From a virus, in IMG/VR virus record IMGVR_UViG_3300042484_002041, positions 32,001 to 96,000 of that record: 64,000 nucleotides of DNA, one strand, 5' to 3'. Made by a program: the position numbers and the translations under genes. Of this stretch, positions 1 to 64,000 are shown piece by piece; position 1 is the first letter of the stretch, and the number at the start of each line of letters is the position of its first letter. The notes below the pieces were generated by a model, which did not search any database, had not been told where the DNA came from, and saw only the letters and a list, made by a program, of their open reading frames with translations.

Positions 1-73
1 AACAGTGGCCGGTACAGCCGAAATGTTAGCCAAACAGCTTGTGTAATCTAAATATCTATGTTACACTAGCAAT

Positions 74-364
74 ATGAATTCCAAAGAAACTGAAGTAATG
101 AACATTCTGCAAGAAGAATGTGCCGAGGTCATTCAAGCTGTCAGCAAATGCGCTAGGTTTGGGATTGACAATTGCAAGCCGCAAGCCCGAGTGACTAACC
201 GGGAACATCTTGAAGAAGAAGCAGGTGACTTGCTTTGCATGCTTCAGTTGATGATGGAGATGGGTGTACTCAACGAAAAGAAAGTATATGATGCTGCGCT
301 CCAGAAACGAGCAAAACTGCACAAATGGTCGAATATCTTTACACATGACGTTACAACAGAATGA
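74..364 (+). CDS. MazG-like NTP pyrophosphohydrolase
   Basis: EECAEVIQA...LEEEAGDLL acidic helical motifs typical of the MazG/NTP-PPase fold. Confidence 0.75.
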   Translation: MNSKETEVMNILQEECAEVIQAVSKCARFGIDNCKPQARVTNREHLEEEAGDLLCMLQLMMEMGVLNEKKVYDAALQKRAKLHKWSNIFTHDVTTE

Positions 365-1218
365 GCAAACTTAAAATCTCAGAACTATTTTATAGCATCC
401 AGGGCGAGGGACGATACATGGGTGTACCCAGTGTGTTCTTGCGCACATTTGGCTGCAACTTTACCTGCGACGGATTCGGTATGACACGTGGGGAGAAAAG
501 CCAAGAGCGTATCAAGATTGCTGCACTAGACAGCTTTGGCCCATACGCTAACTACAAAGAACTTCCCCTTGTTAGTACCGGATGTGACAGCTATGCGTCC
601 TGGGATCCTGCATTCAAGCATCTTAGCCCGGTGATTGATACCAAGGACATTGTCAAGAGCATTTGTGAAATGCTGCCGCACAAAGAGTGGCGTGAAGAAC
701 ACTTGGTTATCACAGGCGGAGAACCCTTGTTGGGATGGCAACGTGCTTATCCAGACTTGTTGAATCATCCGTCAATGCAAGGACTGAAAGAGATCACGTT
801 TGAAACCAATGGTACTCAACAGTTGACCGGTGAGTTCAAACGATATCTTGCAGATTGGGGCATTGAGAAACGCGGATACAACGCTATTACATTTAGTGTC
901 AGCGCCAAGCTTGGGGTCAGTGGCGAATCAAGAGAAGATGCTATTCTTCCTGAAGTAGTATGCGAATATGAACAAGTAGGATACACCTATCTAAAGTTTG
1001 TGATTGCGTCCGAAGAGGATGCAGCCGAAGCACTAGAAGTTATAGGAATTTACCGTGCTGCTGGATTTAAAGGGCCTGCATACTTGATGCCTATTGGCGG
1101 GGTAGAAAAGGTGTACGGCATGAACAATCGCAACGTGGCAGCATTTGCAATCAAACACGGGCTAAGGTATAGCGATCGGCTCCAGGTGCCCTTGTTCAAG
1201 AACGAGTGGGGCACTTGA
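361..1218 (+). CDS. queE: 7-carboxy-7-deazaguanine synthase (QueE-type radical SAM)
   Basis: ELFYSIQGEG...FLRTFGCNFTC...CDS, ITGGEPLL, ETNGT, C-terminal RLQV; CxxxC with a long insertion before the third Cys. Confidence 0.85.
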   Translation: MSKLKISELFYSIQGEGRYMGVPSVFLRTFGCNFTCDGFGMTRGEKSQERIKIAALDSFGPYANYKELPLVSTGCDSYASWDPAFKHLSPVIDTKDIVKSICEMLPHKEWREEHLVITGGEPLLGWQRAYPDLLNHPSMQGLKEITFETNGTQQLTGEFKRYLADWGIEKRGYNAITFSVSAKLGVSGESREDAILPEVVCEYEQVGYTYLKFVIASEEDAAEALEVIGIYRAAGFKGPAYLMPIGGVEKVYGMNNRNVAAFAIKHGLRYSDRLQVPLFKNEWGT

Positions 1219-1610
1219 TGTTTGAATATTTGAAGAAAAAATTTACAAAGCCGTCGGTGTCCGAAGCACCAAAGGCTCCGAAGGCTGATGCTGCGCCTAA
1301 GAAATCCCCCAAGGAACTGGCTACCGAACGCGGAGAACCGTATGTGGCAATCCTTGGACTAGAGGTTGATCCTGAAAATCTGCATCAGGGCGCATTCGAA
1401 ATTGACTGGAATGAAAAGTTTGTTGCCAATCTAGTTCGTGCTGGATATCAACTCAAACGCGAAGACTCTGACTCGGAAATTGTAGACCGGTGGTTTCAGA
1501 ATGTCTGCAGACACGTTGTAATGGAAACCTGGGAACAGGAACAGGCCATGAACCCGCAACCTTATGTACGCAGCAGGAATCTAGGTAACGGACGCAGAGA
1601 AGTAAGTTGA
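1218..1610 (+). CDS. hypothetical phage protein
   Basis: ORF coupled to the queE stop (ATG at 1218). Confidence 0.6.
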   Translation: MFEYLKKKFTKPSVSEAPKAPKADAAPKKSPKELATERGEPYVAILGLEVDPENLHQGAFEIDWNEKFVANLVRAGYQLKREDSDSEIVDRWFQNVCRHVVMETWEQEQAMNPQPYVRSRNLGNGRREVS

Positions 1611-1613
1611 AGT

Positions 1614-2090
1614 ATGATATTCAACAAAGTAAAAGAGCTCAAAGAGCAGGGTAAAACAATCGGCATTGTGTTTAGTACATTTGATATGTTACATGCTGGA
1701 CATATTGCAATGTTGAGTGAAGCCAAGCACTACTGTGACTACTTGATTGCAGGTCTACAAACAGATCCAACCATAGACAGGCCAGAAACCAAAAACGCCC
1801 CAGTTCAAACCATTGTAGAACGACAGATTCAATTGGCTGCTACTCGATATGTTGATGAGGTTGTGGTATACCAAACAGAAAAAGATCTAGAAGACCTGTT
1901 GCTTATCCTGCCCGTGGATGTTAGAATACTGGGCATCGAGTACGCAGACCGTGACTTTACCGGCAAGACTATTTGCACACAACGCAACATCAAAATTATC
2001 TACAACGCAAGAGATCACAGCTTTAGCAGCAGCAGTCTGAGAAAGCGGGTAGTAGAATCAGAAAGTCTAAAGAATTGTAAAGGTGTTTAA
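1614..2090 (+). CDS. cytidylyltransferase (TagD/RfaE-like)
   Basis: FSTFDMLHAGH (HxGH) motif, YVDEVV, SSSSLR C-terminal motif. Confidence 0.85.
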   Translation: MIFNKVKELKEQGKTIGIVFSTFDMLHAGHIAMLSEAKHYCDYLIAGLQTDPTIDRPETKNAPVQTIVERQIQLAATRYVDEVVVYQTEKDLEDLLLILPVDVRILGIEYADRDFTGKTICTQRNIKIIYNARDHSFSSSSLRKRVVESESLKNCKGV

Positions 2091-2788
2091 TGATCTTATA
2101 CGTCAATGGCGATAGCCATGCTGCGGCTGCCGAAGCTGTCAACTGTCATGCATTTGCCGAAGATGATCACCGATATTTTTATATGGGTCGTGCACCACAC
2201 CCAGATAATCTAGCAGTGAGTTGGGGGCGCCGGCTTGCCGATGTTGTTAAAGCTAGTTTCAAATGCGAGGCAGAGTCGGCTAGCTCAAATACAAGAATAC
2301 TTCGCACTACTCGTCAGTGGTTGAAAGACACCAACCTTTCAACCACTGAAGTTCTAGTAGTCATTCAATGGAGTACCTGGGAGAGGGAAGAATGGTTAAT
2401 TGATAAAGTGTACTATCAAGTGGGATCCAGTGGAATTGATCATGTTCCGGTTGATCATCAACAACGATACAAAGAGTATGTAGTTAGTGTAAATTGGAAA
2501 AAGAAAACTGAACAGGCACATGCAGAAATTTGGCAATTACATACCGAGCTCGACACCCTAGGAGTGAATCATATTTTCTTCAACGGTAATAACGACTTTA
2601 GCAGTATTGAAGAACAAAAAAACTGGGGCAAAAGTTATATTGATCCATACGATCCTAAGGGAACTTACAATGCTCGATTAAGAGCTGCAAACATACAAAC
2701 AGTAACCCCCGAGTCATGGCATTTTGGGGTAGATGGACACGCCCAATGGGCACGTGTCATGATGAAATACATTAGTAGTATGTTGTGA
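2090..2788 (+). CDS. SGNH/GDSL-like hydrolase-fold protein
   Basis: N-terminal NGDSH, SSN block, C-terminal HFGVDGH. Confidence 0.55.
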   Translation: MILYVNGDSHAAAAEAVNCHAFAEDDHRYFYMGRAPHPDNLAVSWGRRLADVVKASFKCEAESASSNTRILRTTRQWLKDTNLSTTEVLVVIQWSTWEREEWLIDKVYYQVGSSGIDHVPVDHQQRYKEYVVSVNWKKKTEQAHAEIWQLHTELDTLGVNHIFFNGNNDFSSIEEQKNWGKSYIDPYDPKGTYNARLRAANIQTVTPESWHFGVDGHAQWARVMMKYISSML

Positions 2789-3459
2789 AAATTTTATTAT
2801 TTCATTATTTTGGATATGGCGGCGGCAAATTTATTACTAATTGTTTAAGTTTTAGCAAAAGAGTAGCAATTCAAAATTTTGATATAGCATTGCGTACATT
2901 AGAAAATAAGGAGGAGGCGCCGCCAATAGAACAAACACTATTAATGACTATCCCACCTAAAGAAAACTCTCTAGATTGGTGGGGACTTGAACAAGGATGT
3001 GTTCAGTTGTTCGGTGCCGGTATAATCGAAATTAAGCGCAACGGTATACACCATCGGGCCCCGTTAAATAATCTTAGTTTATTAAACGATGTTTGGTTAC
3101 CTTTGGTTACTCATACAAAATTAGAATTTGATAACGTGTTGAAATTTTTCTCAGCATCGACAATTGTTAAAATATTTGTCGATGCCGATCCAACTTTTAT
3201 CAACCTAGCTATGCTTATAAAATCGCCGAACTTCAACAAAGCACACAGTGCCATCGAAAGTTTGCCCATTTACAAAAGTTTTTATGTTGACATTTTATCT
3301 TGTAATTTTGATTTTGTATTCCACAATTGGAACCCATTGATTGCTAAAAATCATTTAAAAATAACAGATCTAGCCAACCTGGTTGGATGCAATTTTGATT
3401 TAGATCTAGCAAAAAATTATATAAAAAAATATGTGGATTTTCATACCGATCGACCTTAA
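2785..3459 (+). CDS. AT-rich hypothetical protein (P-loop/sulfotransferase-like N-terminus)
   Basis: YFGYGGGKFI N-terminus resembles ORFs 19692 and 23121. Confidence 0.45.
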   Translation: MKILLFHYFGYGGGKFITNCLSFSKRVAIQNFDIALRTLENKEEAPPIEQTLLMTIPPKENSLDWWGLEQGCVQLFGAGIIEIKRNGIHHRAPLNNLSLLNDVWLPLVTHTKLEFDNVLKFFSASTIVKIFVDADPTFINLAMLIKSPNFNKAHSAIESLPIYKSFYVDILSCNFDFVFHNWNPLIAKNHLKITDLANLVGCNFDLDLAKNYIKKYVDFHTDRP

Positions 3460-3478
3460 ACTATCTTTGTGCTATAAT
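3450..3478 (+). promoter_or_regulatory. sigma70-type promoter (leaderless mRNA for RNase H)
   Basis: TCGACC-17nt-TATAAT with TG extension; ATG 7 nt downstream. Confidence 0.65.
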
Positions 3479-3485
3479 CCGTTAC

Positions 3486-4511
3486 ATGAAATATCTCTTA
3501 ATTGATACTGCAAATATGTTTTTCCGGGCTAGGCATGTGGCATTCCGTGCCAGCGATCCTTGGGAAAAAATCGGCTACGCCCTGCACATCACACTGAGTG
3601 CAGTGAACAAGGTGGCGCGTAAGTTCAACGCCGATCACGTTGTGTTCGCACTCGAAGGCCGCAGCTGGCGCAAGGATGTGTATCTTCCTTACAAGCGCAA
3701 CCGTGCTGAACTGCGGGCTGCTGCTACAGAAAAAGAGCAAGAAGAAGACAAATTGTTCTGGGAAACATTTGATAACTTTACTAAATACTTGAGTGAGCAG
3801 ACCAACTGTTCAGTTATCCGACATGAAAACGCCGAAGCCGATGACATCATTGCACGGTGGATAGCGTTACACCCCCAAGACCAACATTATATTGTCAGCA
3901 GCGACACCGACTTTGTTCAATTGCTTGCGCCAAACGTGCAACAGTTCAACGGCATCACCGATGAGTTGCTGACTCTTGAAGGCATTTTTGACGCCAAAAA
4001 CAAACTCGTAATTGACAAAAAAACCAAGCTACCCAAGACTGTTCCCGAACCCAAATGGCTATTGTTCGAAAAGTGCATGCGTGGAGATTCCAGCGACAAT
4101 GTGTTTTCGGCCTATCCGGGCGTGCGTGTCAAGGGCACCAAGAACAAAGTGGGGCTGCTTGAGGCATTTGCTGACCGCGAACGTCAAGGATATGCGTGGA
4201 ACAATCTCATGTTGCAACGCTGGACTGATCATGAAGGTGCTGAACATCGTGTGCTGGATGACTATGAGCGCAATCTTATGCTGATTGATCTTACTGCACA
4301 GCCCGACAACATCAAAGCTGCGGTAGACACAGCAATCAAAACCCAAATTAGACACAGAGATATCGGACAAGTGGGTGCACGGTTCATGAAGTTTTGCGGC
4401 AAGTTTGAACTCAATCGTGCATCTGAATCAGCAGAACAATTCGGTCGTTGGCTGAACCAAACATACCCAGGAGTACTTAATAATGATAGTAGCCAAAACA
4501 GTAATACCTAA
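3486..4511 (+). CDS. rnh: T4 RNase H-like 5'-3' exonuclease / flap endonuclease
   Basis: LLIDTAN, WRKDVYLPYKRNR, EADDIIA, SSDTDFVQL, GDSSDNV motifs. Confidence 0.9.
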   Translation: MKYLLIDTANMFFRARHVAFRASDPWEKIGYALHITLSAVNKVARKFNADHVVFALEGRSWRKDVYLPYKRNRAELRAAATEKEQEEDKLFWETFDNFTKYLSEQTNCSVIRHENAEADDIIARWIALHPQDQHYIVSSDTDFVQLLAPNVQQFNGITDELLTLEGIFDAKNKLVIDKKTKLPKTVPEPKWLLFEKCMRGDSSDNVFSAYPGVRVKGTKNKVGLLEAFADRERQGYAWNNLMLQRWTDHEGAEHRVLDDYERNLMLIDLTAQPDNIKAAVDTAIKTQIRHRDIGQVGARFMKFCGKFELNRASESAEQFGRWLNQTYPGVLNNDSSQNSNT

Positions 4512-4923
4512 TCAGTATTGGATCCTACGGCAAGGTGATACCAAAGTTGGTAACATCGAGGCCGGGCCAGATGGATTTCAAATCAAAATCAACAACGTTG
4601 TACAACAATACAAATCCATCAAGACTCTTAAACAAAAGGTTCAAATCGACTTTGAACCTGTTGAGAAGAAATCTGCGCCTGTTGTTGATAATGAAGTTAA
4701 TGGATTCCCCACAACCGGGCGCCCATACAATGCCATCTATGATGTCAAGCATCAAGTACCTCTCTGGACACGTGAACCCAGGTCCAAGTCTTGGTTCGCT
4801 GCTGGGTGGTATCGGGTACGCACTGGCCGTACTTGGCAAGTGGTCCAAAGCCCCAAGTTGATTGTTCTGCAACGATATGAATACAAAGGGCCTTTCCATA
4901 CTGAGGCCAAGGCGCGGGCATGA
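4483..4923 (+). CDS. hypothetical phage protein
   Basis: ORF with RBS (GGAG) overlapping the rnh end. Confidence 0.6.
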   Translation: MIVAKTVIPNQYWILRQGDTKVGNIEAGPDGFQIKINNVVQQYKSIKTLKQKVQIDFEPVEKKSAPVVDNEVNGFPTTGRPYNAIYDVKHQVPLWTREPRSKSWFAAGWYRVRTGRTWQVVQSPKLIVLQRYEYKGPFHTEAKARA

Positions 4924-5132
4924 GTATTCATATCAACAAATTTATCGATAAGATCAAGGCCACAGAAAGCCGCAACCTGCGTGACCTCACAATGTCCATG
5001 ACTGACGCCCGGGACCTGCACGCCGACATTACCAAGCTGCTGTTGGCCGTGCAGGTACTGCAAGAGCGAGGACAGGCTGCCGCGCCAACAACCGGCGTTA
5101 TCTCAGTTGAGGTCGAGGGCGGTACCTTTTAG
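4920..5132 (+). CDS. hypothetical phage protein
   Basis: ATGA coupling to the upstream ORF. Confidence 0.6.
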   Translation: MSIHINKFIDKIKATESRNLRDLTMSMTDARDLHADITKLLLAVQVLQERGQAAAPTTGVISVEVEGGTF

Positions 5133-5172
5133 CCTCTGAAGCTGGCTCATAAATAAATGTAGGAGTTTATTG

Positions 5173-5478
5173 ATGAGCCGACCCAGACCAACTGTACTTG
5201 TTGAAGTAACTAATCGTAGTACGTACAAGACCGAACAAGTGTTAGCAGCCGAAGGAGTTTGGGCTGTGTTCTTTGACCGCCAGCCTATCAACTTAAAAAC
5301 CAGTAACCTACTAGTGCAGTACCCAGGTCCTAAGTATAAAAAAGTCAGCTTCCCTAATCAGGGGCATGCTATAAACTTGGCCAAGAAGCTCAATATACAG
5401 TTCAAAACTGACAAGTTTTCAGTGGTGCTATTGACCCAAGGGGAGCAGATATTCCCCAATGAAAAACCGAAAATTTGA
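5173..5478 (+). CDS. hypothetical phage protein (late-type TAAATA promoter upstream)
   Basis: TAAATA and AGGAG upstream. Confidence 0.6.
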   Translation: MSRPRPTVLVEVTNRSTYKTEQVLAAEGVWAVFFDRQPINLKTSNLLVQYPGPKYKKVSFPNQGHAINLAKKLNIQFKTDKFSVVLLTQGEQIFPNEKPKI

Positions 5479-5830
5479 AATAGTAAGCAAGCTGATTGAC
5501 CTGGTCCCCGAGGCTCGCCGGGAGGCAGTTGACCGGGCCATGGTCACTTGGTGGGCTAATATACGCAGCACCGGTGGACTTAGACTTACAGATCATGGAT
5601 ACTGTATGCTGCATGATCTCCTGGAGATTGAGTCTTGGTCAGTGGCAATTGAAGACCCACGTAAAACTTTAAACCAGCAGTTCATGCTGGCCTTGGATCA
5701 GCGTCTCACTTGGCCTTACTACATAAGCCGAACACACGTGGTTTTCTTTAGCAGTAGAGACGCTGTCATGGCTTCTCTACATGGCGACCTTCGAGCTTGG
5801 ATTGACCTGGTCGAACCCCGCAATCAATAA
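5459..5830 (+). CDS. hypothetical phage protein
   Basis: ORF overlapping the upstream gene. Confidence 0.55.
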   Translation: MKNRKFEIVSKLIDLVPEARREAVDRAMVTWWANIRSTGGLRLTDHGYCMLHDLLEIESWSVAIEDPRKTLNQQFMLALDQRLTWPYYISRTHVVFFSSRDAVMASLHGDLRAWIDLVEPRNQ

Positions 5831-5876
5831 TCCTTAGTATGTTTACCGTTTTTCTTTGGCTTAACATAATTTGCTT

Positions 5877-6326
5877 TCATACACTAAAAGAATTTGATTT
5901 TTTAATATTTTCATGTTCCGTTAAAATTTGAAGATTATTTTCTACATGTAATCCACAAACTAGTGGATGGTTAGATGGAATAATGTGATCTACTTCGTGT
6001 TTAATACCGGTTTCATAAGTAAGCTGTTTTGCCTTTTTATAAATGTTCCTAATTTCTATCACATTTGCCCAGGCAGGCATTGACTTATCTCTTTTTTTTC
6101 GCCTTTCGACTATGTAAGACGACCACTTTGCTTTTTTCTCTAAAATAATAATCTCTTCTTGAGTTAATGAAGATTTTCGTATTTCTGGACCAGGGCGTTT
6201 ATAAAAAATAGAAACTTCGTCTTTCGTACACGGCATGCCCAGTGCAATTGATAGACGTTGTTTTCGAGTTAATTTTGGCCCCACGAATTCTCTTTTAAAT
6301 TTGGCGTATTCTCGTGAAGTATTCAT
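5877..6326 (-). CDS. HNH endonuclease (possible homing endonuclease)
   Basis: HEVDHIIP...VCGLHVENNLQIL...EN..KSN; AT-rich, opposite strand. Confidence 0.85.
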   Translation of the reverse strand: MNTSREYAKFKREFVGPKLTRKQRLSIALGMPCTKDEVSIFYKRPGPEIRKSSLTQEEIIILEKKAKWSSYIVERRKKRDKSMPAWANVIEIRNIYKKAKQLTYETGIKHEVDHIIPSNHPLVCGLHVENNLQILTEHENIKKSNSFSV

Positions 6327-6420
6327 ATAATTATTTATGGTAGAAATATATCATGGTTTCTACTTAGTTTAATAAATACTTTGTAGGACATAATTCTGCA
6401 TACTTAACAAAGGACACATC

Positions 6421-6591
6421 ATGTTAGCAATCTTAATCAAATTTTTCGATCATTTTTTTTCATCGGCAAGTTATTCAAATGAGCTTGATAGGTTCGTGCT
6501 CAGCAAAAAGCCGACCTCGGTGATAGAAATGGAATACTGGGTCAAAGAATACGATCGCAAGATGACTCGCGGCCAAGGCTGGATACTATGA
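6421..6591 (+). CDS. small DUF3563-like protein (not in ORF track)
   Basis: MLAILIKFFDHFFSSASYSNELDRFVLSKKPTSVIEMEYWVKEYDRK...; AAGGA RBS. Confidence 0.5.
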   Translation: MLAILIKFFDHFFSSASYSNELDRFVLSKKPTSVIEMEYWVKEYDRKMTRGQGWIL

Positions 6592-6844
6592 AGACAGTAA
6601 TCAAGGCCATTTGGAACTTTTTAGCAGCATGGGGAGAGATCCGGGCTGCTCGCCATATAAGCAAGCTGTACTAACTATCATGAAATTCATAACAACCACC
6701 ATGCTAAATATGCTACAACGGTTGGCTGAAATGTTTCCAGATAGCTCTTATCAAGCACGATTAGATGCATACCTAAATTCTCACGGAATTATCGATTCCA
6801 TGTAAACAGCAGCTGACCCTTTTGACTTTAAGGGCACAGCAAGC

Positions 6845-7675
6845 ATGAGACAATTTCTAATATCGTTAGTTGTAGCGATTATTGCCGTAACAGGCACACC
6901 CGGCGCAACAGCCTGGACACAACGTGCCCCACAAGACCCACAGACTTGTAAGGTTCATGCTCCTTATGGGTTCCCACAGACAACAGGCGTACAGCCAATT
7001 TGCCGGCAAGCCTACTTAGTAGGGTATGATGCAGCAGCCAAGTTGCCTAAATACGTGACATATGAGCTACTTCCACAAAATGCTCTTGGCTGCGTTGCCC
7101 GCACTAATGCCTTTGCCACCGATCAATCAGTTGCAGGAGGAGCCACTGCTGCTGACTACGCGGGCACTGGCTACGATAAAGGTCATATGTCACCGGACGG
7201 AGATCTATCTTGGGATGTCCAGGTAGAGTTTGAATCATTCTTAATGACCAACATGAGCCCGCAGGCTGGTTCCCTGAATCGTGGAATCTGGAAACTACTC
7301 GAGACCAGCATTCGTGGATGGGCGGTTCAACGTAATCAAAGCTACACAGTGTACGTGGGCGGGGTGTACGACGCGAAGAATATGAAAATTGGCTCGGGGG
7401 TTGTAGTCCCAAATGGGTTTTACAAGATCGTAATCAACAATCAAACCAACGAGATAGCAGGATGGGCATTCCCACACATGGCACCGTACCCCAACTTGGG
7501 CAATGACTTGTCCAAGTTCCGCTTGCCGATTACACAGATCGAATCAGTAGCAGGCGTGCAATTTGCATTCCCCAAGGCTGCGGTTGAATTGCAGCCCGGC
7601 ACAGAATGGCCAGTAGACTTTGGTGCTCTTACAAAGGCGAAAAGGGTCAAGTGTGGTGCTGCATCAAATGATTAA
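6845..7675 (+). CDS. secreted DNA/RNA non-specific endonuclease (NucA/EndoG family)
   Basis: signal peptide; YAGTGYDKGHM, TNMSPQ...LNRGIW, VPNGFYKIV. Confidence 0.9.
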   Translation: MRQFLISLVVAIIAVTGTPGATAWTQRAPQDPQTCKVHAPYGFPQTTGVQPICRQAYLVGYDAAAKLPKYVTYELLPQNALGCVARTNAFATDQSVAGGATAADYAGTGYDKGHMSPDGDLSWDVQVEFESFLMTNMSPQAGSLNRGIWKLLETSIRGWAVQRNQSYTVYVGGVYDAKNMKIGSGVVVPNGFYKIVINNQTNEIAGWAFPHMAPYPNLGNDLSKFRLPITQIESVAGVQFAFPKAAVELQPGTEWPVDFGALTKAKRVKCGAASND

Positions 7676-7711
7676 ACTGATTACCGGACTATATGTACCT
7701 ATAAATAGTCC

Positions 7712-8716
7712 GTGTTAACAATTTCAGATATAGAATCACTTCACATAGAATTAACTACTCGTTGTAATGCTCGGTGCCCGATGTGTATGAGAAACTATCG
7801 AGGCTCAGACTATAACAGCGGCTATCCAACTACTGAACTATCCCTAGCCGATATTAAAAAAATTTTACCACCAGAATTTATAAAAAATAAACGGGTACTA
7901 GTTAATGGTAACTTGGGAGATTTTGGGCTAGCCAAAGATGCACTTGAGATAGTTGAGTATTTTGTCGAACATAATGCCTCGACTCGAATTCACACTAATG
8001 GATCTATGAGAACACCTGGTTGGTGGGCTCAACTTGCCCATCCAAAAGTGCAAATTGGTTTTGCACTAGATGGATTAGCTGATACCCATTCACTGTATCG
8101 ACTCAACACCGACTGGACCAGCATAATTAAAAATGCGCAGGCTTTTATTGCGGCCGGCGGCGAAGCTAGTTGGAGATTTATTGCTTTCGATCATAATTTA
8201 CACCAAGAAGCTGAATGCAGACAAATGGCCAATGATTTAGGGTTTGTATCATTTGATTATATTAATCAAGGTCGTGACAACGGTCCTGTATACACACGGG
8301 CCGGGGATTTCACACATTGGATAGGCGAGCCGTGGCACGAGCATGTACCTGATATAAAATCTATGATACAAAGTCACATAACTTGGTATGATTCTAAAAC
8401 ATTTAAGTCATCTAAAGATACCACTCCGCTTAATATTAGTTGTCAGCATAAAGTTCGCAAAGAATTGTACATAGCAGCCAATGGCGAAATATATCCATGT
8501 TGTTATCTTGGATATTATCCACAAACAATGCATCACCCGGGAAATGAACAACTCAAGACCCTAGTCAAACGAAATAATGCTCTTGAATATCCTATAGAGG
8601 AATGTATCAAATGGTTCGATACTGTAGAAGAGACTTGGGGTAAGTCTAGTATAGCCAAAGGAAGATTGTATGCCTGTGTGAACTCTTGTTCGGCGAGTTC
8701 TGCGGTTGACAATTAA
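7712..8716 (+). CDS. radical SAM / SPASM protein
   Basis: CNARCPMC motif; C-terminal GEIYPCC...C..SC. Confidence 0.85.
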   Translation: MLTISDIESLHIELTTRCNARCPMCMRNYRGSDYNSGYPTTELSLADIKKILPPEFIKNKRVLVNGNLGDFGLAKDALEIVEYFVEHNASTRIHTNGSMRTPGWWAQLAHPKVQIGFALDGLADTHSLYRLNTDWTSIIKNAQAFIAAGGEASWRFIAFDHNLHQEAECRQMANDLGFVSFDYINQGRDNGPVYTRAGDFTHWIGEPWHEHVPDIKSMIQSHITWYDSKTFKSSKDTTPLNISCQHKVRKELYIAANGEIYPCCYLGYYPQTMHHPGNEQLKTLVKRNNALEYPIEECIKWFDTVEETWGKSSIAKGRLYACVNSCSASSAVDN

Positions 8717-8810
8717 TTCATCCTGTGCTATACTGGGCACTTGATCGAAGTTCTTCGGGGCAAGAACCAAAAGTTCAGCGGTCGACCATTAATTCATCCT
8801 GTGCTATAAT
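8706..8810 (+). promoter_or_regulatory. tandem duplicated sigma70 promoters
   Basis: TTGACA-ATTAATTCATCCTGTGC-TATACT (8706-8734) and TCGACC-ATTAATTCATCCTGTGC-TATAAT (8782-8810), identical spacers. Confidence 0.8.
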
Positions 8811-8816
8811 GGTTAC

Positions 8817-9146
8817 ATGGTTAGAAAAAAGCGTTCAGATCGTACCCACATTGTGTATGCCTTAGTTTCAGGCAGCGACTTCTACATTGGAGTCACTGCA
8901 AAGACTGAAACTACTGTGCAGAAGTCAGCGCAGACTCGTTTCAACAAGCACATCTATCGCTCACGTAGTGAGGACAAGAGCTGGCTGCTGTACGAAGCTA
9001 TGCGCAAACGGGGCACCGAAGCCTTTGCAGTTCTTGTGATCGACGTGCTGCGGGGCAAGGCTGCTGCTCATGCTGCTGAACGCGAGATGATTCGCGAGCT
9101 TGCACCCAACCTGAACACTGATGTGCGGGTGCGAGCAAACGGTTGA
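8817..9146 (+). CDS. GIY-YIG-like small nuclease-domain protein
   Basis: HIVY...FYIGVT...RFNKH...ERE.I..L.P.LN pattern. Confidence 0.6.
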
Positions 9147-9203
9147 CTCGAAATGGCACTTGTGCTATAATGTTTTTACTGTAGCAAAACGGAGCAAGAA
9201 ATG
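9143..9203 (+). promoter_or_regulatory. sigma70 promoter plus conserved 5'UTR/RBS module, copy 1
   Basis: TTGACT-17-TATAATGTTTTTACTGTAGCAAAACGGAGCAAGAAATG; near-identical at 11397 and 28799. Confidence 0.85.
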
Positions 9204-9848
9204 ATGTATGCTAACTATCGCAAGCCTGTGCAGCGTCAAGCCAACCCTGAACAAGTCCCGGCAGTGGATGCACTGCGGGCCGTGCTGCCTGTGCTGGGCT
9301 ACGGCGACGCCAAGTTCGCAAACGACCTGCTGGGCAACTTTGCGCAGTGGGGCCGGCTGAGTGAAAAACAATTGCACTGGGTCGAGACTCTGACTGCTCG
9401 TGGCCTTGCTCCCAAGCAGGCTCCTATTGCGCAGGTCACAGTGGATTTCAAGAACATTCAAGACATGTTTGACCTGGCTGGCAAGACGCTCAAGCGCATC
9501 AAGGTCAAGCTGCAAGCTGTAGGCGGACAGGCTGTGGTGTTTAATCGTGCTGGCCCGATGAGCAAGTATGCCGGGCAAGTCATGATCACAGACGGCTTGC
9601 CCTTTGGCGAGAACAAGTTCTTTGGGCGCATTGATGTTACCGGCGAGTTCTTTGCTACCCGTAATGCCACGCAAGAAGTGTGTGAGCTGGTGAAAGAGTT
9701 CAGCGAAGACCCGGCAGGCACTGCTGGCAAGTACGGCAGGCTCACAGGCGGCTGCAGTTTTTGCAATCATGGCTTGAAGGATGATCGTAGCACTCAAGTT
9801 GGCTACGGCCCAGTGTGTGCCAAGCGGTTTGGATTGGATTGGGGATAA
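9201..9848 (+). CDS. phage protein with C-terminal DUF6011-like Zn ribbon
   Basis: CSFCNHGLKDDRSTQVGYGPVCAK. Confidence 0.65.
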   Translation: MMYANYRKPVQRQANPEQVPAVDALRAVLPVLGYGDAKFANDLLGNFAQWGRLSEKQLHWVETLTARGLAPKQAPIAQVTVDFKNIQDMFDLAGKTLKRIKVKLQAVGGQAVVFNRAGPMSKYAGQVMITDGLPFGENKFFGRIDVTGEFFATRNATQEVCELVKEFSEDPAGTAGKYGRLTGGCSFCNHGLKDDRSTQVGYGPVCAKRFGLDWG

Positions 9849-9849
9849 A

Positions 9850-10803
9850 ATGACGCAGGTTCCGGGTGCATTGCACATAGAAACAACAACAAGATGTACC
9901 TTGGCCTGTCCGGCCTGCCCTAGAACCACCTGGCATAATATCACTAAACGCCCAGTTGCCAAGACTGATCTTGACGTTGATTTGCTTGAGAAATTTTTAG
10001 ATTGTGAAGGGGGTAAGCAAATTACCCGTTTTATGTTGTGTGGAGATTACGGGGATTCTATATACTATCCCGATCTGTTAAAGTTGATTCGGCGATTCCG
10101 GGATCAAGTTTCTTTTCAGATTATCACAAACGGCAGCAGACAAACAGAAAAATTTTGGCGCAACTTGGCCGGTGTGCTGACTGAAAATGATTCTGTGACC
10201 TTTTCAATTGATGGATTAGAAAATACCAATCACTTGTACAGAATCAATTCTGATTGGCATAGCATCATGCAAGGAATGGATATTATGGCCCAAAGTGCGG
10301 CGGCCATACATTGGAAAACAATAATTTTTAATTTTAACTACGACCGACTTGACAAAATAAAAGCGTTTGCTGAATCTAAAGGAGCCACATTTCATGCAGA
10401 AAAAACTCACCGTTACGGTGATCAATCACTTGCTCCTCCGCAGCAATTTGTAGAAATCAATCATCTTTTTCAAGACAAGTTTGTACATGATACTATCATT
10501 GAGATAGAACCGCGTTGCGAAAAAGATGCTAAAGTTATAACCTCAGATGGGTATTTGTCCCCTTGTGATTGGCTTAGAAATCCACAAACGTTTTACAAGT
10601 CTGAGTTATGGAAACAAAAAGAGCGGTGGTTGGAAAAAACAAAATTGAAAGATAACACTTATGATCAAGCTATTCTGGCCATAAGAGATTGGGAAAATTA
10701 CATAAGACAAAACAGTCTAGCCGGTTCAGACAAAGTTGATGTATTGTGTAAGATGCTGTGCAGAAAGGGCTGTGTCGAGAATAACAGAATAGAGTTGACA
10801 TGA
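9850..10803 (+). CDS. radical SAM protein
   Basis: CTLACPAC motif, SIDGLE; paralogue of 7712; likely start ATG 9850. Confidence 0.85.
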   Translation: MTQVPGALHIETTTRCTLACPACPRTTWHNITKRPVAKTDLDVDLLEKFLDCEGGKQITRFMLCGDYGDSIYYPDLLKLIRRFRDQVSFQIITNGSRQTEKFWRNLAGVLTENDSVTFSIDGLENTNHLYRINSDWHSIMQGMDIMAQSAAAIHWKTIIFNFNYDRLDKIKAFAESKGATFHAEKTHRYGDQSLAPPQQFVEINHLFQDKFVHDTIIEIEPRCEKDAKVITSDGYLSPCDWLRNPQTFYKSELWKQKERWLEKTKLKDNTYDQAILAIRDWENYIRQNSLAGSDKVDVLCKMLCRKGCVENNRIELT

Positions 10804-11378
10804 ACGATCAACCGAAAAAAATTGCACATCTAAGGGAAAAATTAATGTCGGACCGTACTGTACTTTGTACGGGAAATCCTGCCAATCCAATGGCATTGGC
10901 CTCTGGTTTTATAAAAATTTTTCCTAAAATTACATTCATCCATCGCAGTGCTGGATGGGACTTAACTGATCAGTCAACCGAAGCCAAGGCAAAATTAAAA
11001 GAGGTGTTTTCCCGGCATAATACATTTATTAATGCCAGTTATATTGCGCCAAATGTCCAATCGTATTTGTTAGAGTTGTGTAATCAATCTGTTAAATTTT
11101 GCGATGTGTTCAACATGGGAAGTACACACGAATATGATAATCTGGGCCGTAACGAATACAAACAATCAAAATTAGATCTTCGTGACAAAAGTTTACAGCT
11201 AAACTCTTATAGATTTCGTACACATCACATTATGCTCGGCGGAATTAAAAAAGAATCAGATCCCAGCACCGAAAACTGGCTTGACATTGCTGATATATGC
11301 AGTTTGATTCCCTGGATAACAGGACAACCATTTGATGTTCCGTTAATTTGTATTGATCAATTCAAGTCTCCTTGGTAA
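10800..11378 (+). CDS. short Rossmann/SDR-like hypothetical protein
   Basis: VLCTG, FINAS, YKQSK (YxxxK) motifs. Confidence 0.45.
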   Translation: MNDQPKKIAHLREKLMSDRTVLCTGNPANPMALASGFIKIFPKITFIHRSAGWDLTDQSTEAKAKLKEVFSRHNTFINASYIAPNVQSYLLELCNQSVKFCDVFNMGSTHEYDNLGRNEYKQSKLDLRDKSLQLNSYRFRTHHIMLGGIKKESDPSTENWLDIADICSLIPWITGQPFDVPLICIDQFKSPW

Positions 11379-11396
11379 CTTAATGATCAGGGCCGG

Positions 11397-11457
11397 TTGA
11401 CACGAAATTCAACTCGTGTTATAATGTTTTTACTGTAGCAAAACGGAGTACGAAATG
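11397..11457 (+). promoter_or_regulatory. sigma70 promoter plus conserved UTR module, copy 2
   Basis: TTGACA-17-TATAATGTTTTTACTGTAGCAAAACGGAGTACGAAATG. Confidence 0.85.
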
Positions 11458-11868
11458 GCTTATGTGAACCAAGCAACCAAAGCGGCAATTGCACCCAAGA
11501 TCAAGGCTATCCTGAAAAAGTACGGTGTCAAGGGATCGCTTAGTGTTCGCACTCATTCCACTTTGACGCTGACTCTGAAGTCCGGAGCTATCGACTTCAT
11601 CGGCAACGGCAACGAAACTTGCAGTCAGGATCCGTACCAATCTGCAAAAGGTTTCAAGCCCAACACTTCGGGGTCCGAACAGGTTAACCCCTACCACTAC
11701 GGTAGCCACTACAGCGGACGTGCCAAGAAGTTCATGGCAGAGGCCCTTGCTGCCATGAACACCGGAAATCACAACCGCAGTGATGCTATGACTGATTACT
11801 TTGATGTGGGCTGGTATGTTGATATCAATATCGGCAAGTGGAACCAGCCCTACATTGTGCAAGCTTAA
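11455..11868 (+). CDS. conserved phage hypothetical protein
   Basis: strong RBS; SDAMTDYFDVGWYVDINIGKW motif. Confidence 0.7.
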   Translation: MAYVNQATKAAIAPKIKAILKKYGVKGSLSVRTHSTLTLTLKSGAIDFIGNGNETCSQDPYQSAKGFKPNTSGSEQVNPYHYGSHYSGRAKKFMAEALAAMNTGNHNRSDAMTDYFDVGWYVDINIGKWNQPYIVQA

Positions 11869-11886
11869 TAATAGGAAAGTCCAGCA

Positions 11887-12444
11887 ATGCAAAACGAACT
11901 CGACAATCGACTTTTTGACAAGTATCCGAAGATTTTTCGTAATCCCCACACCGTGCTGACTCAAACATGCATCTGGGGATTTGAAATAGATAACGGCTGG
12001 TACAATATTGTCGATAAACTGTGCAACAATATTCAACGCCACATCGACTGGGGCCGGAAAGAACGTGCCCGAGCTTTGCGATTTAATCGAGCACTAAAGC
12101 GAGCCATTGCCGGAGATCGCACCAGCATCACTAATTTGTATTTTGACAATCGGGAAGTTCCAACTGATCACTGGATCAGCGATCGCATCAATAAACAAAT
12201 TCGGGATGAAGAGTACAGGGAAGTTCCCGAAATTGTTCAGCAGGTGGTGGCTATACAAGTAAAAGAAAAGTTCGGGACCCTAAGGTTCTACTACTCAGGT
12301 GGTGATGAGTTTGTGGCCGGCCTGGTAGATATGGCAGAATCCATGTCCGGCGTCACTTGTGAAAGATGCGGCACTCCGGGCGAGCTGCGCGGCAGGGGTT
12401 GGATCAAGACCTTGTGCGAACAGCATGCACCAGTTGACCAATAA
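11887..12444 (+). CDS. phage hypothetical protein (QVKEKFGTLRFY...CExCG family)
   Basis: motif and C-terminal Zn-binding Cys pair. Confidence 0.7.
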   Translation: MQNELDNRLFDKYPKIFRNPHTVLTQTCIWGFEIDNGWYNIVDKLCNNIQRHIDWGRKERARALRFNRALKRAIAGDRTSITNLYFDNREVPTDHWISDRINKQIRDEEYREVPEIVQQVVAIQVKEKFGTLRFYYSGGDEFVAGLVDMAESMSGVTCERCGTPGELRGRGWIKTLCEQHAPVDQ

Positions 12445-12921
12445 TTCCCGTTCTGCTATAATAGCTTTATACAGTTAGCAATTAGGAGCAAAAGATGGAG
12501 ATCGAAACATTGGCGATAGAAATTGCACAGCTTTCAAACGTGGATCTGGCCAAGTTGGCAGATGTGTTGATGGCGCAGTTTAACGCCCGTGCCGAAAAGT
12601 TGGCCTGGAACCTGCAAGTGAGCAGCACCGACCAAGCTCTGCGTGGAGGCATGTGAGCCAAGTTAGAATCTTAGATGGTGATCGAATCAACGAGTTTGAA
12701 ATGCTCACCGTGTTGGACTACATGCAGAACAAGTATCCCGCCCAGCACTACACCATGTCGCCTGGGAATCAATGTGTTTGGGTTGCTTGGGGTAGCAGTG
12801 TGCCCATGAACTTCTATTTTGTGTTCCGTGAAGGACGCATTGCTGATATTCAAATTGATTAACAGTTGACAACAAACGATCCCTAGTGTATAATGCTGTT
12901 GAGTAACAAGGAGAACGCGAG

Positions 12922-13068
12922 ATGAAGATCATTGTTAAGATTCCCCAGTTGCGCACTCGGGCGCATCGTGTGCTATTTGATAAAGAGCTGCCGTTCCACC
13001 CGCGGCGCGAACAGTCTCGCAAGCAATACCAACGTCATCCCAAAAACCGTAATCAGGAGCTAGTATGA
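12922..13068 (+). CDS. small basic protein, ArfA-like (not in ORF track)
   Basis: own promoter (12866-12894), AGGAG RBS; LFDKELPFHPRREQSRKQYQRHPK resembles the ArfA core. Confidence 0.4.
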   Translation: MKIIVKIPQLRTRAHRVLFDKELPFHPRREQSRKQYQRHPKNRNQELV

Positions 13069-13601
13069 ACACAGAACAAATCACCATTCGCGACTTTATG
13101 GAAGTTATCGAATACCGTATCACTGAAGGTAGCGAGTACGGTTGGGACTGCTTTGGCAACAAGGCATTCCAAATGGATCACTGGGCCGGCGAACAGCAAG
13201 ACCCCAGCTTGAGCATTGTGTTTGACACTGCTACGCAGGCGGTGTATCAAATGGAAGCGCATGACTATGTTCATGCGCGAGCGTACCGCTGGACCAATCC
13301 TGATTGGCGAGAAGCAGAGGATCGGGAAAGCCGTGCCCGTGCTGTTGATAATAAAGTAGCGTGGGACGATGTTCTATACATTGATCTAGATGTTGCTGAT
13401 GACATGCTGGAAAAGGCCACTGCTATCGCGACAGGCAAAGAATACGATACCCGTGTCAAGATATCATTAGAGTTCAGTAATGAAGAACTGCTAGAATACA
13501 TGATGATGGCGCATGAGATGGATGTTACCTTTAACGAATTTGTCACGCAGGCACTTGAATCGGCTATTGCACAACACGCCAAGCCCCGGGATTCTGAATG
13601 A
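13065..13601 (+). CDS. hypothetical phage protein
   Basis: AGGAG RBS, ATGA coupling. Confidence 0.65.
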   Translation: MNTEQITIRDFMEVIEYRITEGSEYGWDCFGNKAFQMDHWAGEQQDPSLSIVFDTATQAVYQMEAHDYVHARAYRWTNPDWREAEDRESRARAVDNKVAWDDVLYIDLDVADDMLEKATAIATGKEYDTRVKISLEFSNEELLEYMMMAHEMDVTFNEFVTQALESAIAQHAKPRDSE

Positions 13602-13810
13602 TTATCAAGGGACTGACCCGGCGTCAAGTAGAGATTGCCGACGCGCTGTGGGCTTGCGAAACGTTAGACGATGCCGATGAAGTTGTTGCCCGTTACGGGA
13701 CCGACGGTGTTGTGGTACATTCCCTTATGGTAGCCGAAGTGCTAGACTACACTGACGTTGATCTAACTGAAGTAAAGACCTGGCTTAACGATACGTTTTG
13801 GTTGAACTAA
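13598..13810 (+). CDS. hypothetical protein
   Basis: coupled ORF. Confidence 0.55.
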   Translation: MIIKGLTRRQVEIADALWACETLDDADEVVARYGTDGVVVHSLMVAEVLDYTDVDLTEVKTWLNDTFWLN

Positions 13811-13811
13811 G

Positions 13812-14273
13812 ATGAAAAAAATCTACTACGAAAAAGTCGGTAAACGGTACAAGCCTGTTGCCGAGCATGACAGTGACCTATTGGACAGTGTTCCCAAGGG
13901 AAACCATCTTGTCATGAGTTACCCCGGAGGTGTTAGTCGTAGGTACAATGTCAATCCCGACCATGCTGCTATGATTGCTGCAGGCCGGGTTGCCGAGAAT
14001 GCTATCTGCAAGGCTATCGGCAAGGCAAGCGAACTACGACCACAGCGAACTCCCATTACTCCTGGACAAAAGAAAGCATGGGAGAAGCTGGCAAAAGAGT
14101 TTGGAGATGAGCTTTGCACACTTAGCGGGCTGTGTATCCAAGACTGCGCAGAAGCAGGGGTCCAGGCCATGATCGATGAAGCCGAAAAGCTAATGCAGCA
14201 CGAAGCAGTTCGCAAAGCATACGAGCAGTTCATGTTGGTGTGCGAATTAACGAAACAACAAGAACAAACGTAA
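13812..14273 (+). CDS. hypothetical phage protein
   Basis: coupled ORF. Confidence 0.6.
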   Translation: MKKIYYEKVGKRYKPVAEHDSDLLDSVPKGNHLVMSYPGGVSRRYNVNPDHAAMIAAGRVAENAICKAIGKASELRPQRTPITPGQKKAWEKLAKEFGDELCTLSGLCIQDCAEAGVQAMIDEAEKLMQHEAVRKAYEQFMLVCELTKQQEQT

Positions 14274-14283
14274 ATATAGGCAT

Positions 14284-14358
14284 GGGCCATTAATTCAACG
14301 GTTAGAATAGACGACTCATAATCGTTCAACGAGTGTTCGACTCACTCATGGCCTACCA
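14284..14358 (+). tRNA. tRNA-Ile2/Met (CAT), probably lysidine-type Ile2
   Basis: GGGCCAT/ATGGCCT acceptor, GACGA-CTCATAA-TCGTT anticodon arm like bacterial ileX, TTCGA, ACCA. Confidence 0.85.
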
Positions 14359-14373
14359 TATTAATACTACACA

Positions 14374-14913
14374 ATGACCAATCCTGTACCAAGCACTAGC
14401 CCGGCGCATTATCATTTCGCAATTGAGAGTGCCCGTCGGCGAAGCCAAGATGCCAATGAGCCCGAAGCGGTGCAGTCTTATTTGCACCAGGTGCAGTACT
14501 ACGAGCAAGCAAGCAAGGAAAAAGCAATGCAAGAACAGGACCCCAAATGGCGCGAGAATAATCTAGAGTACGACCTACGGTCCACTGACTGGATCCTGGA
14601 CAAGGTACGGGCCAGTGATGTGTATGCTCAAAATATCTATGCTGCATTATGCAACAATGACTTTCAGCGTAACAATGTCATGCCTATCCTTAAAAACGAA
14701 ACATGGAGTTGCAGTTGGCGCCACGCAGGCGGAGTTGTGGCTGACATGATAGGCAAGGGTGACTACATGGATTGGTACTGCTCGGGCAGTATGAGCGGTA
14801 CAGCTTTGCGTACCGAAGATTACATCACGGGCTATGTAAATGAAAGCACAGTCACAGATGAAGTACTAGAAGACCTGTTCAAGCTTGGTTGGATTGTTAG
14901 CTCACTTGACTAA
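14374..14913 (+). CDS. hypothetical phage protein
   Basis: long ORF, YAQNIYAALCNN / GDYMDWYCSG motifs. Confidence 0.6.
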   Translation: MTNPVPSTSPAHYHFAIESARRRSQDANEPEAVQSYLHQVQYYEQASKEKAMQEQDPKWRENNLEYDLRSTDWILDKVRASDVYAQNIYAALCNNDFQRNNVMPILKNETWSCSWRHAGGVVADMIGKGDYMDWYCSGSMSGTALRTEDYITGYVNESTVTDEVLEDLFKLGWIVSSLD

Positions 14914-15140
14914 CATATGACAACCGTTGTAGACTGTGAAAAAGTCTTTGCCCGGACATTTGACCAACTTACTGTGTATCGCAGGCACTGCATGGCTGTG
15001 TGGTGCAGCGAGCGCATGACGCCGCTTGATCCGCAGGGCAAATATAACTGGTGGGTCGACGGCAATACCTTTCTCTTCCGTTGCGAGAAAGATCATATGC
15101 TGTTTGTACTGGCCTGGTGTGACTAACCTTACTAACTAAT

Positions 15141-15968
15141 ATGAAAACTATTGAACTTGAGCATTTTAAAATTGACAGAAAACAGCCGTTAACAGTTATA
15201 GCCGGACCGTGTCAAATTGAAGACTTAACTCATGCTATGGCTATTGCGTTGGAAGTAAAACGCATTTGCGAAGATTTGAATGTTCAGTTCATTTATAAAA
15301 GTAGTTTTGATAAAGCAAATAGATCAAGCATAACTACCAGGCGCGGTGTGGGCATGGAACAAGGGTTGGAGATTTTAAAAACAGTCTCCAACAAATTAGG
15401 TGTTCCTACTATTACCGACATACACGAATCATCACAAGCGGGTATTGTGGCAGAATCAGTTAGTATGCTACAAATCCCCGCATTTTTATGCAGACAAACT
15501 GATTTACTTTTGGCTGCTGGCGCAACTGGCAAGCCCATTAATGTTAAAAAAGGACAATTTTTAGCGCCTTGGGATATGAAAAACGTTGCAGAAAAAATTG
15601 CCTCAACCGGCAATGACAACATAATGTTATGCGAAAGAGGATACAGTCATGGATACAATAATCTTGTGGTTGATATGCGCAGTTTACCTATTATGGCAAG
15701 TACTGGTTATCCCGTTGTCTTTGACTGTACACATAGTGTCCAACAACCCGGAGGACTCGGTGACAAATCTGGGGGAGACAGAAAAATGGTTCCCTTTCTA
15801 TCTAGAGCCGCAGTAGCAACTGGATGCGTGAGTGCAGTGTTTATTGAGACTCATGAGAATCCCGATAAAGCTCCTAGCGATGGACCAAATATGATTCCAT
15901 TACGAGACCTAAGAGTGCTGATAAGTCAGCTAAATTTTATTCATAACAGTGTTAGAAACTTTAACTAA
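15141..15968 (+). CDS. kdsA: KDO 8-phosphate synthase
   Basis: [56 protein letters not shown]. Confidence 0.95.
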
Positions 15969-16058
15969 AGAACAACAACTTACAGCGTTTAGCCTCAAGT
16001 GGGCTTGACAAGCGGTGTGATATCAGTTATACTTGTGAAAATTTATTAAGGACTTTGT

Positions 16059-16364
16059 ATGAGATGGCTCAATGGTTGGATGGAAGAACGATGCAGGAAC
16101 GCATTGGTACTGGTGCAACTTGAGGATTCAAAAATGCGCAACAGGATGGGAATGCAGTCGAAGTCGTCTCATGACGATGTCGAAAGTGATGACGGACTTA
16201 ACATTACCATCAGGCACGCAGTAGGTGGCAAAATTGTTACCTTTAGGCACTTCAATCACAGGACTGATCGTATTACCAATACACTGTATGTGATCCCCGA
16301 GGAACTGGACTTTGAACGAGAACTAGGAAAAATAATCACGCTCGAATCCATGCGGATGTCATGA
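16059..16364 (+). CDS. hypothetical phage protein
   Basis: promoter 16005-16033 and AAGGA RBS. Confidence 0.55.
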   Translation: MRWLNGWMEERCRNALVLVQLEDSKMRNRMGMQSKSSHDDVESDDGLNITIRHAVGGKIVTFRHFNHRTDRITNTLYVIPEELDFERELGKIITLESMRMS

Positions 16365-16598
16365 ATACTTTGATTACAACTATCGTTGCCCTTGCGGCAG
16401 CGGTCTCGATTATCTCGTTTGTTGCTTGTGACGAGATCAAGGTAGTTACGCCCCCGGTTGAAACTGATTCAACTCTGGGTAAACTGCAAGTAAATAATAA
16501 CTCAAGTCAGCCAAATTGTGTCAACTACACAGGCTGATTTAGCGTTATATATATGTAGGGATAAAAATTCCTACTCCAACCAAAAAGGAAACTTTAAC

Positions 16599-16832
16599 AT
16601 GAAATCAATCGTCACTCTTATCGCCACCCTGGCCACTGTTACTGCATTTGCCGCTGAACCAGTCAAGGCTGCTCCTGCTGCTGCTTCTGCAACAGCCGCT
16701 ACCCCTGCACCTGCTGCTTCTACGCCTGCCAAGAAAGCAGAAAAGAAGGCCGATGCTGCCAAGCCTGCTAAAAGCAAAGCATCGGCACCCAAGGCTGACG
16801 CCAAGCCTGCCGCACCTGCTGCAAGCAAGTAA
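16599..16832 (+). CDS. secreted Ala/Lys/Pro-rich low-complexity peptide
   Basis: AAGGAA RBS; signal peptide MKSIVTLIATLATVTAFA followed by AKP-rich tail. Confidence 0.7.
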   Translation: MKSIVTLIATLATVTAFAAEPVKAAPAAASATAATPAPAASTPAKKAEKKADAAKPAKSKASAPKADAKPAAPAASK

Positions 16833-17012
16833 TTACACAGCAGACGATGAAGACGATGAGATTGGCATAGGCACAACTGATGTCTATGTAGGTTATCGTC
16901 GTCGCTCACTAGAAGAATGTGACGAACACTGCGAGCATCATGAAGATGGGTTCAGTGATTACGTAAAAACTAGACTGTTGATTGCTAGGTTGCTGGCATT
17001 AAGAAAGCGACA

Positions 17013-17045
17013 AGAAGTTTGGGGGTAATACCCCAAACTTTTCTT
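17013..17045 (+). terminator. intrinsic terminator
   Basis: AAGTTTGGGG-GTAATA-CCCCAAACTT followed by TTCTT. Confidence 0.7.
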
Positions 17046-17065
17046 ACGAAGTAAAAAGAAAACCA

Positions 17066-18022
17066 ATGACAAAAGCGTTGATTACATTTGGATGCAGTTG
17101 GACATTTGGCGTAGGGGTTGGATACGAAGACCCTATGTCATTAACTGACTATAAAACTATAAATCAGTCCGTTGATGTGAATAACAATCTTAGTTTTCGT
17201 GGTATTCTTAGTCAACGGCATGGATTCAAAAATATAAATTTCTCCGAGGCGGGATCTAGCAATCGACGCCAATTTAGATTGGCAACTGAATTTTTCAATG
17301 GTAAAAAGTTTCAAGATCTACAAAACTGCGGGACTAAAATTGTTGTGCTATGGGGGATGACTTCAACCGCTCGAAATGAAGTATTTCTGAGTGAAGAGAA
17401 TAAACTCTATAATTTTATGTACAGTTCGGTAGAAAATATCGGGAGACAGCATCAAGCTGTTGACAATCAAGTTAGACAGTTTTTTGCCAAGCATATGTAT
17501 AGTCATGAACACGAAATGTTTACACTAGCGCACGAGATGGCACATTGGAATACGTTTTTTAAGTCACTTGGTATTGAGAATTATTGGTATGATACATTTA
17601 ATCATCATGACTACACTATCAATAGCCCGGCCTTGCTAGAGTTCAAAAAAAACTATACTGATTGCGCTGGACCAGACTGGCCCAGTTGGCAGAACTTTGT
17701 TGATAAAAAATTTGATGGTATTGATAGTAGCGTAATCGATGAAATTTTAAATACAAACTTTGAATTTGTAAATAATTTGTCAATCACAAATTTTGTAATT
17801 GATCATCCCACTGACCGAGATCTTATGAGTCAACTGGTGATGCGCAACGGTAGCGATCAGTTTGATCGTAATTATCATCTTAGTCATTGGGAAGTTGATG
17901 GCGATCGAGTAAAATATTTGATTGATCTGAAACTTCTTAATCCTTACAGCTTTCATCCTACCAAACTTGGACACGAACAAATAGCAAACATGTTTGACCA
18001 CTTATTTGAAAAAACTAGCTGA
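17066..18022 (+). CDS. SGNH-like protein
   Basis: FGCSWT, GSSN, C-terminal HPTKLGH; contains GPDWPSW motif. Confidence 0.6.
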   Translation: MTKALITFGCSWTFGVGVGYEDPMSLTDYKTINQSVDVNNNLSFRGILSQRHGFKNINFSEAGSSNRRQFRLATEFFNGKKFQDLQNCGTKIVVLWGMTSTARNEVFLSEENKLYNFMYSSVENIGRQHQAVDNQVRQFFAKHMYSHEHEMFTLAHEMAHWNTFFKSLGIENYWYDTFNHHDYTINSPALLEFKKNYTDCAGPDWPSWQNFVDKKFDGIDSSVIDEILNTNFEFVNNLSITNFVIDHPTDRDLMSQLVMRNGSDQFDRNYHLSHWEVDGDRVKYLIDLKLLNPYSFHPTKLGHEQIANMFDHLFEKTS

Positions 18023-18040
18023 CTTTTGATAAAACTCAGG

Positions 18041-18069
18041 TTGACAAGGAATAAATAAAAGCATATAAT
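18041..18069 (+). promoter_or_regulatory. sigma70 promoter P1 of the tRNA region
   Basis: perfect TTGACA-17nt-TATAAT. Confidence 0.9.
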
Positions 18070-18079
18070 TGACACTGTT

Positions 18080-18205
18080 ATGAAAAACTTCACACTATCA
18101 CTCTTATCCAAGCACGAACAGATGTGCCCCCGCGCCACCACATGGCTAGGTCCGGTATCATATATTCGCGCATTCGAGAATAGTGATACCAGGGGGTCTG
18201 AGTAG
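18080..18205 (+). CDS. putative attenuator leader peptide (41 aa, all 20 amino acids)
   Basis: MKNFTLSLLSKHEQMCPRATTWLGPVSYIRAFENSDTRGSE*; starts 10 nt after the -10 box; last codons overlap the antiterminator arm. Confidence 0.7.
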   Translation: MKNFTLSLLSKHEQMCPRATTWLGPVSYIRAFENSDTRGSE

Positions 18206-18265
18206 ACTGAGTCGTAAGATTCAAATACACAGACCCTGGCTCGAAAGACCCAGGGTTTGTCTTTT
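18189..18265 (+). terminator. attenuator: alternative antiterminator/terminator hairpins
   Basis: ACAGACCCTGG (18229-39) pairs with either CCAGGGTTTGT (18250-60, then CTTTT) or CCAGGGGGTCTG (18189-200). Confidence 0.75.
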
Positions 18266-18288
18266 AGTGAAACAGGAATACAGGAGAG

Positions 18289-18317
18289 TTGACAACAAAT
18301 TGAAAACACTGTATAAT
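18289..18317 (+). promoter_or_regulatory. sigma70 promoter P2 of the tRNA region
   Basis: perfect TTGACA-17nt-TATAAT. Confidence 0.9.
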
Positions 18318-18319
18318 AA

Positions 18320-18640
18320 GGCGCTAGGGAATTAAAAATCCTAGCAAAGTGTGATAAGAGGGAACGAGGCCCTCGCTCTGCACTTTAAACAATGGAGCAA
18401 ACGGGCGTGTTAGGGGCATAAAATCTGTGGCGGGAACGCAGAGAGTCAGATCCTAATAGTAAAGTACATTGGTTGTCAGTGTGCTTTACTATACACATTT
18501 TTTGTAAAAAAGAGTGTGTACAGAGAAGCGCGCCATGATCTAATCTGAAGTCCAAACATCTGATGCGGACGGAACCTGTGTGTTGATTATGCTGCACACC
18601 TCGCAGCACGGAGCCAGGATAGCGTGTTTCTCTGTACCTA
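18320..18640 (+). ncRNA. structured non-coding leader of the tRNA operon
   Basis: series of hairpins with G:U pairs, including long stems 18456-18492 and 18518-18637; no credible ORF. Confidence 0.55.
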
Positions 18641-18650
18641 CTTAATTAAA

Positions 18651-18726
18651 GTCTGGTTCGTCTATCGGTTTAGGACGCTGCCCTTTCAAGGCGGAAAGAC
18701 GGGTTCGATTCCCGTACCGGGCACCA
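18651..18726 (+). tRNA. tRNA-Glu (TTC)
   Basis: cloverleaf, CTGCC-CTTTCAA-GGCGG, CCA. Confidence 0.92.
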
Positions 18727-18732
18727 AATAAT

Positions 18733-18808
18733 CTCTCCCTAGTTCATGTTGGCAGAACACTGGTCTCCAAAACCAGAGAGCGCGGATCGTCACCGTGGGG
18801 GGAGGCCA
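18733..18808 (+). tRNA. tRNA-Trp (CCA)
   Basis: CTGGT-CTCCAAA-ACCAG, CCA end. Confidence 0.9.
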
Positions 18809-18825
18809 AACTTTAAGGAACTGAT

Positions 18826-19605
18826 ATGAAAATCGGTATGTTCGGCGATAGTTATATTGCATACCTAAAAAATACTTGGATAGAGCATCTTAACTCTAAA
18901 TCTCAAGACTACAAGATTCAAACTTACGGCAAAGGCGGATCAAACTTATTCTATGCTATAGATCAGTTCAATCAAGCAGTTGATGTAAGAAAGAAAAAAT
19001 ACGATGTTGTTGTTTTTACATTCACATGGCACCAACGATGGTACAGTGCATGGCGGTATAGAAATGAACAATATTGTGCTTTTAGCGAATCAAGAAAATT
19101 TAGTACATATCAGTCTGTTGTCGAGGCGCACGATCCTTCTATTTACAACGACGATACGGATGCCGAATTTATAGCAACTATCCCGAAATTCTACGAATAC
19201 ATGTACGATGATCGGTGGACTAGATTTAATTACGAATTAGAAGTTAAGTATATTTTAGAACTACCGGATCGTTATCCGGATACCAAGTTTATTTTCTTGC
19301 CAAATACAGAATATTCACAAGACCTAGCAAAGAAACATTTCAACAAGGGTGTATTAGTTGATTTTGCATTTGAAACTGTTAGTATCTCGGAACCCGGGGC
19401 GCCAGCCAAGCTCAAGCCCGGGGAGAGAATTAATGTCGAGCGTGACAACCGACTCGGGCATTTAAATCAAAGCAATCATCGTGCAGTCGGTGAACTAATG
19501 TATGACATAATTTCTAACTACCAGGCAGTGGAAAATAAGATTTATCAAGTTGATTTTGATAAATTTGATATGATATTCCCTACCAAGTCTGTTAGCACAA
19601 CATAA
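18826..19605 (+). CDS. SGNH-like protein inserted in the tRNA array
   Basis: FGDSY, GGSN, GHLNQSNH. Confidence 0.6.
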   Translation: MKIGMFGDSYIAYLKNTWIEHLNSKSQDYKIQTYGKGGSNLFYAIDQFNQAVDVRKKKYDVVVFTFTWHQRWYSAWRYRNEQYCAFSESRKFSTYQSVVEAHDPSIYNDDTDAEFIATIPKFYEYMYDDRWTRFNYELEVKYILELPDRYPDTKFIFLPNTEYSQDLAKKHFNKGVLVDFAFETVSISEPGAPAKLKPGERINVERDNRLGHLNQSNHRAVGELMYDIISNYQAVENKIYQVDFDKFDMIFPTKSVSTT

Positions 19606-19611
19606 GTAAAT

Positions 19612-19686
19612 CGCGGGATAGGAAAGCAGTAATCCGCTTGGCTCATAACCAAGAGATCGGCAGTGCGAGTCTGCCTCCCGCAACCA
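19612..19686 (+). tRNA. tRNA-fMet-like (CAT)
   Basis: C1:A72 mismatch (CGCGGGA/TCCCGCA), CTCATAA loop, ACCA. Confidence 0.85.
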
Positions 19687-19691
19687 AGTTT

Positions 19692-20330
19692 ATGAAACCA
19701 TATTTAATAGTGTACCAAGGCGGAACCTGCGGCAATTTAATGGCAGGCTTAATTCATACGCTACAAACAAATACCGCAGTCGAAGTACGGCAAGATGGAT
19801 CACTACACGAACAGAGGCATGGACCGGTGCACGTATACTATCCGTGGAAAATTCTAATAGAAAATGATCTAAATAAAAATTATAACACTGCACTAACAAA
19901 TATTTTTATTACGCACGATAGAAATATTAGAGACTTTGCATCTAGTAACGATTTAACAGTTATTAAAATCGTATACACAGACGACTCGAAGAAGTTAATT
20001 CGTCAGTTAGTATCAGAAAAAGCACAATTAACTAACCTAAAACAATGGTATCTATCACTTCCGGCCTTGCCGTTCAAGGACGTTGATTTAGATAACATCA
20101 ATGATGATACTAGAGTAGTCAAGTACCTTTATCGATGCTTAGATGATCGTATAGATAACTTTATGGACGCAGTAACATATTATCATCATACTGTTAATTT
20201 TGAAGATATTTGGACAGACAATGAAAATTTACTCAACCAATTGAGTAACATAACTGGATTAAAAAGTAACGAAAAAACAGTGCAATTAATTCAAAATTAT
20301 GTTACTATCAATAATAGATTGTATAAATGA
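19692..20330 (+). CDS. AT-rich hypothetical protein (sulfotransferase/P-loop-like)
   Basis: ATG after the tRNA; YQGGTCGNLM N-terminus. Confidence 0.55.
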   Translation: MKPYLIVYQGGTCGNLMAGLIHTLQTNTAVEVRQDGSLHEQRHGPVHVYYPWKILIENDLNKNYNTALTNIFITHDRNIRDFASSNDLTVIKIVYTDDSKKLIRQLVSEKAQLTNLKQWYLSLPALPFKDVDLDNINDDTRVVKYLYRCLDDRIDNFMDAVTYYHHTVNFEDIWTDNENLLNQLSNITGLKSNEKTVQLIQNYVTINNRLYK

Positions 20331-20367
20331 GTAGCATATCAGCTACCAGATTTTTAAGTAGCACAAT

Positions 20368-20443
20368 TCCGGTCAAGCAAACACGGTGTAGGCAGAGGAC
20401 TGTTAATCCTTGAAGCCTGGTTCGATTCCAGGGACCGGAGCCA
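20368..20443 (+). tRNA. tRNA-Asn (GTT)
   Basis: GAGGA-CTGTTAA-TCCTT, GCCA. Confidence 0.9.
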
Positions 20444-20451
20444 CACATACT

Positions 20452-20528
20452 GCACAGATACCAAAGAGGCCTAATGGCATGGATTGCAAATCCGTTGTTC
20501 GTGAGTTCGAATCTCACTCTGTGCTCCA
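20452..20528 (+). tRNA. tRNA-Cys (GCA)
   Basis: TTGCAAA loop, U73 discriminator, CCA. Confidence 0.9.
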
Positions 20529-20541
20529 AACTCGACACAAC

Positions 20542-20635
20542 GGAAGCGTGGCAGAGCCCGGTTTAATGCACCTGACTTGAAATCAGACGAATGTAGCGAT
20601 ATGTTCCGTGAGTTCGAATCTCACCGCTTCTACCA
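20542..20635 (+). tRNA. tRNA-Ser (TGA)
   Basis: CTTGAAA loop, long variable arm, CCA. Confidence 0.9.
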
Positions 20636-20643
20636 GTTACTGG

Positions 20644-20713
20644 TTGACAATTAAATCCAAGTACGCTATACTAGAGTCATGTTGTCGGTAACTCAGCAAC
20701 AGCTCTTTAAAAA
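20644..20713 (+). promoter_or_regulatory. sigma70 promoter followed by boxA-like antitermination site
   Basis: TTGACA-17-TATACT, short hairpin, GCTCTTTAAAAA (20702-20713). Confidence 0.75.
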
Positions 20714-20742
20714 CACAAGCAAGCGTTTGTAAAGATACAATC

Positions 20743-20827
20743 GCCCGGGTGATGAAATGGTATACATAGAAGACTTAAAATCTTCCGCCGTAATGGCATG
20801 CGGGTTCGAGTCCCGCCCCGGGCACCA
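20743..20827 (+). tRNA. tRNA-Leu (TAA)
   Basis: GAAGA-CTTAAAA-TCTTC, variable arm, CCA. Confidence 0.92.
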
Positions 20828-20836
20828 AACATATAC

Positions 20837-20912
20837 AGGGGTTTCGCCAAGTTGGTAAGGCATCGGATTTTGATTCCGACATGCGGTGGTTCGAATCCAT
20901 CAACCCCTACCA
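20837..20912 (+). tRNA. tRNA-Gln (TTG)
   Basis: TCGGA-TTTTGAT-TCCGA, CCA. Confidence 0.92.
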
Positions 20913-20919
20913 AAATTTA

Positions 20920-20994
20920 GGTCTCAAAGTGTTCATGGACGCATACATGCCTGTCACGCATGAGGAAGGGGATCGTTACCCCTTGGGACCGCCA
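20920..20994 (+). tRNA. tRNA-Asp (GTC)
   Basis: CATGC-CTGTCAC-GCATG, GCCA. Confidence 0.9.
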
Positions 20995-21034
20995 ATTTTT
21001 CATTGGTGCTGTTAGTGATATAGATACCTTAGGT

Positions 21035-21109
21035 GTGACTGTAGTGTAGTGGTCTGCACATTGCTCTGTGAAAGCGATAGTATGGGATCGTTCCCCATCA
21101 GTCACCCCT
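21035..21109 (+). tRNA. tRNA-His (GTG), atypical (no encoded G-1, CCT instead of CCA)
   Basis: GTGACTG/CAGTCAC, CTGTGAA loop. Confidence 0.7.
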
Positions 21110-21160
21110 AAGTTATTTGCGATATGGGATTTTCCCCACTTCACCCCAACATTGTTTTAT

Positions 21161-21234
21161 ACCCGGTTAGCTCAAAGGTAGAGCAATGGCTTGATAAGCC
21201 ATAGACAGAGGATCGTTACCTTTACTGGGTACCA
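21161..21234 (+). tRNA. tRNA-Ile (GAT)
   Basis: ATGGC-TTGATAA-GCCAT, CCA. Confidence 0.9.
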
Positions 21235-21242
21235 ATATACAT

Positions 21243-21318
21243 GCTGCTTTAGCTGATGTGGTCATAGCGGAGGTTTGAAGAACCTTGGAACGTGGTTCGA
21301 TTCCACGAGGCAGCACCA
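21243..21318 (+). tRNA. tRNA-Phe (GAA)
   Basis: GAGGT-TTGAAGA-ACCTT, CCA. Confidence 0.9.
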
Positions 21319-21320
21319 GA

Positions 21321-22049
21321 TTATGGAGTTAGGTCTATCAAAGTTAACACCGAGCTGGCTAAATCTAAATTAGATTTAACTCCATGATGAGATAGGTCTC
21401 GAGCACGATCTAATCCTTTTAATGTGTTTAATTTTACTGGAACAAATTTGCACTCATTCAGTTTACTTACTTGTGCAAGTGCAAGCGTGTTCTTTTCAGA
21501 ATTTAACTGACTGTTAGTATCGACTGATAACCATGTTTTGTAAAACCCTGAATAATAACCAGGAGGAGACACAGGGGTTAAAAATTCTACATACTGTTCC
21601 CCGACTAGTTCAACCCTATGCATGTCAGGCAGTAACAATACTACTATCTTTGGTAAGATTTTAGGAATCCAATACGAGCCTAATCTGTATGCAGTATCGG
21701 TACTGCCGCCGCCCTGCCCAAGATTGTAACATTTTAAATTTAGATTGTCGGCAACAATTGTCGGCCAAGTGTGTTCGATAGGTAGGCCAACCCCAACAGT
21801 GTGACTGCAACCCAGAAATAAAATGCTAGGGTCGTTTGTAAACTCTTCGCACCTGAATGCAAAACTATTAAATTTGTAAGTTATTTCTTGGTTGATCCAT
21901 CCGTTGAGTTCCATCTCCGGACGTCTCAACTTTAAGTTTTCAAGATATCGATCTTCTGTATCCTGCGGTAGCCATTTTACAGTTCTGTTGGCTAATGACC
22001 CAGCGTTATTAAAGTTGTTGATGTAGCATGAATCGTAATTTATTTTCAT
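21321..22049 (-). CDS. SGNH-like protein, antisense inside the tRNA array
   Basis: LGCSHTVG, NLGQGGGS, RDLSHHG; TAAATA just upstream on the - strand. Confidence 0.7.
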   Translation of the reverse strand: MKINYDSCYINNFNNAGSLANRTVKWLPQDTEDRYLENLKLRRPEMELNGWINQEITYKFNSFAFRCEEFTNDPSILFLGCSHTVGVGLPIEHTWPTIVADNLNLKCYNLGQGGGSTDTAYRLGSYWIPKILPKIVVLLLPDMHRVELVGEQYVEFLTPVSPPGYYSGFYKTWLSVDTNSQLNSEKNTLALAQVSKLNECKFVPVKLNTLKGLDRARDLSHHGVKSNLDLASSVLTLIDLTP

Positions 22050-22073
22050 TGAAATATTTATTAGTGTAAGAAT

Positions 22074-22157
22074 GCGGACGTGATGTAATTGGTAGCCATG
22101 CGAGTCTTAGAAGCTCGTGCCTTGTGCGTGAGAGTTCGAGTCTCTCCGTCCGCACCA
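22074..22157 (+). tRNA. tRNA-Leu (TAG)
   Basis: CTTAGAA loop, variable arm, CCA. Confidence 0.92.
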
Positions 22158-22179
22158 TGAGATATATAGTAGTATAAAG

Positions 22180-22254
22180 GCCTGGTTAGCTCAGGGGTAG
22201 AGCGTCTCCTTTACACGGAGAGGGTCCGCGGTTCGAAACCGTGACCAGGTACCA
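22180..22254 (+). tRNA. tRNA-Val (TAC)
   Basis: TCTCC-TTTACAC-GGAGA, CCA. Confidence 0.92.
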
Positions 22255-22260
22255 AAGTTT

Positions 22261-22337
22261 GGTCGGGTATCTTAAGAGGAAGTAGAGCCTCCCTCATAAG
22301 GAGGAATGTGGAGCTTCGAGTGCTCTCCTGACCACCA
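22261..22337 (+). tRNA. tRNA-Met (CAT), elongator-type
   Basis: CCTCC-CTCATAA-GGAGG, CCA. Confidence 0.85.
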
Positions 22338-22351
22338 AGATAGTTTTATAT

Positions 22352-22425
22352 GGGCGTGTAGTATAATGGGATTACGACGGCTTTGCAAGCCGTTTATGGG
22401 AGTTCGATCCTCCCCATGTCCACCA
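22352..22425 (+). tRNA. tRNA-Ala (TGC)
   Basis: G3:U70, TTTGCAA loop, CCA. Confidence 0.92.
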
Positions 22426-22438
22426 TAGTTTTACAAAA

Positions 22439-22528
22439 GGAGAGCGGGCCGGACGGTAAGGCAACTGACTGCTAATCAGTAGAGTGTAGTAATATGCTCA
22501 CAGGGTTCGATTCCCTGGCTCTCCGCCA
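22439..22528 (+). tRNA. tRNA-Ser (GCT)
   Basis: ACTGA-CTGCTAA-TCAGT, long variable arm, GCCA. Confidence 0.92.
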
Positions 22529-22536
22529 AGTTTTTT

Positions 22537-22611
22537 CGGTCTTTAGTTCAATGGATAGAATACGTGGCTTCGAACCATGTGATGGGAGTTCGATCCTCTC
22601 AGGACCGGCCA
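22537..22611 (+). tRNA. tRNA-Arg (TCG)
   Basis: CTTCGAA loop, GCCA. Confidence 0.88.
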
Positions 22612-22641
22612 AGAGTTTTATACTACACAATAGGAAATAGT

Positions 22642-23112
22642 ATGTTAAAGGTAGATGTTCGAGAGGTTGAAGAATTCATGAGCCAGCAAGGCCCTAATAC
22701 TCGAGTCTACTTGGGTGCCGACAGCGAGCGATTCAAGGTCAACGGTGTTTGGTGGGCCGAATACACAGTAGCTGTGGTTATCCACATCAACGGTCGCAAT
22801 GGTTGCAAGATCTTTGGAGAAACTTCCAAGGAACGCGACTACGATCAAAAGTACAATCGTCCCAGCATGCGGCTCATGAACGAGGTGTACCGTGTCAGCG
22901 AAATGTTCCAGCGGCTGCAAGAGATACTGAAAGATCGAGAGGTCGAGGTGCACTTGGATATTAATCCTAGCGAAATGCACGGATCCAGCTGTGTGGTGCA
23001 GCAAGCAATTGGGTACATACGCGGCACTTGCAACGTGATCCCCATGGTCAAGCCAGATGCGTTTGCAGCCAGTTATGCGGCGGATAGGCTAAAGAGCTTG
23101 CTGGCTGCTTAA
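22642..23112 (+). CDS. RNase H-like YkuK/DUF458 family protein
   Basis: VYLGADS, RLMNEV, EVHLDIN, KPDAFAASYAAD; start moved past the tRNA. Confidence 0.75.
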   Translation: MLKVDVREVEEFMSQQGPNTRVYLGADSERFKVNGVWWAEYTVAVVIHINGRNGCKIFGETSKERDYDQKYNRPSMRLMNEVYRVSEMFQRLQEILKDREVEVHLDINPSEMHGSSCVVQQAIGYIRGTCNVIPMVKPDAFAASYAADRLKSLLAA

Positions 23113-23120
23113 ATAGTATC

Positions 23121-23849
23121 ATGCAACTTTGGGTATTTTTTGAGCCTGGCACCGGAGGTGATGGATTGTGTAACCTCCTGGAACAGTCAACAGACTGCAA
23201 TAGCCTAGGCGCAATAAAACAATGGCGTCCGCATCGTTATGTTGATGGTGATTTAAAATTTTGGATGCCAACTCCGGATGTAAAACATTGTTTTCGAAGT
23301 TCTGCTCCTTTTAAACAACACAAAAATCAGTTTCATAACAATTATGTTAACTTGGCTAATCAAGATCAAGGATTTGTAATTATACCATCTCACGGTATCA
23401 ACTTGCGGGCGTTAGAAACAAGCGACTGCCAGGATATATTGACTGCTAATCAAAAAAAAGTTTTGCTATTAAGTAAAGATCGAAAGGCTGCTTTACTTCG
23501 AGCAGAACGAAGTTGTTTACGCGAAATAAAGCCAGCAACGCCAGAATATCTTGACTGTCAGATAAAACAAAAAATTAATATTGATAAATTTGACTCGGTC
23601 GTCTACATTGAGGATTTACGATCGAATTTTGACATCTTTGACAACTTTTGTAACACATTAGGAATTGTTGCAGATAAAAATCACTATGACACCTACCTGC
23701 AACTAATCCGAAGAGAACTTTTTTTTGTATCACCAGGTATAGCATATCACAGTTCTAGAATTGACAAAAACGGAATTCTTCGGTATGATCAAGTTGATCC
23801 AGATATGGTAATAGGTCAAAGAAAAAAATTATTGTTTGACTTGATGTAG
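23121..23849 (+). CDS. AT-rich hypothetical protein
   Basis: TAAATA upstream; FEPGTGGDGL N-terminus. Confidence 0.55.
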   Translation: MQLWVFFEPGTGGDGLCNLLEQSTDCNSLGAIKQWRPHRYVDGDLKFWMPTPDVKHCFRSSAPFKQHKNQFHNNYVNLANQDQGFVIIPSHGINLRALETSDCQDILTANQKKVLLLSKDRKAALLRAERSCLREIKPATPEYLDCQIKQKINIDKFDSVVYIEDLRSNFDIFDNFCNTLGIVADKNHYDTYLQLIRRELFFVSPGIAYHSSRIDKNGILRYDQVDPDMVIGQRKKLLFDLM

Positions 23850-23878
23850 TTGACATCTAATAACAGTTGTGTTATAAT
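23850..23878 (+). promoter_or_regulatory. sigma70 promoter
   Basis: TTGACA-17-TATAAT upstream of tRNA-Gly. Confidence 0.85.
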
Positions 23879-23890
23879 ACATGAATGTAT

Positions 23891-23964
23891 GCGGGATTGG
23901 CATATTGGTTGTGTCCTAGCCTTCCAAGCTAGTCAAAGGAGTTCGATTCTCCTATCCCGCTCCA
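23891..23964 (+). tRNA. tRNA-Gly (TCC)
   Basis: CTAGC-CTTCCAA-GCTAG, TCCA. Confidence 0.92.
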
Positions 23965-23990
23965 TAAATATAAATTAACCGAGGTCTTTG

Positions 23991-24236
23991 ATGAATGTAA
24001 CCCTTAGTCGTGGTACCGGTATTAACACTGAAAAATGCGTGGAAAATGCCGGGGGGAATCGATACAATTTGGTGTTGATTGCTTGCCACCGTGCTCGTGA
24101 CATTGAACGTCATAACATCCAGCGCCAGAAGCAAGCCTACGAAAACCCAATTGTGAGTGCCTTGTTGGACGTGCAAAACGGTACAGTCGGCGAAGAGTAT
24201 CTCAAGCGAATTAAGACGCCTAACAGGCGGGTATGA
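23991..24236 (+). CDS. rpoZ: RNA polymerase omega subunit-like protein
   Basis: NRYNLVLIACHRARDI...NPIVSALLDVQNG matches RpoZ motifs. Confidence 0.7.
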   Translation: MNVTLSRGTGINTEKCVENAGGNRYNLVLIACHRARDIERHNIQRQKQAYENPIVSALLDVQNGTVGEEYLKRIKTPNRRV

Positions 24237-24242
24237 TGTAAT

Positions 24243-24316
24243 GCGGGTATGATGTAATGGTAACCTGAAACCTTGCCAAGGTTTATTCGCGAGTTCGATT
24301 CTCGCTACCCGCTCCA
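24243..24316 (+). tRNA. tRNA-Gly (GCC)
   Basis: AAACC-TTGCCAA-GGTTT, TCCA. Confidence 0.92.
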
Positions 24317-24321
24317 GGATT

Positions 24322-24396
24322 CTGCCCATCGTTCAACGGACAGGACATGGTTCTTCTAAATCCAGAATGGGGGTTCGATTCCCTCTGGGCAGACCA
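24322..24396 (+). tRNA. tRNA-Arg (TCT)
   Basis: CTTCTAA loop (one stem mismatch), CCA. Confidence 0.85.
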
Positions 24397-24419
24397 ATTT
24401 ATATACAAGGATACGCAAA

Positions 24420-24611
24420 ATGACTGAACAACAACAACGAGATGCTGCTATGGAAGAGTTCCTGGCCAAAGGTGGTAAGATTCAACAAGTGGCCACCGGC
24501 GTTAGCGGCAGGATCGAAGGCGTCAACTATTCAGCCTGGGGCGCACCGCGTAAAGCAGGTAGGCCCCCAAACGTGCCCGATACTGCCAAGGTGGACAAAA
24601 CACCAGTCTAA
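24420..24611 (+). CDS. small phage protein (EEFLAKGGKIQ motif)
   Basis: AAGGA RBS. Confidence 0.6.
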   Translation: MTEQQQRDAAMEEFLAKGGKIQQVATGVSGRIEGVNYSAWGAPRKAGRPPNVPDTAKVDKTPV

Positions 24612-24667
24612 TTTGCGATCTGCTGATATTTTTAAAAATTGGTTAAATAGTAAAAAGGATTTATATT

Positions 24668-24955
24668 ATGACTTTAACCAAAGCGGTAGTTGTTGTTTGG
24701 ACTATACCACTAGATACGGAGTTACCGGTACCGGAGACGGTGCCCACGTCCTGTATCACTGCGCTACAAGACAAACTGGCAGCAATGACCGCTGCTGGTC
24801 AAACAGACGGCAAGAAATATTGGTTCGCGCCCCAGGTTACCGAACACCGTTTTACTGATCAAGCAGCAGCTGAAGAATTTGTGTATTACCTAACTCAGGT
24901 ATTTGCGTGTAGTACAGATATTGATTCTACTCACATCAATCCCCTCTACCTCTAA
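24668..24955 (+). CDS. hypothetical protein
   Basis: TAAATA plus AAGGA upstream; terminator AGCGCGG-TTAAT-CCGCGCT-TTTT downstream. Confidence 0.55.
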   Translation: MTLTKAVVVVWTIPLDTELPVPETVPTSCITALQDKLAAMTAAGQTDGKKYWFAPQVTEHRFTDQAAAEEFVYYLTQVFACSTDIDSTHINPLYL

Positions 24956-25011
24956 GCGCCCGGGCTCAGATAACAGCGCGGTTAATCCGCGCTTTTTCAT
25001 GGTAGGCACGG

Positions 25012-25078
25012 TTGACAATTAATTCAACTTGCCGTATAATGCTTGTATGCGTTAAGAGATTAACGCGCTCTTTAACAA
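25012..25078 (+). promoter_or_regulatory. sigma70 promoter, boxB-like hairpin and consensus boxA
   Basis: TTGACA-17-TATAAT; GCGTTAA-GAGA-TTAACGC; GCTCTTTAACAA. Confidence 0.85.
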
Positions 25079-25100
25079 GTCGATGAAAAACATGACTGTG

Positions 25101-25215
25101 AGGTCATATTGAAGCTCTGGTGTAAATGGGCACATCCCCCAAGTACTAGTCTTGGAAAAACGGGGAGAGAACACGCGGCTCCAAAAGCAGATGCGAGTGA
25201 GTTTCAATATGATCT
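25101..25215 (+). ncRNA. stem-enclosed structured RNA
   Basis: AGGTCATATTGAAGCTC / GAGTTTCAATATGATCT 17-bp closing stem with G:U pairs. Confidence 0.55.
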
Positions 25216-25221
25216 TACATT

Positions 25222-25295
25222 GGGTTTGTAACTTAAAAGTAAAGTATCGGACTTTTAATCCGACTAAGAAGGAGCGTTACCTTCCAGACCTACCA
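25222..25295 (+). tRNA. tRNA-Lys (TTT)
   Basis: TCGGA-CTTTTAA-TCCGA, CCA; atypical T-loop. Confidence 0.85.
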
Positions 25296-25531
25296 TATAG
25301 AAATGCATTAGATCCCTTGTATGCTGCTGAACAGGCGCCCCGATCAGCGGCATATATCCCTTTTAGTGTGTTTCTATATGGTATGTGAGGGTGGTATGTA
25401 GGTTGGTAACCATTCCAGCGAGGACCGGGATTCCCAAGCCAGCAACACTGGCTACCATATAGAAACACATTATCATCATAACTGGTTGATAAAAGAGACT
25501 TGACCCTCTGTTAGTGTGTTTCTATATGGTA
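25291..25531 (+). repeat. alternating 20-nt inverted repeats (A-A'-A-A') enclosing three unique segments
   Basis: TACCATATAGAAA(TG/CA)CATTA at 25291 and 25453; TAGTGTGTTTCTATATGGTA at 25364 and 25512. Confidence 0.85.
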
Positions 25532-25621
25532 AGTATTTTAGGGAGTAATGCAGATGTCCTGCATTACTTAAACGACCAAGCTGAGCCGGTGTCCCTTAGT
25601 TAAATTAATGGAAAGTATAAT

Positions 25622-25706
25622 GGACAGGTGGGTGAGTGGTTAAAACCAGGAGACTGTAAATCTCCCGCCTCTGGCTACGTAGGTTCGAATCCTACCCTGT
25701 CCACCA
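25622..25706 (+). tRNA. tRNA-Tyr (GTA)
   Basis: GGAGA-CTGTAAA-TCTCC, variable arm, CCA. Confidence 0.93.
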
Positions 25707-25712
25707 AGATTT

Positions 25713-25787
25713 GGGCTGATAGTGATAATGGGAGCACAGGGCGTTTGCAACGCTTTAGTCGGGGTTCGATCCCCCGTCGGTCCACCA
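25713..25787 (+). tRNA. tRNA-Ala (TGC), second copy
   Basis: G3:U70, TTTGCAA loop, CCA. Confidence 0.9.
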
Positions 25788-25869
25788 AAATTTTGCGGTC
25801 GCGCCGCAGACGACTCAATACTTGGTCGTAACATCATGTATCTATTAGGTGAAAAGCCTATCCTTATTT

Positions 25870-25895
25870 GCCTCCATAGTTCAATGGATAGAACA
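25870..25895 (+). pseudogene. 5' fragment of a tRNA (Arg-like)
   Basis: GCCTCCATAGTTCAATGGATAGAACA: acceptor 5' strand and D arm only. Confidence 0.7.
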
Positions 25896-25896
25896 G

Positions 25897-25972
25897 GCCC
25901 CGGTAGCTCAGTGAATAGAGTACATTCCTCCTAAGAATGAGGTCGGGCGTTTGATTCGCCCCCGGGGCACCA
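25897..25972 (+). tRNA. tRNA-Arg (CCT)
   Basis: CATTC-CTCCTAA-GAATG, CCA. Confidence 0.9.
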
Positions 25973-25996
25973 TAACTCAAGTAAATAAACATCTAA

Positions 25997-26071
25997 GCCC
26001 CTTTAGCATAGTGGTACTGCAATCGCCTTGTAAGCGATAGAGCGTCTGTTCGATTCAGACAAGGGGCACCA
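25997..26071 (+). tRNA. tRNA-Thr (TGT)
   Basis: ATCGC-CTTGTAA-GCGAT, CCA. Confidence 0.92.
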
Positions 26072-26077
26072 CATTAT

Positions 26078-26153
26078 CTCCGTAAAGTGTTATCTGGTGG
26101 CATGCTGCGTTTGGGACGCAGTGGTGAAGGTTCAAATCCTTCTATGGAGACCA
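26078..26153 (+). tRNA. tRNA-Pro (TGG)
   Basis: CTGCG-TTTGGGA-CGCAG, CCA. Confidence 0.9.
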
Positions 26154-26202
26154 GTCATGTTGTTATCCTGTACACCATAAATATACAGTAGGAGTAATAA
26201 TT

Positions 26203-26427
26203 ATGACAAAGAAATTTACATTCACTAACTCAACCGGTAATCCTGTTGTAACTCATCGGGCCTGGGTTAACACCTTATCGCCAGGTGACCAAGAAAAATT
26301 TACCGCAGCAAATATTAGACAAAATGCTAGTATAGCCGCAGATCCAACCGCAGACAATGATCCCGAATGGAGTAGTTTTTGGGATAGGTATATTAAAGAA
26401 ACAAACACAGTGTTAACTGTAGAGTAA
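26203..26427 (+). CDS. small hypothetical protein
   Basis: TAAATA and AGGAG upstream. Confidence 0.6.
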   Translation: MTKKFTFTNSTGNPVVTHRAWVNTLSPGDQEKFTAANIRQNASIAADPTADNDPEWSSFWDRYIKETNTVLTVE

Positions 26428-26468
26428 GAATCGGTTCCTTCTATGGCGATCCTCTAATAAATAGGATC

Positions 26469-27542
26469 ATGAGAGAATACATAGTTTTTGATTATAAACC
26501 AACTGACAAGCGCAATTCAATTTGGCGCAATTCAATTTGGTTTGAGTTAAACAACTCTTCTTACCGAATGGTAGGATTTGAACACCGAGGTCAAATCAAT
26601 TTTTGTTGTAATCCTAGTGAAATACTTCGAACGCAACACCACACAATGCTGAGCCTTGATATCTTTCATAATTATGAAAATCAAGGGAAAGTACTAACAT
26701 CAAAAGCAAATGATCACAGTGACATTATAATAACCAATGTCGTAGATCCTAGAATTCAGCATAAAAATATTGTGTTTAGTGACTTTTTGTTTAATCGAAC
26801 AAAAGCTTACTATAGCCAATATCCATTTAACGCCGGCACTACACCTTGGTATCATGCCGGCACTAATGCGTACATCAACCCCCCATTAACCCGTGCTGAC
26901 AACAAGAAGCTTATTTTTGTAGCGGCTTGTAGAACTCATATTGGCAAGAGAATTTATCGAACTCGATTAGCAAAGCTGCTAGAAAGTTATAAACAGCTAG
27001 GCCATCTTGGGCTCGGCGACAACACAATAAATTCGTTATATTCTCACTCAGACTTTCCCAATCATAGCTTAACACAGCTCGACCACGAAAAAAAGACTTA
27101 TTGCAAACGTATTGTCAAGTGGGGCGAAGAATATGCAGCATATTCTGGGTACAACCCACCGCACAATGAATACTACAAGAACACGTTTATCAGTATCTAT
27201 GGAGAAACTATAGAATTTGGGCTAACCACTGCTGTAACAGAAAAAACCTGGGATCCGCTGATCAAAGGGCATTTTATATTGCCGTTTAGCAATGCAGGGT
27301 TTATTGGATATCTTCAGAGTATTGGCATTCAGTTTCCGGACTTTATTAATTACAGTTACGATACCATAATCGACGATGAAAAAAGATTCGCAGCATACAG
27401 CGACGAAGTAAAACGGTTACTGGCACTGGACTTGGACGCCTGGCGAGCGCTGTGGGACAACAATCTGCACACACTGCTGGCCAACAAGAGATATTTCTAT
27501 AACCGAGACTATCATAGAATAGATTTAGAGCAATTTCTATGA
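26469..27542 (+). CDS. glycosyltransferase-like protein (ET...TEKT..P family)
   Basis: ISIYGET...VTEKTWDPLIKGH..LPF...YSYDTI, GT10-like C-terminal motif. Confidence 0.55.
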   Translation: MREYIVFDYKPTDKRNSIWRNSIWFELNNSSYRMVGFEHRGQINFCCNPSEILRTQHHTMLSLDIFHNYENQGKVLTSKANDHSDIIITNVVDPRIQHKNIVFSDFLFNRTKAYYSQYPFNAGTTPWYHAGTNAYINPPLTRADNKKLIFVAACRTHIGKRIYRTRLAKLLESYKQLGHLGLGDNTINSLYSHSDFPNHSLTQLDHEKKTYCKRIVKWGEEYAAYSGYNPPHNEYYKNTFISIYGETIEFGLTTAVTEKTWDPLIKGHFILPFSNAGFIGYLQSIGIQFPDFINYSYDTIIDDEKRFAAYSDEVKRLLALDLDAWRALWDNNLHTLLANKRYFYNRDYHRIDLEQFL

Positions 27543-28303
27543 ACATATTAATGTTGGGCTGTAGTGTCGGAGTTCCTAATTATGCGTATGGTATAATACC
27601 AAAAAAACCCACACGACAAAGGTGGACCGCACCCCGAAACACAACACCAACTGACGCTCATATTGAGTTCTTGCTGCGCAGCCGTGGATATAACGTCGTT
27701 AACTGTTCACAAAATGACAGCAGTAATTTAAACAGTTTAGATCGAGCAAGAAAATTATTAGCCGGTGAAGCTGTAACACATCCCAAATACAATACTGATG
27801 GTGTTGATCGAGATACAATAAAACTAGAACATCCGCCGGGCAACATTGATTGGGTGATTTGGTTTCACACCGAACTTGCCCGAGACGCTAGTGATGCTGA
27901 ACTTGCCCGATACCCTATAATAAATCTGCTCAACAATACTGCCGAGATTGTGTACCGTGCATATGCGCAGTTTATACAAGAGCTTGGCGCCCAGGTGGCT
28001 GTCATCGGCGGTGCCGGCGATGTATTGCCTAGCATGTACCGCCATATACAACCTACCTTCTGTATACCAAGTTGGCGCAGCTATATTTTTAAAGAGTCGT
28101 TGCCCTCAATGAACTTTCTTAGTAGATTAGAAAAATTCAATCTTATTGCAGACACCACAGAAAACAAGATGTTGATGCTACAACAACAAGAGATCGTAAG
28201 GGCCAAGTTGGCTGCTAGCGACCTCTTCCCCGATAATAACCATCCCGGGGAAGTGCCGCATCGTGAGCTAGCAGGGTTATTACACCGCGTGTTTCAAGCT
28301 TGA
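27539..28303 (+). CDS. SGNH-like protein
   Basis: LGCSVG, SSN, DNNHPG. Confidence 0.55.
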   Translation: MNILMLGCSVGVPNYAYGIIPKKPTRQRWTAPRNTTPTDAHIEFLLRSRGYNVVNCSQNDSSNLNSLDRARKLLAGEAVTHPKYNTDGVDRDTIKLEHPPGNIDWVIWFHTELARDASDAELARYPIINLLNNTAEIVYRAYAQFIQELGAQVAVIGGAGDVLPSMYRHIQPTFCIPSWRSYIFKESLPSMNFLSRLEKFNLIADTTENKMLMLQQQEIVRAKLAASDLFPDNNHPGEVPHRELAGLLHRVFQA

Positions 28304-28337
28304 CCATTAATTCCCGTTGTGCTATACTGTGTAATAT

Positions 28338-28802
28338 ATGCCCTGGATTCAGAACATTTCGCTAGAAGACATTAACTTGGGTCGCCATATCGAGCCCGGA
28401 GTCAACGCCATGCTGATTCAGATCATGGATCCTCCAGGCGACTTCCCTGATCCGTTGCCCACGGTCAAGTTTAAAGAAACACATCAGTTCCAGTTCTTTG
28501 ATGTAGAGGAAACAGATCCTGTGCCAGATGAAGAAATGCGTTGCAGCCCGGATCAGGCAGCCCGGCTGGTGCAACTGTTACAGCGCGCCTTGGCCAATCG
28601 AATGCATGTGATAGTGCACTGCCACGCAGGTGTGTGCAGGAGTGGCGCTGTGGCCGAGGTGGGTGTCATGCTGGGCTTTGACGATGCCGAAGCTTTTCGC
28701 AGTCCTAACCTGTTGGTCAAGCACCGCATGTTGGCTGCGCTGGGCTGGCCCTACGACAAACACGAGCCCTGCACCATAAACGGCGTCCCGTTCAGCGGTT
28801 GA
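28338..28802 (+). CDS. protein-tyrosine/dual-specificity phosphatase-like protein
   Basis: VHCHAGVCRS (HCx5R); own promoter 28300-28328. Confidence 0.8.
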   Translation: MPWIQNISLEDINLGRHIEPGVNAMLIQIMDPPGDFPDPLPTVKFKETHQFQFFDVEETDPVPDEEMRCSPDQAARLVQLLQRALANRMHVIVHCHAGVCRSGAVAEVGVMLGFDDAEAFRSPNLLVKHRMLAALGWPYDKHEPCTINGVPFSG

Positions 28803-28859
28803 CCATTAATTCCCGTTGTGCTATAATGTATTTACTGTAGCAAAACGGAGCAAGAAATG
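28799..28859 (+). promoter_or_regulatory. sigma70 promoter plus conserved UTR module, copy 3
   Basis: TTGACC-17-TATAATGTATTTACTGTAGCAAAACGGAGCAAGAAATG. Confidence 0.85.
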
Positions 28860-29204
28860 GCTTATATTCTTTTTCATCGCACTACTGGCCGGCGCATCAA
28901 GAGCTATCCTACACTGAGCGGCGCTCGGCGCGGCATGACAGTTTCCAACAAGAACGCAGGTTGGGAAATGGTGTGCAAAATATGGTACGGTGCAGTCGAG
29001 AGCCAGCATGGTCGCTGCCACAATGCACGGCCGGCCTCTTATGGGGCGGCTCCGTACAGTCTGGCACACGAAGCTGATTACCAAAAGCTTTACGGCAACC
29101 AGACTCGGACTGTGCATAACTTGATGACCGGTGCACTGGTAGAAGAAGACATCAACACCCCTTTTGCTTGCAGCGTGTCTAGCGAATCATACTGGAGTAG
29201 CTGA
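28857..29204 (+). CDS. phage hypothetical protein
   Basis: NLMTG...TPFACSVSSESYWS C-terminal motif. Confidence 0.65.
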   Translation: MAYILFHRTTGRRIKSYPTLSGARRGMTVSNKNAGWEMVCKIWYGAVESQHGRCHNARPASYGAAPYSLAHEADYQKLYGNQTRTVHNLMTGALVEEDINTPFACSVSSESYWSS

Positions 29205-30292
29205 CATGAAAACACGGATTGAGATCTTGGCTGAACAGGCCACAGAAATAGATCCCAATGCTCTAGAAGGTGCCGTTGGACCCGGAGTGTTTAACAAAGA
29301 AAAGTTTGCCGAACTGCTCATACACGAGTGCGCCGAGGTGGGTGCATACTATGGCAACAACGTTCGATATTTGATCCTTGATAACTTTGGACTCAAGCCA
29401 TGACTCAAAATCAACAACTCTTTATCAACGGCATCTGCTCTGCTATAGTGTCAGGCGATTTTGCCATGTTCACTAACCCGGCCAATTGCGGCGCTAACTT
29501 TAAGTGGGACGAGTTCGCTGACATGATGGCAGAACGGTGTCGCACTGATATCTTTATGTATGTCAAGTTGACCAAGAAGAACACTGCAGAAGTACAGGCT
29601 CATGCAGAACTAGTTGGACGCAGGGTTGCTACAGAATTGCTGTGGAGAGCGAGGACGGTATGAACGAAAAGATTCGACAACTTGCCAAGTGCAATGAACG
29701 TATCCAAAACTTTTTTGAAACAGGGCCGGTGCAACGTGCTGCTATCGAGGAGTTCGCCGAACTGATTGTTCGGGAATGTGCTCATTTAGTTGACACTCTT
29801 AACGAAGCATACGGAGCACCTAGCACTGCTGGGAAATTTATCAAACAACAGTTCGGAGTTAAGGAATGAAAACAGAATTTGAAATGACCCTGTGGGATGA
29901 TGAGGAAACAGAAAAAAACTTGACGATACTAAATCGTCTTGAGGCATTGTTTGATCACTCAAAGAACACTTTGCCCAAAGATTATTTTTGGTTCAGCGAT
30001 AATTTGCCAGTGGGTTCTCGGGTGAAAATTACATTTGAGGTGATTGAATGAACGCACGAATCACAGCAATTATGCAAAAATGTTTTGACATCACGATTGA
30101 TCAGCGCGGCCGCGAAGAATGCACCGCGGACTACGCCAACATCCAGATGTTTGTTCAACTGATCGGGTTGGAGTGTATCAAGGAAATTGAAACTGCCGCT
30201 TATCACGATTCGTGTGAGGACTGGGAGTATGGTTATAACTCTGGGTTACGCAAAGCAAAAGAGTTGATTGTTAAACACTTTGAGGTGGAAGA

Positions 30293-30658
30293 ATGAGTGC
30301 GTGGAGTCATCTGCCTAACGCGGCACATATTGATCGTGTAATTGAATCCTCAAACTCATATCCTGAAGTTTGGAATGTGGCTTATGATTCGGCTTGGGAT
30401 GCGGCTTGGGATGCGGCTTGGGATGCGGCTTATACTGCGGCTCGGGATGCGGCTCGGGATGCGGCTTATACTGCGGCTTGGGATGCGGCTCGGAATGCGG
30501 TTTTGGCATTTATTGCATACGATGATGCTGCCAACTACCTGGCTATGCCTAGTGATCAATTGAAGGCCTGGGCTATACTGAGTGAAAACCCAGCGGCGAT
30601 CTTATTGTTGCCTGTAGTAATCGCATATGAACGAATTAGTGAATGGGAGTTGGCATGA
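30293..30658 (+). CDS. protein with AAWDAA/AARDAA tandem repeats
   Basis: 12-nt tandem unit GCGGCTTGGGAT and variants at about 30390-30498. Confidence 0.75.
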   Translation: MSAWSHLPNAAHIDRVIESSNSYPEVWNVAYDSAWDAAWDAAWDAAYTAARDAARDAAYTAAWDAARNAVLAFIAYDDAANYLAMPSDQLKAWAILSENPAAILLLPVVIAYERISEWELA

Positions 30659-33555
30659 ACGAACGAATTGAACAACTTGCCGATGAGGCCGGTGCCGATA
30701 TTTGGGGACACCAAGTAATGGCTAGTCGGCATTTTGATATAGAAAAGTTCGCCGAACTTATTGTTCGGGAATGTGTCGACTTGTTGCCAGCTGATATGAC
30801 ACATGGCCCGGACAGTCGTCCGTTGTTGCAAGTATTCAAAGAACATTTCGGAGTTGCGGAATGACCGAGAAGATTAAACTACTAGCCGAACAGGCTGGGT
30901 TAGGTCAGGAACGATGGTCCACGACGGAACAGTTTAATTCTTTCCTAGACAAGTTCGGCGAACTGATTGTGGCAGAATGTGTAGGAATTATTGAATCTCA
31001 ACAAGTGCCAGTCGGTAACAGTCCGGCTGGCGAGATGGCGGCTGATTGGACAATAGCTGCGCTTAGTGAGTGTCGGACTGAAATAAAAGAACATTTCGGA
31101 GTCAAATGATGATTCGTGCGGCGGGTGATTATATCACCAACACCATAGCAACCCTGTTTATACTATGTGTTGTATTTGTACCACTAGGCATATGGAAACT
31201 TGCGGAAATAGCTATTTGGTGTTATAATCATATCAGTATCGGAATCAAGTGATGAACGAACGAATTGAACAGTGTTTATACCTGTCAGGGCTAACTGCAC
31301 AGGGATGCTGGGACGAATTGGATGATTATGCTAAACAGGGTATATACAAGTTCGCCGAACTTATTGTTCGGGAATGTTTAGCACAATGTTTAGCACAGGT
31401 TGATAAAGTAGATGAGATGCTTGAGGATGACAGCGAGAAAGCAGGCGTGGCCTGGGTAGGATATGCAATTGAAAAACATTTCGGAGTTGAAGAATGATTG
31501 AAGATCGTATTATTGACGACAAGATTATGTTGAAAGATTTACTAGCACAGGCTGTGTGCCTTGGTGTCAAGGCCGGTCGTGAAGAACTTGATTACACTAG
31601 TCGTGGTGCTTGGCATATTGCCGAAGACATTCTGAACGAGACGGAAGAAATTCTAAGTCACCGTGAACGCATAATGGGCTTTAGAACTATAGCTGTTCAA
31701 ATGGTAGAAAAATTAAATCTTTTGGCAGATCAAGAATGAGAACAGCATATTCCAGTTTGAAGTCGGGCAGAAAACCTAGTAAGCCTCAGGGCTATCTGAG
31801 GGATCCTACTCCTGAAGAATGGAAGAAAACAATGGATGAATATTACAAACAACAGTCACAAAGTAGATACAACGGCAATAGGGGACGGTGGTGAACGAAC
31901 GAATCAAACTCCCGGCTCAAGAATGGTTGGGATATGATCCAGAAAAAGGCGATCTTCATGGTTACACCGTTGAACAGATGCGAGAGTTCGCCGAGTTGAT
32001 TATTCAGGAATGTGTTGGAGTTGTGGAAGGTGGAAGGTTCCTACACACTCAGGCACCAACTGCTATCTTTGCTAAAGAGTGTAGTGATGCGATCAAACGA
32101 CATTTCGGAGTTTCAGAATGAACGAAAAATATATGGATTTACAACAAAAAGTGGTTTATGCAGTGCTAGAAATGCAGAAAGGCTCACCATTAACAGATTT
32201 CCTGACAGATAGCGAAATTGAAGAAGCACTAAGTATGTTCGCAGATGTGTTAATTTCTTTAGGTATTCAACTCAAAGGCGAAGAATGAACGACAGAATTC
32301 GTGAACTATACCAACAAGCCCATAGCATACGTCATTATGACGGTGATCCTATGCGTGAGGGTAATCCTCCTACTGTTTATTGGCAAGGTGAAAAGAGTGC
32401 TGAAAAGTTCGCCGAGCTGATTGTGCGGGAATGTGCCAATCATTGTGACCTACTGCTGGATCATAAGATTAGTTCAGAATGGTCAAGAGGAACACACGAT
32501 TGTTCCAGAGCGATTAAGAAACATTTCGGAGTTGAAGAATGAACGAACGAATTAAAGAACTTGTTCAACATGCTGTCTTAGCCGTTGATATTGTCACGGG
32601 AAATGAAGCACTAGATGATGAACTGGCTAAGATGTATATTCCTGATTGCTTTGCCGAAAAGTTCGCCGAGTTGATTGTGCGGGAATGCTTGAATCAATGC
32701 TATAATCGTGGTATGAACGATGAATTGTATGCTGGGCAACTCAATGCCGCATGGTATATTGAACAACATTTCGGAGTTGAAGAATGAACGAACGAATTCA
32801 ACAACTTGCACTTGAGGCATTTGATCCGATAAACGCATTGGCATCTGAAGGTGTGGCAGATCGCCACACCTTTGACCAAGCATGGTTCCAACTGTATAAC
32901 AAAAAGTTCGCCGAACTGATTGTTCAGGAATGTGGGACTGTAATCAATAGTGAAAATTATCGAGAACATTCTAAAGGTTGGAATAGCGCTATTGAATGGT
33001 CATTCGGTATGATTAAAGAACATTTCGGAGTTGAAGAATGATAACAATTAATCTTGAAGAAATTCCACAAGGTGTATTGGATGACATCGCTGATTGTGTT
33101 GAAGTAGTTACCTTTGAAAATTATATGAAACCGGTAACTGCTGAATGTGAACTCAGACGATCAAACTATCGTAGGTTCGTTGCCAACAATGTTGAAGGCT
33201 GGGCGTTAGATAGTAAAACTTTTGAATCTAAATTAATTACGGGAACTAAAATGGAATGTTATCTTGTTCGGGGTATTTTTACTGCCGATACCGCAGATAT
33301 CTATTCTGTCCTATCTGCTGGAATTGGGGTATCAAATTTCGGAGTTGAAGAATGAAACCCTATGCAGAAATCAAAGTGTTAGATGTTTATCAGAATCCTG
33401 TGACAGGATCAGAGTGGGCAGTGGTGGAGAAATCTGATTCTGAAAAGATGGTGCAACTCACCATGATTGGCAGCAACAATGATAAGCAGTATACAATGTG
33501 GAAGCGAAACACTGATAGAATTTTTAATTTTCCACAAGTGCAATACGGAAACTAG

Positions 33556-33939
33556 ATGACGAGTTCAGAAATCAAAGGCTTCTTCTACTTTGGTAACGTA
33601 CGGTGGCTGCCATATAGGCTGAGCATCAAAGATAAACTTTGGTGGAGATTCGTGCCCGGAGTTGTGATCAATGTAAAGTGGCCCAGTGGTAAGATTGTAG
33701 CAGGACCGGGGCCAGGCGATCCATTCTGGTGTGATTTGGGTGGAGCAAACTATATAACTTTTGATTCGGCGGACCCGAATGACCACTATCGCCCGGAACT
33801 TACTAAACTTGTTGGCAAACAAGGAATCCATTGGAACTGGGGTATGTCCGATAGGGATGTTACTGATAATCGTGTAACCATAAAGATCATAAAAAGCAAA
33901 GCAAAATACGCTTCATACTTTGCCATTAAATGGAATTGA
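33556..33939 (+). CDS. hypothetical phage protein
   Basis: ORF with SADPNDHYRP motif. Confidence 0.55.
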   Translation: MTSSEIKGFFYFGNVRWLPYRLSIKDKLWWRFVPGVVINVKWPSGKIVAGPGPGDPFWCDLGGANYITFDSADPNDHYRPELTKLVGKQGIHWNWGMSDRDVTDNRVTIKIIKSKAKYASYFAIKWN

Positions 33940-35557
33940 ATGATGAGCGGGCGATTTCGATTGACAATAAATCGCACCTGTGCTATAATAGCAGCTATAC
34001 AATGGAGTTGATGATGATTGATACTGAACAGATTTATTCACAGTGTGTGTACGATGTTGACAACAGGTATGTTACCCTGCGTTTGAAAAATTGTGGAGTT
34101 AGTCAAAGTGGTTCGTTTTGGCTCATAATGTCCGACACGTCCAACGACACTAAATTGGATCAAGAAATCTCAATCTTCTTGACTCCGGGTGATTTAAGAG
34201 AAGTCATTGCTAGTTTGACAGAGGCGTTAGAGAAAAATGAAAGAAGAAATTAAACTAATGTGGTCTGATCCACGCTTTCAAGTCTTGATCAATGTGCTAC
34301 ATCTCCTTGAGGGAGATAGAATTTGGGGCGGTATGGATTGGGTGTATCATCCTATTCCTTCTTTTAAGTATCTGCCCGTCAGGGACCAGGTTCGCCAAGC
34401 ATTGGATGCTGTTAAAGCAGAGTACGGAGTAGTAGAATGAACAACCAAAGACTCAAAGCCTTGCTTGAGGAAGTTGGATTTGTTGGGTATCGCAATGCCG
34501 CTGGATTTGTTAACGTCCCGGTCCCTGCTTTTATTAGTCAGATGGATCGATTCGCTGAACTGATTATTCAGGAATGTGCAAGAGTTGCGGTTGCAACACC
34601 CTGTCCAATCACAGATGAAGTCAGCCTGCAGTCTCAGGGACACACCTGGGACATGGCCACTATCGAAGCCGCCAGATCCATCAGACAACATTTTAAGGAT
34701 CAGCAATGAAATATACACTGTTTCTCTTGTTAGGATTCCTAATAGGATGTGGGCCATATGCAAAAGAAACACGCTGGCCTGTCATGCCCGATGGCCTGCA
34801 AGATTGTAAAATCTATAATCTATCTGATGGTAATGGTCATGCGATCACAGTTGCTCGTTGCCCGCTGTCAGCTACAACAGTGAAGAATTCAAATAAAATT
34901 CCCGCCACATCTATCACCATTGACCGCACAGAGGCAGCAAAATGATGAACAAACGAATTCGACAACTTGCCAACCAGTCTGGATTCAGTACTGAATTGTC
35001 AGAAGCAATGACCACACGTCATAATACAGCATCGGGACTTGAAAAGTTTGCCGAACAAATCGTTCTGGAATGCTGCCAGATGATGGTTGACTTGGAACGC
35101 AAGTATCCAGTCAACCTCACTGTGCGAGAGATTAAACAGCATTTTGGTATTACTGTTAAACAACATGCCGCCGCTGAGTGGCCAAAGGAACTATAATGCA
35201 CCTAACTAGAACTGACGTTGCAAAGATGTACGAGATCATGAGCTACTTTCCGGATGTGAGCCGCTTTGAGATCAATCAGGACGGCACATCCGGGATTGGC
35301 ACCGTGACCACCATGACCATGTTTGCCATAGTGAATGGCTACGAAGGTAAGTTTACTGTTGAAATTTCAGGAACGGAGAATTGGTAATGAAGATTCAATT
35401 TGACAAGAAGACCATGCCCGATGCGCTGTACAATGCACTGCTGCAACACTTTGTCAACGAGGCAGTGGGCTTGGGTGTAGAAGTAAACAAGTTTACCCAA
35501 TTCAACAACTGGGTTGTAGAGTGTGAAGTTGATGCAAAGAAACCAGTGCACTGATAA

Positions 35558-36598
35558 ATGAATCCATATCAAAGTCTGCCAGATTCTGCATTCTGGAAAC
35601 TAGCAGTATCAAGCAAAAGCATGTTTGATGTTGATAATTTATGGGACCCAAAGTTTGACATTCAATCAACTCAAGCCGTAGTAACTTTTGGATCTTGCTT
35701 TTCACAGCATATCGGTTCTGCATTGAAAGCTCGAGGATTTAACTGGCTGAGTACAGAGGCGGCCCCCTGGGGGCTAAGTAAAAAAAATTCTCGTTTGCTA
35801 AACTATGATATTTTCTCTGCGCGAACGGGTAACATCTATACAACATCTTTGTTAAGGCAATGGACCGAATGGGCACTGGGCATTTCTACTGTACCCGACG
35901 AAGTCTGGGTGAAAGATTCTCGCTACTACGACCCTTTTAGGCCGGTAATAGAACCCAATGGATTCGAATCCGAATCGGAAATGAGGCACTCGCAGGCCCA
36001 AGCCATACGGTCGTTTCGAGAAAGCATACTACAAGCCACATACTTTGTGTTTACGTTAGGCTTAACTGAAAGTTGGGTTAATCCACTGGGATATGAATAT
36101 CCCATGTGCCCGGGAACAGCAGCCGGAGAGTTTGATCCCGCTAAACACGAATTTAAGAACCAACAATTTTCGGAGATACTTCAAAATTTACAAAGTGTCA
36201 TATCAATGATGCAGCATGCAAATCCCAGTATCAAGTTTATCTTGACCGTATCACCAGTGCCGTTAACTGCTACTATGTCCAACCGACACGTGTTGGTTGC
36301 AACTACAGAAACAAAATCCATACTTCGCGCAGTTGCTGGCCAGTTAGCAACAAATAACGCACACATCGATTACTTCCCGGGCTACGAACTTGTTAATAGT
36401 CCGATCTTCAAGGGAATATTCTTTGAGCCAAATCAAAGAAATGTAAATCCATACGGAGTTAACTATGTCATGGATATTTTCCTTAAATGCTTAGAGAATA
36501 AATTTGGAAAGTGCCAAAATGCTTTAATCGACCTATTAGTCGAAGATACAGATGAAATATGCGAAGAAGAATTATTAGATGCATTTAAGGAAGGATGA
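35558..36598 (+). CDS. GSCFA-domain protein
   Basis: TFGSCFSQHI, FTLGLTESW, LTVSPVPL, YFPGYE. Confidence 0.85.
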   Translation: MNPYQSLPDSAFWKLAVSSKSMFDVDNLWDPKFDIQSTQAVVTFGSCFSQHIGSALKARGFNWLSTEAAPWGLSKKNSRLLNYDIFSARTGNIYTTSLLRQWTEWALGISTVPDEVWVKDSRYYDPFRPVIEPNGFESESEMRHSQAQAIRSFRESILQATYFVFTLGLTESWVNPLGYEYPMCPGTAAGEFDPAKHEFKNQQFSEILQNLQSVISMMQHANPSIKFILTVSPVPLTATMSNRHVLVATTETKSILRAVAGQLATNNAHIDYFPGYELVNSPIFKGIFFEPNQRNVNPYGVNYVMDIFLKCLENKFGKCQNALIDLLVEDTDEICEEELLDAFKEG

Positions 36599-37311
36599 TG
36601 AAGATTTGTGTTATAGGTAACAGTCATGTGGGATCATTAAAAAGAGGATGGGCCAACATTAATGGCAACTTTCCCGGAATAGAAGTTACATTCTTTGCCA
36701 ACCGAGGTCAGGGTCTTGATAGACTAGGTGTGTGCAATGGAAAACTTTCCCCGAGTGATGCTGTGATGACCCGAGCGCTTGAGGTAACGTCCGGGGGCAA
36801 GAATAATATTGATCCATCAGAGTATGATGTCATCCTTATTTACGGAGCAGGTACCACTGGTGTTAGAGTGGCCAATGATACCCAATTTTATTCAAGAGCA
36901 GTTATTGAAAGTATCTTAACTGACTCTATAATAACCACCACTGGTTTTAGAATCTTAAAAAAATTAAGGGCTATCACTGATAAAGTTATGTTTGTTGGAC
37001 ATGCACCGCTGCCGGCTGCTACTCAAATCTTATCCAACGTGCCGCCCAGTGATTTTATAGACAGAATAGAACGTATTAACAATCTGATTTATCGTCCACT
37101 CAATAGCAAACTAATAATGCAGCCGTTAAGCACTATCGTGAATGGAAATAGTACACATCCAGAGTTGTCAAAAGGATCTAAAAAATTATCAGTTGGCGAC
37201 AGCCAGGATGATCTAGATCATCCTGCAGATGATACTATACATATGAATGCTAGATTTGGCGAGATTTGGTTAACAGAATTTTTAAACAACTACTCCAAAG
37301 GGACCGACTGA
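36595..37311 (+). CDS. SGNH-like protein (partner of the GSCFA gene)
   Basis: IGNSH, DDTIHMN. Confidence 0.6.
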   Translation: MMKICVIGNSHVGSLKRGWANINGNFPGIEVTFFANRGQGLDRLGVCNGKLSPSDAVMTRALEVTSGGKNNIDPSEYDVILIYGAGTTGVRVANDTQFYSRAVIESILTDSIITTTGFRILKKLRAITDKVMFVGHAPLPAATQILSNVPPSDFIDRIERINNLIYRPLNSKLIMQPLSTIVNGNSTHPELSKGSKKLSVGDSQDDLDHPADDTIHMNARFGEIWLTEFLNNYSKGTD

Positions 37312-37428
37312 TGTAAAAGAACATAGCACTAAATATTGGTACTATGAAAAAATACTTGCCTAGATTCTCCTACTGGTCGGGCACAACTAACACTTGACAC
37401 GCAATTAGATTGCTGCTATAATATATAA

Positions 37429-37662
37429 ATGACAACTACAGCAATCCCGGCCAATGGAGTCGATGGCGTGTTGATCTGGGTGCATGGCCTAGACAGATTT
37501 ATGTTTAGAGTTTACAACCCAGATCACACATTCAAAGATTATGACATTGACCACAGTGACCTCTGCGTGACCATCAAAGATCAAGACGCTTACTTCTACA
37601 AACATGATAACGGGTTGCTGACTCTGGATCACAGTCCCGAAACATTAGGAAAAACACTATGA
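37429..37662 (+). CDS. hypothetical protein (leaderless)
   Basis: promoter 37394-37422, ATG 6 nt after the -10 box. Confidence 0.6.
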   Translation: MTTTAIPANGVDGVLIWVHGLDRFMFRVYNPDHTFKDYDIDHSDLCVTIKDQDAYFYKHDNGLLTLDHSPETLGKTL

Positions 37663-38597
37663 ATGACAGAGTCAAGACTCTAGCCGAGCAGGCCGGATTT
37701 AGTTTTTGGGGAGATTGTTTCTTTGTAACCGATCCCAAAAGCACCGGGCTTGCTGAACTAGAAAAGTTCAGCGCACTACTTCTGGATCAGTGCGCAGAAC
37801 TAGTGGGCGGGTATTACGACGAGAGAACTCAGCAGTGGGCAGGTCCCGCTATCAAAGAATATTTTGGGGTCAAGGAATGACTGATCTTGAACTGATGTTA
37901 AAACAACATGATTGGGGCACTGGCGGATACACAGATAGGCCCATGTTAGATAAACTAATCAAGGAAAATCCCGATTCAGGGCCGGCATTGTGGGAGCAAT
38001 ATTGTCCGTGGTCTGATACCAATGGTGGTTACATCATATGGACAACTCGTAGTTGAATCATGAACGCAAGGTTGGAGTCAAATCATGCCAGTTATTAAGA
38101 CCAGTCTAGCAGAAGTAATGAACGATGATCCTAATAGCCCTTTTTGGCAAGCTATGACTTCTACTCCGGCATTCAAACTGTTTGAAAAAGAACTTGACAA
38201 CATCATTGCTGTCAGTTTAAAGTACAATAAGCCATACAACGATCTTACCGCAGAGGAATTGAAGAATGGATAATCGTGCGTTAGTGTTTTCGATACTGGC
38301 AGGTCCAGCGCACTATGCTCACGAGACCGGTAAAGAGATGACCGCTATGATTCCAGGTGGGGTAGGTACACATCGTTGGCAACGTGTGCAGGAGAAAAAA
38401 ATGCTGCGAGCTGTTGATCAACATTTCGACATCATAATGCGGACGTTTACTATCGAGCAAGCGTCTCGTATTGCCAAGACTTGGTTAATACATTATCGAC
38501 TACCACTTGACCCATCTCGATTGAAAAATTTTGATTTGTTTCACGAAAGATGCGGGCCGTGGGTTTTAGAAAATGCCCAACACATCAAGGCTTATTA

Positions 38598-38807
38598 ATG
38601 CGCGGACCACTACTGACATTTCGTGATTGCCCATTCTGTGGACATGACCTCAACGGTGATGACATTATGGACACTGTTTACCCCAGTAATCGTGAGCGCA
38701 CTGCCTGGCAGGTGGTGTGTCAAATATCAGCAACTGGATGTGGTGCTACTGTGTATGGTGAAACTGAAGAAGAAGCCATGGACAATTGGAACAAGAGAAC
38801 ACGATGA
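38598..38807 (+). CDS. Lar-family restriction-alleviation-like Zn-finger protein
   Basis: CPFCG...VVC....GCGA...EEEAMDNWNKR. Confidence 0.65.
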   Translation: MRGPLLTFRDCPFCGHDLNGDDIMDTVYPSNRERTAWQVVCQISATGCGATVYGETEEEAMDNWNKRTR

Positions 38808-39074
38808 AAGACTTGATATATAGACTGCGTGAGCGAGCGCGGATTCGCCGACAGATCCCAACACGCAAGTCAGTCGAAGAAGGCAAGCCAGATCGAATCT
38901 CAGACTTGCTGGAAGAAGCAGCTGATGCAATCGAGCAACTGACTGCTGCTCGGGGCACACAGGGATGGGTGCAACAATGCTTGCCGCTGCACACCGAAGT
39001 ACAAAACGCTCTAGACAGTGCAGACTATAAACAATCTCTGGGCACTGGCCGTAACTAACCGGAATACATACACA

Positions 39075-39908
39075 ATGGCATCACACAATCACTATTGGTC
39101 CTGCACCACGTTTGCCGACTGGCTGCGCGGTACTCCAAAACCCGGCGCCGAGACCAGTTCAGGGTGGCGGGACTGGAGGAAGTCAGCACAGGCTGCACAT
39201 CCGTTTCGCTATTGGTTAGCCGACAAGTCCTTGGACAAGGTGCAGGACATTGTGTACTGGCCTGCGACTGTGCTGTACGATATCAAGCACTACATCAACA
39301 ACCGTTGGGTCACACGAACCCACGCACTTACCAGTTCAAGCCTGCCCCGGGGCAAATGGTGCGATCTTGACTGCCGTATTCTGCACTGTTTGTTTGACGA
39401 GTTGGTGAACCATGTTGAGATTGAACTGGCCTGGAGTAACATTGCTTGGAACAAAGAAGATCGTGTCAAATACAATGTACCATTTTATGCTGCAGGTTGG
39501 TTTAGGTGGCGTGTGTGGCGTTGCCCACAAGCAGGCCTGGACTATCTTGCATGGTCATCAGGGTTAAAACACAACGACGAATGGGACGACAAAGATGGTC
39601 CGGAATACAACAAACCTACCCGACAGGCCGTTGCTGCAACAGAAGTACTGGCGTTGTACGATTGGTGGAAGACCGTAAGACCGGTTCGCCCAGATCCGTA
39701 CGACGCTAGTGGGTGGAGTGAGATATGTGCTCGTCGGCGATCCGAAGACGAGGACTTCTTGGCAGGACTTGAGGATCGCACTGACGAGGAACGAGCCGAG
39801 AGCACCGCAGCCTTGGCCCGGTGTACTGAAATTGAACAGCAGCACGAAGACGAGGACACTGAGATGTTGACCCGTTTGATCCGTGTCCGAAAGAGCCTTT
39901 GGACTTAA
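39075..39908 (+). CDS. conserved phage hypothetical protein (Trp-rich)
   Basis: long ORF ending LIRVRKSLWT. Confidence 0.65.
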   Translation: MASHNHYWSCTTFADWLRGTPKPGAETSSGWRDWRKSAQAAHPFRYWLADKSLDKVQDIVYWPATVLYDIKHYINNRWVTRTHALTSSSLPRGKWCDLDCRILHCLFDELVNHVEIELAWSNIAWNKEDRVKYNVPFYAAGWFRWRVWRCPQAGLDYLAWSSGLKHNDEWDDKDGPEYNKPTRQAVAATEVLALYDWWKTVRPVRPDPYDASGWSEICARRRSEDEDFLAGLEDRTDEERAESTAALARCTEIEQQHEDEDTEMLTRLIRVRKSLWT

Positions 39909-39979
39909 AGTAATACATAACTTTACGCCGCAACCCAGTAAATATTATTATAAAAATAATAATAGTAAGGGTAAGTGGC

Positions 39980-40420
39980 ATGAAATCAACAGAAATAAAT
40001 GCCGGGGCAAAGGCAGCAATAGGAACACTACGTGAGAGCATGGCAGTTGGCAAAGAAGGCGCCAAGATTGTCACGGACATGCAAGCAGAAATTCATGCAG
40101 TTGTTAATCAAGAACGACAGAAGAGAGCCCAGGCTCTCAAAGAAAAAGAACAGCTGGGTAGTCAACAAGAACAAACAGCGTATAGAAAATTCTTAGACCG
40201 CGCCAGGGCCGCTAAAGACACTGCAGACCTGAAGGATCATATAATCAAAACACATGGCCCAAAGAGTTGGGAAGAATTCTTAAAAGTCAAGGCCGAAGTA
40301 GAGAAGCATGACATCGAAGAAGCACGACTGGTCAAGAACGATAAGGACAAGATAAACGATTTGTTCTGGTGGTGCATGGCTGCTGCATTTGTTATAGTTT
40401 ATTTTATATCAGGAGGTTAA
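39980..40420 (+). CDS. coiled-coil protein with C-terminal TM helix
   Basis: hydrophobic C-terminus. Confidence 0.6.
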   Translation: MKSTEINAGAKAAIGTLRESMAVGKEGAKIVTDMQAEIHAVVNQERQKRAQALKEKEQLGSQQEQTAYRKFLDRARAAKDTADLKDHIIKTHGPKSWEEFLKVKAEVEKHDIEEARLVKNDKDKINDLFWWCMAAAFVIVYFISGG

Positions 40421-40542
40421 CATGGGACATGGACGACTGGTAGCTATAATTGTACTTGCATTAATAATGGGATCAGTTGTGCTAAAGCATCAGACCCCCG
40501 AAACGGCTGAACCTCATAAAAAATATCAAAAATAGTCAGACA

Positions 40543-40576
40543 CTGTAATAAAATTGTAACAATTATATGCTATTAT
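40543..40576 (+). promoter_or_regulatory. Pho box promoter
   Basis: CTGTAAT-AAAA-TTGTAAC (consensus CTGTCAT-A/T-CTGTCAC), 10 nt upstream of a TATTAT -10 box. Confidence 0.7.
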
Positions 40577-40611
40577 TATTGTAAATAATGTAACACAAAG
40601 GAGAATACACA

Positions 40612-41607
40612 GTGAAGAAATTATTTGCAGTTTTGCTAGCAGCAGTGTCGATCGGATCAACCGCACAAGAAATTACAGGGGCAGGTGCAACATTCCCCGC
40701 ACCCATCTATGCCAAATGGGCAGCAGATTATAACAAAGCAACTGGTGCTAAGATAAACTACCAAAGTGTAGGATCTGGGGCAGGCATCAAACAAATTGAA
40801 GCCAAGACCGTAACATTTGGCGCAAGTGATATGCCGCTTACTGACGAAAAGTTAAAAGAAGCAGGCCTGTTTCAATTTCCCACAGTGATCGGCGGTGTTG
40901 TTCCGGTGGTCAACATCAAGGGCATTAAGCCGGGTGAACTAAAGTTAACTGGCCCACTGTTGGGCGACATCTACCTGGGCAAAGTTACCAAGTGGGATGA
41001 CCCTGCAATCAAACAACTGAACCCCACAGTGGCACTACCCAGTGATGCTATCATGGTGGTGCGGCGTGCTGACGGTAGTGGTACTACATTTATCTGGACC
41101 AACTACCTGAGCAAAGTGAGCCCCGAGTTCAAAGACAAAGTAGGAGAAGGCACCGCTGTTAATTGGCCCGTTGGCGCCGGCGGCAAAGGCAATGAGGGAG
41201 TTTCTGCATTTGTTTCTAGACTGCCCAACAGCATTGGCTATGTTGAATACGCATATGTCAAGCAGAACAAAATGACCTACGTTCAAGTACAAAACAGTGC
41301 AGGTACTTGGGTTACTCCCAGCGACACTGCATTCAAGGCCGCTGCTGCAGGTGCTACCTGGAGCAAGACATACTTTCAGGTGCTGACCAATCAAGCAGGC
41401 AAAGAATCTTGGCCCATCAGTGGTGCTACATTTATCCTGGTACACTTAAAACCACTCAAGCCAGAAGAGGTCAAGACAGCCCTGAAGTTCTTTGACTGGG
41501 CTTATACATCAGGTGATAAAGCAGCAGATGACCTAGACTATGTTGCACTGCCAGATTCTGTGAAGAATCAGGTTCGTGCTGATTGGAAGCGGTTAGGATT
41601 GAATTAA
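40612..41607 (+). CDS. pstS: phosphate ABC transporter substrate-binding protein
   Basis: [41 protein letters not shown]. Confidence 0.95.
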
Positions 41608-41617
41608 AACAAACAAA

Positions 41618-41700
41618 CCGGGCACACGATTGACTGCCGATGGAACTCGTAACCATCACTTTTCTACAACTAAATATTCCTTTAAAATAAGGAGTTCCCA
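41618..41700 (+). promoter_or_regulatory. putative riboswitch-like leader sequestering the RBS
   Basis: hairpins GGCA..TGCC and GATGG-AACTCGTAA-CCATC; GGAACTC complementary to GAGTTCC in the RBS. Confidence 0.45.
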
Positions 41701-42314
41701 TGTTAAATCGATTGTTTCCCGGGCTTGATCGCTCATTGGCACTGAGGTTAGTGGCCTTCCACACATTCATTATTGCTCTGAGCAATTGGCTTGTGACTTA
41801 TAAATTTACTATCTTTGACCACACCTTGGCTTATGCTGCGTTTACTTTCCCACTGGTGGTTATTGCCACCGACCTTACTGTTCGCCTGATCGGTAAGGAA
41901 ATGGGACAGGCTGTGGTAAGACTCAGCTTTATCCCTGCCATTATTGTCAGCATCTCGGTAGTGGCAGCAGGTGGTGCACCAGAAAGTGTTGCCATCCGAA
42001 TCGGTCTGGGTAGTGGTATGGCCTACCTGGTTGCTACTATGCTAGACGTGTATGTGTTCCAGTACCTGCGCGAGCGATATGAGGCATGGTATGTGGCTCC
42101 TGCACTTAGCAGCGTGGTAACCACCATCATTGACACGTATACATTCTTTGGCACAGCGTTTGCTGGTGGTGCAGACAAGTTCATGGCAGACAACTGGCAT
42201 ATTGTGGCCACAAATCACATTGTGACTAAGATTGTGGTCAGCCTGCTGGTGATCCTGCCAGCGTATGGCATTTTACTAAACTTTTTACAAAAGCGGATAG
42301 CCGCTAAACTCTAA
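41700..42314 (+). CDS. yhhQ: queuosine precursor transporter (YhhQ/DUF165)
   Basis: IIALSNWLV, AFTFP...ATDLTVRL.G, RIGLGS..AY, LDVYVF, IDTYTFF. Confidence 0.85.
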   Translation: MLNRLFPGLDRSLALRLVAFHTFIIALSNWLVTYKFTIFDHTLAYAAFTFPLVVIATDLTVRLIGKEMGQAVVRLSFIPAIIVSISVVAAGGAPESVAIRIGLGSGMAYLVATMLDVYVFQYLRERYEAWYVAPALSSVVTTIIDTYTFFGTAFAGGADKFMADNWHIVATNHIVTKIVVSLLVILPAYGILLNFLQKRIAAKL

Positions 42315-42639
42315 TTATGTCACACTTTATGTTCCGGTTCTGGAATGATCCACAACGTACTGGTCGGTCAAGCCTGCACAACCAAATCCGTTGGCGGCAC
42401 TCTGCACAGGTACCGGGATATCAAGGTGACTCAACTGATCGTGGGCAACCGTGCCGTTTTAGTCGTTGGTATCGGTTGCCCAAACGAGCTCATCAATTGT
42501 ATTGGCGCACACATCAAAATGGCTGACATTCCGTGGTATATGTGGTTGATAGGGGTTGCTAATGTCAGCACTTGGGTGTATACTCTAGTAGTAGCGTGTA
42601 AAGATAGTAGTTATCGGGACAACGCTGAATAAATAAAAA

Positions 42640-42967
42640 GATTGTTGTAATTCCTCTGGATAGAAGGCATGTTGGACGGCGGATCATTCCCGCCCGGGTC
42701 CACCATAAAACATATTCCCATCGTGGAATCTGTGAAACCTAGATAGTATATAAGGCGGTTCCTGCAAGCCTTGAACTGAAAATGCTAGGTAAGGAGTATG
42801 TTTTATAATGGGCCCGAAGTGGTTTCGACAGCGTGAGATATTGAAGGCGGCAACACGGTAGGCGATGACCGTTAATCAAGCAAAACTCATAAATGCAAAT
42901 GATAGCGTTTATTCTTTAGCAGCCTAAACACTGCTTGGGGCGGCTGTGCCTCGCAACAGAAAATAGC
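42640..42967 (+). ncRNA. ssrA: circularly permuted (two-piece) tmRNA, tag ANDSVYSLAA
   Basis: 3' acceptor half (T arm GGCGG/CCGCC, CGGGTCC-ACCA ending 42705) precedes 5' half GGGCCCG (42810) with G3:U70; tag ORF 42895-42927. Confidence 0.9.
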
Positions 42968-42995
42968 AGAGAGGCTCTTCGGGGCCTCTTTTTTT
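42968..42995 (+). terminator. intrinsic terminator after ssrA
   Basis: AGAGGCTC-TTCG-GGGCCTCT followed by a T-run. Confidence 0.9.
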
Positions 42996-43011
42996 AACTC
43001 TTAGGAAACTT

Positions 43012-44163
43012 ATGCAATTGTTCCAGCAGCCGTCTGATCGGTATGGCTATTACACTGTGGGCAACGAGAAAATTTACAGCAAATTTGAAGCTGTCAAGCG
43101 ACACCAAAGTACCGGGCAATTCCCGCATTGGTACTTTCATGATGATGTGTTTGCCAGTTACGATTGGACACATGAACCCGAAGCGTCTCTCACTGACTTA
43201 TATCTTGCAAGGGCTCAACAACTACGAGAAAAATACGACTACGTTGTTATCTGCTTTAGTGGTGGTGCGGATAGTACCAACATGCTGCATGCGTTCTTAG
43301 ATAACGGTATACATGTAGATGAAGTTGTCACATGGCACACGTTCGAAGGCAATCATAACAGTAGCACTCACACTGATCAAGAAATAGCACAAGTAACGTT
43401 ACCGTACATGCAAAAGTTACAAGACGCCCATCCAGAAATCAAGTTTAGGGTCATTGATATGACTCGCCCTATATACGATTTCTTTCAAGATACAGACAAC
43501 ATTGATGACACAATAAATCAGTTGGCCCTGCCTAGTCCCAACAGCATGGCATGGACTAGGCCGTTTATGCTAGATAGATTCTATCTAGATTATATCCACA
43601 GCGGTAAAAAAATTGGGTTTGTCTTAGGCATGGAAAAACCACGGGTATGGCAAGTGGATGGCCGCTGGTGTGTTAGATTCTTAGATGTCAGCAATATTTT
43701 TTACATCGGGTCTAGTGCACCAACTGAAATGTTTTATTGGAGCCCAGAGCTGCCTCCCATGCTGATCAAGCAAGCGCATATAATCAAGCGGTATCTTGAA
43801 CATGCTACTGCTCAAACACCCTGGGTGCAGCACGAGTCTTCGGGACTGGCCTGTGTTGATCGTAATGGTCAAACATTATGGCTGCATCGTGACGGAGTTT
43901 CGTCTTTGATTTATCCAACGTGGGACCTTAGCACATTCCAAGTTGAAAAAACGCGAAGTCCGGTATTCATACCCAATACCACTTGGTTGTATGATAACGA
44001 AATAGATACTACTGCCAAACACTACCGCAATGGTATTCTACATTTTCGAGACTCGATTCCTGAGTATTGGAGAAATGATACCGATGATATCTTTCGTGGT
44101 ATTCGTGGTACTTGGAGTCGCCCTTACTACCTTGACAAACAAGTAGTCGATGCTCGGGCATGA
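43012..44163 (+). CDS. adenine-nucleotide alpha-hydrolase (PP-loop) superfamily protein
   Basis: ICFSGGADS PP-loop. Confidence 0.65.
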   Translation: MQLFQQPSDRYGYYTVGNEKIYSKFEAVKRHQSTGQFPHWYFHDDVFASYDWTHEPEASLTDLYLARAQQLREKYDYVVICFSGGADSTNMLHAFLDNGIHVDEVVTWHTFEGNHNSSTHTDQEIAQVTLPYMQKLQDAHPEIKFRVIDMTRPIYDFFQDTDNIDDTINQLALPSPNSMAWTRPFMLDRFYLDYIHSGKKIGFVLGMEKPRVWQVDGRWCVRFLDVSNIFYIGSSAPTEMFYWSPELPPMLIKQAHIIKRYLEHATAQTPWVQHESSGLACVDRNGQTLWLHRDGVSSLIYPTWDLSTFQVEKTRSPVFIPNTTWLYDNEIDTTAKHYRNGILHFRDSIPEYWRNDTDDIFRGIRGTWSRPYYLDKQVVDARA

Positions 44164-44185
44164 CCCCGGTAAATATCTTTATCAT

Positions 44186-46354
44186 ATGTACGATATTGTT
44201 TTAATTTCAGTCCCATATACTATTGTAGAAAGTCCTCCACTAGGAATCGCTGTACTCAAAGGTGCTGTGGAATCATATGGATTCAAATGTTTGACCCTGG
44301 ACTTGGGTTTAGAATTATTAAAGGATTGCAATCACGATCGGTCGATATTTGATTCGTTGCAAGAATATTTTTCTACCCCAGACATGTCAATTGACCCCGA
44401 CGCTGAGTTTTTAACATCTGAGTTTATCGAAAAGTGGGCCGTGAAGTTGTCTGCACTAGACACTACTTGGATAGGCATCAGTGTGTTTTCGTACTATTCG
44501 CATCTGGCCACTTATATGTTATGCGAGAAAATTAAACAACTAAATCCCAAGATTAAAATTGTTATCGGTGGGCCTGCAGTCGGAGTGCAGATGGTCAAGT
44601 CCATGCATGCCAAATATCATATATCTTCTACTGAAAAACTATTAAAATTTGGCGATATCTTACTCCGACGAAAACTAATAGATGAAAACATACTAGGTGA
44701 TGGCGAGCAAGCCCTAGTTGATTTGCTTAATGGTTGTGTCGAGCCCGATGTGTTTCATATGGAAAAATACCAACACCAGGATCATCCATACGCCAACTTC
44801 GACGACTTTGAGTTAGGTCTCTACACCGGGCAACTCAACAGAGGACACACTCAACTACCTATATTCAGCAGCAAAGGATGTGTTCGTAGTTGTGACTTTT
44901 GTGATGTCACTGTGGTACAAAACAAATTTAGATTCCGCAGTGGTTTGAATATTGTCAAGGAGATGATTTATCTTGCAGAACGGCACGGCATTAGAGATTT
45001 TATATTTTTAGACAGCCTAGTTAACGGAAGTATGAAGAGTCTCCGTGAGTGGGTAACAGAATTAGCCAGATTCAACAGGGAAAATCCTGACAAAAAAATT
45101 ACATGGTCAGCTTCGGGATGGATATGTAGACCAATTGGGCAAATGCCACTGGACTTGTACCCACTGCTGGCCGAGTCAGGGTTGGCCAGTGCCACCATTG
45201 GTGTAGAGTCAGGCAGCAACAATGTTCTCCTGGCCATGAATAAAAAGACCACTGTTGAAGCATTGTACTTTGAAGCAGAGCAGTTTCAAAAAAATAACAT
45301 ACACTTTATCACCTTGCTCATGGTCGGGCACTGGAGCGAGACTTGGGAGGACTTCTTAAAAACTATATCAATGGTGTATAAAATTTCCAGTTATGCCCGT
45401 ACCGGACATCTAGTTGCTGTCAGCCCCGGTGGTACGTTTGAATTAGGGCCCGATACTCCTGCAGACTTGAACTATGAAAAAAATCAGTTGCAACGTAGCG
45501 CCGCCGGAAATTGGTGGACTGAGCTGAATCCCAACTTGACTGCCAAGGAGAGATTTTATAGATTGTTGTTGTTAGAAAAGTTTTTACATAGACTCAGAAT
45601 CCCATTGATGGAGCAAACTGCAGGGATAGCGCACACTAAATTGGCTAATAATTTTAGTGATTATCAAACGTTTTATCCTTTGAAGGTACACGGCAAAGAA
45701 CTTGCACAGTGTGCAGAGTATTACTACGAGAACTTTGACGAGTTTTTAAATCTAGTGCTATCAAAAGAAACAGCTAGTGTATTAAAATTAGAGTTTGAGC
45801 TAGAGTCTAGTGTCACACATGATAATCCTCCGGTTATAGAAATTAAGTTTAACCAACAAACAATTTACAAATCGGGGTTGTCCGAAGGAACCCATCAGAT
45901 ATCATTGTCTGCTACAGTAACAGATGCTCGTCGGCCCTGGGCAGATGTATGGAATAAATTAGAAATGCTGTTTTCAAATAAAAGCAGCAATGATACTATT
46001 GTCGATAACAACGGGCACATTGTTAAAGATAAGTTTGTACTGCTCAAAAAGTTCTCAATCAACGGCATTGACTTGTTTGCCGATCATGACTTTTTTTACA
46101 AAAAGTTAAAGTACCATACTAACGGTGTTGCTACCGATGTCCATCCAGGATTTTGGCACAACAACTCTGCTGTGAGTCTAGAATTTGATAATCCATTCTT
46201 ATTGTGGTACCATGCCAACACCAATCACTTTGCACAGTTTGATGGATTTATTGTCACAGAGTCAACCATGGCCAAAACCAAATCGTTAACCAAAGATGAC
46301 TATACTCGGTTCCGTGCTGAAGCTGTGAAACTGTTAAAGCAGCTCGAGCACTGA
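44186..46354 (+). CDS. B12-binding radical SAM protein
   Basis: PPLGIAVLK, IVIGGP, GDGEQ, SKGCVRSCDFC, GVESGS; start likely 44186 after TAAATA. Confidence 0.85.
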   Translation: MYDIVLISVPYTIVESPPLGIAVLKGAVESYGFKCLTLDLGLELLKDCNHDRSIFDSLQEYFSTPDMSIDPDAEFLTSEFIEKWAVKLSALDTTWIGISVFSYYSHLATYMLCEKIKQLNPKIKIVIGGPAVGVQMVKSMHAKYHISSTEKLLKFGDILLRRKLIDENILGDGEQALVDLLNGCVEPDVFHMEKYQHQDHPYANFDDFELGLYTGQLNRGHTQLPIFSSKGCVRSCDFCDVTVVQNKFRFRSGLNIVKEMIYLAERHGIRDFIFLDSLVNGSMKSLREWVTELARFNRENPDKKITWSASGWICRPIGQMPLDLYPLLAESGLASATIGVESGSNNVLLAMNKKTTVEALYFEAEQFQKNNIHFITLLMVGHWSETWEDFLKTISMVYKISSYARTGHLVAVSPGGTFELGPDTPADLNYEKNQLQRSAAGNWWTELNPNLTAKERFYRLLLLEKFLHRLRIPLMEQTAGIAHTKLANNFSDYQTFYPLKVHGKELAQCAEYYYENFDEFLNLVLSKETASVLKLEFELESSVTHDNPPVIEIKFNQQTIYKSGLSEGTHQISLSATVTDARRPWADVWNKLEMLFSNKSSNDTIVDNNGHIVKDKFVLLKKFSINGIDLFADHDFFYKKLKYHTNGVATDVHPGFWHNNSAVSLEFDNPFLLWYHANTNHFAQFDGFIVTESTMAKTKSLTKDDYTRFRAEAVKLLKQLEH

Positions 46355-46398
46355 TCCTGCTGGTTGACCAGAAATGGCTCCTGTGCTATAATGGTTGT

Positions 46399-46602
46399 AT
46401 GGTTAGCAACAAGGAGTTGGGAATGACTGAGTTTACGTTTGTTGTGGGCAACGACAAGTTCAAGTTCGCTGCGGAAACTGCGTTCAAGGCCATGGAACTG
46501 TGCAACCGGCAGGTGATCGACAAGAAGGATCTGCATCCCATGGCCTGGGCCGAAGCTGGAAAAAACACGTTCCAATGCTGCCCTGGCAATTACTTCGATT
46601 AA
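46399..46602 (+). CDS. small hypothetical protein
   Basis: promoter 46364-46392. Confidence 0.5.
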   Translation: MVSNKELGMTEFTFVVGNDKFKFAAETAFKAMELCNRQVIDKKDLHPMAWAEAGKNTFQCCPGNYFD

Positions 46603-46661
46603 TCGATTTGCCCAATAATTCATCTTGTGCTATAATGTAGGCATACAGTAAGGAGTTGGTT

Positions 46662-46889
46662 ATGAGTGATCAAGATAGCAGCAAGTATGATCAACGCCAT
46701 GGTGGGCCTTGGGATCGCGGTAGTGCCGATTCCTACTACGGACGAGGTTACGGGCCCCACTATTACGTGGGCGACACAGGCTCTAGCCAAGAAGTTGAGC
46801 TGGAGGGCATGACTGCTGAAGAGATCACAGCCTACACCGCAGGCTACAATGACAACGAACAGTTTGGCAACAAGAAGGAGTGGAACTAA
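46662..46889 (+). CDS. small phage protein (HGGPWDRGSADSYY motif)
   Basis: promoter 46608-46636, AAGGAG RBS. Confidence 0.65.
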   Translation: MSDQDSSKYDQRHGGPWDRGSADSYYGRGYGPHYYVGDTGSSQEVELEGMTAEEITAYTAGYNDNEQFGNKKEWN

Positions 46890-47137
46890 TGAAAGATCGA
46901 TTCTCGGTGACTTGGATATTTCGTAACGACCACGAGTGGCACAAACGATTTCGAACCGCAGATGATCGCGACGTGTTTGTCATTACCACGGGCATCCTGA
47001 CTCATCCGGACATTACGCGGATTGCATTTCATGACGGCGATGTTAAGAAACACATCAAGCAAGCTGGTTGACACGAAATTCAACATAGCATATAATAGAG
47101 TCATAGTTTAATTTTAACCCTGAGAAGGAACTACATT

Positions 47138-48229
47138 ATGTCCGTTGAACATCGTACCGTTACCAGTGTCACTGCCCGCCGTGCTATTCACAAACTGATT
47201 GCCAAACAGCGCCCGGGCTTCCTGTGGGGCCCTCCGGGGATTGGCAAGAGCGAGGTTGTTGCTAGCATTGCCAAAGAGCTTGGTGGTCTCATGATCGACC
47301 TGCGCTTGGGCCAGATGGATCCCACAGACATCCGTGGTATCCCGTTCTATAACAAAGAAATCAACAAGATGGATTGGGCTGCGCCGGTTGACTTGCCCGA
47401 TGAGGAAATGGCTAGCCAGTATCCCATCATTATCTTGTTCCTGGACGAACTGAATGCTGCTCCTCCTGCAACCCAGGCGGCAGCGTATCAGTTGATCTTG
47501 AATCGTGCTTGCGGCAAGTATAAGTTGCCGGCCAATGTGGCAATGATCGCAGCCGGCAATCGTGAAAGCGACAAGGGCGTGACATACCGCATGCCTAGCC
47601 CGCTAGCAAATCGTTTCGTGCACCTGGAAATGCGAGCTGACTTTTCTGCTTGGTTAGAGTGGGCAGTTGAGAACCAAATCCACAAGGACGTGGTTGGCTA
47701 CTTGAGCTTTGCCAAGCAAGACCTGTACGACTACGACAGCAAGAGCTCAAGCCGTGCGTTCGCTACACCGCGTTCCTGGACCTTTGTGAGCGAGCTGCTG
47801 GAGGACGAGGATACCAGCAATGCCGACATCACTGACTTGATTGCAGGTACTGTGGGCGAGGGGCTTGCTGTCAAGTTCATGGCTCACCGCAAGATTGCAG
47901 GGCGCTTGCCCAAGCCGGAAGATGTGTTGTCGGGCAAGGAAAAAGAGCTGGCAATCAAAGAAGTCAGTGCCATGTACAGTCTGGTTATCAGCTTGTGCTA
48001 TGAGCTCAAGGATGCGCTGGAAGTCACAAAGGTGTCAGACAAGGAATTCCACAGCATGGCGGATAACTTCTTTGCTTACATGATGAAGAACTTTGAGACT
48101 GAGCTTGTGGTTATGGGTGCAAGGATTGCGTTGACTACGTACAACCTGCCGTTCCAGCCTACCAAGTTGAAGAACTTCGACGAGTTCCATCAGCGTTATG
48201 GCAAGTACATTCTCCAGGCCAATGCCTGA
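47138..48229 (+). CDS. MoxR/dynein-related AAA+ ATPase
   Basis: GPPGIGKS Walker A, LFLDE Walker B, AAGNR, PLANRF, TPRSW. Confidence 0.9.
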   Translation: MSVEHRTVTSVTARRAIHKLIAKQRPGFLWGPPGIGKSEVVASIAKELGGLMIDLRLGQMDPTDIRGIPFYNKEINKMDWAAPVDLPDEEMASQYPIIILFLDELNAAPPATQAAAYQLILNRACGKYKLPANVAMIAAGNRESDKGVTYRMPSPLANRFVHLEMRADFSAWLEWAVENQIHKDVVGYLSFAKQDLYDYDSKSSSRAFATPRSWTFVSELLEDEDTSNADITDLIAGTVGEGLAVKFMAHRKIAGRLPKPEDVLSGKEKELAIKEVSAMYSLVISLCYELKDALEVTKVSDKEFHSMADNFFAYMMKNFETELVVMGARIALTTYNLPFQPTKLKNFDEFHQRYGKYILQANA

Positions 48230-48488
48230 TGCGGACGGGGGGTCAACTACACCCCCCATTTTAACCAGTGTAAGGGTTATGTTCGACCCTTACACTTATC
48301 AGTCTGTACAGACGTTGTTGCGACATGTGCAGGCTGACTTTGGTCCCAACAGCAGCAGTCTAAGTAGAGGCACTGGTGGTACGGCACGATGGAATTGGAC
48401 CGCAGGAGACGACGGAGAACAAAACAGGTTTGCTATGATTTTCTATTTTACAGACCCACAAGATGCTATCATGTTCTCGCTCAAGTAT

Positions 48489-49712
48489 TCAAGATAAGAA
48501 ATCTAACGCAGCAGGCACTTCAGACATGACACGGCTGTATACTTGATCATGCAACCGGTACCGTGCTAGTTCGTAGTTTGCTTGCAGGCGGGGTTGGCAT
48601 CGTTGCCAAGCAGAAATAGCAAAATCTCGATCTTCTAAAAGTCTGCGATTTCGATCAATGGCTGCTGTGAGTCTATCAATTGGCCTAGTGATTACATCAT
48701 AGGAATGGTCAACTACATCATCGAACATATCAAACCCCAACTTGCGACAGTATTCGACTATGCCGAGCTGCCCCAGGACAATTGGTAGATTCATCCCATA
48801 TACTGAATTGATAAACTTTTCTGTCATATGAATACCAAATTTAAACTCAAAGGTAGTCTCATTAACAATTTCTACAGCCGAGTTTTCATATATTGGTCGT
48901 AGTCTTAGATCAAGATTTTCGGCATTACCATTGACTGTGGTATAAATTTGACTTGGAGGCTTAATATTATGCTCTTTGCCTCGTTCGGTACCTATCTCAA
49001 AAATTGATCCATATCTACTATCATCATCTGGAAGAAATGACCAATGCTGCTGCCAACGTGTGCGCCAATTATCGTTTGGTATGTTTATGCTTAACCAACC
49101 AGTTGCGTCTAATCCAAGCCCTTTAAGGTAGAGTGCTGCGCCCCATCGAGCTAGTCTTGCAATGCGAGTTAGACTAATCCAATGGTAGTTAGCTGCAAAG
49201 GATTTTTCTATCATATTAATATTCTGGTATTCTTCTTTTTGAAGCAAATAATCACTCCCCCAATGTATAATATGAAGATTTTCCAAACTCGGCCAAGTAT
49301 CCGGGAGATAGTGAGTACTAAATACAACAACTTTCATCTCGGGGTGAGTTTGAACAAAGTCAAGGAACTCATCGGAATACATTAATGCCTGATCGCAATG
49401 AAATATTAGGTGATTTCTTCCTTCCCACTCGTCGCATGCCTCTTTCCAAAGTACTCCAAATGGCTGGTAATATGCAGAAAACTCTATGTTTCGATCTTGA
49501 GTCATACGCATTATATTATTAATCATGTCAACAAAATACTGATCATTATGACGTTTAATGCCTAATAATTTAATCGGATGGCACCACTCAATACGATCAC
49601 AATAAAAATTGTCCGATACAGATAGTTCAGCATATAAGTTTTTTTCCTTCTGGCGCCAGTATTTTGGGTTAGGGCGCCGGGCAAGTATTTTTCGTATATC
49701 GTCATGATTCAT
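48489..49712 (-). CDS. glycosyltransferase-like protein (ET...TEK family), inverted insert
   Basis: EIVNET...MTEKF...PIVLG...GFDMFDDVVDHSYD; likely start 49712. Confidence 0.6.
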   Translation of the reverse strand: MNHDDIRKILARRPNPKYWRQKEKNLYAELSVSDNFYCDRIEWCHPIKLLGIKRHNDQYFVDMINNIMRMTQDRNIEFSAYYQPFGVLWKEACDEWEGRNHLIFHCDQALMYSDEFLDFVQTHPEMKVVVFSTHYLPDTWPSLENLHIIHWGSDYLLQKEEYQNINMIEKSFAANYHWISLTRIARLARWGAALYLKGLGLDATGWLSINIPNDNWRTRWQQHWSFLPDDDSRYGSIFEIGTERGKEHNIKPPSQIYTTVNGNAENLDLRLRPIYENSAVEIVNETTFEFKFGIHMTEKFINSVYGMNLPIVLGQLGIVEYCRKLGFDMFDDVVDHSYDVITRPIDRLTAAIDRNRRLLEDRDFAISAWQRCQPRLQANYELARYRLHDQVYSRVMSEVPAALDFLS

Positions 49713-49732
49713 ATTAATATATATACCGCACA

Positions 49733-50077
49733 ATGAAATACAATGTAAAATCACTTGATGGTCGGTACAGTTACAATAACTTGTTTGACTACTGTATTGA
49801 GTTTCATCCCACAATGAGTGTCTGGCACGGCCCCGAGGCATTCACTCAAGCTCAACAATGGTTTGTCGAAACATACGGCTGGAGTGCCGAAGTACGGCTG
49901 TGGACCGAGTTAAGTAAGTGGCGTAGCTGGGGCGGGAAGATAACAACTCAACTTGATCTCTCCGAGTACTGTAACCCGCTGTGGAGCTATTCAATCGAAA
50001 ATGCCAACCTTCGAATTTATGTTGCATCCGAAAAAGAGCTGATGTTTTTCCAACTGTCCCACCCCTGCACGAACTAA
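49733..50077 (+). CDS. hypothetical protein
   Basis: ORF. Confidence 0.5.
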   Translation: MKYNVKSLDGRYSYNNLFDYCIEFHPTMSVWHGPEAFTQAQQWFVETYGWSAEVRLWTELSKWRSWGGKITTQLDLSEYCNPLWSYSIENANLRIYVASEKELMFFQLSHPCTN

Positions 50078-50145
50078 TCACGATTTGACCATTAATTCAA
50101 CTTGTGCTATAATGTAAGCATACGGTAAAGAACAAGGAGTTAGAA

Positions 50146-51456
50146 ATGACAAGTGTTTTGCACGCCACAGCAGGTACCACTGCTACCAAAGAAGATGCCA
50201 AGAAGTTTGCGGCCCTAATAGGCCCCACTGACCCCAAGGTAGATCGCGAAGTTCGCGAGATGTTGATCACTGCTCGAATTGGCATGTTGCTGCGCGCCAG
50301 CTTCTTTGGCAATCTTGCTACTCGTCTCAAGATGATCAATGCCGACGAGTGGTGTGCCACTGCTGCCACTGACGGACGGTGCTTCTATTACAATAGCCGC
50401 TTTATCAAGATGCTGCGGCCCAAGGAGATTGAGTTCCTGTTCGGGCACGAAGTCCTGCACTGTGTCTATGATCACTTTGGGCGACGTGGTGATCGGGATC
50501 CGCAGTTGTGGAATATTGCCAATGACTTCTGTGTTAACGCCGACCTTAAGAAACACAAGGTTGGTGAGCTGATCACTTCTGTGCCTTGCTTGTACGATCC
50601 CAAGTATGACGGCATGAGCTCTGAAGAAGTATACGACGAGCTGTTCAAGAACGTTAAGAAGATCAATATCATTCAGTTAATCGACAAGATGATCGACGAG
50701 CACATGGACGGCGACGAAGGCGAGGGCGAAGAAGGCGAGGACGGCAATCAGTCAAGCAAGGGCGGCGATAAATCAGGCAAGGGCCGTCCTAAACTCAGTG
50801 ACGAAGAGCGTGAAAAAGTACGCGACGAGATCAAAGAAGCCATGATGGCTGCTGCACAGACTTGTGATGCTGGCAACATACCGCTTGGGGTCAAGCGCCT
50901 GATACAGGACCTAACTGAACCCAAGATGAACTGGCGCGAGCTGTTGCGCATGCAAATAGAGTCGACTATCAAGTCGGACTATACTTGGATGAAGGCCAGT
51001 CGCAAGGGCTGGCACGTTGATGCAATCATGCCCGGGATGAAGACTGCAGAAACAATCGACATTGCTATAGCAATTGACACGTCGGGCTCAATCTCAAGTG
51101 AACAAGCTCGAGACTTCCTTAGCGAGATTCGTGGCATCATGGAAACGTTCGATAACTATCGTATCCATGTGTTTACGTTTGATACTGAGGTGTACAATCC
51201 GCAACAATACAATTCAGACACACTGGAGGACATCGAGGAATACGATATCCAGGGTGGTGGTGGTACTGCCTTTGAAGCAATCTTTGACTATCTCAAGGGT
51301 GCCGATCTTGAGCCCAAGCGCCTGTTAGTATTCACAGACGGCTACCCAGGCGGCACCTGGGGAGATGAAAACTACTGTGACACTGTTTGGATTATACACG
51401 GGGACAAGAATCCCGACCCGCCCTTTGGCACTTGGGCCTTGTACGAAGAAGACTAA
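50146..51456 (+). CDS. metallopeptidase (HExxH) plus vWA domain protein (DUF2201-like)
   Basis: TAATDG, HEVLH, IDTSGS MIDAS, GGGT.F, FTDG; promoter 50085-50113. Confidence 0.88.
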   Translation: MTSVLHATAGTTATKEDAKKFAALIGPTDPKVDREVREMLITARIGMLLRASFFGNLATRLKMINADEWCATAATDGRCFYYNSRFIKMLRPKEIEFLFGHEVLHCVYDHFGRRGDRDPQLWNIANDFCVNADLKKHKVGELITSVPCLYDPKYDGMSSEEVYDELFKNVKKINIIQLIDKMIDEHMDGDEGEGEEGEDGNQSSKGGDKSGKGRPKLSDEEREKVRDEIKEAMMAAAQTCDAGNIPLGVKRLIQDLTEPKMNWRELLRMQIESTIKSDYTWMKASRKGWHVDAIMPGMKTAETIDIAIAIDTSGSISSEQARDFLSEIRGIMETFDNYRIHVFTFDTEVYNPQQYNSDTLEDIEEYDIQGGGGTAFEAIFDYLKGADLEPKRLLVFTDGYPGGTWGDENYCDTVWIIHGDKNPDPPFGTWALYEED

Positions 51457-51515
51457 TTTGCCCAAAATCACTAAGTGAAATAAAATCACTTAGTGATTAC
51501 TACTTAAATATCATT

Positions 51516-51722
51516 ATGACAACCGACATCGAACTGACCATTAAAGACATTGCAGCGGTCAAAGACATCATCGAACTTGCATCTCGCCGCGGAGCATTCC
51601 AGGCCGACGAACTAACTTCGGTAGGTACCACTTACGATCGCATTGTTCAATTTATTAACCACATTGTTGCTCGTGCCCAAGCAGCCGAGCAAGCCCAACT
51701 AGGAGTCCCCGCTAATGATTAA
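51516..51722 (+). CDS. conserved small phage protein
   Basis: TAAATA upstream; IIELASRRGAFQADEL motif. Confidence 0.6.
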   Translation: MTTDIELTIKDIAAVKDIIELASRRGAFQADELTSVGTTYDRIVQFINHIVARAQAAEQAQLGVPAND

Positions 51723-52401
51723 ACATATTGGAAAACACAGTGACCGCAAGGTAGCTATTGTATTTCGTGAAGTGCCAGGTGAAGAGCATATGGCTCTTGT
51801 CATCTACCCCGACGTGATGCCTATTAGCATGCACGACACGATCATGAAAGTGATCGAAAGCCCGGTAGGGCAAGCTGCTGATAACTTGGGCGATGCACTG
51901 TTCCGTAGCCTGTTGTCCGATGGGCGTCCTATCCTGCAAACCTTGCATGCCGAAAACATGATCAAGAAGGTGCAAGCCAAACAGATCGTAGTAACGCCCA
52001 ATGCCACTAGCCATGTGAACCTTGCAGAGATGAACGAGATCCTTCGTAAGATGTCCTTGGGTAAACAAGCTATTAGAGAAATGGCCGAGCTTGATTCTAA
52101 CCGTGGCATGACCGGTAAGGTCAAGCAACGTGATGATTTCGGACGCGAAGTCGGTGCTGGCAGCAACCTAGGGCGCGGCTCCAATGTAGCAGGGTCAGAT
52201 GCTGCACTAGCAATTGACGACGCTGGACTTGCTGCGGATCTTCAAACTCAGGCTCAACGCATGGCAGCAGAAGCCCGCGGACTCTTAGCTGAAAGTGATC
52301 GTTTGATGAGAGAATCGGCTCAACTTTCCGGAACAGCAACTGTCACCGAAAAAGCAACACGTGGTCGCCCCAAGAAGGCCAAGTCCACCGATGCAGCCTA
52401 A
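51715..52401 (+). CDS. conserved phage hypothetical protein
   Basis: long ORF with RBS. Confidence 0.65.
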   Translation: MIKHIGKHSDRKVAIVFREVPGEEHMALVIYPDVMPISMHDTIMKVIESPVGQAADNLGDALFRSLLSDGRPILQTLHAENMIKKVQAKQIVVTPNATSHVNLAEMNEILRKMSLGKQAIREMAELDSNRGMTGKVKQRDDFGREVGAGSNLGRGSNVAGSDAALAIDDAGLAADLQTQAQRMAAEARGLLAESDRLMRESAQLSGTATVTEKATRGRPKKAKSTDAA

Positions 52402-52693
52402 CCCGGATTTTTTAGACCAGTGGGGCAGGATCGTCAATGATGTTGAAAAAGATCATGTCCCTATCGAGTGTGTCAAGAAAGTAATATTCCGACACAACGA
52501 TCGTCGTCAGAAAACTTTAAATCTAACAAATCTTCGACGGCAGAATCTTGTCAGTGATGAGATTTCAGCAATCGTCGAACGTTACATACAAGAGAACGAA
52601 GACGAAATTAATAGCATGGAATTTGTTCTTGATGTCGAAGCTGTAGCTGCGATACTTCAACCTGAAACTGATAAGTTACTTAAAGATATTTGA
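52391..52693 (+). CDS. hypothetical phage protein
   Basis: coupled ORF. Confidence 0.55.
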   Translation: MQPNPDFLDQWGRIVNDVEKDHVPIECVKKVIFRHNDRRQKTLNLTNLRRQNLVSDEISAIVERYIQENEDEINSMEFVLDVEAVAAILQPETDKLLKDI

Positions 52694-53400
52694 TGATTGC
52701 GATTGCGGGAGACAGCTGGGGATGCGGGTTGTGGGGAGCCGATGTTGAAACTATAAACGTCAGTCGGCCCAATGGATCGAATCAAGATTCCATTAATCAG
52801 CTCGCAGCTCTATTAGATAATAGTCCGCATCTTAAAATTGATCAAGCTGTGGTCTTCCAGACCGAGTATATTCGAGATCTGCATAACGGACCAAAGGTAA
52901 CTGATAACTATCAAGTCACAGTCAATAACACAATATCTAACTTTTACTACCGTCTAAGTGATCTTGCCACAAAACACAATGTACAGATTCAACTGGTAGG
53001 CGGATTTAGTGATACTATTTGGCTTGATAAATTTGCCCAAGAATACCCTGGTGTCAATCTTGCTTGCCAAAGCGTGACTAATTTATTGTTAAGCAGCAAG
53101 TCTAAAATTAATACAGATTACCGATATCTAATTCATGATGATTCAGTTATCGATACGCCAGTCTTCTCTACATACAGTAATAAACTCGATGCGCCGGTAA
53201 TCGAGCAAATGAAACAGAACTGTGGCCCTGGCGAAGTGGACCAACTAACGGATGCTATTGCAGCTGGTCGGCACCGAGCTACATTATGGCAAGCTCATCC
53301 AGAATGGTTTAGTGATGACGGACTTTATCTTAGTGCTCGCAGTTGTGCTACAATAGCAGATTACTTAATTTCCAACCAACACATTAGAAAGACAATATGA
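52690..53400 (+). CDS. SGNH-like protein
   Basis: IAGDSWG, GSN. Confidence 0.55.
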   Translation: MMIAIAGDSWGCGLWGADVETINVSRPNGSNQDSINQLAALLDNSPHLKIDQAVVFQTEYIRDLHNGPKVTDNYQVTVNNTISNFYYRLSDLATKHNVQIQLVGGFSDTIWLDKFAQEYPGVNLACQSVTNLLLSSKSKINTDYRYLIHDDSVIDTPVFSTYSNKLDAPVIEQMKQNCGPGEVDQLTDAIAAGRHRATLWQAHPEWFSDDGLYLSARSCATIADYLISNQHIRKTI

Positions 53401-54083
53401 ATGTTCGCCTGCTCAGCTACAGTCAACCCACAGCTGAATTTAAAGAACTTGGTATCGCCGATGCGCAAGAACTCATTGCCTATTGCGCCCGTGTGTCCAA
53501 TCCCAGCAATCAACTTAATACAGAAACAAGCGAAAAACTCATCCGATACTTGGTCAAGCACCAGCACTGGAGCCCACTCGAAATGGTCAGTGCCTGTATC
53601 GAAATTACCACAACAAGAGATATTGCCCGACAGATCCTGCGCCACCGTAGCTTCAGTTTCCAAGAATTCAGCCAACGATATGCTGACCCTACTAAAGACC
53701 TCTCGTTCGTACTTAGGGATGCCAGACTGCAAGACACAAAGAATCGACAGAATTCAGTCGACCTTGACCTCGGTAATGCCAGCCAACGAGAACTTAGCCG
53801 CTTGTGGATTGAAAAACAACAGGAAGTTATACGAACAGCAACCGATGCCTACACCTGGGCTGTCACTAACGGCATAGCCAAGGAACAGGCTCGTGCTGTT
53901 CTGCCCGAAGGTATTACTGAAAGTAGGCTTTACATGAATGGCACCTTGCGCAGCTGGATTCACTTTCTTGAGCTGCGCAGTGCAAATGGCACACAAAAGG
54001 AACACCAAGAAGTGGCTGTTGCTTGTGCCAAGGTAATTGCTACAGTGTTCCCAATAGCTGCGGATCTAGTTGCTGCAACATAA
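53397..54083 (+). CDS. thyX: flavin-dependent thymidylate synthase
   Basis: HWSPLE, RQILRHRSFSFQEFSQRY, EQARAVLP. Confidence 0.95.
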   Translation: MNVRLLSYSQPTAEFKELGIADAQELIAYCARVSNPSNQLNTETSEKLIRYLVKHQHWSPLEMVSACIEITTTRDIARQILRHRSFSFQEFSQRYADPTKDLSFVLRDARLQDTKNRQNSVDLDLGNASQRELSRLWIEKQQEVIRTATDAYTWAVTNGIAKEQARAVLPEGITESRLYMNGTLRSWIHFLELRSANGTQKEHQEVAVACAKVIATVFPIAADLVAAT

Positions 54084-54366
54084 CTGTGGCAGATTACCAA
54101 GTCCGTATAGTCGATGGTGTTCCTGTAGCCAGCAGCACCGTTAGTGTACACGAATTCCATGTAGGCGATGTTGAGGAGCCTACTGTATTAGCTGGATTTT
54201 TAATTGGCGAATGGGAAAGTACCGTGATCGGAAAGTGGGTTAAGGAAAATTCCATTGGGCCATTGCATTGGCAGAGCATGCACGACATGTCATACATGGG
54301 ATATCGATACTGCATAATTGCTCGTATGACTGAAGCTAATCAAGTTTTTTTCAAACTAAAATTTAA

Positions 54367-55332
54367 ATGAACATTCTAGTCACAGGTGGATATGGCTTGA
54401 TCGGGCACAATGTTGTCCAACGCCTGGTTGCGCAGGGACAGCATACGGTGTCCATCCTTGATAACAAGACCAACTACGGCATTATCCCGCAAGCAGAACT
54501 AAAGTACTTGATGGCCGAACGCCGGGCCAAGATCAACAATCATCCTTGCTGGCTCAGATCAATCGAAAATGCCAACAGTGTCGACCGTGTGATCATAACA
54601 CAACGGCCTGAAGTGATAGTTCACATGGCATCGTTTCCCCGGCAAAAAGTAGTCAACGCCGACCCGGCAGCCGGTGCCGATGTCATGATGCGTGGGTTGA
54701 TCAACCTGCTCGAGAGTGCCAAATCACACGGCGTTCGACGGTTTGTGTACATTAGTTCAAGCATGGTTTATGGGAACTTCACAGATCAAGTACGCGAAGA
54801 TGCTCCGTGTGAGCCTCAAGGGCAGTACGGCATTATGAAGCTAGCAGGCGAGTGGCTGGTCAAAGACTATGCGCGTCGCACCGGCATGGAGTATGTGATC
54901 ATTCGTCCCAGCGCAGTATACGGCCCACTAGATGTAGAAGACCGTGTAGTGGCCAAGTTCATGCTGACAGCAATGCGTGGCGGGACACTTAAGGTAAACG
55001 GGTCTGGGGAGACTCTGGACTTTACCTATGTTGACGATGCTGCAGATGGTATTGTTGCTGCTACACTGACTGTGGCCAAGAATCGAACGTACAACATTAC
55101 CAAAAGTCATTCCGTAAGCCTGCTGCAAGCCGCAGAGATGATAGTCAAGATTGTAGGCAAAGGTAGGATCGAAGTACGTGATCGTGATGCCGACTTCCCG
55201 AGTCGCGGTTCCCTTGACATTACTGCAGCCAGGCAGTATCTTGGTTTTGATCCACAAGTTGATGTCGAAGAAGGGTTCCAACGTTACTATCAGTGGCTAT
55301 CAACATCTTCGTACTGGAATCAACTTATATAA
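54367..55332 (+). CDS. NAD-dependent sugar epimerase/dehydratase
   Basis: TGGYGLIG, SSSMVYG, YGIMK, DFTYVDD. Confidence 0.9.
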   Translation: MNILVTGGYGLIGHNVVQRLVAQGQHTVSILDNKTNYGIIPQAELKYLMAERRAKINNHPCWLRSIENANSVDRVIITQRPEVIVHMASFPRQKVVNADPAAGADVMMRGLINLLESAKSHGVRRFVYISSSMVYGNFTDQVREDAPCEPQGQYGIMKLAGEWLVKDYARRTGMEYVIIRPSAVYGPLDVEDRVVAKFMLTAMRGGTLKVNGSGETLDFTYVDDAADGIVAATLTVAKNRTYNITKSHSVSLLQAAEMIVKIVGKGRIEVRDRDADFPSRGSLDITAARQYLGFDPQVDVEEGFQRYYQWLSTSSYWNQLI

Positions 55333-56078
55333 TGCGATTATTTACAAACGGTTGTAGTTTTACTGAAGGATACGATCTGCCAGATCCGTCAATGGCCTGG
55401 CCGTCAGTTCTATCAAATAGTATTAAATGCGACGTAAATAATATTGCATTAGGCGGATGTAGTAATGACCGTATATTTCGTACAACTATCGAATATTTTA
55501 ATATTCATACTGCACCCGACATTGTAATTATCGGTTGGACATTTAATGATCGTGCTGAGTTAAGTCATCATTCAGGGGTTAGATTAAGATTAACGTCGAA
55601 TGCTTGCTTGCCAGACACAACCGAAATGACCGAAGATCTAACCCTTGTGCATAAATTTTGGACTACACAGTTACACAATCGATACTTAAACTATCATGCA
55701 TGGGTTCATTCTATGTTACATTTACAAGAGTATTTTAAATCTAAAAAGATTCAATATCTGTTTTTTACAGCAATAGGCAATGATTACATACACGAATTTA
55801 TCAACAATACAGACCTTGCACTAGAGCTTGCAGATCAGTCCTGGCAATGGAGAGATCGGGCTCGATATGCCCCATTCCGAAACATACATCGAGAATATCA
55901 GGATCTTAGATTGTGTATTGCCAAGATTGATCTCACCCATTGGGTAAGTCAGGCAAATTATACCATGGGTCAATATTTACTAAATCAAGGATTTAAATCT
56001 GACTGCACTGGGCACTATCACAGCGATGGACACCTGGCCTGGGCCGATCATCTTCGGGAATATATTAAAGGTGTCTAA
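55332..56078 (+). CDS. SGNH-like protein (DUF6071-like)
   Basis: NGCSFT, GCSNDRI, GHYHSDGH. Confidence 0.6.
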   Translation: MRLFTNGCSFTEGYDLPDPSMAWPSVLSNSIKCDVNNIALGGCSNDRIFRTTIEYFNIHTAPDIVIIGWTFNDRAELSHHSGVRLRLTSNACLPDTTEMTEDLTLVHKFWTTQLHNRYLNYHAWVHSMLHLQEYFKSKKIQYLFFTAIGNDYIHEFINNTDLALELADQSWQWRDRARYAPFRNIHREYQDLRLCIAKIDLTHWVSQANYTMGQYLLNQGFKSDCTGHYHSDGHLAWADHLREYIKGV

Positions 56079-57201
56079 TTTGTCAATCCCATTCTTTGGT
56101 CTTGACCGGCAATACCGCAATTTGCGCAAAGAGATCCTGGATGTTACGGATCAGGTATACAGCAGCGGCCAAGTACTAGACGGTTACTATACCAGGGTCT
56201 TCGAGGATGCCATCGCTCAAAGATGCAACCGAGAGTATGCAGTATCAGTCAACAGTGCCACTACAGGCCTGTTCTTTGCCATGCAGTGTGCGCCTGCTGT
56301 TGATATAGATAATGAAGTACTGATCCCAAGTCTAAGCTTCCCTGCCACATTAAACGCTGCCAACACCCGCGAGCACTTGGTCCGTATGTGTGATGTCAGT
56401 CCCGATGGATTGATCGACTTCGGAAGTCTTCCTACTACCTTGAGCCAGAGTCGTGTTGCTGTAATCATGTACGTTAACTTATTCGGCAACACAGTGGACT
56501 GGGAGAGATTTAACTTAGAGACCAAGTTCTTTGGCGGTGATAACTTCTTTGTAATCGAGGATGCTGCACAAAGCTTCGGTGCAAGTTCGCGTGGGGTGCC
56601 GTCGGGCAAGATGGGCGATGTTAGTGTACTAAGCTTTGACCCTACCAAGAACTTGCCCAACTATGGCTCTGGTGGCATGGTGTTGACTGACGATCCCACA
56701 ACCTTTAACCTACTACTCAATCTTAGAAACAACTGCAAAGAAGACGAACATGCTTATGTGGGGTATAACAGCAAGATGAGTGAGGCAGATTGCGCACAAA
56801 TGATGGTCAAGCTGGCGCACTTTGACAGCTGGCAAAAACGTCGTACTGCTATTGCTGAATACTATAACGAGAGGCTGGCCGCGTATGTTGACCTTCCGGG
56901 CATTACAGCAGGCACTACACATGCTTGGCACAAGTATGTGATTCGAACTCCAGCACGGGATCGTTTGCAACTAGACTTGGCTGCAAGGCAAACAATGACC
57001 CGTATACATTACGAAAAATCATTGCCCGAATATGATCTCGGTAGTCTAGCACTGGGAACCGATAACATGCTAGATGACATCAATCATTGGGAAGTCACGG
57101 CGTTCTGCCATGAGTGCCTGAGCTTGCCGATATACCCTGAGCTAACTGATGCCGAGGTCGAAACTGTGGTTAGTCAGGTAAGAGGTTTCTTCTCAGCATA
57201 G
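56071..57201 (+). CDS. DegT/DnrJ/EryC1/StrS sugar aminotransferase
   Basis: NSATTGL, IEDAAQSFG, SFDPTKNL, GGMV, LSLPIYP. Confidence 0.9.
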   Translation: MSNLSIPFFGLDRQYRNLRKEILDVTDQVYSSGQVLDGYYTRVFEDAIAQRCNREYAVSVNSATTGLFFAMQCAPAVDIDNEVLIPSLSFPATLNAANTREHLVRMCDVSPDGLIDFGSLPTTLSQSRVAVIMYVNLFGNTVDWERFNLETKFFGGDNFFVIEDAAQSFGASSRGVPSGKMGDVSVLSFDPTKNLPNYGSGGMVLTDDPTTFNLLLNLRNNCKEDEHAYVGYNSKMSEADCAQMMVKLAHFDSWQKRRTAIAEYYNERLAAYVDLPGITAGTTHAWHKYVIRTPARDRLQLDLAARQTMTRIHYEKSLPEYDLGSLALGTDNMLDDINHWEVTAFCHECLSLPIYPELTDAEVETVVSQVRGFFSA

Positions 57202-59200
57202 CATAGCTGGCCAACCAGGCCCACTCATAGCTCTTGCGCAACTCAGTAAAGTTGCCCTGGACTGCATCGTAGTACTCTATTGCGTCCTGTGCGCCACAAC
57301 GACTCCACTTCTCGTTGACTATGTGCTGGTTAGTGTTGTCAAAGTTAAGCCAACGATCAAGTCTGTATTCGCTTTCCACATCTGGTAAGCTGGCGCGTAG
57401 TTTAATCGCCTCTCTAAATGCTGTACGCCAGGCCGACCAAGGTGTCTGGGCGTAATACGCGGTGCCCGACAGTATAGGAACAACTTCGTGTGCTTGATCT
57501 AAGGTAAAGTCCAGGCCTGTTCCGGAGTTTGATAATACCAGTTTCTTGTTGTACGCAATCATGGCTTGGTGTCCGTATTCTAAACCGTTAACGGGATTCT
57601 TTGCGTTGAAAATATAATGCTTGGCGGCCTGCAAGCGGTCTGGTTGCCAGTCCCACGGGAATCCAACATCTATCCGAAGCTTGGCAAACACACACAAGGC
57701 CCAAGGTGTTGTGCTTGCTTCTAACGCAGCGTGGTATGCAGCAACCCGGCCGTTAATACCATCAACACGGTGTAACCGATTAGGCTGTTCCTGTAGGCAC
57801 ATGGCAAGATGATTGTAGTGAAACTCTGCATTTCTTTCGCCGTTGCTGATAAACACCACATCCAGTGGGGCAGCACACAACATATGGTCACGTTCAATGT
57901 ACGGGTAGTCGTAAATCTGTGTGCGGACGTAAGGCACAGCAGTCTTGGGTATGATCACCGTTGCGCCACCGGAGTCCAATGCAACCACAGTCTTGGTCTG
58001 TTCTCGCCACAAGGACACAATGGCGAGATCACTAGACACATACTCCGTTGTGGTAAACACTGCAAATGGGCCTGACCAGTCTTGTGTCTTAACCGCATCA
58101 ACATGTGTGTCTTGCGCATGCCGCACAACCGGCATGGGCCGTCGGGGCACATCAGTATCTGTAATAAAATTTAAATCATACCACTCCAACAGTTGACAAC
58201 GTGCACTGCGTTCCTTAAAGGTAGGAACATGCATAAAGAATGTGTCGCCAAACTTTTGCCCCGAGCTTGGGAATACATGCAGCATGGTGCTTTGCCAGCG
58301 TTCTGGATGCCAAGAGAAGTCAAACCCAGTATAGTCACATAAAGAACTAACGATCCAGATCCACTCTTGATCATCTGGCGCAGAGTTGGCAATGCGCTTT
58401 AACGTGTCCAAGTAGTTGTCAAAGTAACGTACACGTTTAAGCACCTGGGTGTGCTGCTCAACTTGCTGCGTTGTCCTGTCCACGGCACCGTCCAGGTGAT
58501 CAATTACATATGCACCCGACGTATATGTGCTGCGGATGCGCAAATTCTCGGCAAACTTTGTATCAACTGCACCCGGAACCACGTACTTGGGGCCGCCGGT
58601 ACGCTGATGTTGTGTACCAAACTCATAAATGTAAGGCTGTTCTGTGGTGTCTGGATGCCAAGTCCAATCAAAGCTGTTGACATCAACTCCGGGAGGAACA
58701 AGCCAACAATCATCACGACTGGTAACAGTAGCCCGTGGAGCGGCCACATATTTAATATCCTGTCCGCCCGGCACTGTGTATACTGGGCCGCCTGACTTTT
58801 GATGCTGTGTGCCAAATTGATACACCATAGGCGGCTCTGTAGGATCTGGGTGCCAACTAGTATCCCATGATTCGATGCTACGATGTGGCATTGTCCAGTT
58901 GTCCGCAGCAGGCAGCCGTGTGATGATGGGTGCAGCATGATAGTTAACATCTGCACCACCGTGCTTGGGAATCAGATACGTTCCTGAATCCTTTTGCCAC
59001 TGGCTTGCCCAAGCATGCTGTTGATGACTTTGCCAAGGCACAGGTTCCCAAAGCCAATCCCACCCCGAGTAGTTCGCTAAGTATGTTACGATCCAGCAGT
59101 ACCGTGTGCGACTTAATGCCTGTGCATGGCGGATTGATTCACACTCTTGCTCGTGCGCAAACAGATCTGGTTTGTTGCCAATATAAAAAACGTCAAACAT
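57170..59200 (-). CDS. large phage protein with internal WHPD repeats and GT-like C-terminal domain
   Basis: repeated SWHPD..E.P..Y.FGTQHQ..GGP.Y.VPG; DVVFISNGE, AWRTAFRE.IKL. Confidence 0.6.
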   Translation of the reverse strand: MFDVFYIGNKPDLFAHEQECESIRHAQALSRTRYCWIVTYLANYSGWDWLWEPVPWQSHQQHAWASQWQKDSGTYLIPKHGGADVNYHAAPIITRLPAADNWTMPHRSIESWDTSWHPDPTEPPMVYQFGTQHQKSGGPVYTVPGGQDIKYVAAPRATVTSRDDCWLVPPGVDVNSFDWTWHPDTTEQPYIYEFGTQHQRTGGPKYVVPGAVDTKFAENLRIRSTYTSGAYVIDHLDGAVDRTTQQVEQHTQVLKRVRYFDNYLDTLKRIANSAPDDQEWIWIVSSLCDYTGFDFSWHPERWQSTMLHVFPSSGQKFGDTFFMHVPTFKERSARCQLLEWYDLNFITDTDVPRRPMPVVRHAQDTHVDAVKTQDWSGPFAVFTTTEYVSSDLAIVSLWREQTKTVVALDSGGATVIIPKTAVPYVRTQIYDYPYIERDHMLCAAPLDVVFISNGERNAEFHYNHLAMCLQEQPNRLHRVDGINGRVAAYHAALEASTTPWALCVFAKLRIDVGFPWDWQPDRLQAAKHYIFNAKNPVNGLEYGHQAMIAYNKKLVLSNSGTGLDFTLDQAHEVVPILSGTAYYAQTPWSAWRTAFREAIKLRASLPDVESEYRLDRWLNFDNTNQHIVNEKWSRCGAQDAIEYYDAVQGNFTELRKSYEWAWLASYAMLRRNLLPD

Positions 59201-60311
59201 GATTCGTATAGATGAGATTTACAATAATACTTTTTGGCCATTCTTAAAGAAGAACGCACCACAAACAAGAATGTTCTTTTGCGATCCACCCGGTCGCAGC
59301 GATCCCGAAAGCTTGTTTAATTTTGGAATTAATGATGTTGAATGCAATTATATACTATTCCACGATCAAGAACCAATACATATGGACATCCATTGCGCTC
59401 TATTTGATGATGTAGTACGGCGAAATGATGATATTGATAATCAACAACCAATTAAAAATCGAGCCGTAGTCACAAGCGAATACAATAGCGAATTTGTTGA
59501 ACAAGTATGTAGTCAATATAATTGGCAGCACTACTATTACTTCTATCACGGGTGGGCAGCACTGGATTGGTATCGCGGCTATCATCGTACCTGGCTCATT
59601 ACACCTCCCGAACAACGCAAAATAACTAGAAGCTTTATTGCCCCTAATCGTATTGTGGGGGGCAAGCGCGATCACCGTGTATTACTGCTGTATCACATGT
59701 TCCGCAATCAAGTTAGTAATGCCTGGATCAGTTGCCCAAGGGTGTGCCCTGCCGAAAATGTCGCCATTGATCAAATAGCTGCAAAATTTAGTACACGTTA
59801 TCCTGATATCGGTGCAGTATTCAAACAAGCACCAATCCCCATGAACTTTCCTGGTGAGACTGATCACCCCATGCATAGCTGCTGGTTAAGCTTGTTTGAC
59901 GAAAGTGCAGAAAGTCTTGCTTATGTAGTAACAGAAACTGTGTTCCAGGGACGCAGACAGCACTTGACTGAAAAGACTTTTAAGCCCATATGCTTGCAAA
60001 TGCCATTTGTTTTGGCCGGCGCTGCAGGCAGTCTTGAGTACTTGCGTAGTTATGGATTCCGTACATTCAGTGGCATATGGGACGAGAGTTACGATACGGA
60101 AACGGACGACTTTGTTCGCCTGGAAAAAATAGGACAGTTGCTTAAAGACCTAGACAACATGAGCCAACGCGAGCTCAACCAATTGTATCAAGCTGCGCGA
60201 CCTGCTGTAGAACATAACTATAAACATTTCTATGGGGGCACGTTTGAAGCCCTGTTATGGAACGAGTTGCAACAAATGTTAACACAAATTAAAAATGATT
60301 TTCGAGTTTGA
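59199..60311 (+). CDS. glycosyltransferase-like protein (ET...TEKTFKP family)
   Basis: VVTETVF...LTEKTFKPI...PF...GFRTF..IWDESYD. Confidence 0.6.
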   Translation: MIRIDEIYNNTFWPFLKKNAPQTRMFFCDPPGRSDPESLFNFGINDVECNYILFHDQEPIHMDIHCALFDDVVRRNDDIDNQQPIKNRAVVTSEYNSEFVEQVCSQYNWQHYYYFYHGWAALDWYRGYHRTWLITPPEQRKITRSFIAPNRIVGGKRDHRVLLLYHMFRNQVSNAWISCPRVCPAENVAIDQIAAKFSTRYPDIGAVFKQAPIPMNFPGETDHPMHSCWLSLFDESAESLAYVVTETVFQGRRQHLTEKTFKPICLQMPFVLAGAAGSLEYLRSYGFRTFSGIWDESYDTETDDFVRLEKIGQLLKDLDNMSQRELNQLYQAARPAVEHNYKHFYGGTFEALLWNELQQMLTQIKNDFRV

Positions 60312-61458
60312 TCAATACGTTCAAGGCCGTCCGTGCCCTAACTTGGCACGACATCAAGCTGTGCCTTACACTCCCGGGTGGAGACAGTTTAACGGACACT
60401 GGCCCTGGGTACAACCTGCAATACTACCTGACTACTTGCAGCATGAGGGAGTTGATACTACACAAGGTGCCCGCTATTATGTTGTGGCATTAAGTTGGTT
60501 TGACTTTGGGATACAGTGGTTCAACTTGATCCCTGCAGAGAGAATTAAACAAATGCAGCAAGGGCAGCTAAAGCTGCTGTTCTATTACAACGAAGGCGAC
60601 AATCCCAAGCGACTTCGCGACCATTTACTAGCGCAGTGTAGGAGCGCAGGAGTAGCCGAGGATCAGTTAATAATCATTAGTGGCAACTCTGCTGCTGACC
60701 TGTTACCTAACTCAGCCTGGTTCCCTGATCATGAATTATTATATGCAAAAAGAAATCGACGTGTAGAGCCTATTGCTTATCACGAGCAGCCCCGCAGTAA
60801 ACTGTTTACTGCACTGGTAAGGACACACAAGTTTTGGCGTGCAACCACCATGGCCGAACTATGGAGGCGGGGGTGGCATCAACATGCCTACTTCTCTTAT
60901 AACACACGCTTGGCAGTAGAGGAGACTCCGTCTGACAATCCCATTGAGATCCATAAATTTGACGGACTCAATGTCAGTATGTTTGACTTCTTGCGCTACC
61001 AATTCAAAGCTGATACCCTGACGTCTGATCAACATAATGATCATCATTTAATTGTAGCCGAGCACCATAATGACAGTTACTTGAACGTGGTACTCGAAAC
61101 ACACATGGATGCAGATCAAAGTAATGGCGTATTCTTAACAGAAAAGACATTCAAGCCCATTAAACATGCGCAGCCATTTGTTATTTTTGGAGCAGCACAT
61201 AGCCTTGCACGGCTGCGGGACATGGGGTACCGAACATTCGACCACGTGTTAGACAATAGATACGACAGTATAGAAAACACCACAGATAGGTGGCAATGCT
61301 TGGTCACTATGTTGCACACAATGTTCGGGGGTGGTGTGCCGCACATGCATCAGTTATATTGTGCGTGCCGAGATGATATGCTGCACAATCAACAGCATTT
61401 TTTAGCCTCGCGCAGGGACCGCTTAAATAATCTACTTAGGAAAATCAATTGCGAGTAA
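60295..61458 (+). CDS. glycosyltransferase-like protein (ET...TEKTFKP family)
   Basis: VVLET...LTEKTFKPI..QPF...GYRTFDH. Confidence 0.6.
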   Translation: MIFEFDQYVQGRPCPNLARHQAVPYTPGWRQFNGHWPWVQPAILPDYLQHEGVDTTQGARYYVVALSWFDFGIQWFNLIPAERIKQMQQGQLKLLFYYNEGDNPKRLRDHLLAQCRSAGVAEDQLIIISGNSAADLLPNSAWFPDHELLYAKRNRRVEPIAYHEQPRSKLFTALVRTHKFWRATTMAELWRRGWHQHAYFSYNTRLAVEETPSDNPIEIHKFDGLNVSMFDFLRYQFKADTLTSDQHNDHHLIVAEHHNDSYLNVVLETHMDADQSNGVFLTEKTFKPIKHAQPFVIFGAAHSLARLRDMGYRTFDHVLDNRYDSIENTTDRWQCLVTMLHTMFGGGVPHMHQLYCACRDDMLHNQQHFLASRRDRLNNLLRKINCE

Positions 61459-62471
61459 ACTCATACACCAGCTGGCAACCGCTTGAAGAAGTTATTGTGG
61501 GACGAACCTACACCACGGACTACTTTGACTTTATCGATAATGCGCAAGTACGTGGCCAACTACAGCAAATTCTTTTTGAAACACAAGAAGATCTTAGCAA
61601 CTTGGCACGTACCATTGAATTGTTTGGGGCTAAAGTTCAACGTCCAGACTTGCCCGATAAGAAAGATTTTGAGCAGTGGCAAATTCAAGGTCAAGGTGCA
61701 CCACTTCCTCCTCTTACTCCAAGAGACTGGCAAATTACCCTAGGTAACAAGCTGTTACGGGTGTTGCCCATGCCTGAACTGGATCGTATTTGTTCCGAGT
61801 ATGGAGATTCTGTACTTAATCCGCACGGAGACAATTGGGATCCTGACTGCATCTTAAATGGTGCCAGTGCCAGTTGCATTGTACGGGTAGGCCGGGATGT
61901 GTTCTTTGATAATTCAGACTTCTTGCGCCCTGATCAAAGCGCCTGGATCCAGGACAATTGTTTAGATTCCAACTATCGCATCCACGAGGCTGTCACCGAC
62001 GGGCACGGCGATGCTGTGTTTGCTATCCTCAAGCCCGGTGTTATCCTGAGTAGCAAACACGATGTCAATCTCAACTTGGCAAAGGACTTTCCTGGATGGG
62101 ATGTTTGCAAGATTTGGGACAGTAGTATCTGGGCAGCAATGGAAGTAGGCAAGTTCAAGTACGAGCAAAGTCCTGGCGCTTGGTATGTGCAAGGACAAAC
62201 CCCTACTCCTGCATTTACAGAGTTTGTTAATACTTACTTGACCAAGTGGACTGGCTTTGTTGCCGAGACTGTGTTTGATGTCAACTGCTTGGTACTAGAC
62301 GAGTCGCACGTGATCTTTAGTGCATACAATAAAGAAGTGTTTACGTTTTGTCACAAACACGGCATTGAGCCTATTATCAGTGAGCTACGGCATAGTTACT
62401 TTTGGGACGGCGGCATTAGCTGCTGCACACAAGACATTCGGCGCTGCGGCGGGTTAGAAACATACTTGTGA
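61449..62471 (+). CDS. amidinotransferase (glycine/inosamine-phosphate amidinotransferase family)
   Basis: VNSYTSWQPLEEVIVG, PRD, HGDA, GGISCCT catalytic Cys. Confidence 0.8.
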   Translation: MRVNSYTSWQPLEEVIVGRTYTTDYFDFIDNAQVRGQLQQILFETQEDLSNLARTIELFGAKVQRPDLPDKKDFEQWQIQGQGAPLPPLTPRDWQITLGNKLLRVLPMPELDRICSEYGDSVLNPHGDNWDPDCILNGASASCIVRVGRDVFFDNSDFLRPDQSAWIQDNCLDSNYRIHEAVTDGHGDAVFAILKPGVILSSKHDVNLNLAKDFPGWDVCKIWDSSIWAAMEVGKFKYEQSPGAWYVQGQTPTPAFTEFVNTYLTKWTGFVAETVFDVNCLVLDESHVIFSAYNKEVFTFCHKHGIEPIISELRHSYFWDGGISCCTQDIRRCGGLETYL

Positions 62472-63760
62472 ATGACCTTGACAACATCTATAAAGAACTA
62501 GGCAAAGACATATGTTTAATGCCTTTCCTGGCGGCCTTCTATCAAACACATAATGTAGCGCAAGTACAAGACGGCGAACTACCAAATTCTGTTCGCCCGT
62601 GTAGTTTAATCACAAAAGATACACCTAGAAGATGGGCAATTACCAATCAAAGTGTGTATGAGGCCAGAAATTCGCCTGCCTGGAGAGAGATTCGGGAACA
62701 GTTTGTCCAAGGCCAATTTAAATCAATAGATGATTGTAGCATTTGTATTCATAATGAATTAGTAAACGGTACTAGTCCCAGAAAGGAAAGCAATCGAGCG
62801 TTAGCACATCAACTAGATATCAACATTGTTGATACTGTAAAACAAATCATTGCAGACGATTACTATGCTCACAATATCTATGCACTAGATTACTATCCTA
62901 GCAACTATTGTAATCTAGAATGCGTAATGTGCGGCAGTGGCTCCAGTAGTCGTAGACAAGTGTTTGAGGTTAAATTTTTAAATCAACCAAGCCGGATTAC
63001 ATTTAACGAGGCTGATCCAGACTTCCTGGACGCATTACATAGAGTACAAGTAATAAACTTTGCCGGTGGCGAAACAATGATGCAACCACAATTTCACAAA
63101 GTGCTGGATTACCAGATTGATAATGATCTAGCCCATAATGTTATTGTTGGCTTCTTGACCAATGCCACTAGCAATACTAGCAAAGTTGATAGTAAATTTC
63201 AACACTTCCGTCAAGTTGTGTGTAGTGTGAGTATAGACGGAGTCGGAGAAGTAATTGAATATCAGCGCCGCGGCTGCAACTGGGCTGAAGTATCAGAGAA
63301 TGCACTTACGCTAATGCATCATACTGATGTCGGTGCTGTGGTTAACTATGTGCTTACCAATATAAATGTATTCAGCTTTATGGACTTTGTTGACTGGTGT
63401 TACACTAACGACTATGGTCCCAAGTATAAAGAAGAGCAACGGAACTTTATCACGATCACACCTGTGTTCAGGGCCGATCATTTAAGCGTCACAGCACTGC
63501 CCCCGGAGTTAAAACACACAGCACTGAGTAGATTACATGCCGGGTTGGTCCGTTATCGTGCGATCAACACTGTGATGTCCAGGTACTACAGTCGTATAAT
63601 CCTGCAGGCAATTGATATTGTGACAGCTGCCAAGCATGATGAATCACACTTGATGCAGTTTGTTCAGTTAATTCAAAAAGAAAATCTTGCAAGTGCCCGG
63701 TCTTTACAGCAAGTGGTGCCTGAATGGGCACCATACTTACAGCCTAACTACAAACCTTAA
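62468..63760 (+). CDS. radical SAM protein (twitch/SPASM-like)
   Basis: CNLECVMC..SSS, FAGGE, SIDGVG. Confidence 0.8.
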   Translation: MNDLDNIYKELGKDICLMPFLAAFYQTHNVAQVQDGELPNSVRPCSLITKDTPRRWAITNQSVYEARNSPAWREIREQFVQGQFKSIDDCSICIHNELVNGTSPRKESNRALAHQLDINIVDTVKQIIADDYYAHNIYALDYYPSNYCNLECVMCGSGSSSRRQVFEVKFLNQPSRITFNEADPDFLDALHRVQVINFAGGETMMQPQFHKVLDYQIDNDLAHNVIVGFLTNATSNTSKVDSKFQHFRQVVCSVSIDGVGEVIEYQRRGCNWAEVSENALTLMHHTDVGAVVNYVLTNINVFSFMDFVDWCYTNDYGPKYKEEQRNFITITPVFRADHLSVTALPPELKHTALSRLHAGLVRYRAINTVMSRYYSRIILQAIDIVTAAKHDESHLMQFVQLIQKENLASARSLQQVVPEWAPYLQPNYKP

Positions 63761-64000
63761 CACCGTACTGTTGTTCAAAACGGTCTGCATCAGCGCGATC
63801 ATTAACAATCGGCTCGCCCCTAATGTTAAGGCTAGTGTTAAGCAGCATGGGGCAGCCTGTAAGCATGTGCCAGTCTTCAAGTAGTTGTCTAATCCCGGAA
63901 CCATCCGCAGGCACAGTTTGCACCCGTGCAGTGTTGTCCACATGGCAAATGGCCGGGAACTGCTCCGGATGTCGACATGGGGCAACAATCTGCATGTAGT
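63744..64000 (-). CDS. carbamoyltransferase (NodU/CmcH) C-terminal part, truncated by the window
   Basis: HVDNTARVQTV...TGCPMLLNTSLNIRGEPIV. Confidence 0.85.
   Translation of the reverse strand, partial: YMQIVAPCRHPEQFPAICHVDNTARVQTVPADGSGIRQLLEDWHMLTGCPMLLNTSLNIRGEPIVNDRADADRFEQQYGVKVCS

Follow-up and report, generated by a model that had tools for sequence, protein, structure and literature searches.

The 64,000-nucleotide window analysed here is part of a 167.6 kb phage contig with 28 tRNA genes and a tmRNA, in which a late sigma factor of the T4 type is also encoded. Between positions 18041 and 18265 of the window, on its + strand, lies the anatomy of a leader-peptide attenuator. The sigma70-type promoter P1 (18041-18069) matches the consensus at 12 of 12 positions with a 17-nt spacer, an ORF of 41 codons (18080-18205) starts 10 nt after it, an intrinsic terminator with a GAAA loop and an irregular U-tract (18229-18265) follows, and a tRNA array of 27 genes covering all 20 amino acids (18651-26153, + strand) stands downstream. 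An earlier note made from the letters alone had pointed out this promoter, ORF, terminator and set of 27 tRNAs, and all were recovered in the present analysis. The ORF, as had been described, uses all 20 amino acids, with 19 of them reached by codon 29 and the twentieth (Asp) at codon 36, and 33 distinct codons. The rough estimate of 1% for such a complete set agrees with our computed chance of 0.8-1.8% for 20 types in 41 codons under several nulls; the 33 distinct codons, taken alone, are unremarkable (P ~0.1). Every amino acid is represented within codons 2-36, as are the two codon boxes of Leu and the two of Ser, and the AGR box of Arg first appears at codon 38, beyond the modelled sensing window. 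Ala accounts for 2 of the 41 codons here and for 5% across the family of related leaders. The peptide belongs to an unnamed protein cluster of six members and has no match in Pfam, leader families included; the window leader and two relatives gave chance-level matches only against cultured phages, and no real covariance-model match for the element was obtained among the cis-regulatory RNAs of Rfam (T-box, riboswitches, leaders).

P1 is conserved among close relatives and is the sole promoter in the 167.6 kb genome with such a short complete ORF after it. Inspection of the locus found no Shine-Dalgarno site before the ORF, in agreement with the near-leaderless start previously proposed, and the ATG lies 3-12 nt past the -10 box in 31 of the 62 family members that have a promoter; a leaderless or near-leaderless start appears to be a family trait. 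The P1 spacer also contains ATAAATA (18051-18057, + strand), a putative T4-type late promoter. Genome-wide this motif is depleted (18 copies vs about 43 expected) and each of its 7 copies on the minus strand has an ORF start no more than 70 nt away, which, together with the late sigma factor encoded by the phage, suggests that it functions as a late promoter. Late-like motifs are present in 25 of 62 family promoters, and the leader may be transcribed both early and late. ATAAATA stands exactly 12 nt before the ATG in five ORFs (e.g., window positions 26457 and 22061), a spacing that suggests leaderless late transcripts.

Between the genes of the array there are ORFs, promoters and one terminator. 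ARAGORN identifies 26 of the 27 tRNAs, and the remaining one, an atypical tRNA-Lys at about 25222-25295, was detected by Rfam only, with 52.9 bits. Upstream of the leader, at 14284-14358, lies the 28th tRNA of the genome, the third CAT tRNA, which we take to resemble the lysidine tRNA-Ile2; the ATA codon is absent from the leader, a single case. Inside the array, a 242-codon ORF on the minus strand (21321-22049) has its own late-type motif, and its transcription would oppose the direction of the array. Two direct and two inverted copies of a 20-nt motif are found between tRNA-Lys and tRNA-Tyr (25288-25534), and an inverted repeat lies at 25097-25219. The tmRNA (42592-43018) is permuted, two-piece and of the betaproteobacterial type, pointing to a betaproteobacterial host.

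Scanning public collections by terminator sequence patterns only, and splitting the hits by the presence or absence of tRNAs downstream, we found that this arrangement recurs before tRNA genes, a recurrence that the earlier note had proposed to look for. Among the tRNA-linked sites, 86 of 94 have an ORF of 25-60 codons ending 18-40 nt before the stem, and the ORF includes at least 19 amino acids at 63 of the 94 sites and all 20 at 42. Such an ORF is present at 58 of 261 control sites lacking tRNAs, with 3 reaching at least 19 amino acids and none reaching 20. Since family members are related, family-wide counts overstate independence; when 79 distinct leaders were dereplicated to 37 at <45% identity, 10 of the 37 kept all 20 amino acids (0.69 expected) and 20 kept at least 19 (3.6 expected). 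Among the bacterial matches of the terminator pattern were ilvGMEDA attenuators that share this geometry and so provided a positive control that had not been planned; L478 is one of these loci, which have the terminator pattern and the stop-to-stem distance in common. The other two reading frames are closed in 105 of 110 cases, and indels come in multiples of three more often inside the ORF (29/67) than outside it (13/77), a conservation of frame that indirectly supports translation of the leader ORF.

Folding places two mutually exclusive structures at the end of the leader. The terminator hairpin (18229-18260) reaches -19.9 kcal/mol, compared with -23.1 kcal/mol for an antiterminator, inner hairpin included, that overlaps the end of the ORF; a simple terminator scan missed 18229-18265, whose U-tract is irregular, and the fold of the whole leader has z = -5.1. 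The 5' strand of the antiterminator consists of the last four codons and the stop (18193-18204, + strand) and pairs with 18226-18237. This part of the pairing originally suggested stands, whereas 18189-18191 pair in an upstream hairpin instead. Across the family, antiterminator duplexes have a median z of -3.7 vs -0.7 in controls, and native duplexes are more stable than cross-locus ones (-14.4 vs -10.4 kcal/mol), so that the complementarity is locus-specific and the tail of the ORF co-varies with the terminator arm, a covariation that the earlier note had proposed to look for in relatives. A hairpin inside the ORF (18154-18190, + strand) folds at -15.2 kcal/mol vs -6.4 +/- 2.3 in shuffles and is a possible RNA polymerase pause hairpin. 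An upstream pause hairpin was not found as a family-wide feature, the median z across the family being -0.4.

The effect of a translating ribosome was modelled on nascent RNA without the 3' arm of the terminator, using footprints of +11, +13 or +16. Here, with footprints of +11 and +13, the modelled antiterminator forms as long as the ribosome stands at any of codons 2-36 and disappears once it reaches codon 37-38; the edge of the switch depends on the footprint, lying at 36-37 with +11/+13 and at 35 with +16. It also forms without any ribosome (0.86). The last "on" codon of this leader, codon 36, is that of the last new amino acid. The two coincide exactly in 12 of 28 modelled relatives, and in 46 of 53 relatives (25 expected under a strict null) the antiterminator core lies at least 2 codons beyond the point where the amino-acid set is completed, with the qualification that the modelled leaders are related and switch-position counts reflect a handful of lineages. 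These models, with and without a footprint, and the family duplexes reproduce the attenuator geometry and the direction of switching that the earlier note had drawn. At full-RNA equilibrium the terminator wins at every ribosome position in the model, so a kinetic trap would be required for read-through; with the ribosome at the stop, the modelled antiterminator re-forms in about 12 of 28 relatives. A reversed switch like that of pyrBI was rejected, the stop being ~24 nt before the terminator arm, past the modelled footprint.

We propose that transcription from P1 would give a near-leaderless RNA whose 41-codon ORF is translated by a ribosome following RNA polymerase. If the ribosome keeps pace past codon 36-37, it would cover the antiterminator strand, the terminator would fold, and transcription would stop near 18262-18265. 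A ribosome delayed anywhere within codons 2-36 is modelled to let the antiterminator fold first, and the polymerase would read on; an untranslated leader would be read through likewise. We give a probability of about 0.78 to the reading that this is a ribosome-coupled transcription attenuator, in which the element would monitor decoding capacity and supply additional transcription of the tRNA region. On this model the phage probably makes extra tRNA upon slow decoding of any codon, and we infer that the switch operates in vivo with a shortage of usable tRNA as its natural trigger.

The composition of the leaders bears on that trigger. Both Leu boxes are present in 44 of 49 leaders (35.6 expected), both Ser boxes in 51 of 53 (38.9 expected) and both Arg boxes in 33 of 37 (18.7 expected), with the same, weaker trend after dereplication (z 1.5, 1.7 and 2.6, respectively), and distinct codons exceed expectation in 50 of 53 leaders. 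Of the 112 amino acids served by the arrays behind low-diversity leaders, 102 occur in the matching leader, compared with 72.5 (max 89) after permutation of the leader-array pairs. Narrow leaders, as in L110, L413, L531, L544 and L019, fit small arrays (e.g., Ser/Gln-rich leaders before Ser and Gln tRNAs) and are a specialised form of the all-amino-acid switch. This match between leaders and tRNAs holds for amino acids and codon boxes, not for exact anticodons: exact codon-anticodon matching is not enriched either in the window (16/32 vs 13.5) or in the family (282/765 vs 297, z -1.2). The earlier idea that the leader samples every tRNA once therefore survives for amino acids and split codon boxes and fails for exact anticodons.

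Whether the leader probes all amino acids and the majority of tRNA classes within ~36 codons and raises phage tRNA when host tRNA fails, for example, when an anticodon-nuclease defence destroys it, seems to us an even question. If it does, the element would monitor the entire tRNA pool and feed back on it, as a sensor made from RNA and one ribosome. Alternatively, the attenuator could be tuned to the general translation rate or to amino-acid starvation rather than to tRNA loss, with uncharged tRNA, antibiotics, ribosome shortage and failed initiation as inputs, and would then be a growth-state or timing device. This alternative overlaps the attenuator reading and differs from it in the natural trigger only. 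It fits the modelled read-through without any ribosome, the absence of exact anticodon matching, and the precedent of whiB7, which is activated by antibiotics and by defects that affect 18 of the 20 amino acids (PMC10274678). However, a pure rate sensor would need neither the over-represented split boxes of Leu, Ser and Arg nor the fit of partial-array leaders to their own tRNAs, and a lack of amino acids would presumably not be cured by more tRNA. We regard it as possible, and somewhat doubtful.

How much of the tRNA output passes through the switch is limited by elements behind it. P2 (18289-18317, + strand), a perfect sigma70 promoter 24 nt behind the terminator, bypasses the switch and is conserved in L013, L032 and L068; further promoters lie inside the array at 20644, 23850 and 25012, and all four had been listed before. 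A stringent-type GC-rich discriminator is present in P2, and as a general property it was rejected, since it is not family-wide (P = 0.19). After a hairpin behind P2 lies a boxA-like site (18380-18392, + strand), a putative rrn-type antitermination signal. Such hairpins with boxA-like sites at 18380, 20702 and 25067 follow internal promoters, like the leaders of rRNA operons, and the matches at 20702 and 25067 are better than that at 18380. Boxes of this type occur at 23 of 79 tRNA-linked vs 0 of 261 control loci. The last six tRNAs of the array lie behind a terminator at 24975-24993, which separates them from the rest. Together, P2, the internal promoters and this terminator mean that the switch cannot gate the whole array here, and the claim of a gate on a complete tRNA operon, against which the boxA sites also speak, has to be given up. 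Its accompanying caveat, that attenuation would modulate output, is borne out: in this phage, the arrangement of promoters indicates that the switch tunes tRNA output atop P2 and the internal promoters. Elsewhere in the family, a promoter precedes the first tRNA in 36 of 79 relatives and is missing there behind 23 of 55 near-complete leaders. True gating is most plausible in 14 relatives whose first tRNA starts no more than 62 nt past the terminator; in some of them a boxA comes directly after the U-tract.

The region 18318-18645, behind P2, appears as a conserved structured RNA, with a hairpin at 18456-18492, a long stem at 18513-18642 and compensatory changes across four close relatives; an Rfam search with it gave no match. 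The main target of the switch could be this structured RNA (18318-18640) or the first tRNA block rather than the whole array. The ~390 nt of conserved structured sequence before the first tRNA would favour this view, as would the segmentation of the array by internal promoters, boxA sites and a terminator. Against it, the leader covers all 20 amino acids, as does the whole array, partial arrays in the family carry matching partial leaders, and no strong + strand terminator is predicted from 18505 to 24975. We consider such a restricted target unlikely.

Completeness of the leader set can be separated from conservation of the peptide. In an alignment of 45 leaders with a median identity of 20%, 28 contain all 20 amino acids, compared with 3.3 (max 9) after column shuffling; two subfamilies behave alike (10/14 vs 2.1 and 11/16 vs 3.6). 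An amino acid lost at one position reappears at another. These statistics indicate that completeness of the amino-acid set is under selection, and the broad sampling first noticed in a single leader is thus maintained in the family. They also bear on a further alternative, that the ORF encodes a small functional peptide and is followed by an ordinary terminator, with the tRNAs transcribed from P2 alone. In its favour, P2 has a perfect and conserved sequence with a boxA-like site behind it, the peptide is predicted by gene callers, and it has some conserved residues, the central Trp among them. Yet a functional peptide would hardly retain a complete set of amino acids at changing positions with 20% identity, follow the downstream tRNAs in its composition, co-vary at its tail with the terminator arm, or stand so close to the first tRNA as in the 14 relatives (<=62 nt from the terminator), and we hold this explanation to be highly improbable. 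Chance, a random 20-amino-acid ORF beside a terminator, finds some room in a single-locus probability of just ~1% and is refuted by the recurrence, the controls and the family statistics, leaving it a negligible prospect.

Why phages carry large tRNA sets is debated, with codon bias and the replacement of destroyed host tRNAs as competing explanations. If the output of the attenuator proposed here rises only upon slow decoding, the phage tRNA set would be an on-demand backup, and the question becomes directly testable with a 230-nt reporter. Leader-peptide attenuation would then extend to tRNA genes, with an output that corrects the sensed signal. The leader could also be used as a small reporter of translation stress or of toxins that attack tRNAs, and could be tuned through single-codon recoding.

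The element shares a short ORF and an antiterminator overlapping the ORF end with the classical leaders trpL, hisL, pheL and ilvGMEDA (PF08046), and in those leaders the terminator likewise follows ~24-28 nt after the stop, the ilvL attenuators retrieved in our scan having the stop 24 nt before the stem. However, amino-acid leaders are enriched in 1-3 amino acids (11-13 types in ilvL) and precede biosynthetic enzymes, whereas the phage leader has 20 types and precedes tRNAs. An untranslated trp leader terminates, while the modelled phage leader reads through when untranslated. No protector hairpin that would enforce termination without translation was found in the leader, and the hairpin at 18154-18190 leaves the antiterminator forming in the model.

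A leaderless short ORF as sensor is also described for mycobacterial poly-Cys attenuators, on whose ORFs ribosomes stall when VapC4 cleaves tRNA-Cys (bioRxiv 10.1101/834739; PMC13096801). These sense one amino acid and have protein-coding targets, in contrast to all 20 amino acids and tRNA genes in the phage. The Anabaena trn operon, with 26 tRNAs, is a spare array induced under translational stress and is similar in this respect, but it is repressed by TrcR, a DNA-binding repressor (PMC8421152, PMC10272220), and attenuation or a leader is absent from PMC8421152.

The closest parallel is the uORF of whiB7/wblC in Actinobacteria, which is likewise diverse and in which complete translation leads to Rho-independent termination and stalling to antitermination (PMC10274678). 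The Mycobacterium smegmatis whiB7 uORF contains all amino acids except Cys (19), and removal of its single Trp codon blunts Trp sensing, so that one Trp codon suffices there for Trp sensing (PMC10274678); the broad-sensing design proposed for the phage has a precedent in this uORF. The whiB7 uORF is nevertheless enriched in Ala and lacks several amino acids in M. tuberculosis (PMC10274678), and whiB7/wblC regulation acts on a bacterial chromosomal gene for a transcription factor, whereas the phage leader, of ~40 codons and with its completeness under selection, has tRNA genes as its target. The phage leader lies neither upstream of whiB7/wblC nor is Ala-enriched, and we claim no homology. A literature search, with most subscription papers outside its reach, returned no account of attenuation of tRNA genes. 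Thus, compared to these known systems, the element is new in its tRNA target, in its phage setting and in the selection for completeness, and it is probably an unpublished variant of ribosome-mediated attenuation.

Follow-up and report, generated by a model that had tools for sequence, protein, structure and literature searches.

A conserved stem encloses unrelated RNA inserts in the tRNA and tmRNA arrays of uncultivated phages

Introduction

Stems processed by RNase III flank the 16S and 23S rRNAs, and sites for the same enzyme are found in the early transcripts of phage T7. The tRNA cluster of phage T4 contains two stable small RNAs, species 1 and 2 (rnaC/rnaD), which are released during tRNA processing, and RNase III reportedly cleaves species 1 in vitro. 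RNase III also cuts the transcripts of miniature inverted-repeat elements of the Correia/nemis type, and hairpin RNAs linked to tRNAs are known from the tRNA-miRNA units of murine gammaherpesvirus 68 and from the 3'ETS-leuZ of E. coli. The intervening segment of the two-piece tmRNA is removed by tRNA-processing enzymes (PMC11915505).

Here we analyze a 64,000-nucleotide stretch of DNA from a large uncultivated phage (the window), in which an earlier note, made from the sequence alone, had marked six long helices with a common core enclosing unrelated RNAs, one of them the intervening segment of a circularly permuted tmRNA. The stem family had no match in Rfam and was absent from 50,697 GenBank phage records searched with BLAST, and we did not find it described in the literature, including the sharing of a stem between a tmRNA segment and tRNA spacers. 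The stem module is present in well over a hundred further contigs of uncultivated phages and is apparently undescribed.

Results

Stems of the Window

All six helices were found at the positions given in the earlier note, with fold z scores of -3.5 to -9.8 in comparison with shuffled sequence, and an inverted-repeat scan recovered the same arms (Table 1). The predicted helices are 16-23 bp long and form uninterrupted, or nearly uninterrupted, double-stranded RNA of about two helical turns.

Table 1. Positions of the stems and associated features in the window
Feature	Position	Strand	Evidence
Perfect sigma-70-type promoter (TTGACA-17-TATAAT)	18289..18317	+	12/12 consensus
"Empty" family-like hairpin, 16-17 bp, 5-nt loop	18456..18492	+	
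Seventh, short hairpin, core ACACAUU/AGUGUGU	18493..18522	+	whole-region fold
Diverged family stem, arms 18513-18536 and 18619-18642	18513..18642	+	repeat scan I3; z -4.0
Perfect sigma-70-type promoter, second stem cluster	25012..25040	+	12/12 match
Diverged family stem, CAUAUUGAAGC/GUUUCAAUAUG type	25097..25219	+	repeat scan I8; z -4.6
tRNA-Lys(UUU), unusual T-loop	25222..25294	+	Rfam tRNA 52.9 bits; missed by ARAGORN
Canonical family member, arms 25291-25310 and 25364-25383	25291..25383	+	z -9.8
Conserved RNA "X", 69 nt, between two stems	25384..25452	+	
Canonical family member, arms 25453-25472 and 25512-25531	25453..25531	+	z -6.5
Spacer "Y", 11-bp hairpin, leading to tRNA-Tyr (25622-25706)	25532..25621	+	fold z -2.2
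Circularly permuted (two-piece) tmRNA	42592..43018	+	Rfam RF01850 145 bits, RF04321 134 bits; ARAGORN
tmRNA intervening-segment stem, arms 42705-42718 and 42793-42806	42705..42806	+	42701-42810 fold z -3.5

The first promoter is predicted to drive the first stem cluster together with tRNA-Glu/Trp. The empty hairpin at the head of this cluster (fold of 18454-18494: -20.1 kcal/mol, z -6.3) differs in close relatives only by switches of U.G to C-G or U-A, the loop varying freely, and the short hairpin next to it, missing from the earlier note, is conserved in loci L180-L183. The diverged stem that follows holds an 82-nt branched insert, c1 (18537-18618), and sits 8 nt upstream of tRNA-Glu(UUC); its arms differ in L180, L182, and L183 by compensatory changes or via G.U, with hardly any variation in the insert.

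A terminator-like site (24975-24993) lies just 5' of the second promoter. The first stem of the second cluster encloses an 81-nt insert of three hairpins, c2, ends 2 nt before tRNA-Lys, and shares 94% identity with its counterparts in L004/L030 and about 99% with those in L180-L183, in contrast to its diverging flanks. The UACCA at the 3' end of the tRNA-Lys opens the pairing of the stem that comes next, whose 53-nt insert c3 prolongs the hairpin; the tip of c3 changes compensatorily in L004/L030, and the whole insert has been replaced outright in L180/L182/L183. RNA X, which gives no significant simple fold (z 0.0), ends with a 6-bp hairpin running into the ACCA (25453-25456) that opens the following stem; its sequence is 100% identical in L004, L025, L026, L030, and L039, and L183 has it too. 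That following stem carries the 39-nt insert c4, and another insert occupies the same place in L004/L030 and in L183.

At the permuted tmRNA, the acceptor piece ends with its CCA at 42703-42705 and the coding piece, encoding the tag ANDSVYSLAA, starts from G42810. The first paired base of the intervening stem is A76, which pairs with U42806, and the stem encloses a 74-nt insert, c5 (42719-42792). A permuted tmRNA was present in four of the five large stem-bearing contigs.

Membership in the Family

A covariance model of the stem, built from 15 members, recognized two of the window stems clearly (25455-25529 with 68.4 bits and E 3e-13; 25293-25381 with 45.2 bits). The empty hairpin (18454-18493) was marginal, with 15.8 bits and E 0.27, the tmRNA stem (42707-42804) was not significant, with 9.2 bits and E 8.4, and 18518-18637 and 25101-25215 gave no match. 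The common core is thus upheld for 25291-25383 and 25453-25531, and the other four helices are better described as diverged relatives. The motif AGTGTGTTT, allowing at most one mismatch, is nevertheless found in the 3' arms of all six (at 18478, 18621, 25196, 25365, 25513, and 42795), and homologues with canonical arms connect the weak members with the rest: in the close relative L183, the stem at 18518 has the 5' arm GAAACATGC, nearer to the canonical GAAACACAT than the GAAGCGCGC of the window.

Similarly, the helix closing the tmRNA segment of L052 has exactly the family core, GAAACACATTA/TAGTGTGTTTC, and insert c5 recurs with 94.6% identity in the L104 group. The insert shows a compensatory swap of GGC/GCC to GCC/GGC. 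It is found in the tRNA spacers of L104 and L154-L157, and in L157 the tmRNA-type insert lies inside the canonical stem GCATATATAAACACACC/GGTGTGTTTATATATGC. The exact core in L052 and the presence of the window insert in the tRNA spacers of other phages place the tmRNA intervening segment in the family, as had been claimed.

One Helix, Many Inserts

Among the checks proposed in the earlier note were a scan of phage genomes for the stem and a clustering of the enclosed sequences. The consensus recurs in 131 loci, every one of them from an uncultivated phage, as 246 distinct copies that fall into about 169 clusters of mutually unrelated inserts beneath the one helix. All copies lie within tRNA arrays and on the tRNA strand, the tRNAs being on one strand only in 133 of 133 tRNA-bearing loci, and the stem was never found outside tRNA arrays among the collected loci; 11 loci of the first scan with at most one tRNA were chance matches to a single arm. 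The consensus (model R1) is CCAUAUARAAACACAUUA / UARUGUGUUUYUAUAUGG, and the module helix of 18-20 bp is nearly fixed in sequence, 5'-CCAUAUA(A/G)AAACACAUUA ... UAGUGUGUUU(C/U)UAUAUGG-3'. Mean pairwise identity was 0.90 for the stem arms versus 0.64 for the adjacent tRNA-Lys genes, the former figure being inflated because most of the loci were retrieved by arm sequence.

Among 117 members with distinct inserts, 94% of the cells were paired and 16 of the 18 pairs changed on both sides. Both bases of the pair were changed in 119 cells, compared with 27.8 +/- 3.9 after shuffling, and 0 of 500 shuffles reached the observed number; slid registers paired in only 30-61% of cells. Two positions deviate from Watson–Crick pairing in many copies: pair 8 is a conserved A.C mismatch in 118 of the 246 and pair 16 a U.G wobble in 168. 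Outside pair 8, the 246 members contain 326 G.U pairs versus 37 A.C, in agreement with the claim that differences between the arms keep pairing through G:U, and the sense strand folded better than the antisense in 140 cases versus 27 (of 167, p 4e-19). Covariation and the sense-over-antisense folding together bear out the proposed selection at the RNA level, acting on the tRNA strand.

Register on tRNA Ends

The helix starts on C74-C75-A76, the CCA belonging to a tRNA called by ARAGORN in 128 of the 246 copies, and usually reaches 1-2 bp into the tRNA, to positions 73 and 72. In 44 copies it ends at the base directly before G+1 of the next tRNA, that is, at the RNase P site, and the terminal GG of the 3' arm marks the start of that tRNA. 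Three of the window stems begin on a CCA, that of tRNA-Lys (25291), of segment X (25453), and of the tmRNA acceptor (42705), and the stems at 18456, 18518, and 25101 are located in operon leaders, off any CCA. The stem follows 74% of the tRNA-Lys(UUU), 29% of the Gln(UUG), and 24% of the Glu(UUC) genes, and at most 9% of the genes of any other tRNA. In a sample selected by a protein, the bias was seen again with Lys (45%) and Glu (25%), whereas Gln, at 3%, did not show it. The tRNAs for these three amino acids mostly come first behind a gap or a promoter.

This register could be read as regulation of the tRNAs themselves: with A76 and the discriminator region paired in the stem, tRNA-Lys/Glu/Gln and the acceptor piece of the tmRNA would be kept in an inactive precursor state, and the stem would control when they are released or protect their 3' tails. 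The pairing of A76 at the tmRNA, the reach into positions 73 and 72, and the strong bias toward three particular tRNAs fit such a role, and the 3' tails of tRNAs are known targets of immunity (PMC12851939). We find the reading highly unlikely, as it explains neither the diversity and conservation of the inserts nor the copies that precede tRNAs or sit amid segments other than tRNAs (18456-18642, 25097-25219).

Exchange of Inserts

The about 169 clusters also agree with the claim that unrelated inserts are interchangeable under one helix. The two canonical copies of the window were singletons in the clustering, the same type of insert was found between different tRNA neighbors, and close relatives of the phage retain the stem and swap the insert. 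Relatives with 88-95% identity keep the tRNA-Lys-stem junction and contain three different inserts and differing numbers of modules. The size of the family, its link to tRNA-Lys/Gln/Glu, the conserved non-Watson–Crick pairs, and the fast replacement of inserts all go beyond the earlier note. The inserts range from 27 to 246 nt, and empty copies were observed at 18456-18492 as well as in L015 and L119. The helix is real and selected on the tRNA strand, its register is set on tRNA ends, and it is modular. On average the inserts are modestly stable (mean z -0.6; 9% lie below -2), and some may therefore be neutral filler; their antisense matches to the phage's own contig were not above chance.

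Could the inverted repeats instead act primarily at the DNA level, bounding a cassette that is selfish or prone to recombination and spreads in tRNA arrays (as a miniature inverted-repeat element, or through arms used in homologous exchange), with transcription and RNA folding as by-products? The breakpoints of the replacements fall at the arms, one insert occurs in differing tRNA neighborhoods and in a tmRNA gene, some copies are empty, and the tRNA-to-tRNA junction CCA-UAU-GG is palindromic and a possible target site. Nevertheless, miniature transposons share their interiors, and a miniature inverted-repeat transposable element was rejected since here the arms are common and the interiors are not. 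We saw no transposase and no target duplication pattern, the excess of G.U over A.C and the asymmetry of folding energy fit the transcribed strand, and the strict co-orientation with tRNAs, the phasing on CCA and position -1, and the restriction to tRNA arrays are likewise at odds with such a cassette, making it quite improbable.

Proposed Release of the Module

We favor, with moderate confidence, the explanation that the module is a cassette for a passenger RNA, closed by the stem and excised from tRNA and tmRNA precursors. It would be transcribed within these precursors from strong sigma-70-type promoters, its first pairs formed by the CCA of a tRNA or tmRNA acceptor and its last base typically being -1 of the next RNase P substrate. 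The module must be cut out because the upstream CCA end otherwise cannot work, and for the two-piece tmRNA the cut is obligatory. RNase P would set the 3' boundary and a host endonuclease would separate the module from the upstream CCA, which would yield a small RNA closed by a hairpin alongside the trimmed tRNA. As DNA, the conserved arms may double as junctions for swaps of inserts between phages.

The leading candidate for the endonuclease is RNase III, which would cut within the helix of some 20 bp, with RNase E and RNase Z as alternatives. Cutting by RNase III is a plausible step, although the geometry points first to tRNA-processing enzymes, since the helix starts on the CCA and ends at the RNase P site. 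The stems at 18456-18642 and 25097-25219 are not on a tRNA end, and RNase P alone therefore cannot release them. Neither the phage contig nor five related contigs (three complete) had a match to the RNase III family PF14622, and the five related contigs (three complete) had none to the dsRNA-binding domain PF00035; any RNase III would thus be that of the host, where the enzyme is likely to be available. As RNase III is sequence-unspecific, it does not explain an arm identity of about 90% versus 64% in tRNA-Lys, and it leaves the conserved A.C mismatch and U.G wobble unexplained as well.

These features invite a reading of the helix as a sequence- and shape-specific handle for a dedicated phage or host protein. 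The inserts would then be functional modules, such as decoys, aptamers, or regulators, and the array by tRNA-Lys/Glu/Gln an arms-race locus, for example one of counter-defence linked to the targets of anticodon nucleases. Arms far more conserved than the neighboring tRNA, non-Watson–Crick pairs at fixed positions, the turnover of inserts between near-identical phages, and the retention of insert types, with compensatory changes, across contexts are all consistent with this. The preference for tRNA-Lys/Gln/Glu points the same way, with the protein-selected sample agreeing for Lys and Glu only, but may reflect the position in the operon. We nevertheless consider the reading unlikely: a partner gene was not found in the contig and related genomes tested, where RNase III, the dsRNA-binding domain, RtcB, the CCA-adding enzyme, and Ro60/TROVE were absent from one or both, a recurrent RNase H-like gene (PF04308) is lacking in one complete 383-kb stem-bearing genome, and the antisense matches of the inserts give no sign of targets in the phage's own contig. 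In its most far-reaching form, which we offer as a tentative and rather improbable proposal, the helix would be the universal docking handle of a phage RNA cassette system not recognized before, in which a hypervariable array mainly on the 3' end of tRNA-Lys(UUU) receives, exchanges, and expresses more than 160 small structured RNAs, possibly decoys or regulators aimed at host defences, for example nucleases acting on anticodons or tRNA tails, and a sequence-specific factor reads the A.C and U.G pairs.

Discussion

Two classes of RNA were considered and rejected. Bacterial Y RNA with Ro60 does not account for the module, as Rfam, YrlA included, gave no match up to E 10 and a TROVE domain was lacking in five contigs. 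CRISPR- or TIGR-type guide arrays differ in that the phage repeats run in inverted orientation, pair with one another, and enclose structured inserts of widely varying length.

Of the described systems, elements of the Correia/nemis type resemble the phage stems in having conserved inverted arms that give RNA hairpins in transcripts and multiple copies per genome. In contrast to them, the interiors of the phage stems are unrelated, and the stems are restricted to tRNA arrays, phased on CCA, and without an evident source transposase. The RNase III processing stems share the principle of a long-range helix of about 20 bp bracketing an RNA in a polycistronic precursor, and the length of the phage helix fits RNase III substrates. 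However, the conservation of its sequence goes far beyond what RNase III would require, it is phased on tRNA ends and contains fixed A.C and U.G pairs, and no RNase III was found encoded by these phages.

Like species 1 and 2 of phage T4, the inserts are small structured RNAs co-transcribed with phage tRNAs, but T4 has two fixed RNAs whereas here a common adaptor helix carries more than 160 inserts; we detected no sequence relation to the T4 RNAs (no Rfam match, and no BLAST match among the 50,697 GenBank phages). In the tRNA-linked hairpin RNAs, too, a passenger RNA lies right behind a tRNA and has its ends defined by tRNA-processing enzymes, yet those cases belong to another domain of life or to a single-copy spacer and have neither a universal stem nor an exchange of cassettes. 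The two-piece tmRNA is matched directly by one window copy, a helix-closed segment from the acceptor CCA to G+1 of the coding piece. What differs here is that the closing helix belongs to a sequence family that also fills tRNA-to-tRNA spacers, and that the insert is portable, occurring in the tRNA spacers of other phages.

Conserved Stems in Phage tRNA Operons

The window spans bases 32,001-96,000 of an IMG/VR viral contig of 167.6 kb, with an estimated completeness of about one half. Two jumbo phages, Sinorhizobium phage Phosso and Agrobacterium phage Atu_ph07, have family-B DNA polymerases that share 46-50% identity with that of the phage. ARAGORN predicted 28 tRNAs in the window, and one further tRNA-Lys(UUU) was found with Rfam only. 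The six long helices described in the earlier note were all present, with fold z scores of -3.5 to -9.8 against shuffled controls, and a seventh short hairpin has the ACACAUU/AGUGUGU core of the other stems. With at most one mismatch, AGTGTGTTT occurs in all six 3' arms. The claim that the six share one stem core stood directly for the two tandem copies, which are canonical by R1, our covariance model of the 18-bp family helix (45 and 68 bits); the other four have diverged and their membership rests on homologues. The empty hairpin scored marginally (15.8 bits, E 0.27), the tmRNA stem was not significant alone (9.2 bits, E 8.4), and the R1 scan of the window reported neither the 18518 nor the 25101 stem.

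Features of the window discussed in the text (positions of the window)
Feature	Position	Strand	Remark
Perfect sigma-70-type promoter	18289-18317		12/12; directly upstream of first stem cluster
Stretch of operon leader	18363-18407	+	45 nt; upstream of first hairpin
Empty stem	18456-18492		R1 match 18454-18493
Short hairpin	18493-18522		seventh helix
Stem	18518-18637		insert 18537-18618
tRNA-His with extended acceptor stem	21024-21116	+	tRNA 21035-21108
RNase H-like protein	22564-23112	+	PF04308/DUF458, phrog_11311
Omega-like ORF	23988-24236	+	82 aa; between tRNA-Gly(UCC) and tRNA-Gly(GCC)
Perfect sigma-70-type promoter	25012-25040		12/12; directly upstream of second stem cluster
Stem	25101-25215		element 25097-25219
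tRNA-Lys(UUU)	25222-25294	+	Rfam only
Stem, first of tandem	25291-25383		R1 match 25293-25381, 45 bits
Tandem-array arms	25364-25472	+	3' arm of first stem to 5' arm of second
Segment X	25384-25452	+	69 nt; between the tandem stems
Stem, second of tandem	25453-25531		R1 match 25455-25529, 68 bits
Circularly permuted tmRNA	42592-43018		ARAGORN and Rfam
tmRNA stem	42705-42806		insert 42719-42792

Several neighboring features were recorded. The 45-nt stretch of the operon leader is 89-91% identical in three other loci (L135, L106, and L064) and may be a further conserved leader RNA. The tRNA-Lys(UUU) missed by ARAGORN has an atypical T-loop (GAAGG-AGCGTTA-CCTTC); this odd gene is common to the close relative L183, and a canonical tRNA-Lys stands at the same place in the relatives L180 and L182. 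The acceptor stem of tRNA-His is lengthened by an inverted repeat of 18 nt with 89% complementarity; this long helix differs in kind from the family stems, as it brackets the tRNA itself. The omega-like ORF resembles the RNA polymerase omega subunit (21.5 bits against TIGR00690 rpoZ, just below the 23.6-bit cut-off), carries the GNRYNLVLIACHRAR motif, and has homologues in the tRNA arrays of 23 other loci.

Distribution of the Family

Scanning IMG/VR with the exact pattern of the 5' arm gave 38 loci, of which about 25 had the complementary arm 27-92 nt downstream with unrelated sequence between, always adjoining tRNA genes; the 11 loci bearing no more than one tRNA gene proved to be chance matches to a single arm. 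The 3'-arm pattern gave at least 119 stretches, and the pooled loci contain at least 246 distinct copies in at least 131 loci. All the collected copies lie in tRNA arrays with genes on one strand. With empty copies included, their inserts, 3-246 nt long (quartiles 42, 52, and 71 nt), form at least 169 clusters. The modular architecture that had been proposed, one helix around unrelated inserts, is supported.

At BLAST sensitivity the family is absent from 50,697 GenBank phage records, where queries with the region and with one element gave only chance matches in coding regions; R1 had no match in phages Phosso and Atu_ph07, and searches for relatives with single proteins (357-aa and 734-aa queries) found none. 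Rfam 15, at gathering thresholds and at E values up to 10, returned nothing besides tRNA and tmRNA, which rules out a known RNA family. A cellular origin was rejected, as matches to the two-arm pattern in 185,579 species genomes were limited to four short metagenome-bin contigs; three of these are tRNA arrays (L161, L163/L164, and L165) and one (L162) has no tRNA gene. In full-text literature searches we found no description of the arm sequences or of such stems in phage tRNA arrays. The cultivated jumbo phage Vibrio phage 2.275.O._10N.286.54.E11 (MG592671.1) has a weak family-like helix, CAAACACAC...GUGUGUUUG (L179:1480-1582), with an insert of about 50 nt, ending 5-6 nt before tRNA-Arg(UCU); its R1 score is not significant (17.4 bits, E 0.65), and it offers a possible experimental entry point. 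Another R1 match in this phage (L178, E 0.024) was discarded as an unrelated perfect palindrome outside any tRNA array.

Selection on the RNA Helix

We computed covariation from 117 members, one per insert cluster. In these, 94% of the cells were paired and 16 of the 18 pairs showed two-sided changes. Doubly changed cells numbered 119 in comparison with 27.8 +/- 3.9 in shuffled data, none of 500 shuffles reached any observed measure, and registers slid by 1-3 columns gave pairing in just 30-61% of cells. The shuffles and the covariation rule out a chance or low-complexity artefact. As the earlier note had maintained for the + strand, differences between the arms keep pairing through G:U: on the tRNA strand we counted 326 G.U pairs against 37 A.C pairs outside pair 8. 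Folding was better in sense than in antisense for 140 versus 27 whole elements and for 128 versus 39 inserts alone, a contrast to which a G+U-rich sense strand would add. Among the close relatives L180-L184 (88-95% identical), changes in the 18456 and 18518 stems turn U.G into C-G or U-A or are true compensatory pairs, and the 5-nt loop of the 18456 hairpin varies freely. The element is a selected RNA helix on the tRNA strand.

Two pairs stand out. At pair 8, 118 of 246 copies have an A.C mismatch (44 have G-C and 36 A-U), and at pair 16, 168 copies have a U.G wobble; an independently selected sample shows both. With CCA/UGG left out, the arms have a mean pairwise identity of 90% against 64% for the adjoining tRNA-Lys genes; since the arm sequence was used to fetch most loci, this contrast is inflated. 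The arm sequence is nevertheless far more constrained than base pairing alone demands.

Register on tRNA Ends and tRNA Bias

In 128 of 246 copies the 5' arm starts with C74-C75-A76 of the upstream tRNA, and in 44 copies the GG that terminates the 3' arm forms the start of the next tRNA, so A76 is paired with the final spacer base (-1); in most cases the helix reaches 1-2 pairs beyond this A76/-1 pair. In the window, the 25291 stem starts on the CCA of tRNA-Lys and the 25453 stem on the CCA ending segment X, and in the tmRNA A42705 (A76) is paired with U42806, which lies four bases upstream of the G+1 that starts the coding piece.

A stem follows 64 of 86 distinct tRNA-Lys(UUU) genes (74%), 29% of tRNA-Gln(UUG) genes, and 24% of tRNA-Glu(UUC) genes. 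Apart from one tRNA-Pro(AGG) gene (1/1), other isoacceptors are linked to stems in at most 9% of cases, tRNA-Lys(CUU) in 0 of 34. The stems behind tRNA-Lys hold 48 different insert clusters. In a second sample of 80 loci, picked via the PF04308 protein and not via the stem, the element was found in 40 loci, and the bias recurred for Lys (stem behind 14 of 31) and Glu (9 of 36); Gln fell to 1 of 37 and all others were at most 7%. An alternative explanation for the bias is operon position, as most of the Lys, Gln, and Glu tRNAs linked to stems either come after tRNA-Lys(CUU) or are the leading tRNA behind a gap or promoter. Among the targets of bacterial anticodon nucleases, tRNA-Lys(UUU) is the best known, and tRNA-Gln(UUG) and tRNA-Glu(UUC) are targets of yeast killer-toxin anticodon nucleases. 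The link to these tRNAs may be relevant to defence, and it makes a role in a tRNA-centred arms race directly testable.

The Stem of the tmRNA

Precursors of permuted tmRNAs are cut by tRNA-processing enzymes, and the segment is missing from the mature tmRNA (PMC11915505); two-piece tmRNAs are common among aquatic phages (PMC9004378). A permuted tmRNA is present in four of five large stem-bearing contigs. After the tmRNA CCA, the arms form a graded series from GAAACACATTA/TAGTGTGTTTC in L052, which has the exact core, through AAAGCACATA in L117 to ATAAAACATATTCC in the window. In four loci (L104 and L154-L156), an insert preceding tRNA-Gly has 94.6% identity to the 74-nt tmRNA insert of the window, and in L157 the same insert type lies before tRNA-Cys within a canonical stem; the type also shows a compensatory swap of GGC/GCC to GCC/GGC. 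The exact core in L052 and the canonical stem in L157 support the place that the earlier note had given the tmRNA intervening segment in the family. Thus, one stem-plus-insert module makes up the intervening segment of a tmRNA in one phage and lies in tRNA spacers in others.

Turnover of Inserts

In comparison with L004/L030, the element at 25097-25219 is 94% and segment X 100% identical, the tip of the 25291 insert has changed compensatorily, and the 25453 insert has been swapped outright with the arms conserved. Among L180-L184, the inserts of the 18518 and 25101 stems are nearly invariant and the junction of tRNA-Lys and stem is retained; across these loci it is occupied by three different inserts and followed by one to three modules. 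Identical insert types also occur between different tRNA neighbors. Matches of insert 12-mers to the phage's own 167.6-kb contig, sought as antisense targets, were not above chance.

Some inserts and inter-stem segments contain tRNA-like T-arms (GGTTCGAATCC), as in L183:12100-12480 and in clusters such as L129:7946-8044 and L046:2336; these look like tRNA-derived modules with the family helix replacing the acceptor stem. A tRNA origin of inserts as a general rule was rejected, a strict test finding a T-arm-like hairpin in just 7 of 169 clusters. Segment X has family arms on both flanks, is 100% identical in five other contigs, and is present in L183. Its 3'-end 6-bp hairpin leads into the ACCA opening the next stem. 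As no simple fold of segment X is significant, X may form a pseudoknot or resemble a tRNA end. Around it, the first stem's 3' arm and the second stem's 5' arm are 95% complementary, so the RNA can take a nested alternative fold enclosing X and not the two inserts.

Proposed Processing and Possible Partners

The element is in register with the CCA and position -1, has a co-transcription context, and is modular. Where the element is followed by a tRNA or by the coding piece of the tmRNA, RNase P would set its 3' boundary. A stable helix with a blunt end starting at A76 should stop 3' exonucleases, so that an endonuclease would have to free the CCA, and a host RNase III cut inside the helix of about 20 bp is the simplest candidate. 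RNase III would also be required for copies not touching a tRNA (18456-18642 and the 5' side of 25097-25219). Cleavage by RNase III and the liberation of separate RNAs are inferences. Genes for RNase III, RtcB, and a CCA-adding enzyme are absent from the window contig; five related contigs (three complete) lack RNase III and a dsRNA-binding domain, and Ro60/TROVE is absent from the window contig and four of the five. RNase III does not explain the conservation of the arm sequence or the fixed A.C and U.G pairs, which suggest an extra specific reader or selection keeping the arms exchange-competent.

The RNase H-like PF04308 protein (PMC3985635) is encoded inside the tRNA array, with invariant acidic residues and a true start that probably lies near residue 25-33. 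The protein is a recurrent feature of these tRNA arrays and is found in 231 IMG/VR contigs; its model shows weak likeness to RNase HI, PIWI, and endonuclease V (TM 0.3-0.4). It is a candidate RNA or DNA nuclease. As the phage-encoded partner of the stems it was rejected, being absent from one complete stem-bearing genome.

Discussion

The spacers of phage tRNA arrays are usually annotated as junk between tRNAs; here, they contain an RNA element of high conservation, apparently exceeding that of the neighboring tRNA. The repertoire of small RNAs that it carries is large and changes fast, and it also closes the segment that is removable from phage tmRNAs. If the element is a processing-and-release device, it would define a class of phage small RNAs that is new and abundant, and it would offer a portable natural scaffold on which RNAs could be expressed from tRNA operons; if a specific factor reads the handle, it would point to an unrecognised RNA-protein system. 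In comparison with processing-stem and passenger-RNA arrangements in tRNA operons, the family is distinct in its universal conserved adaptor helix, the scale of its insert diversity, its anchoring on the CCA ends of tRNA-Lys/Gln/Glu and tmRNA, and its rapid cassette turnover.
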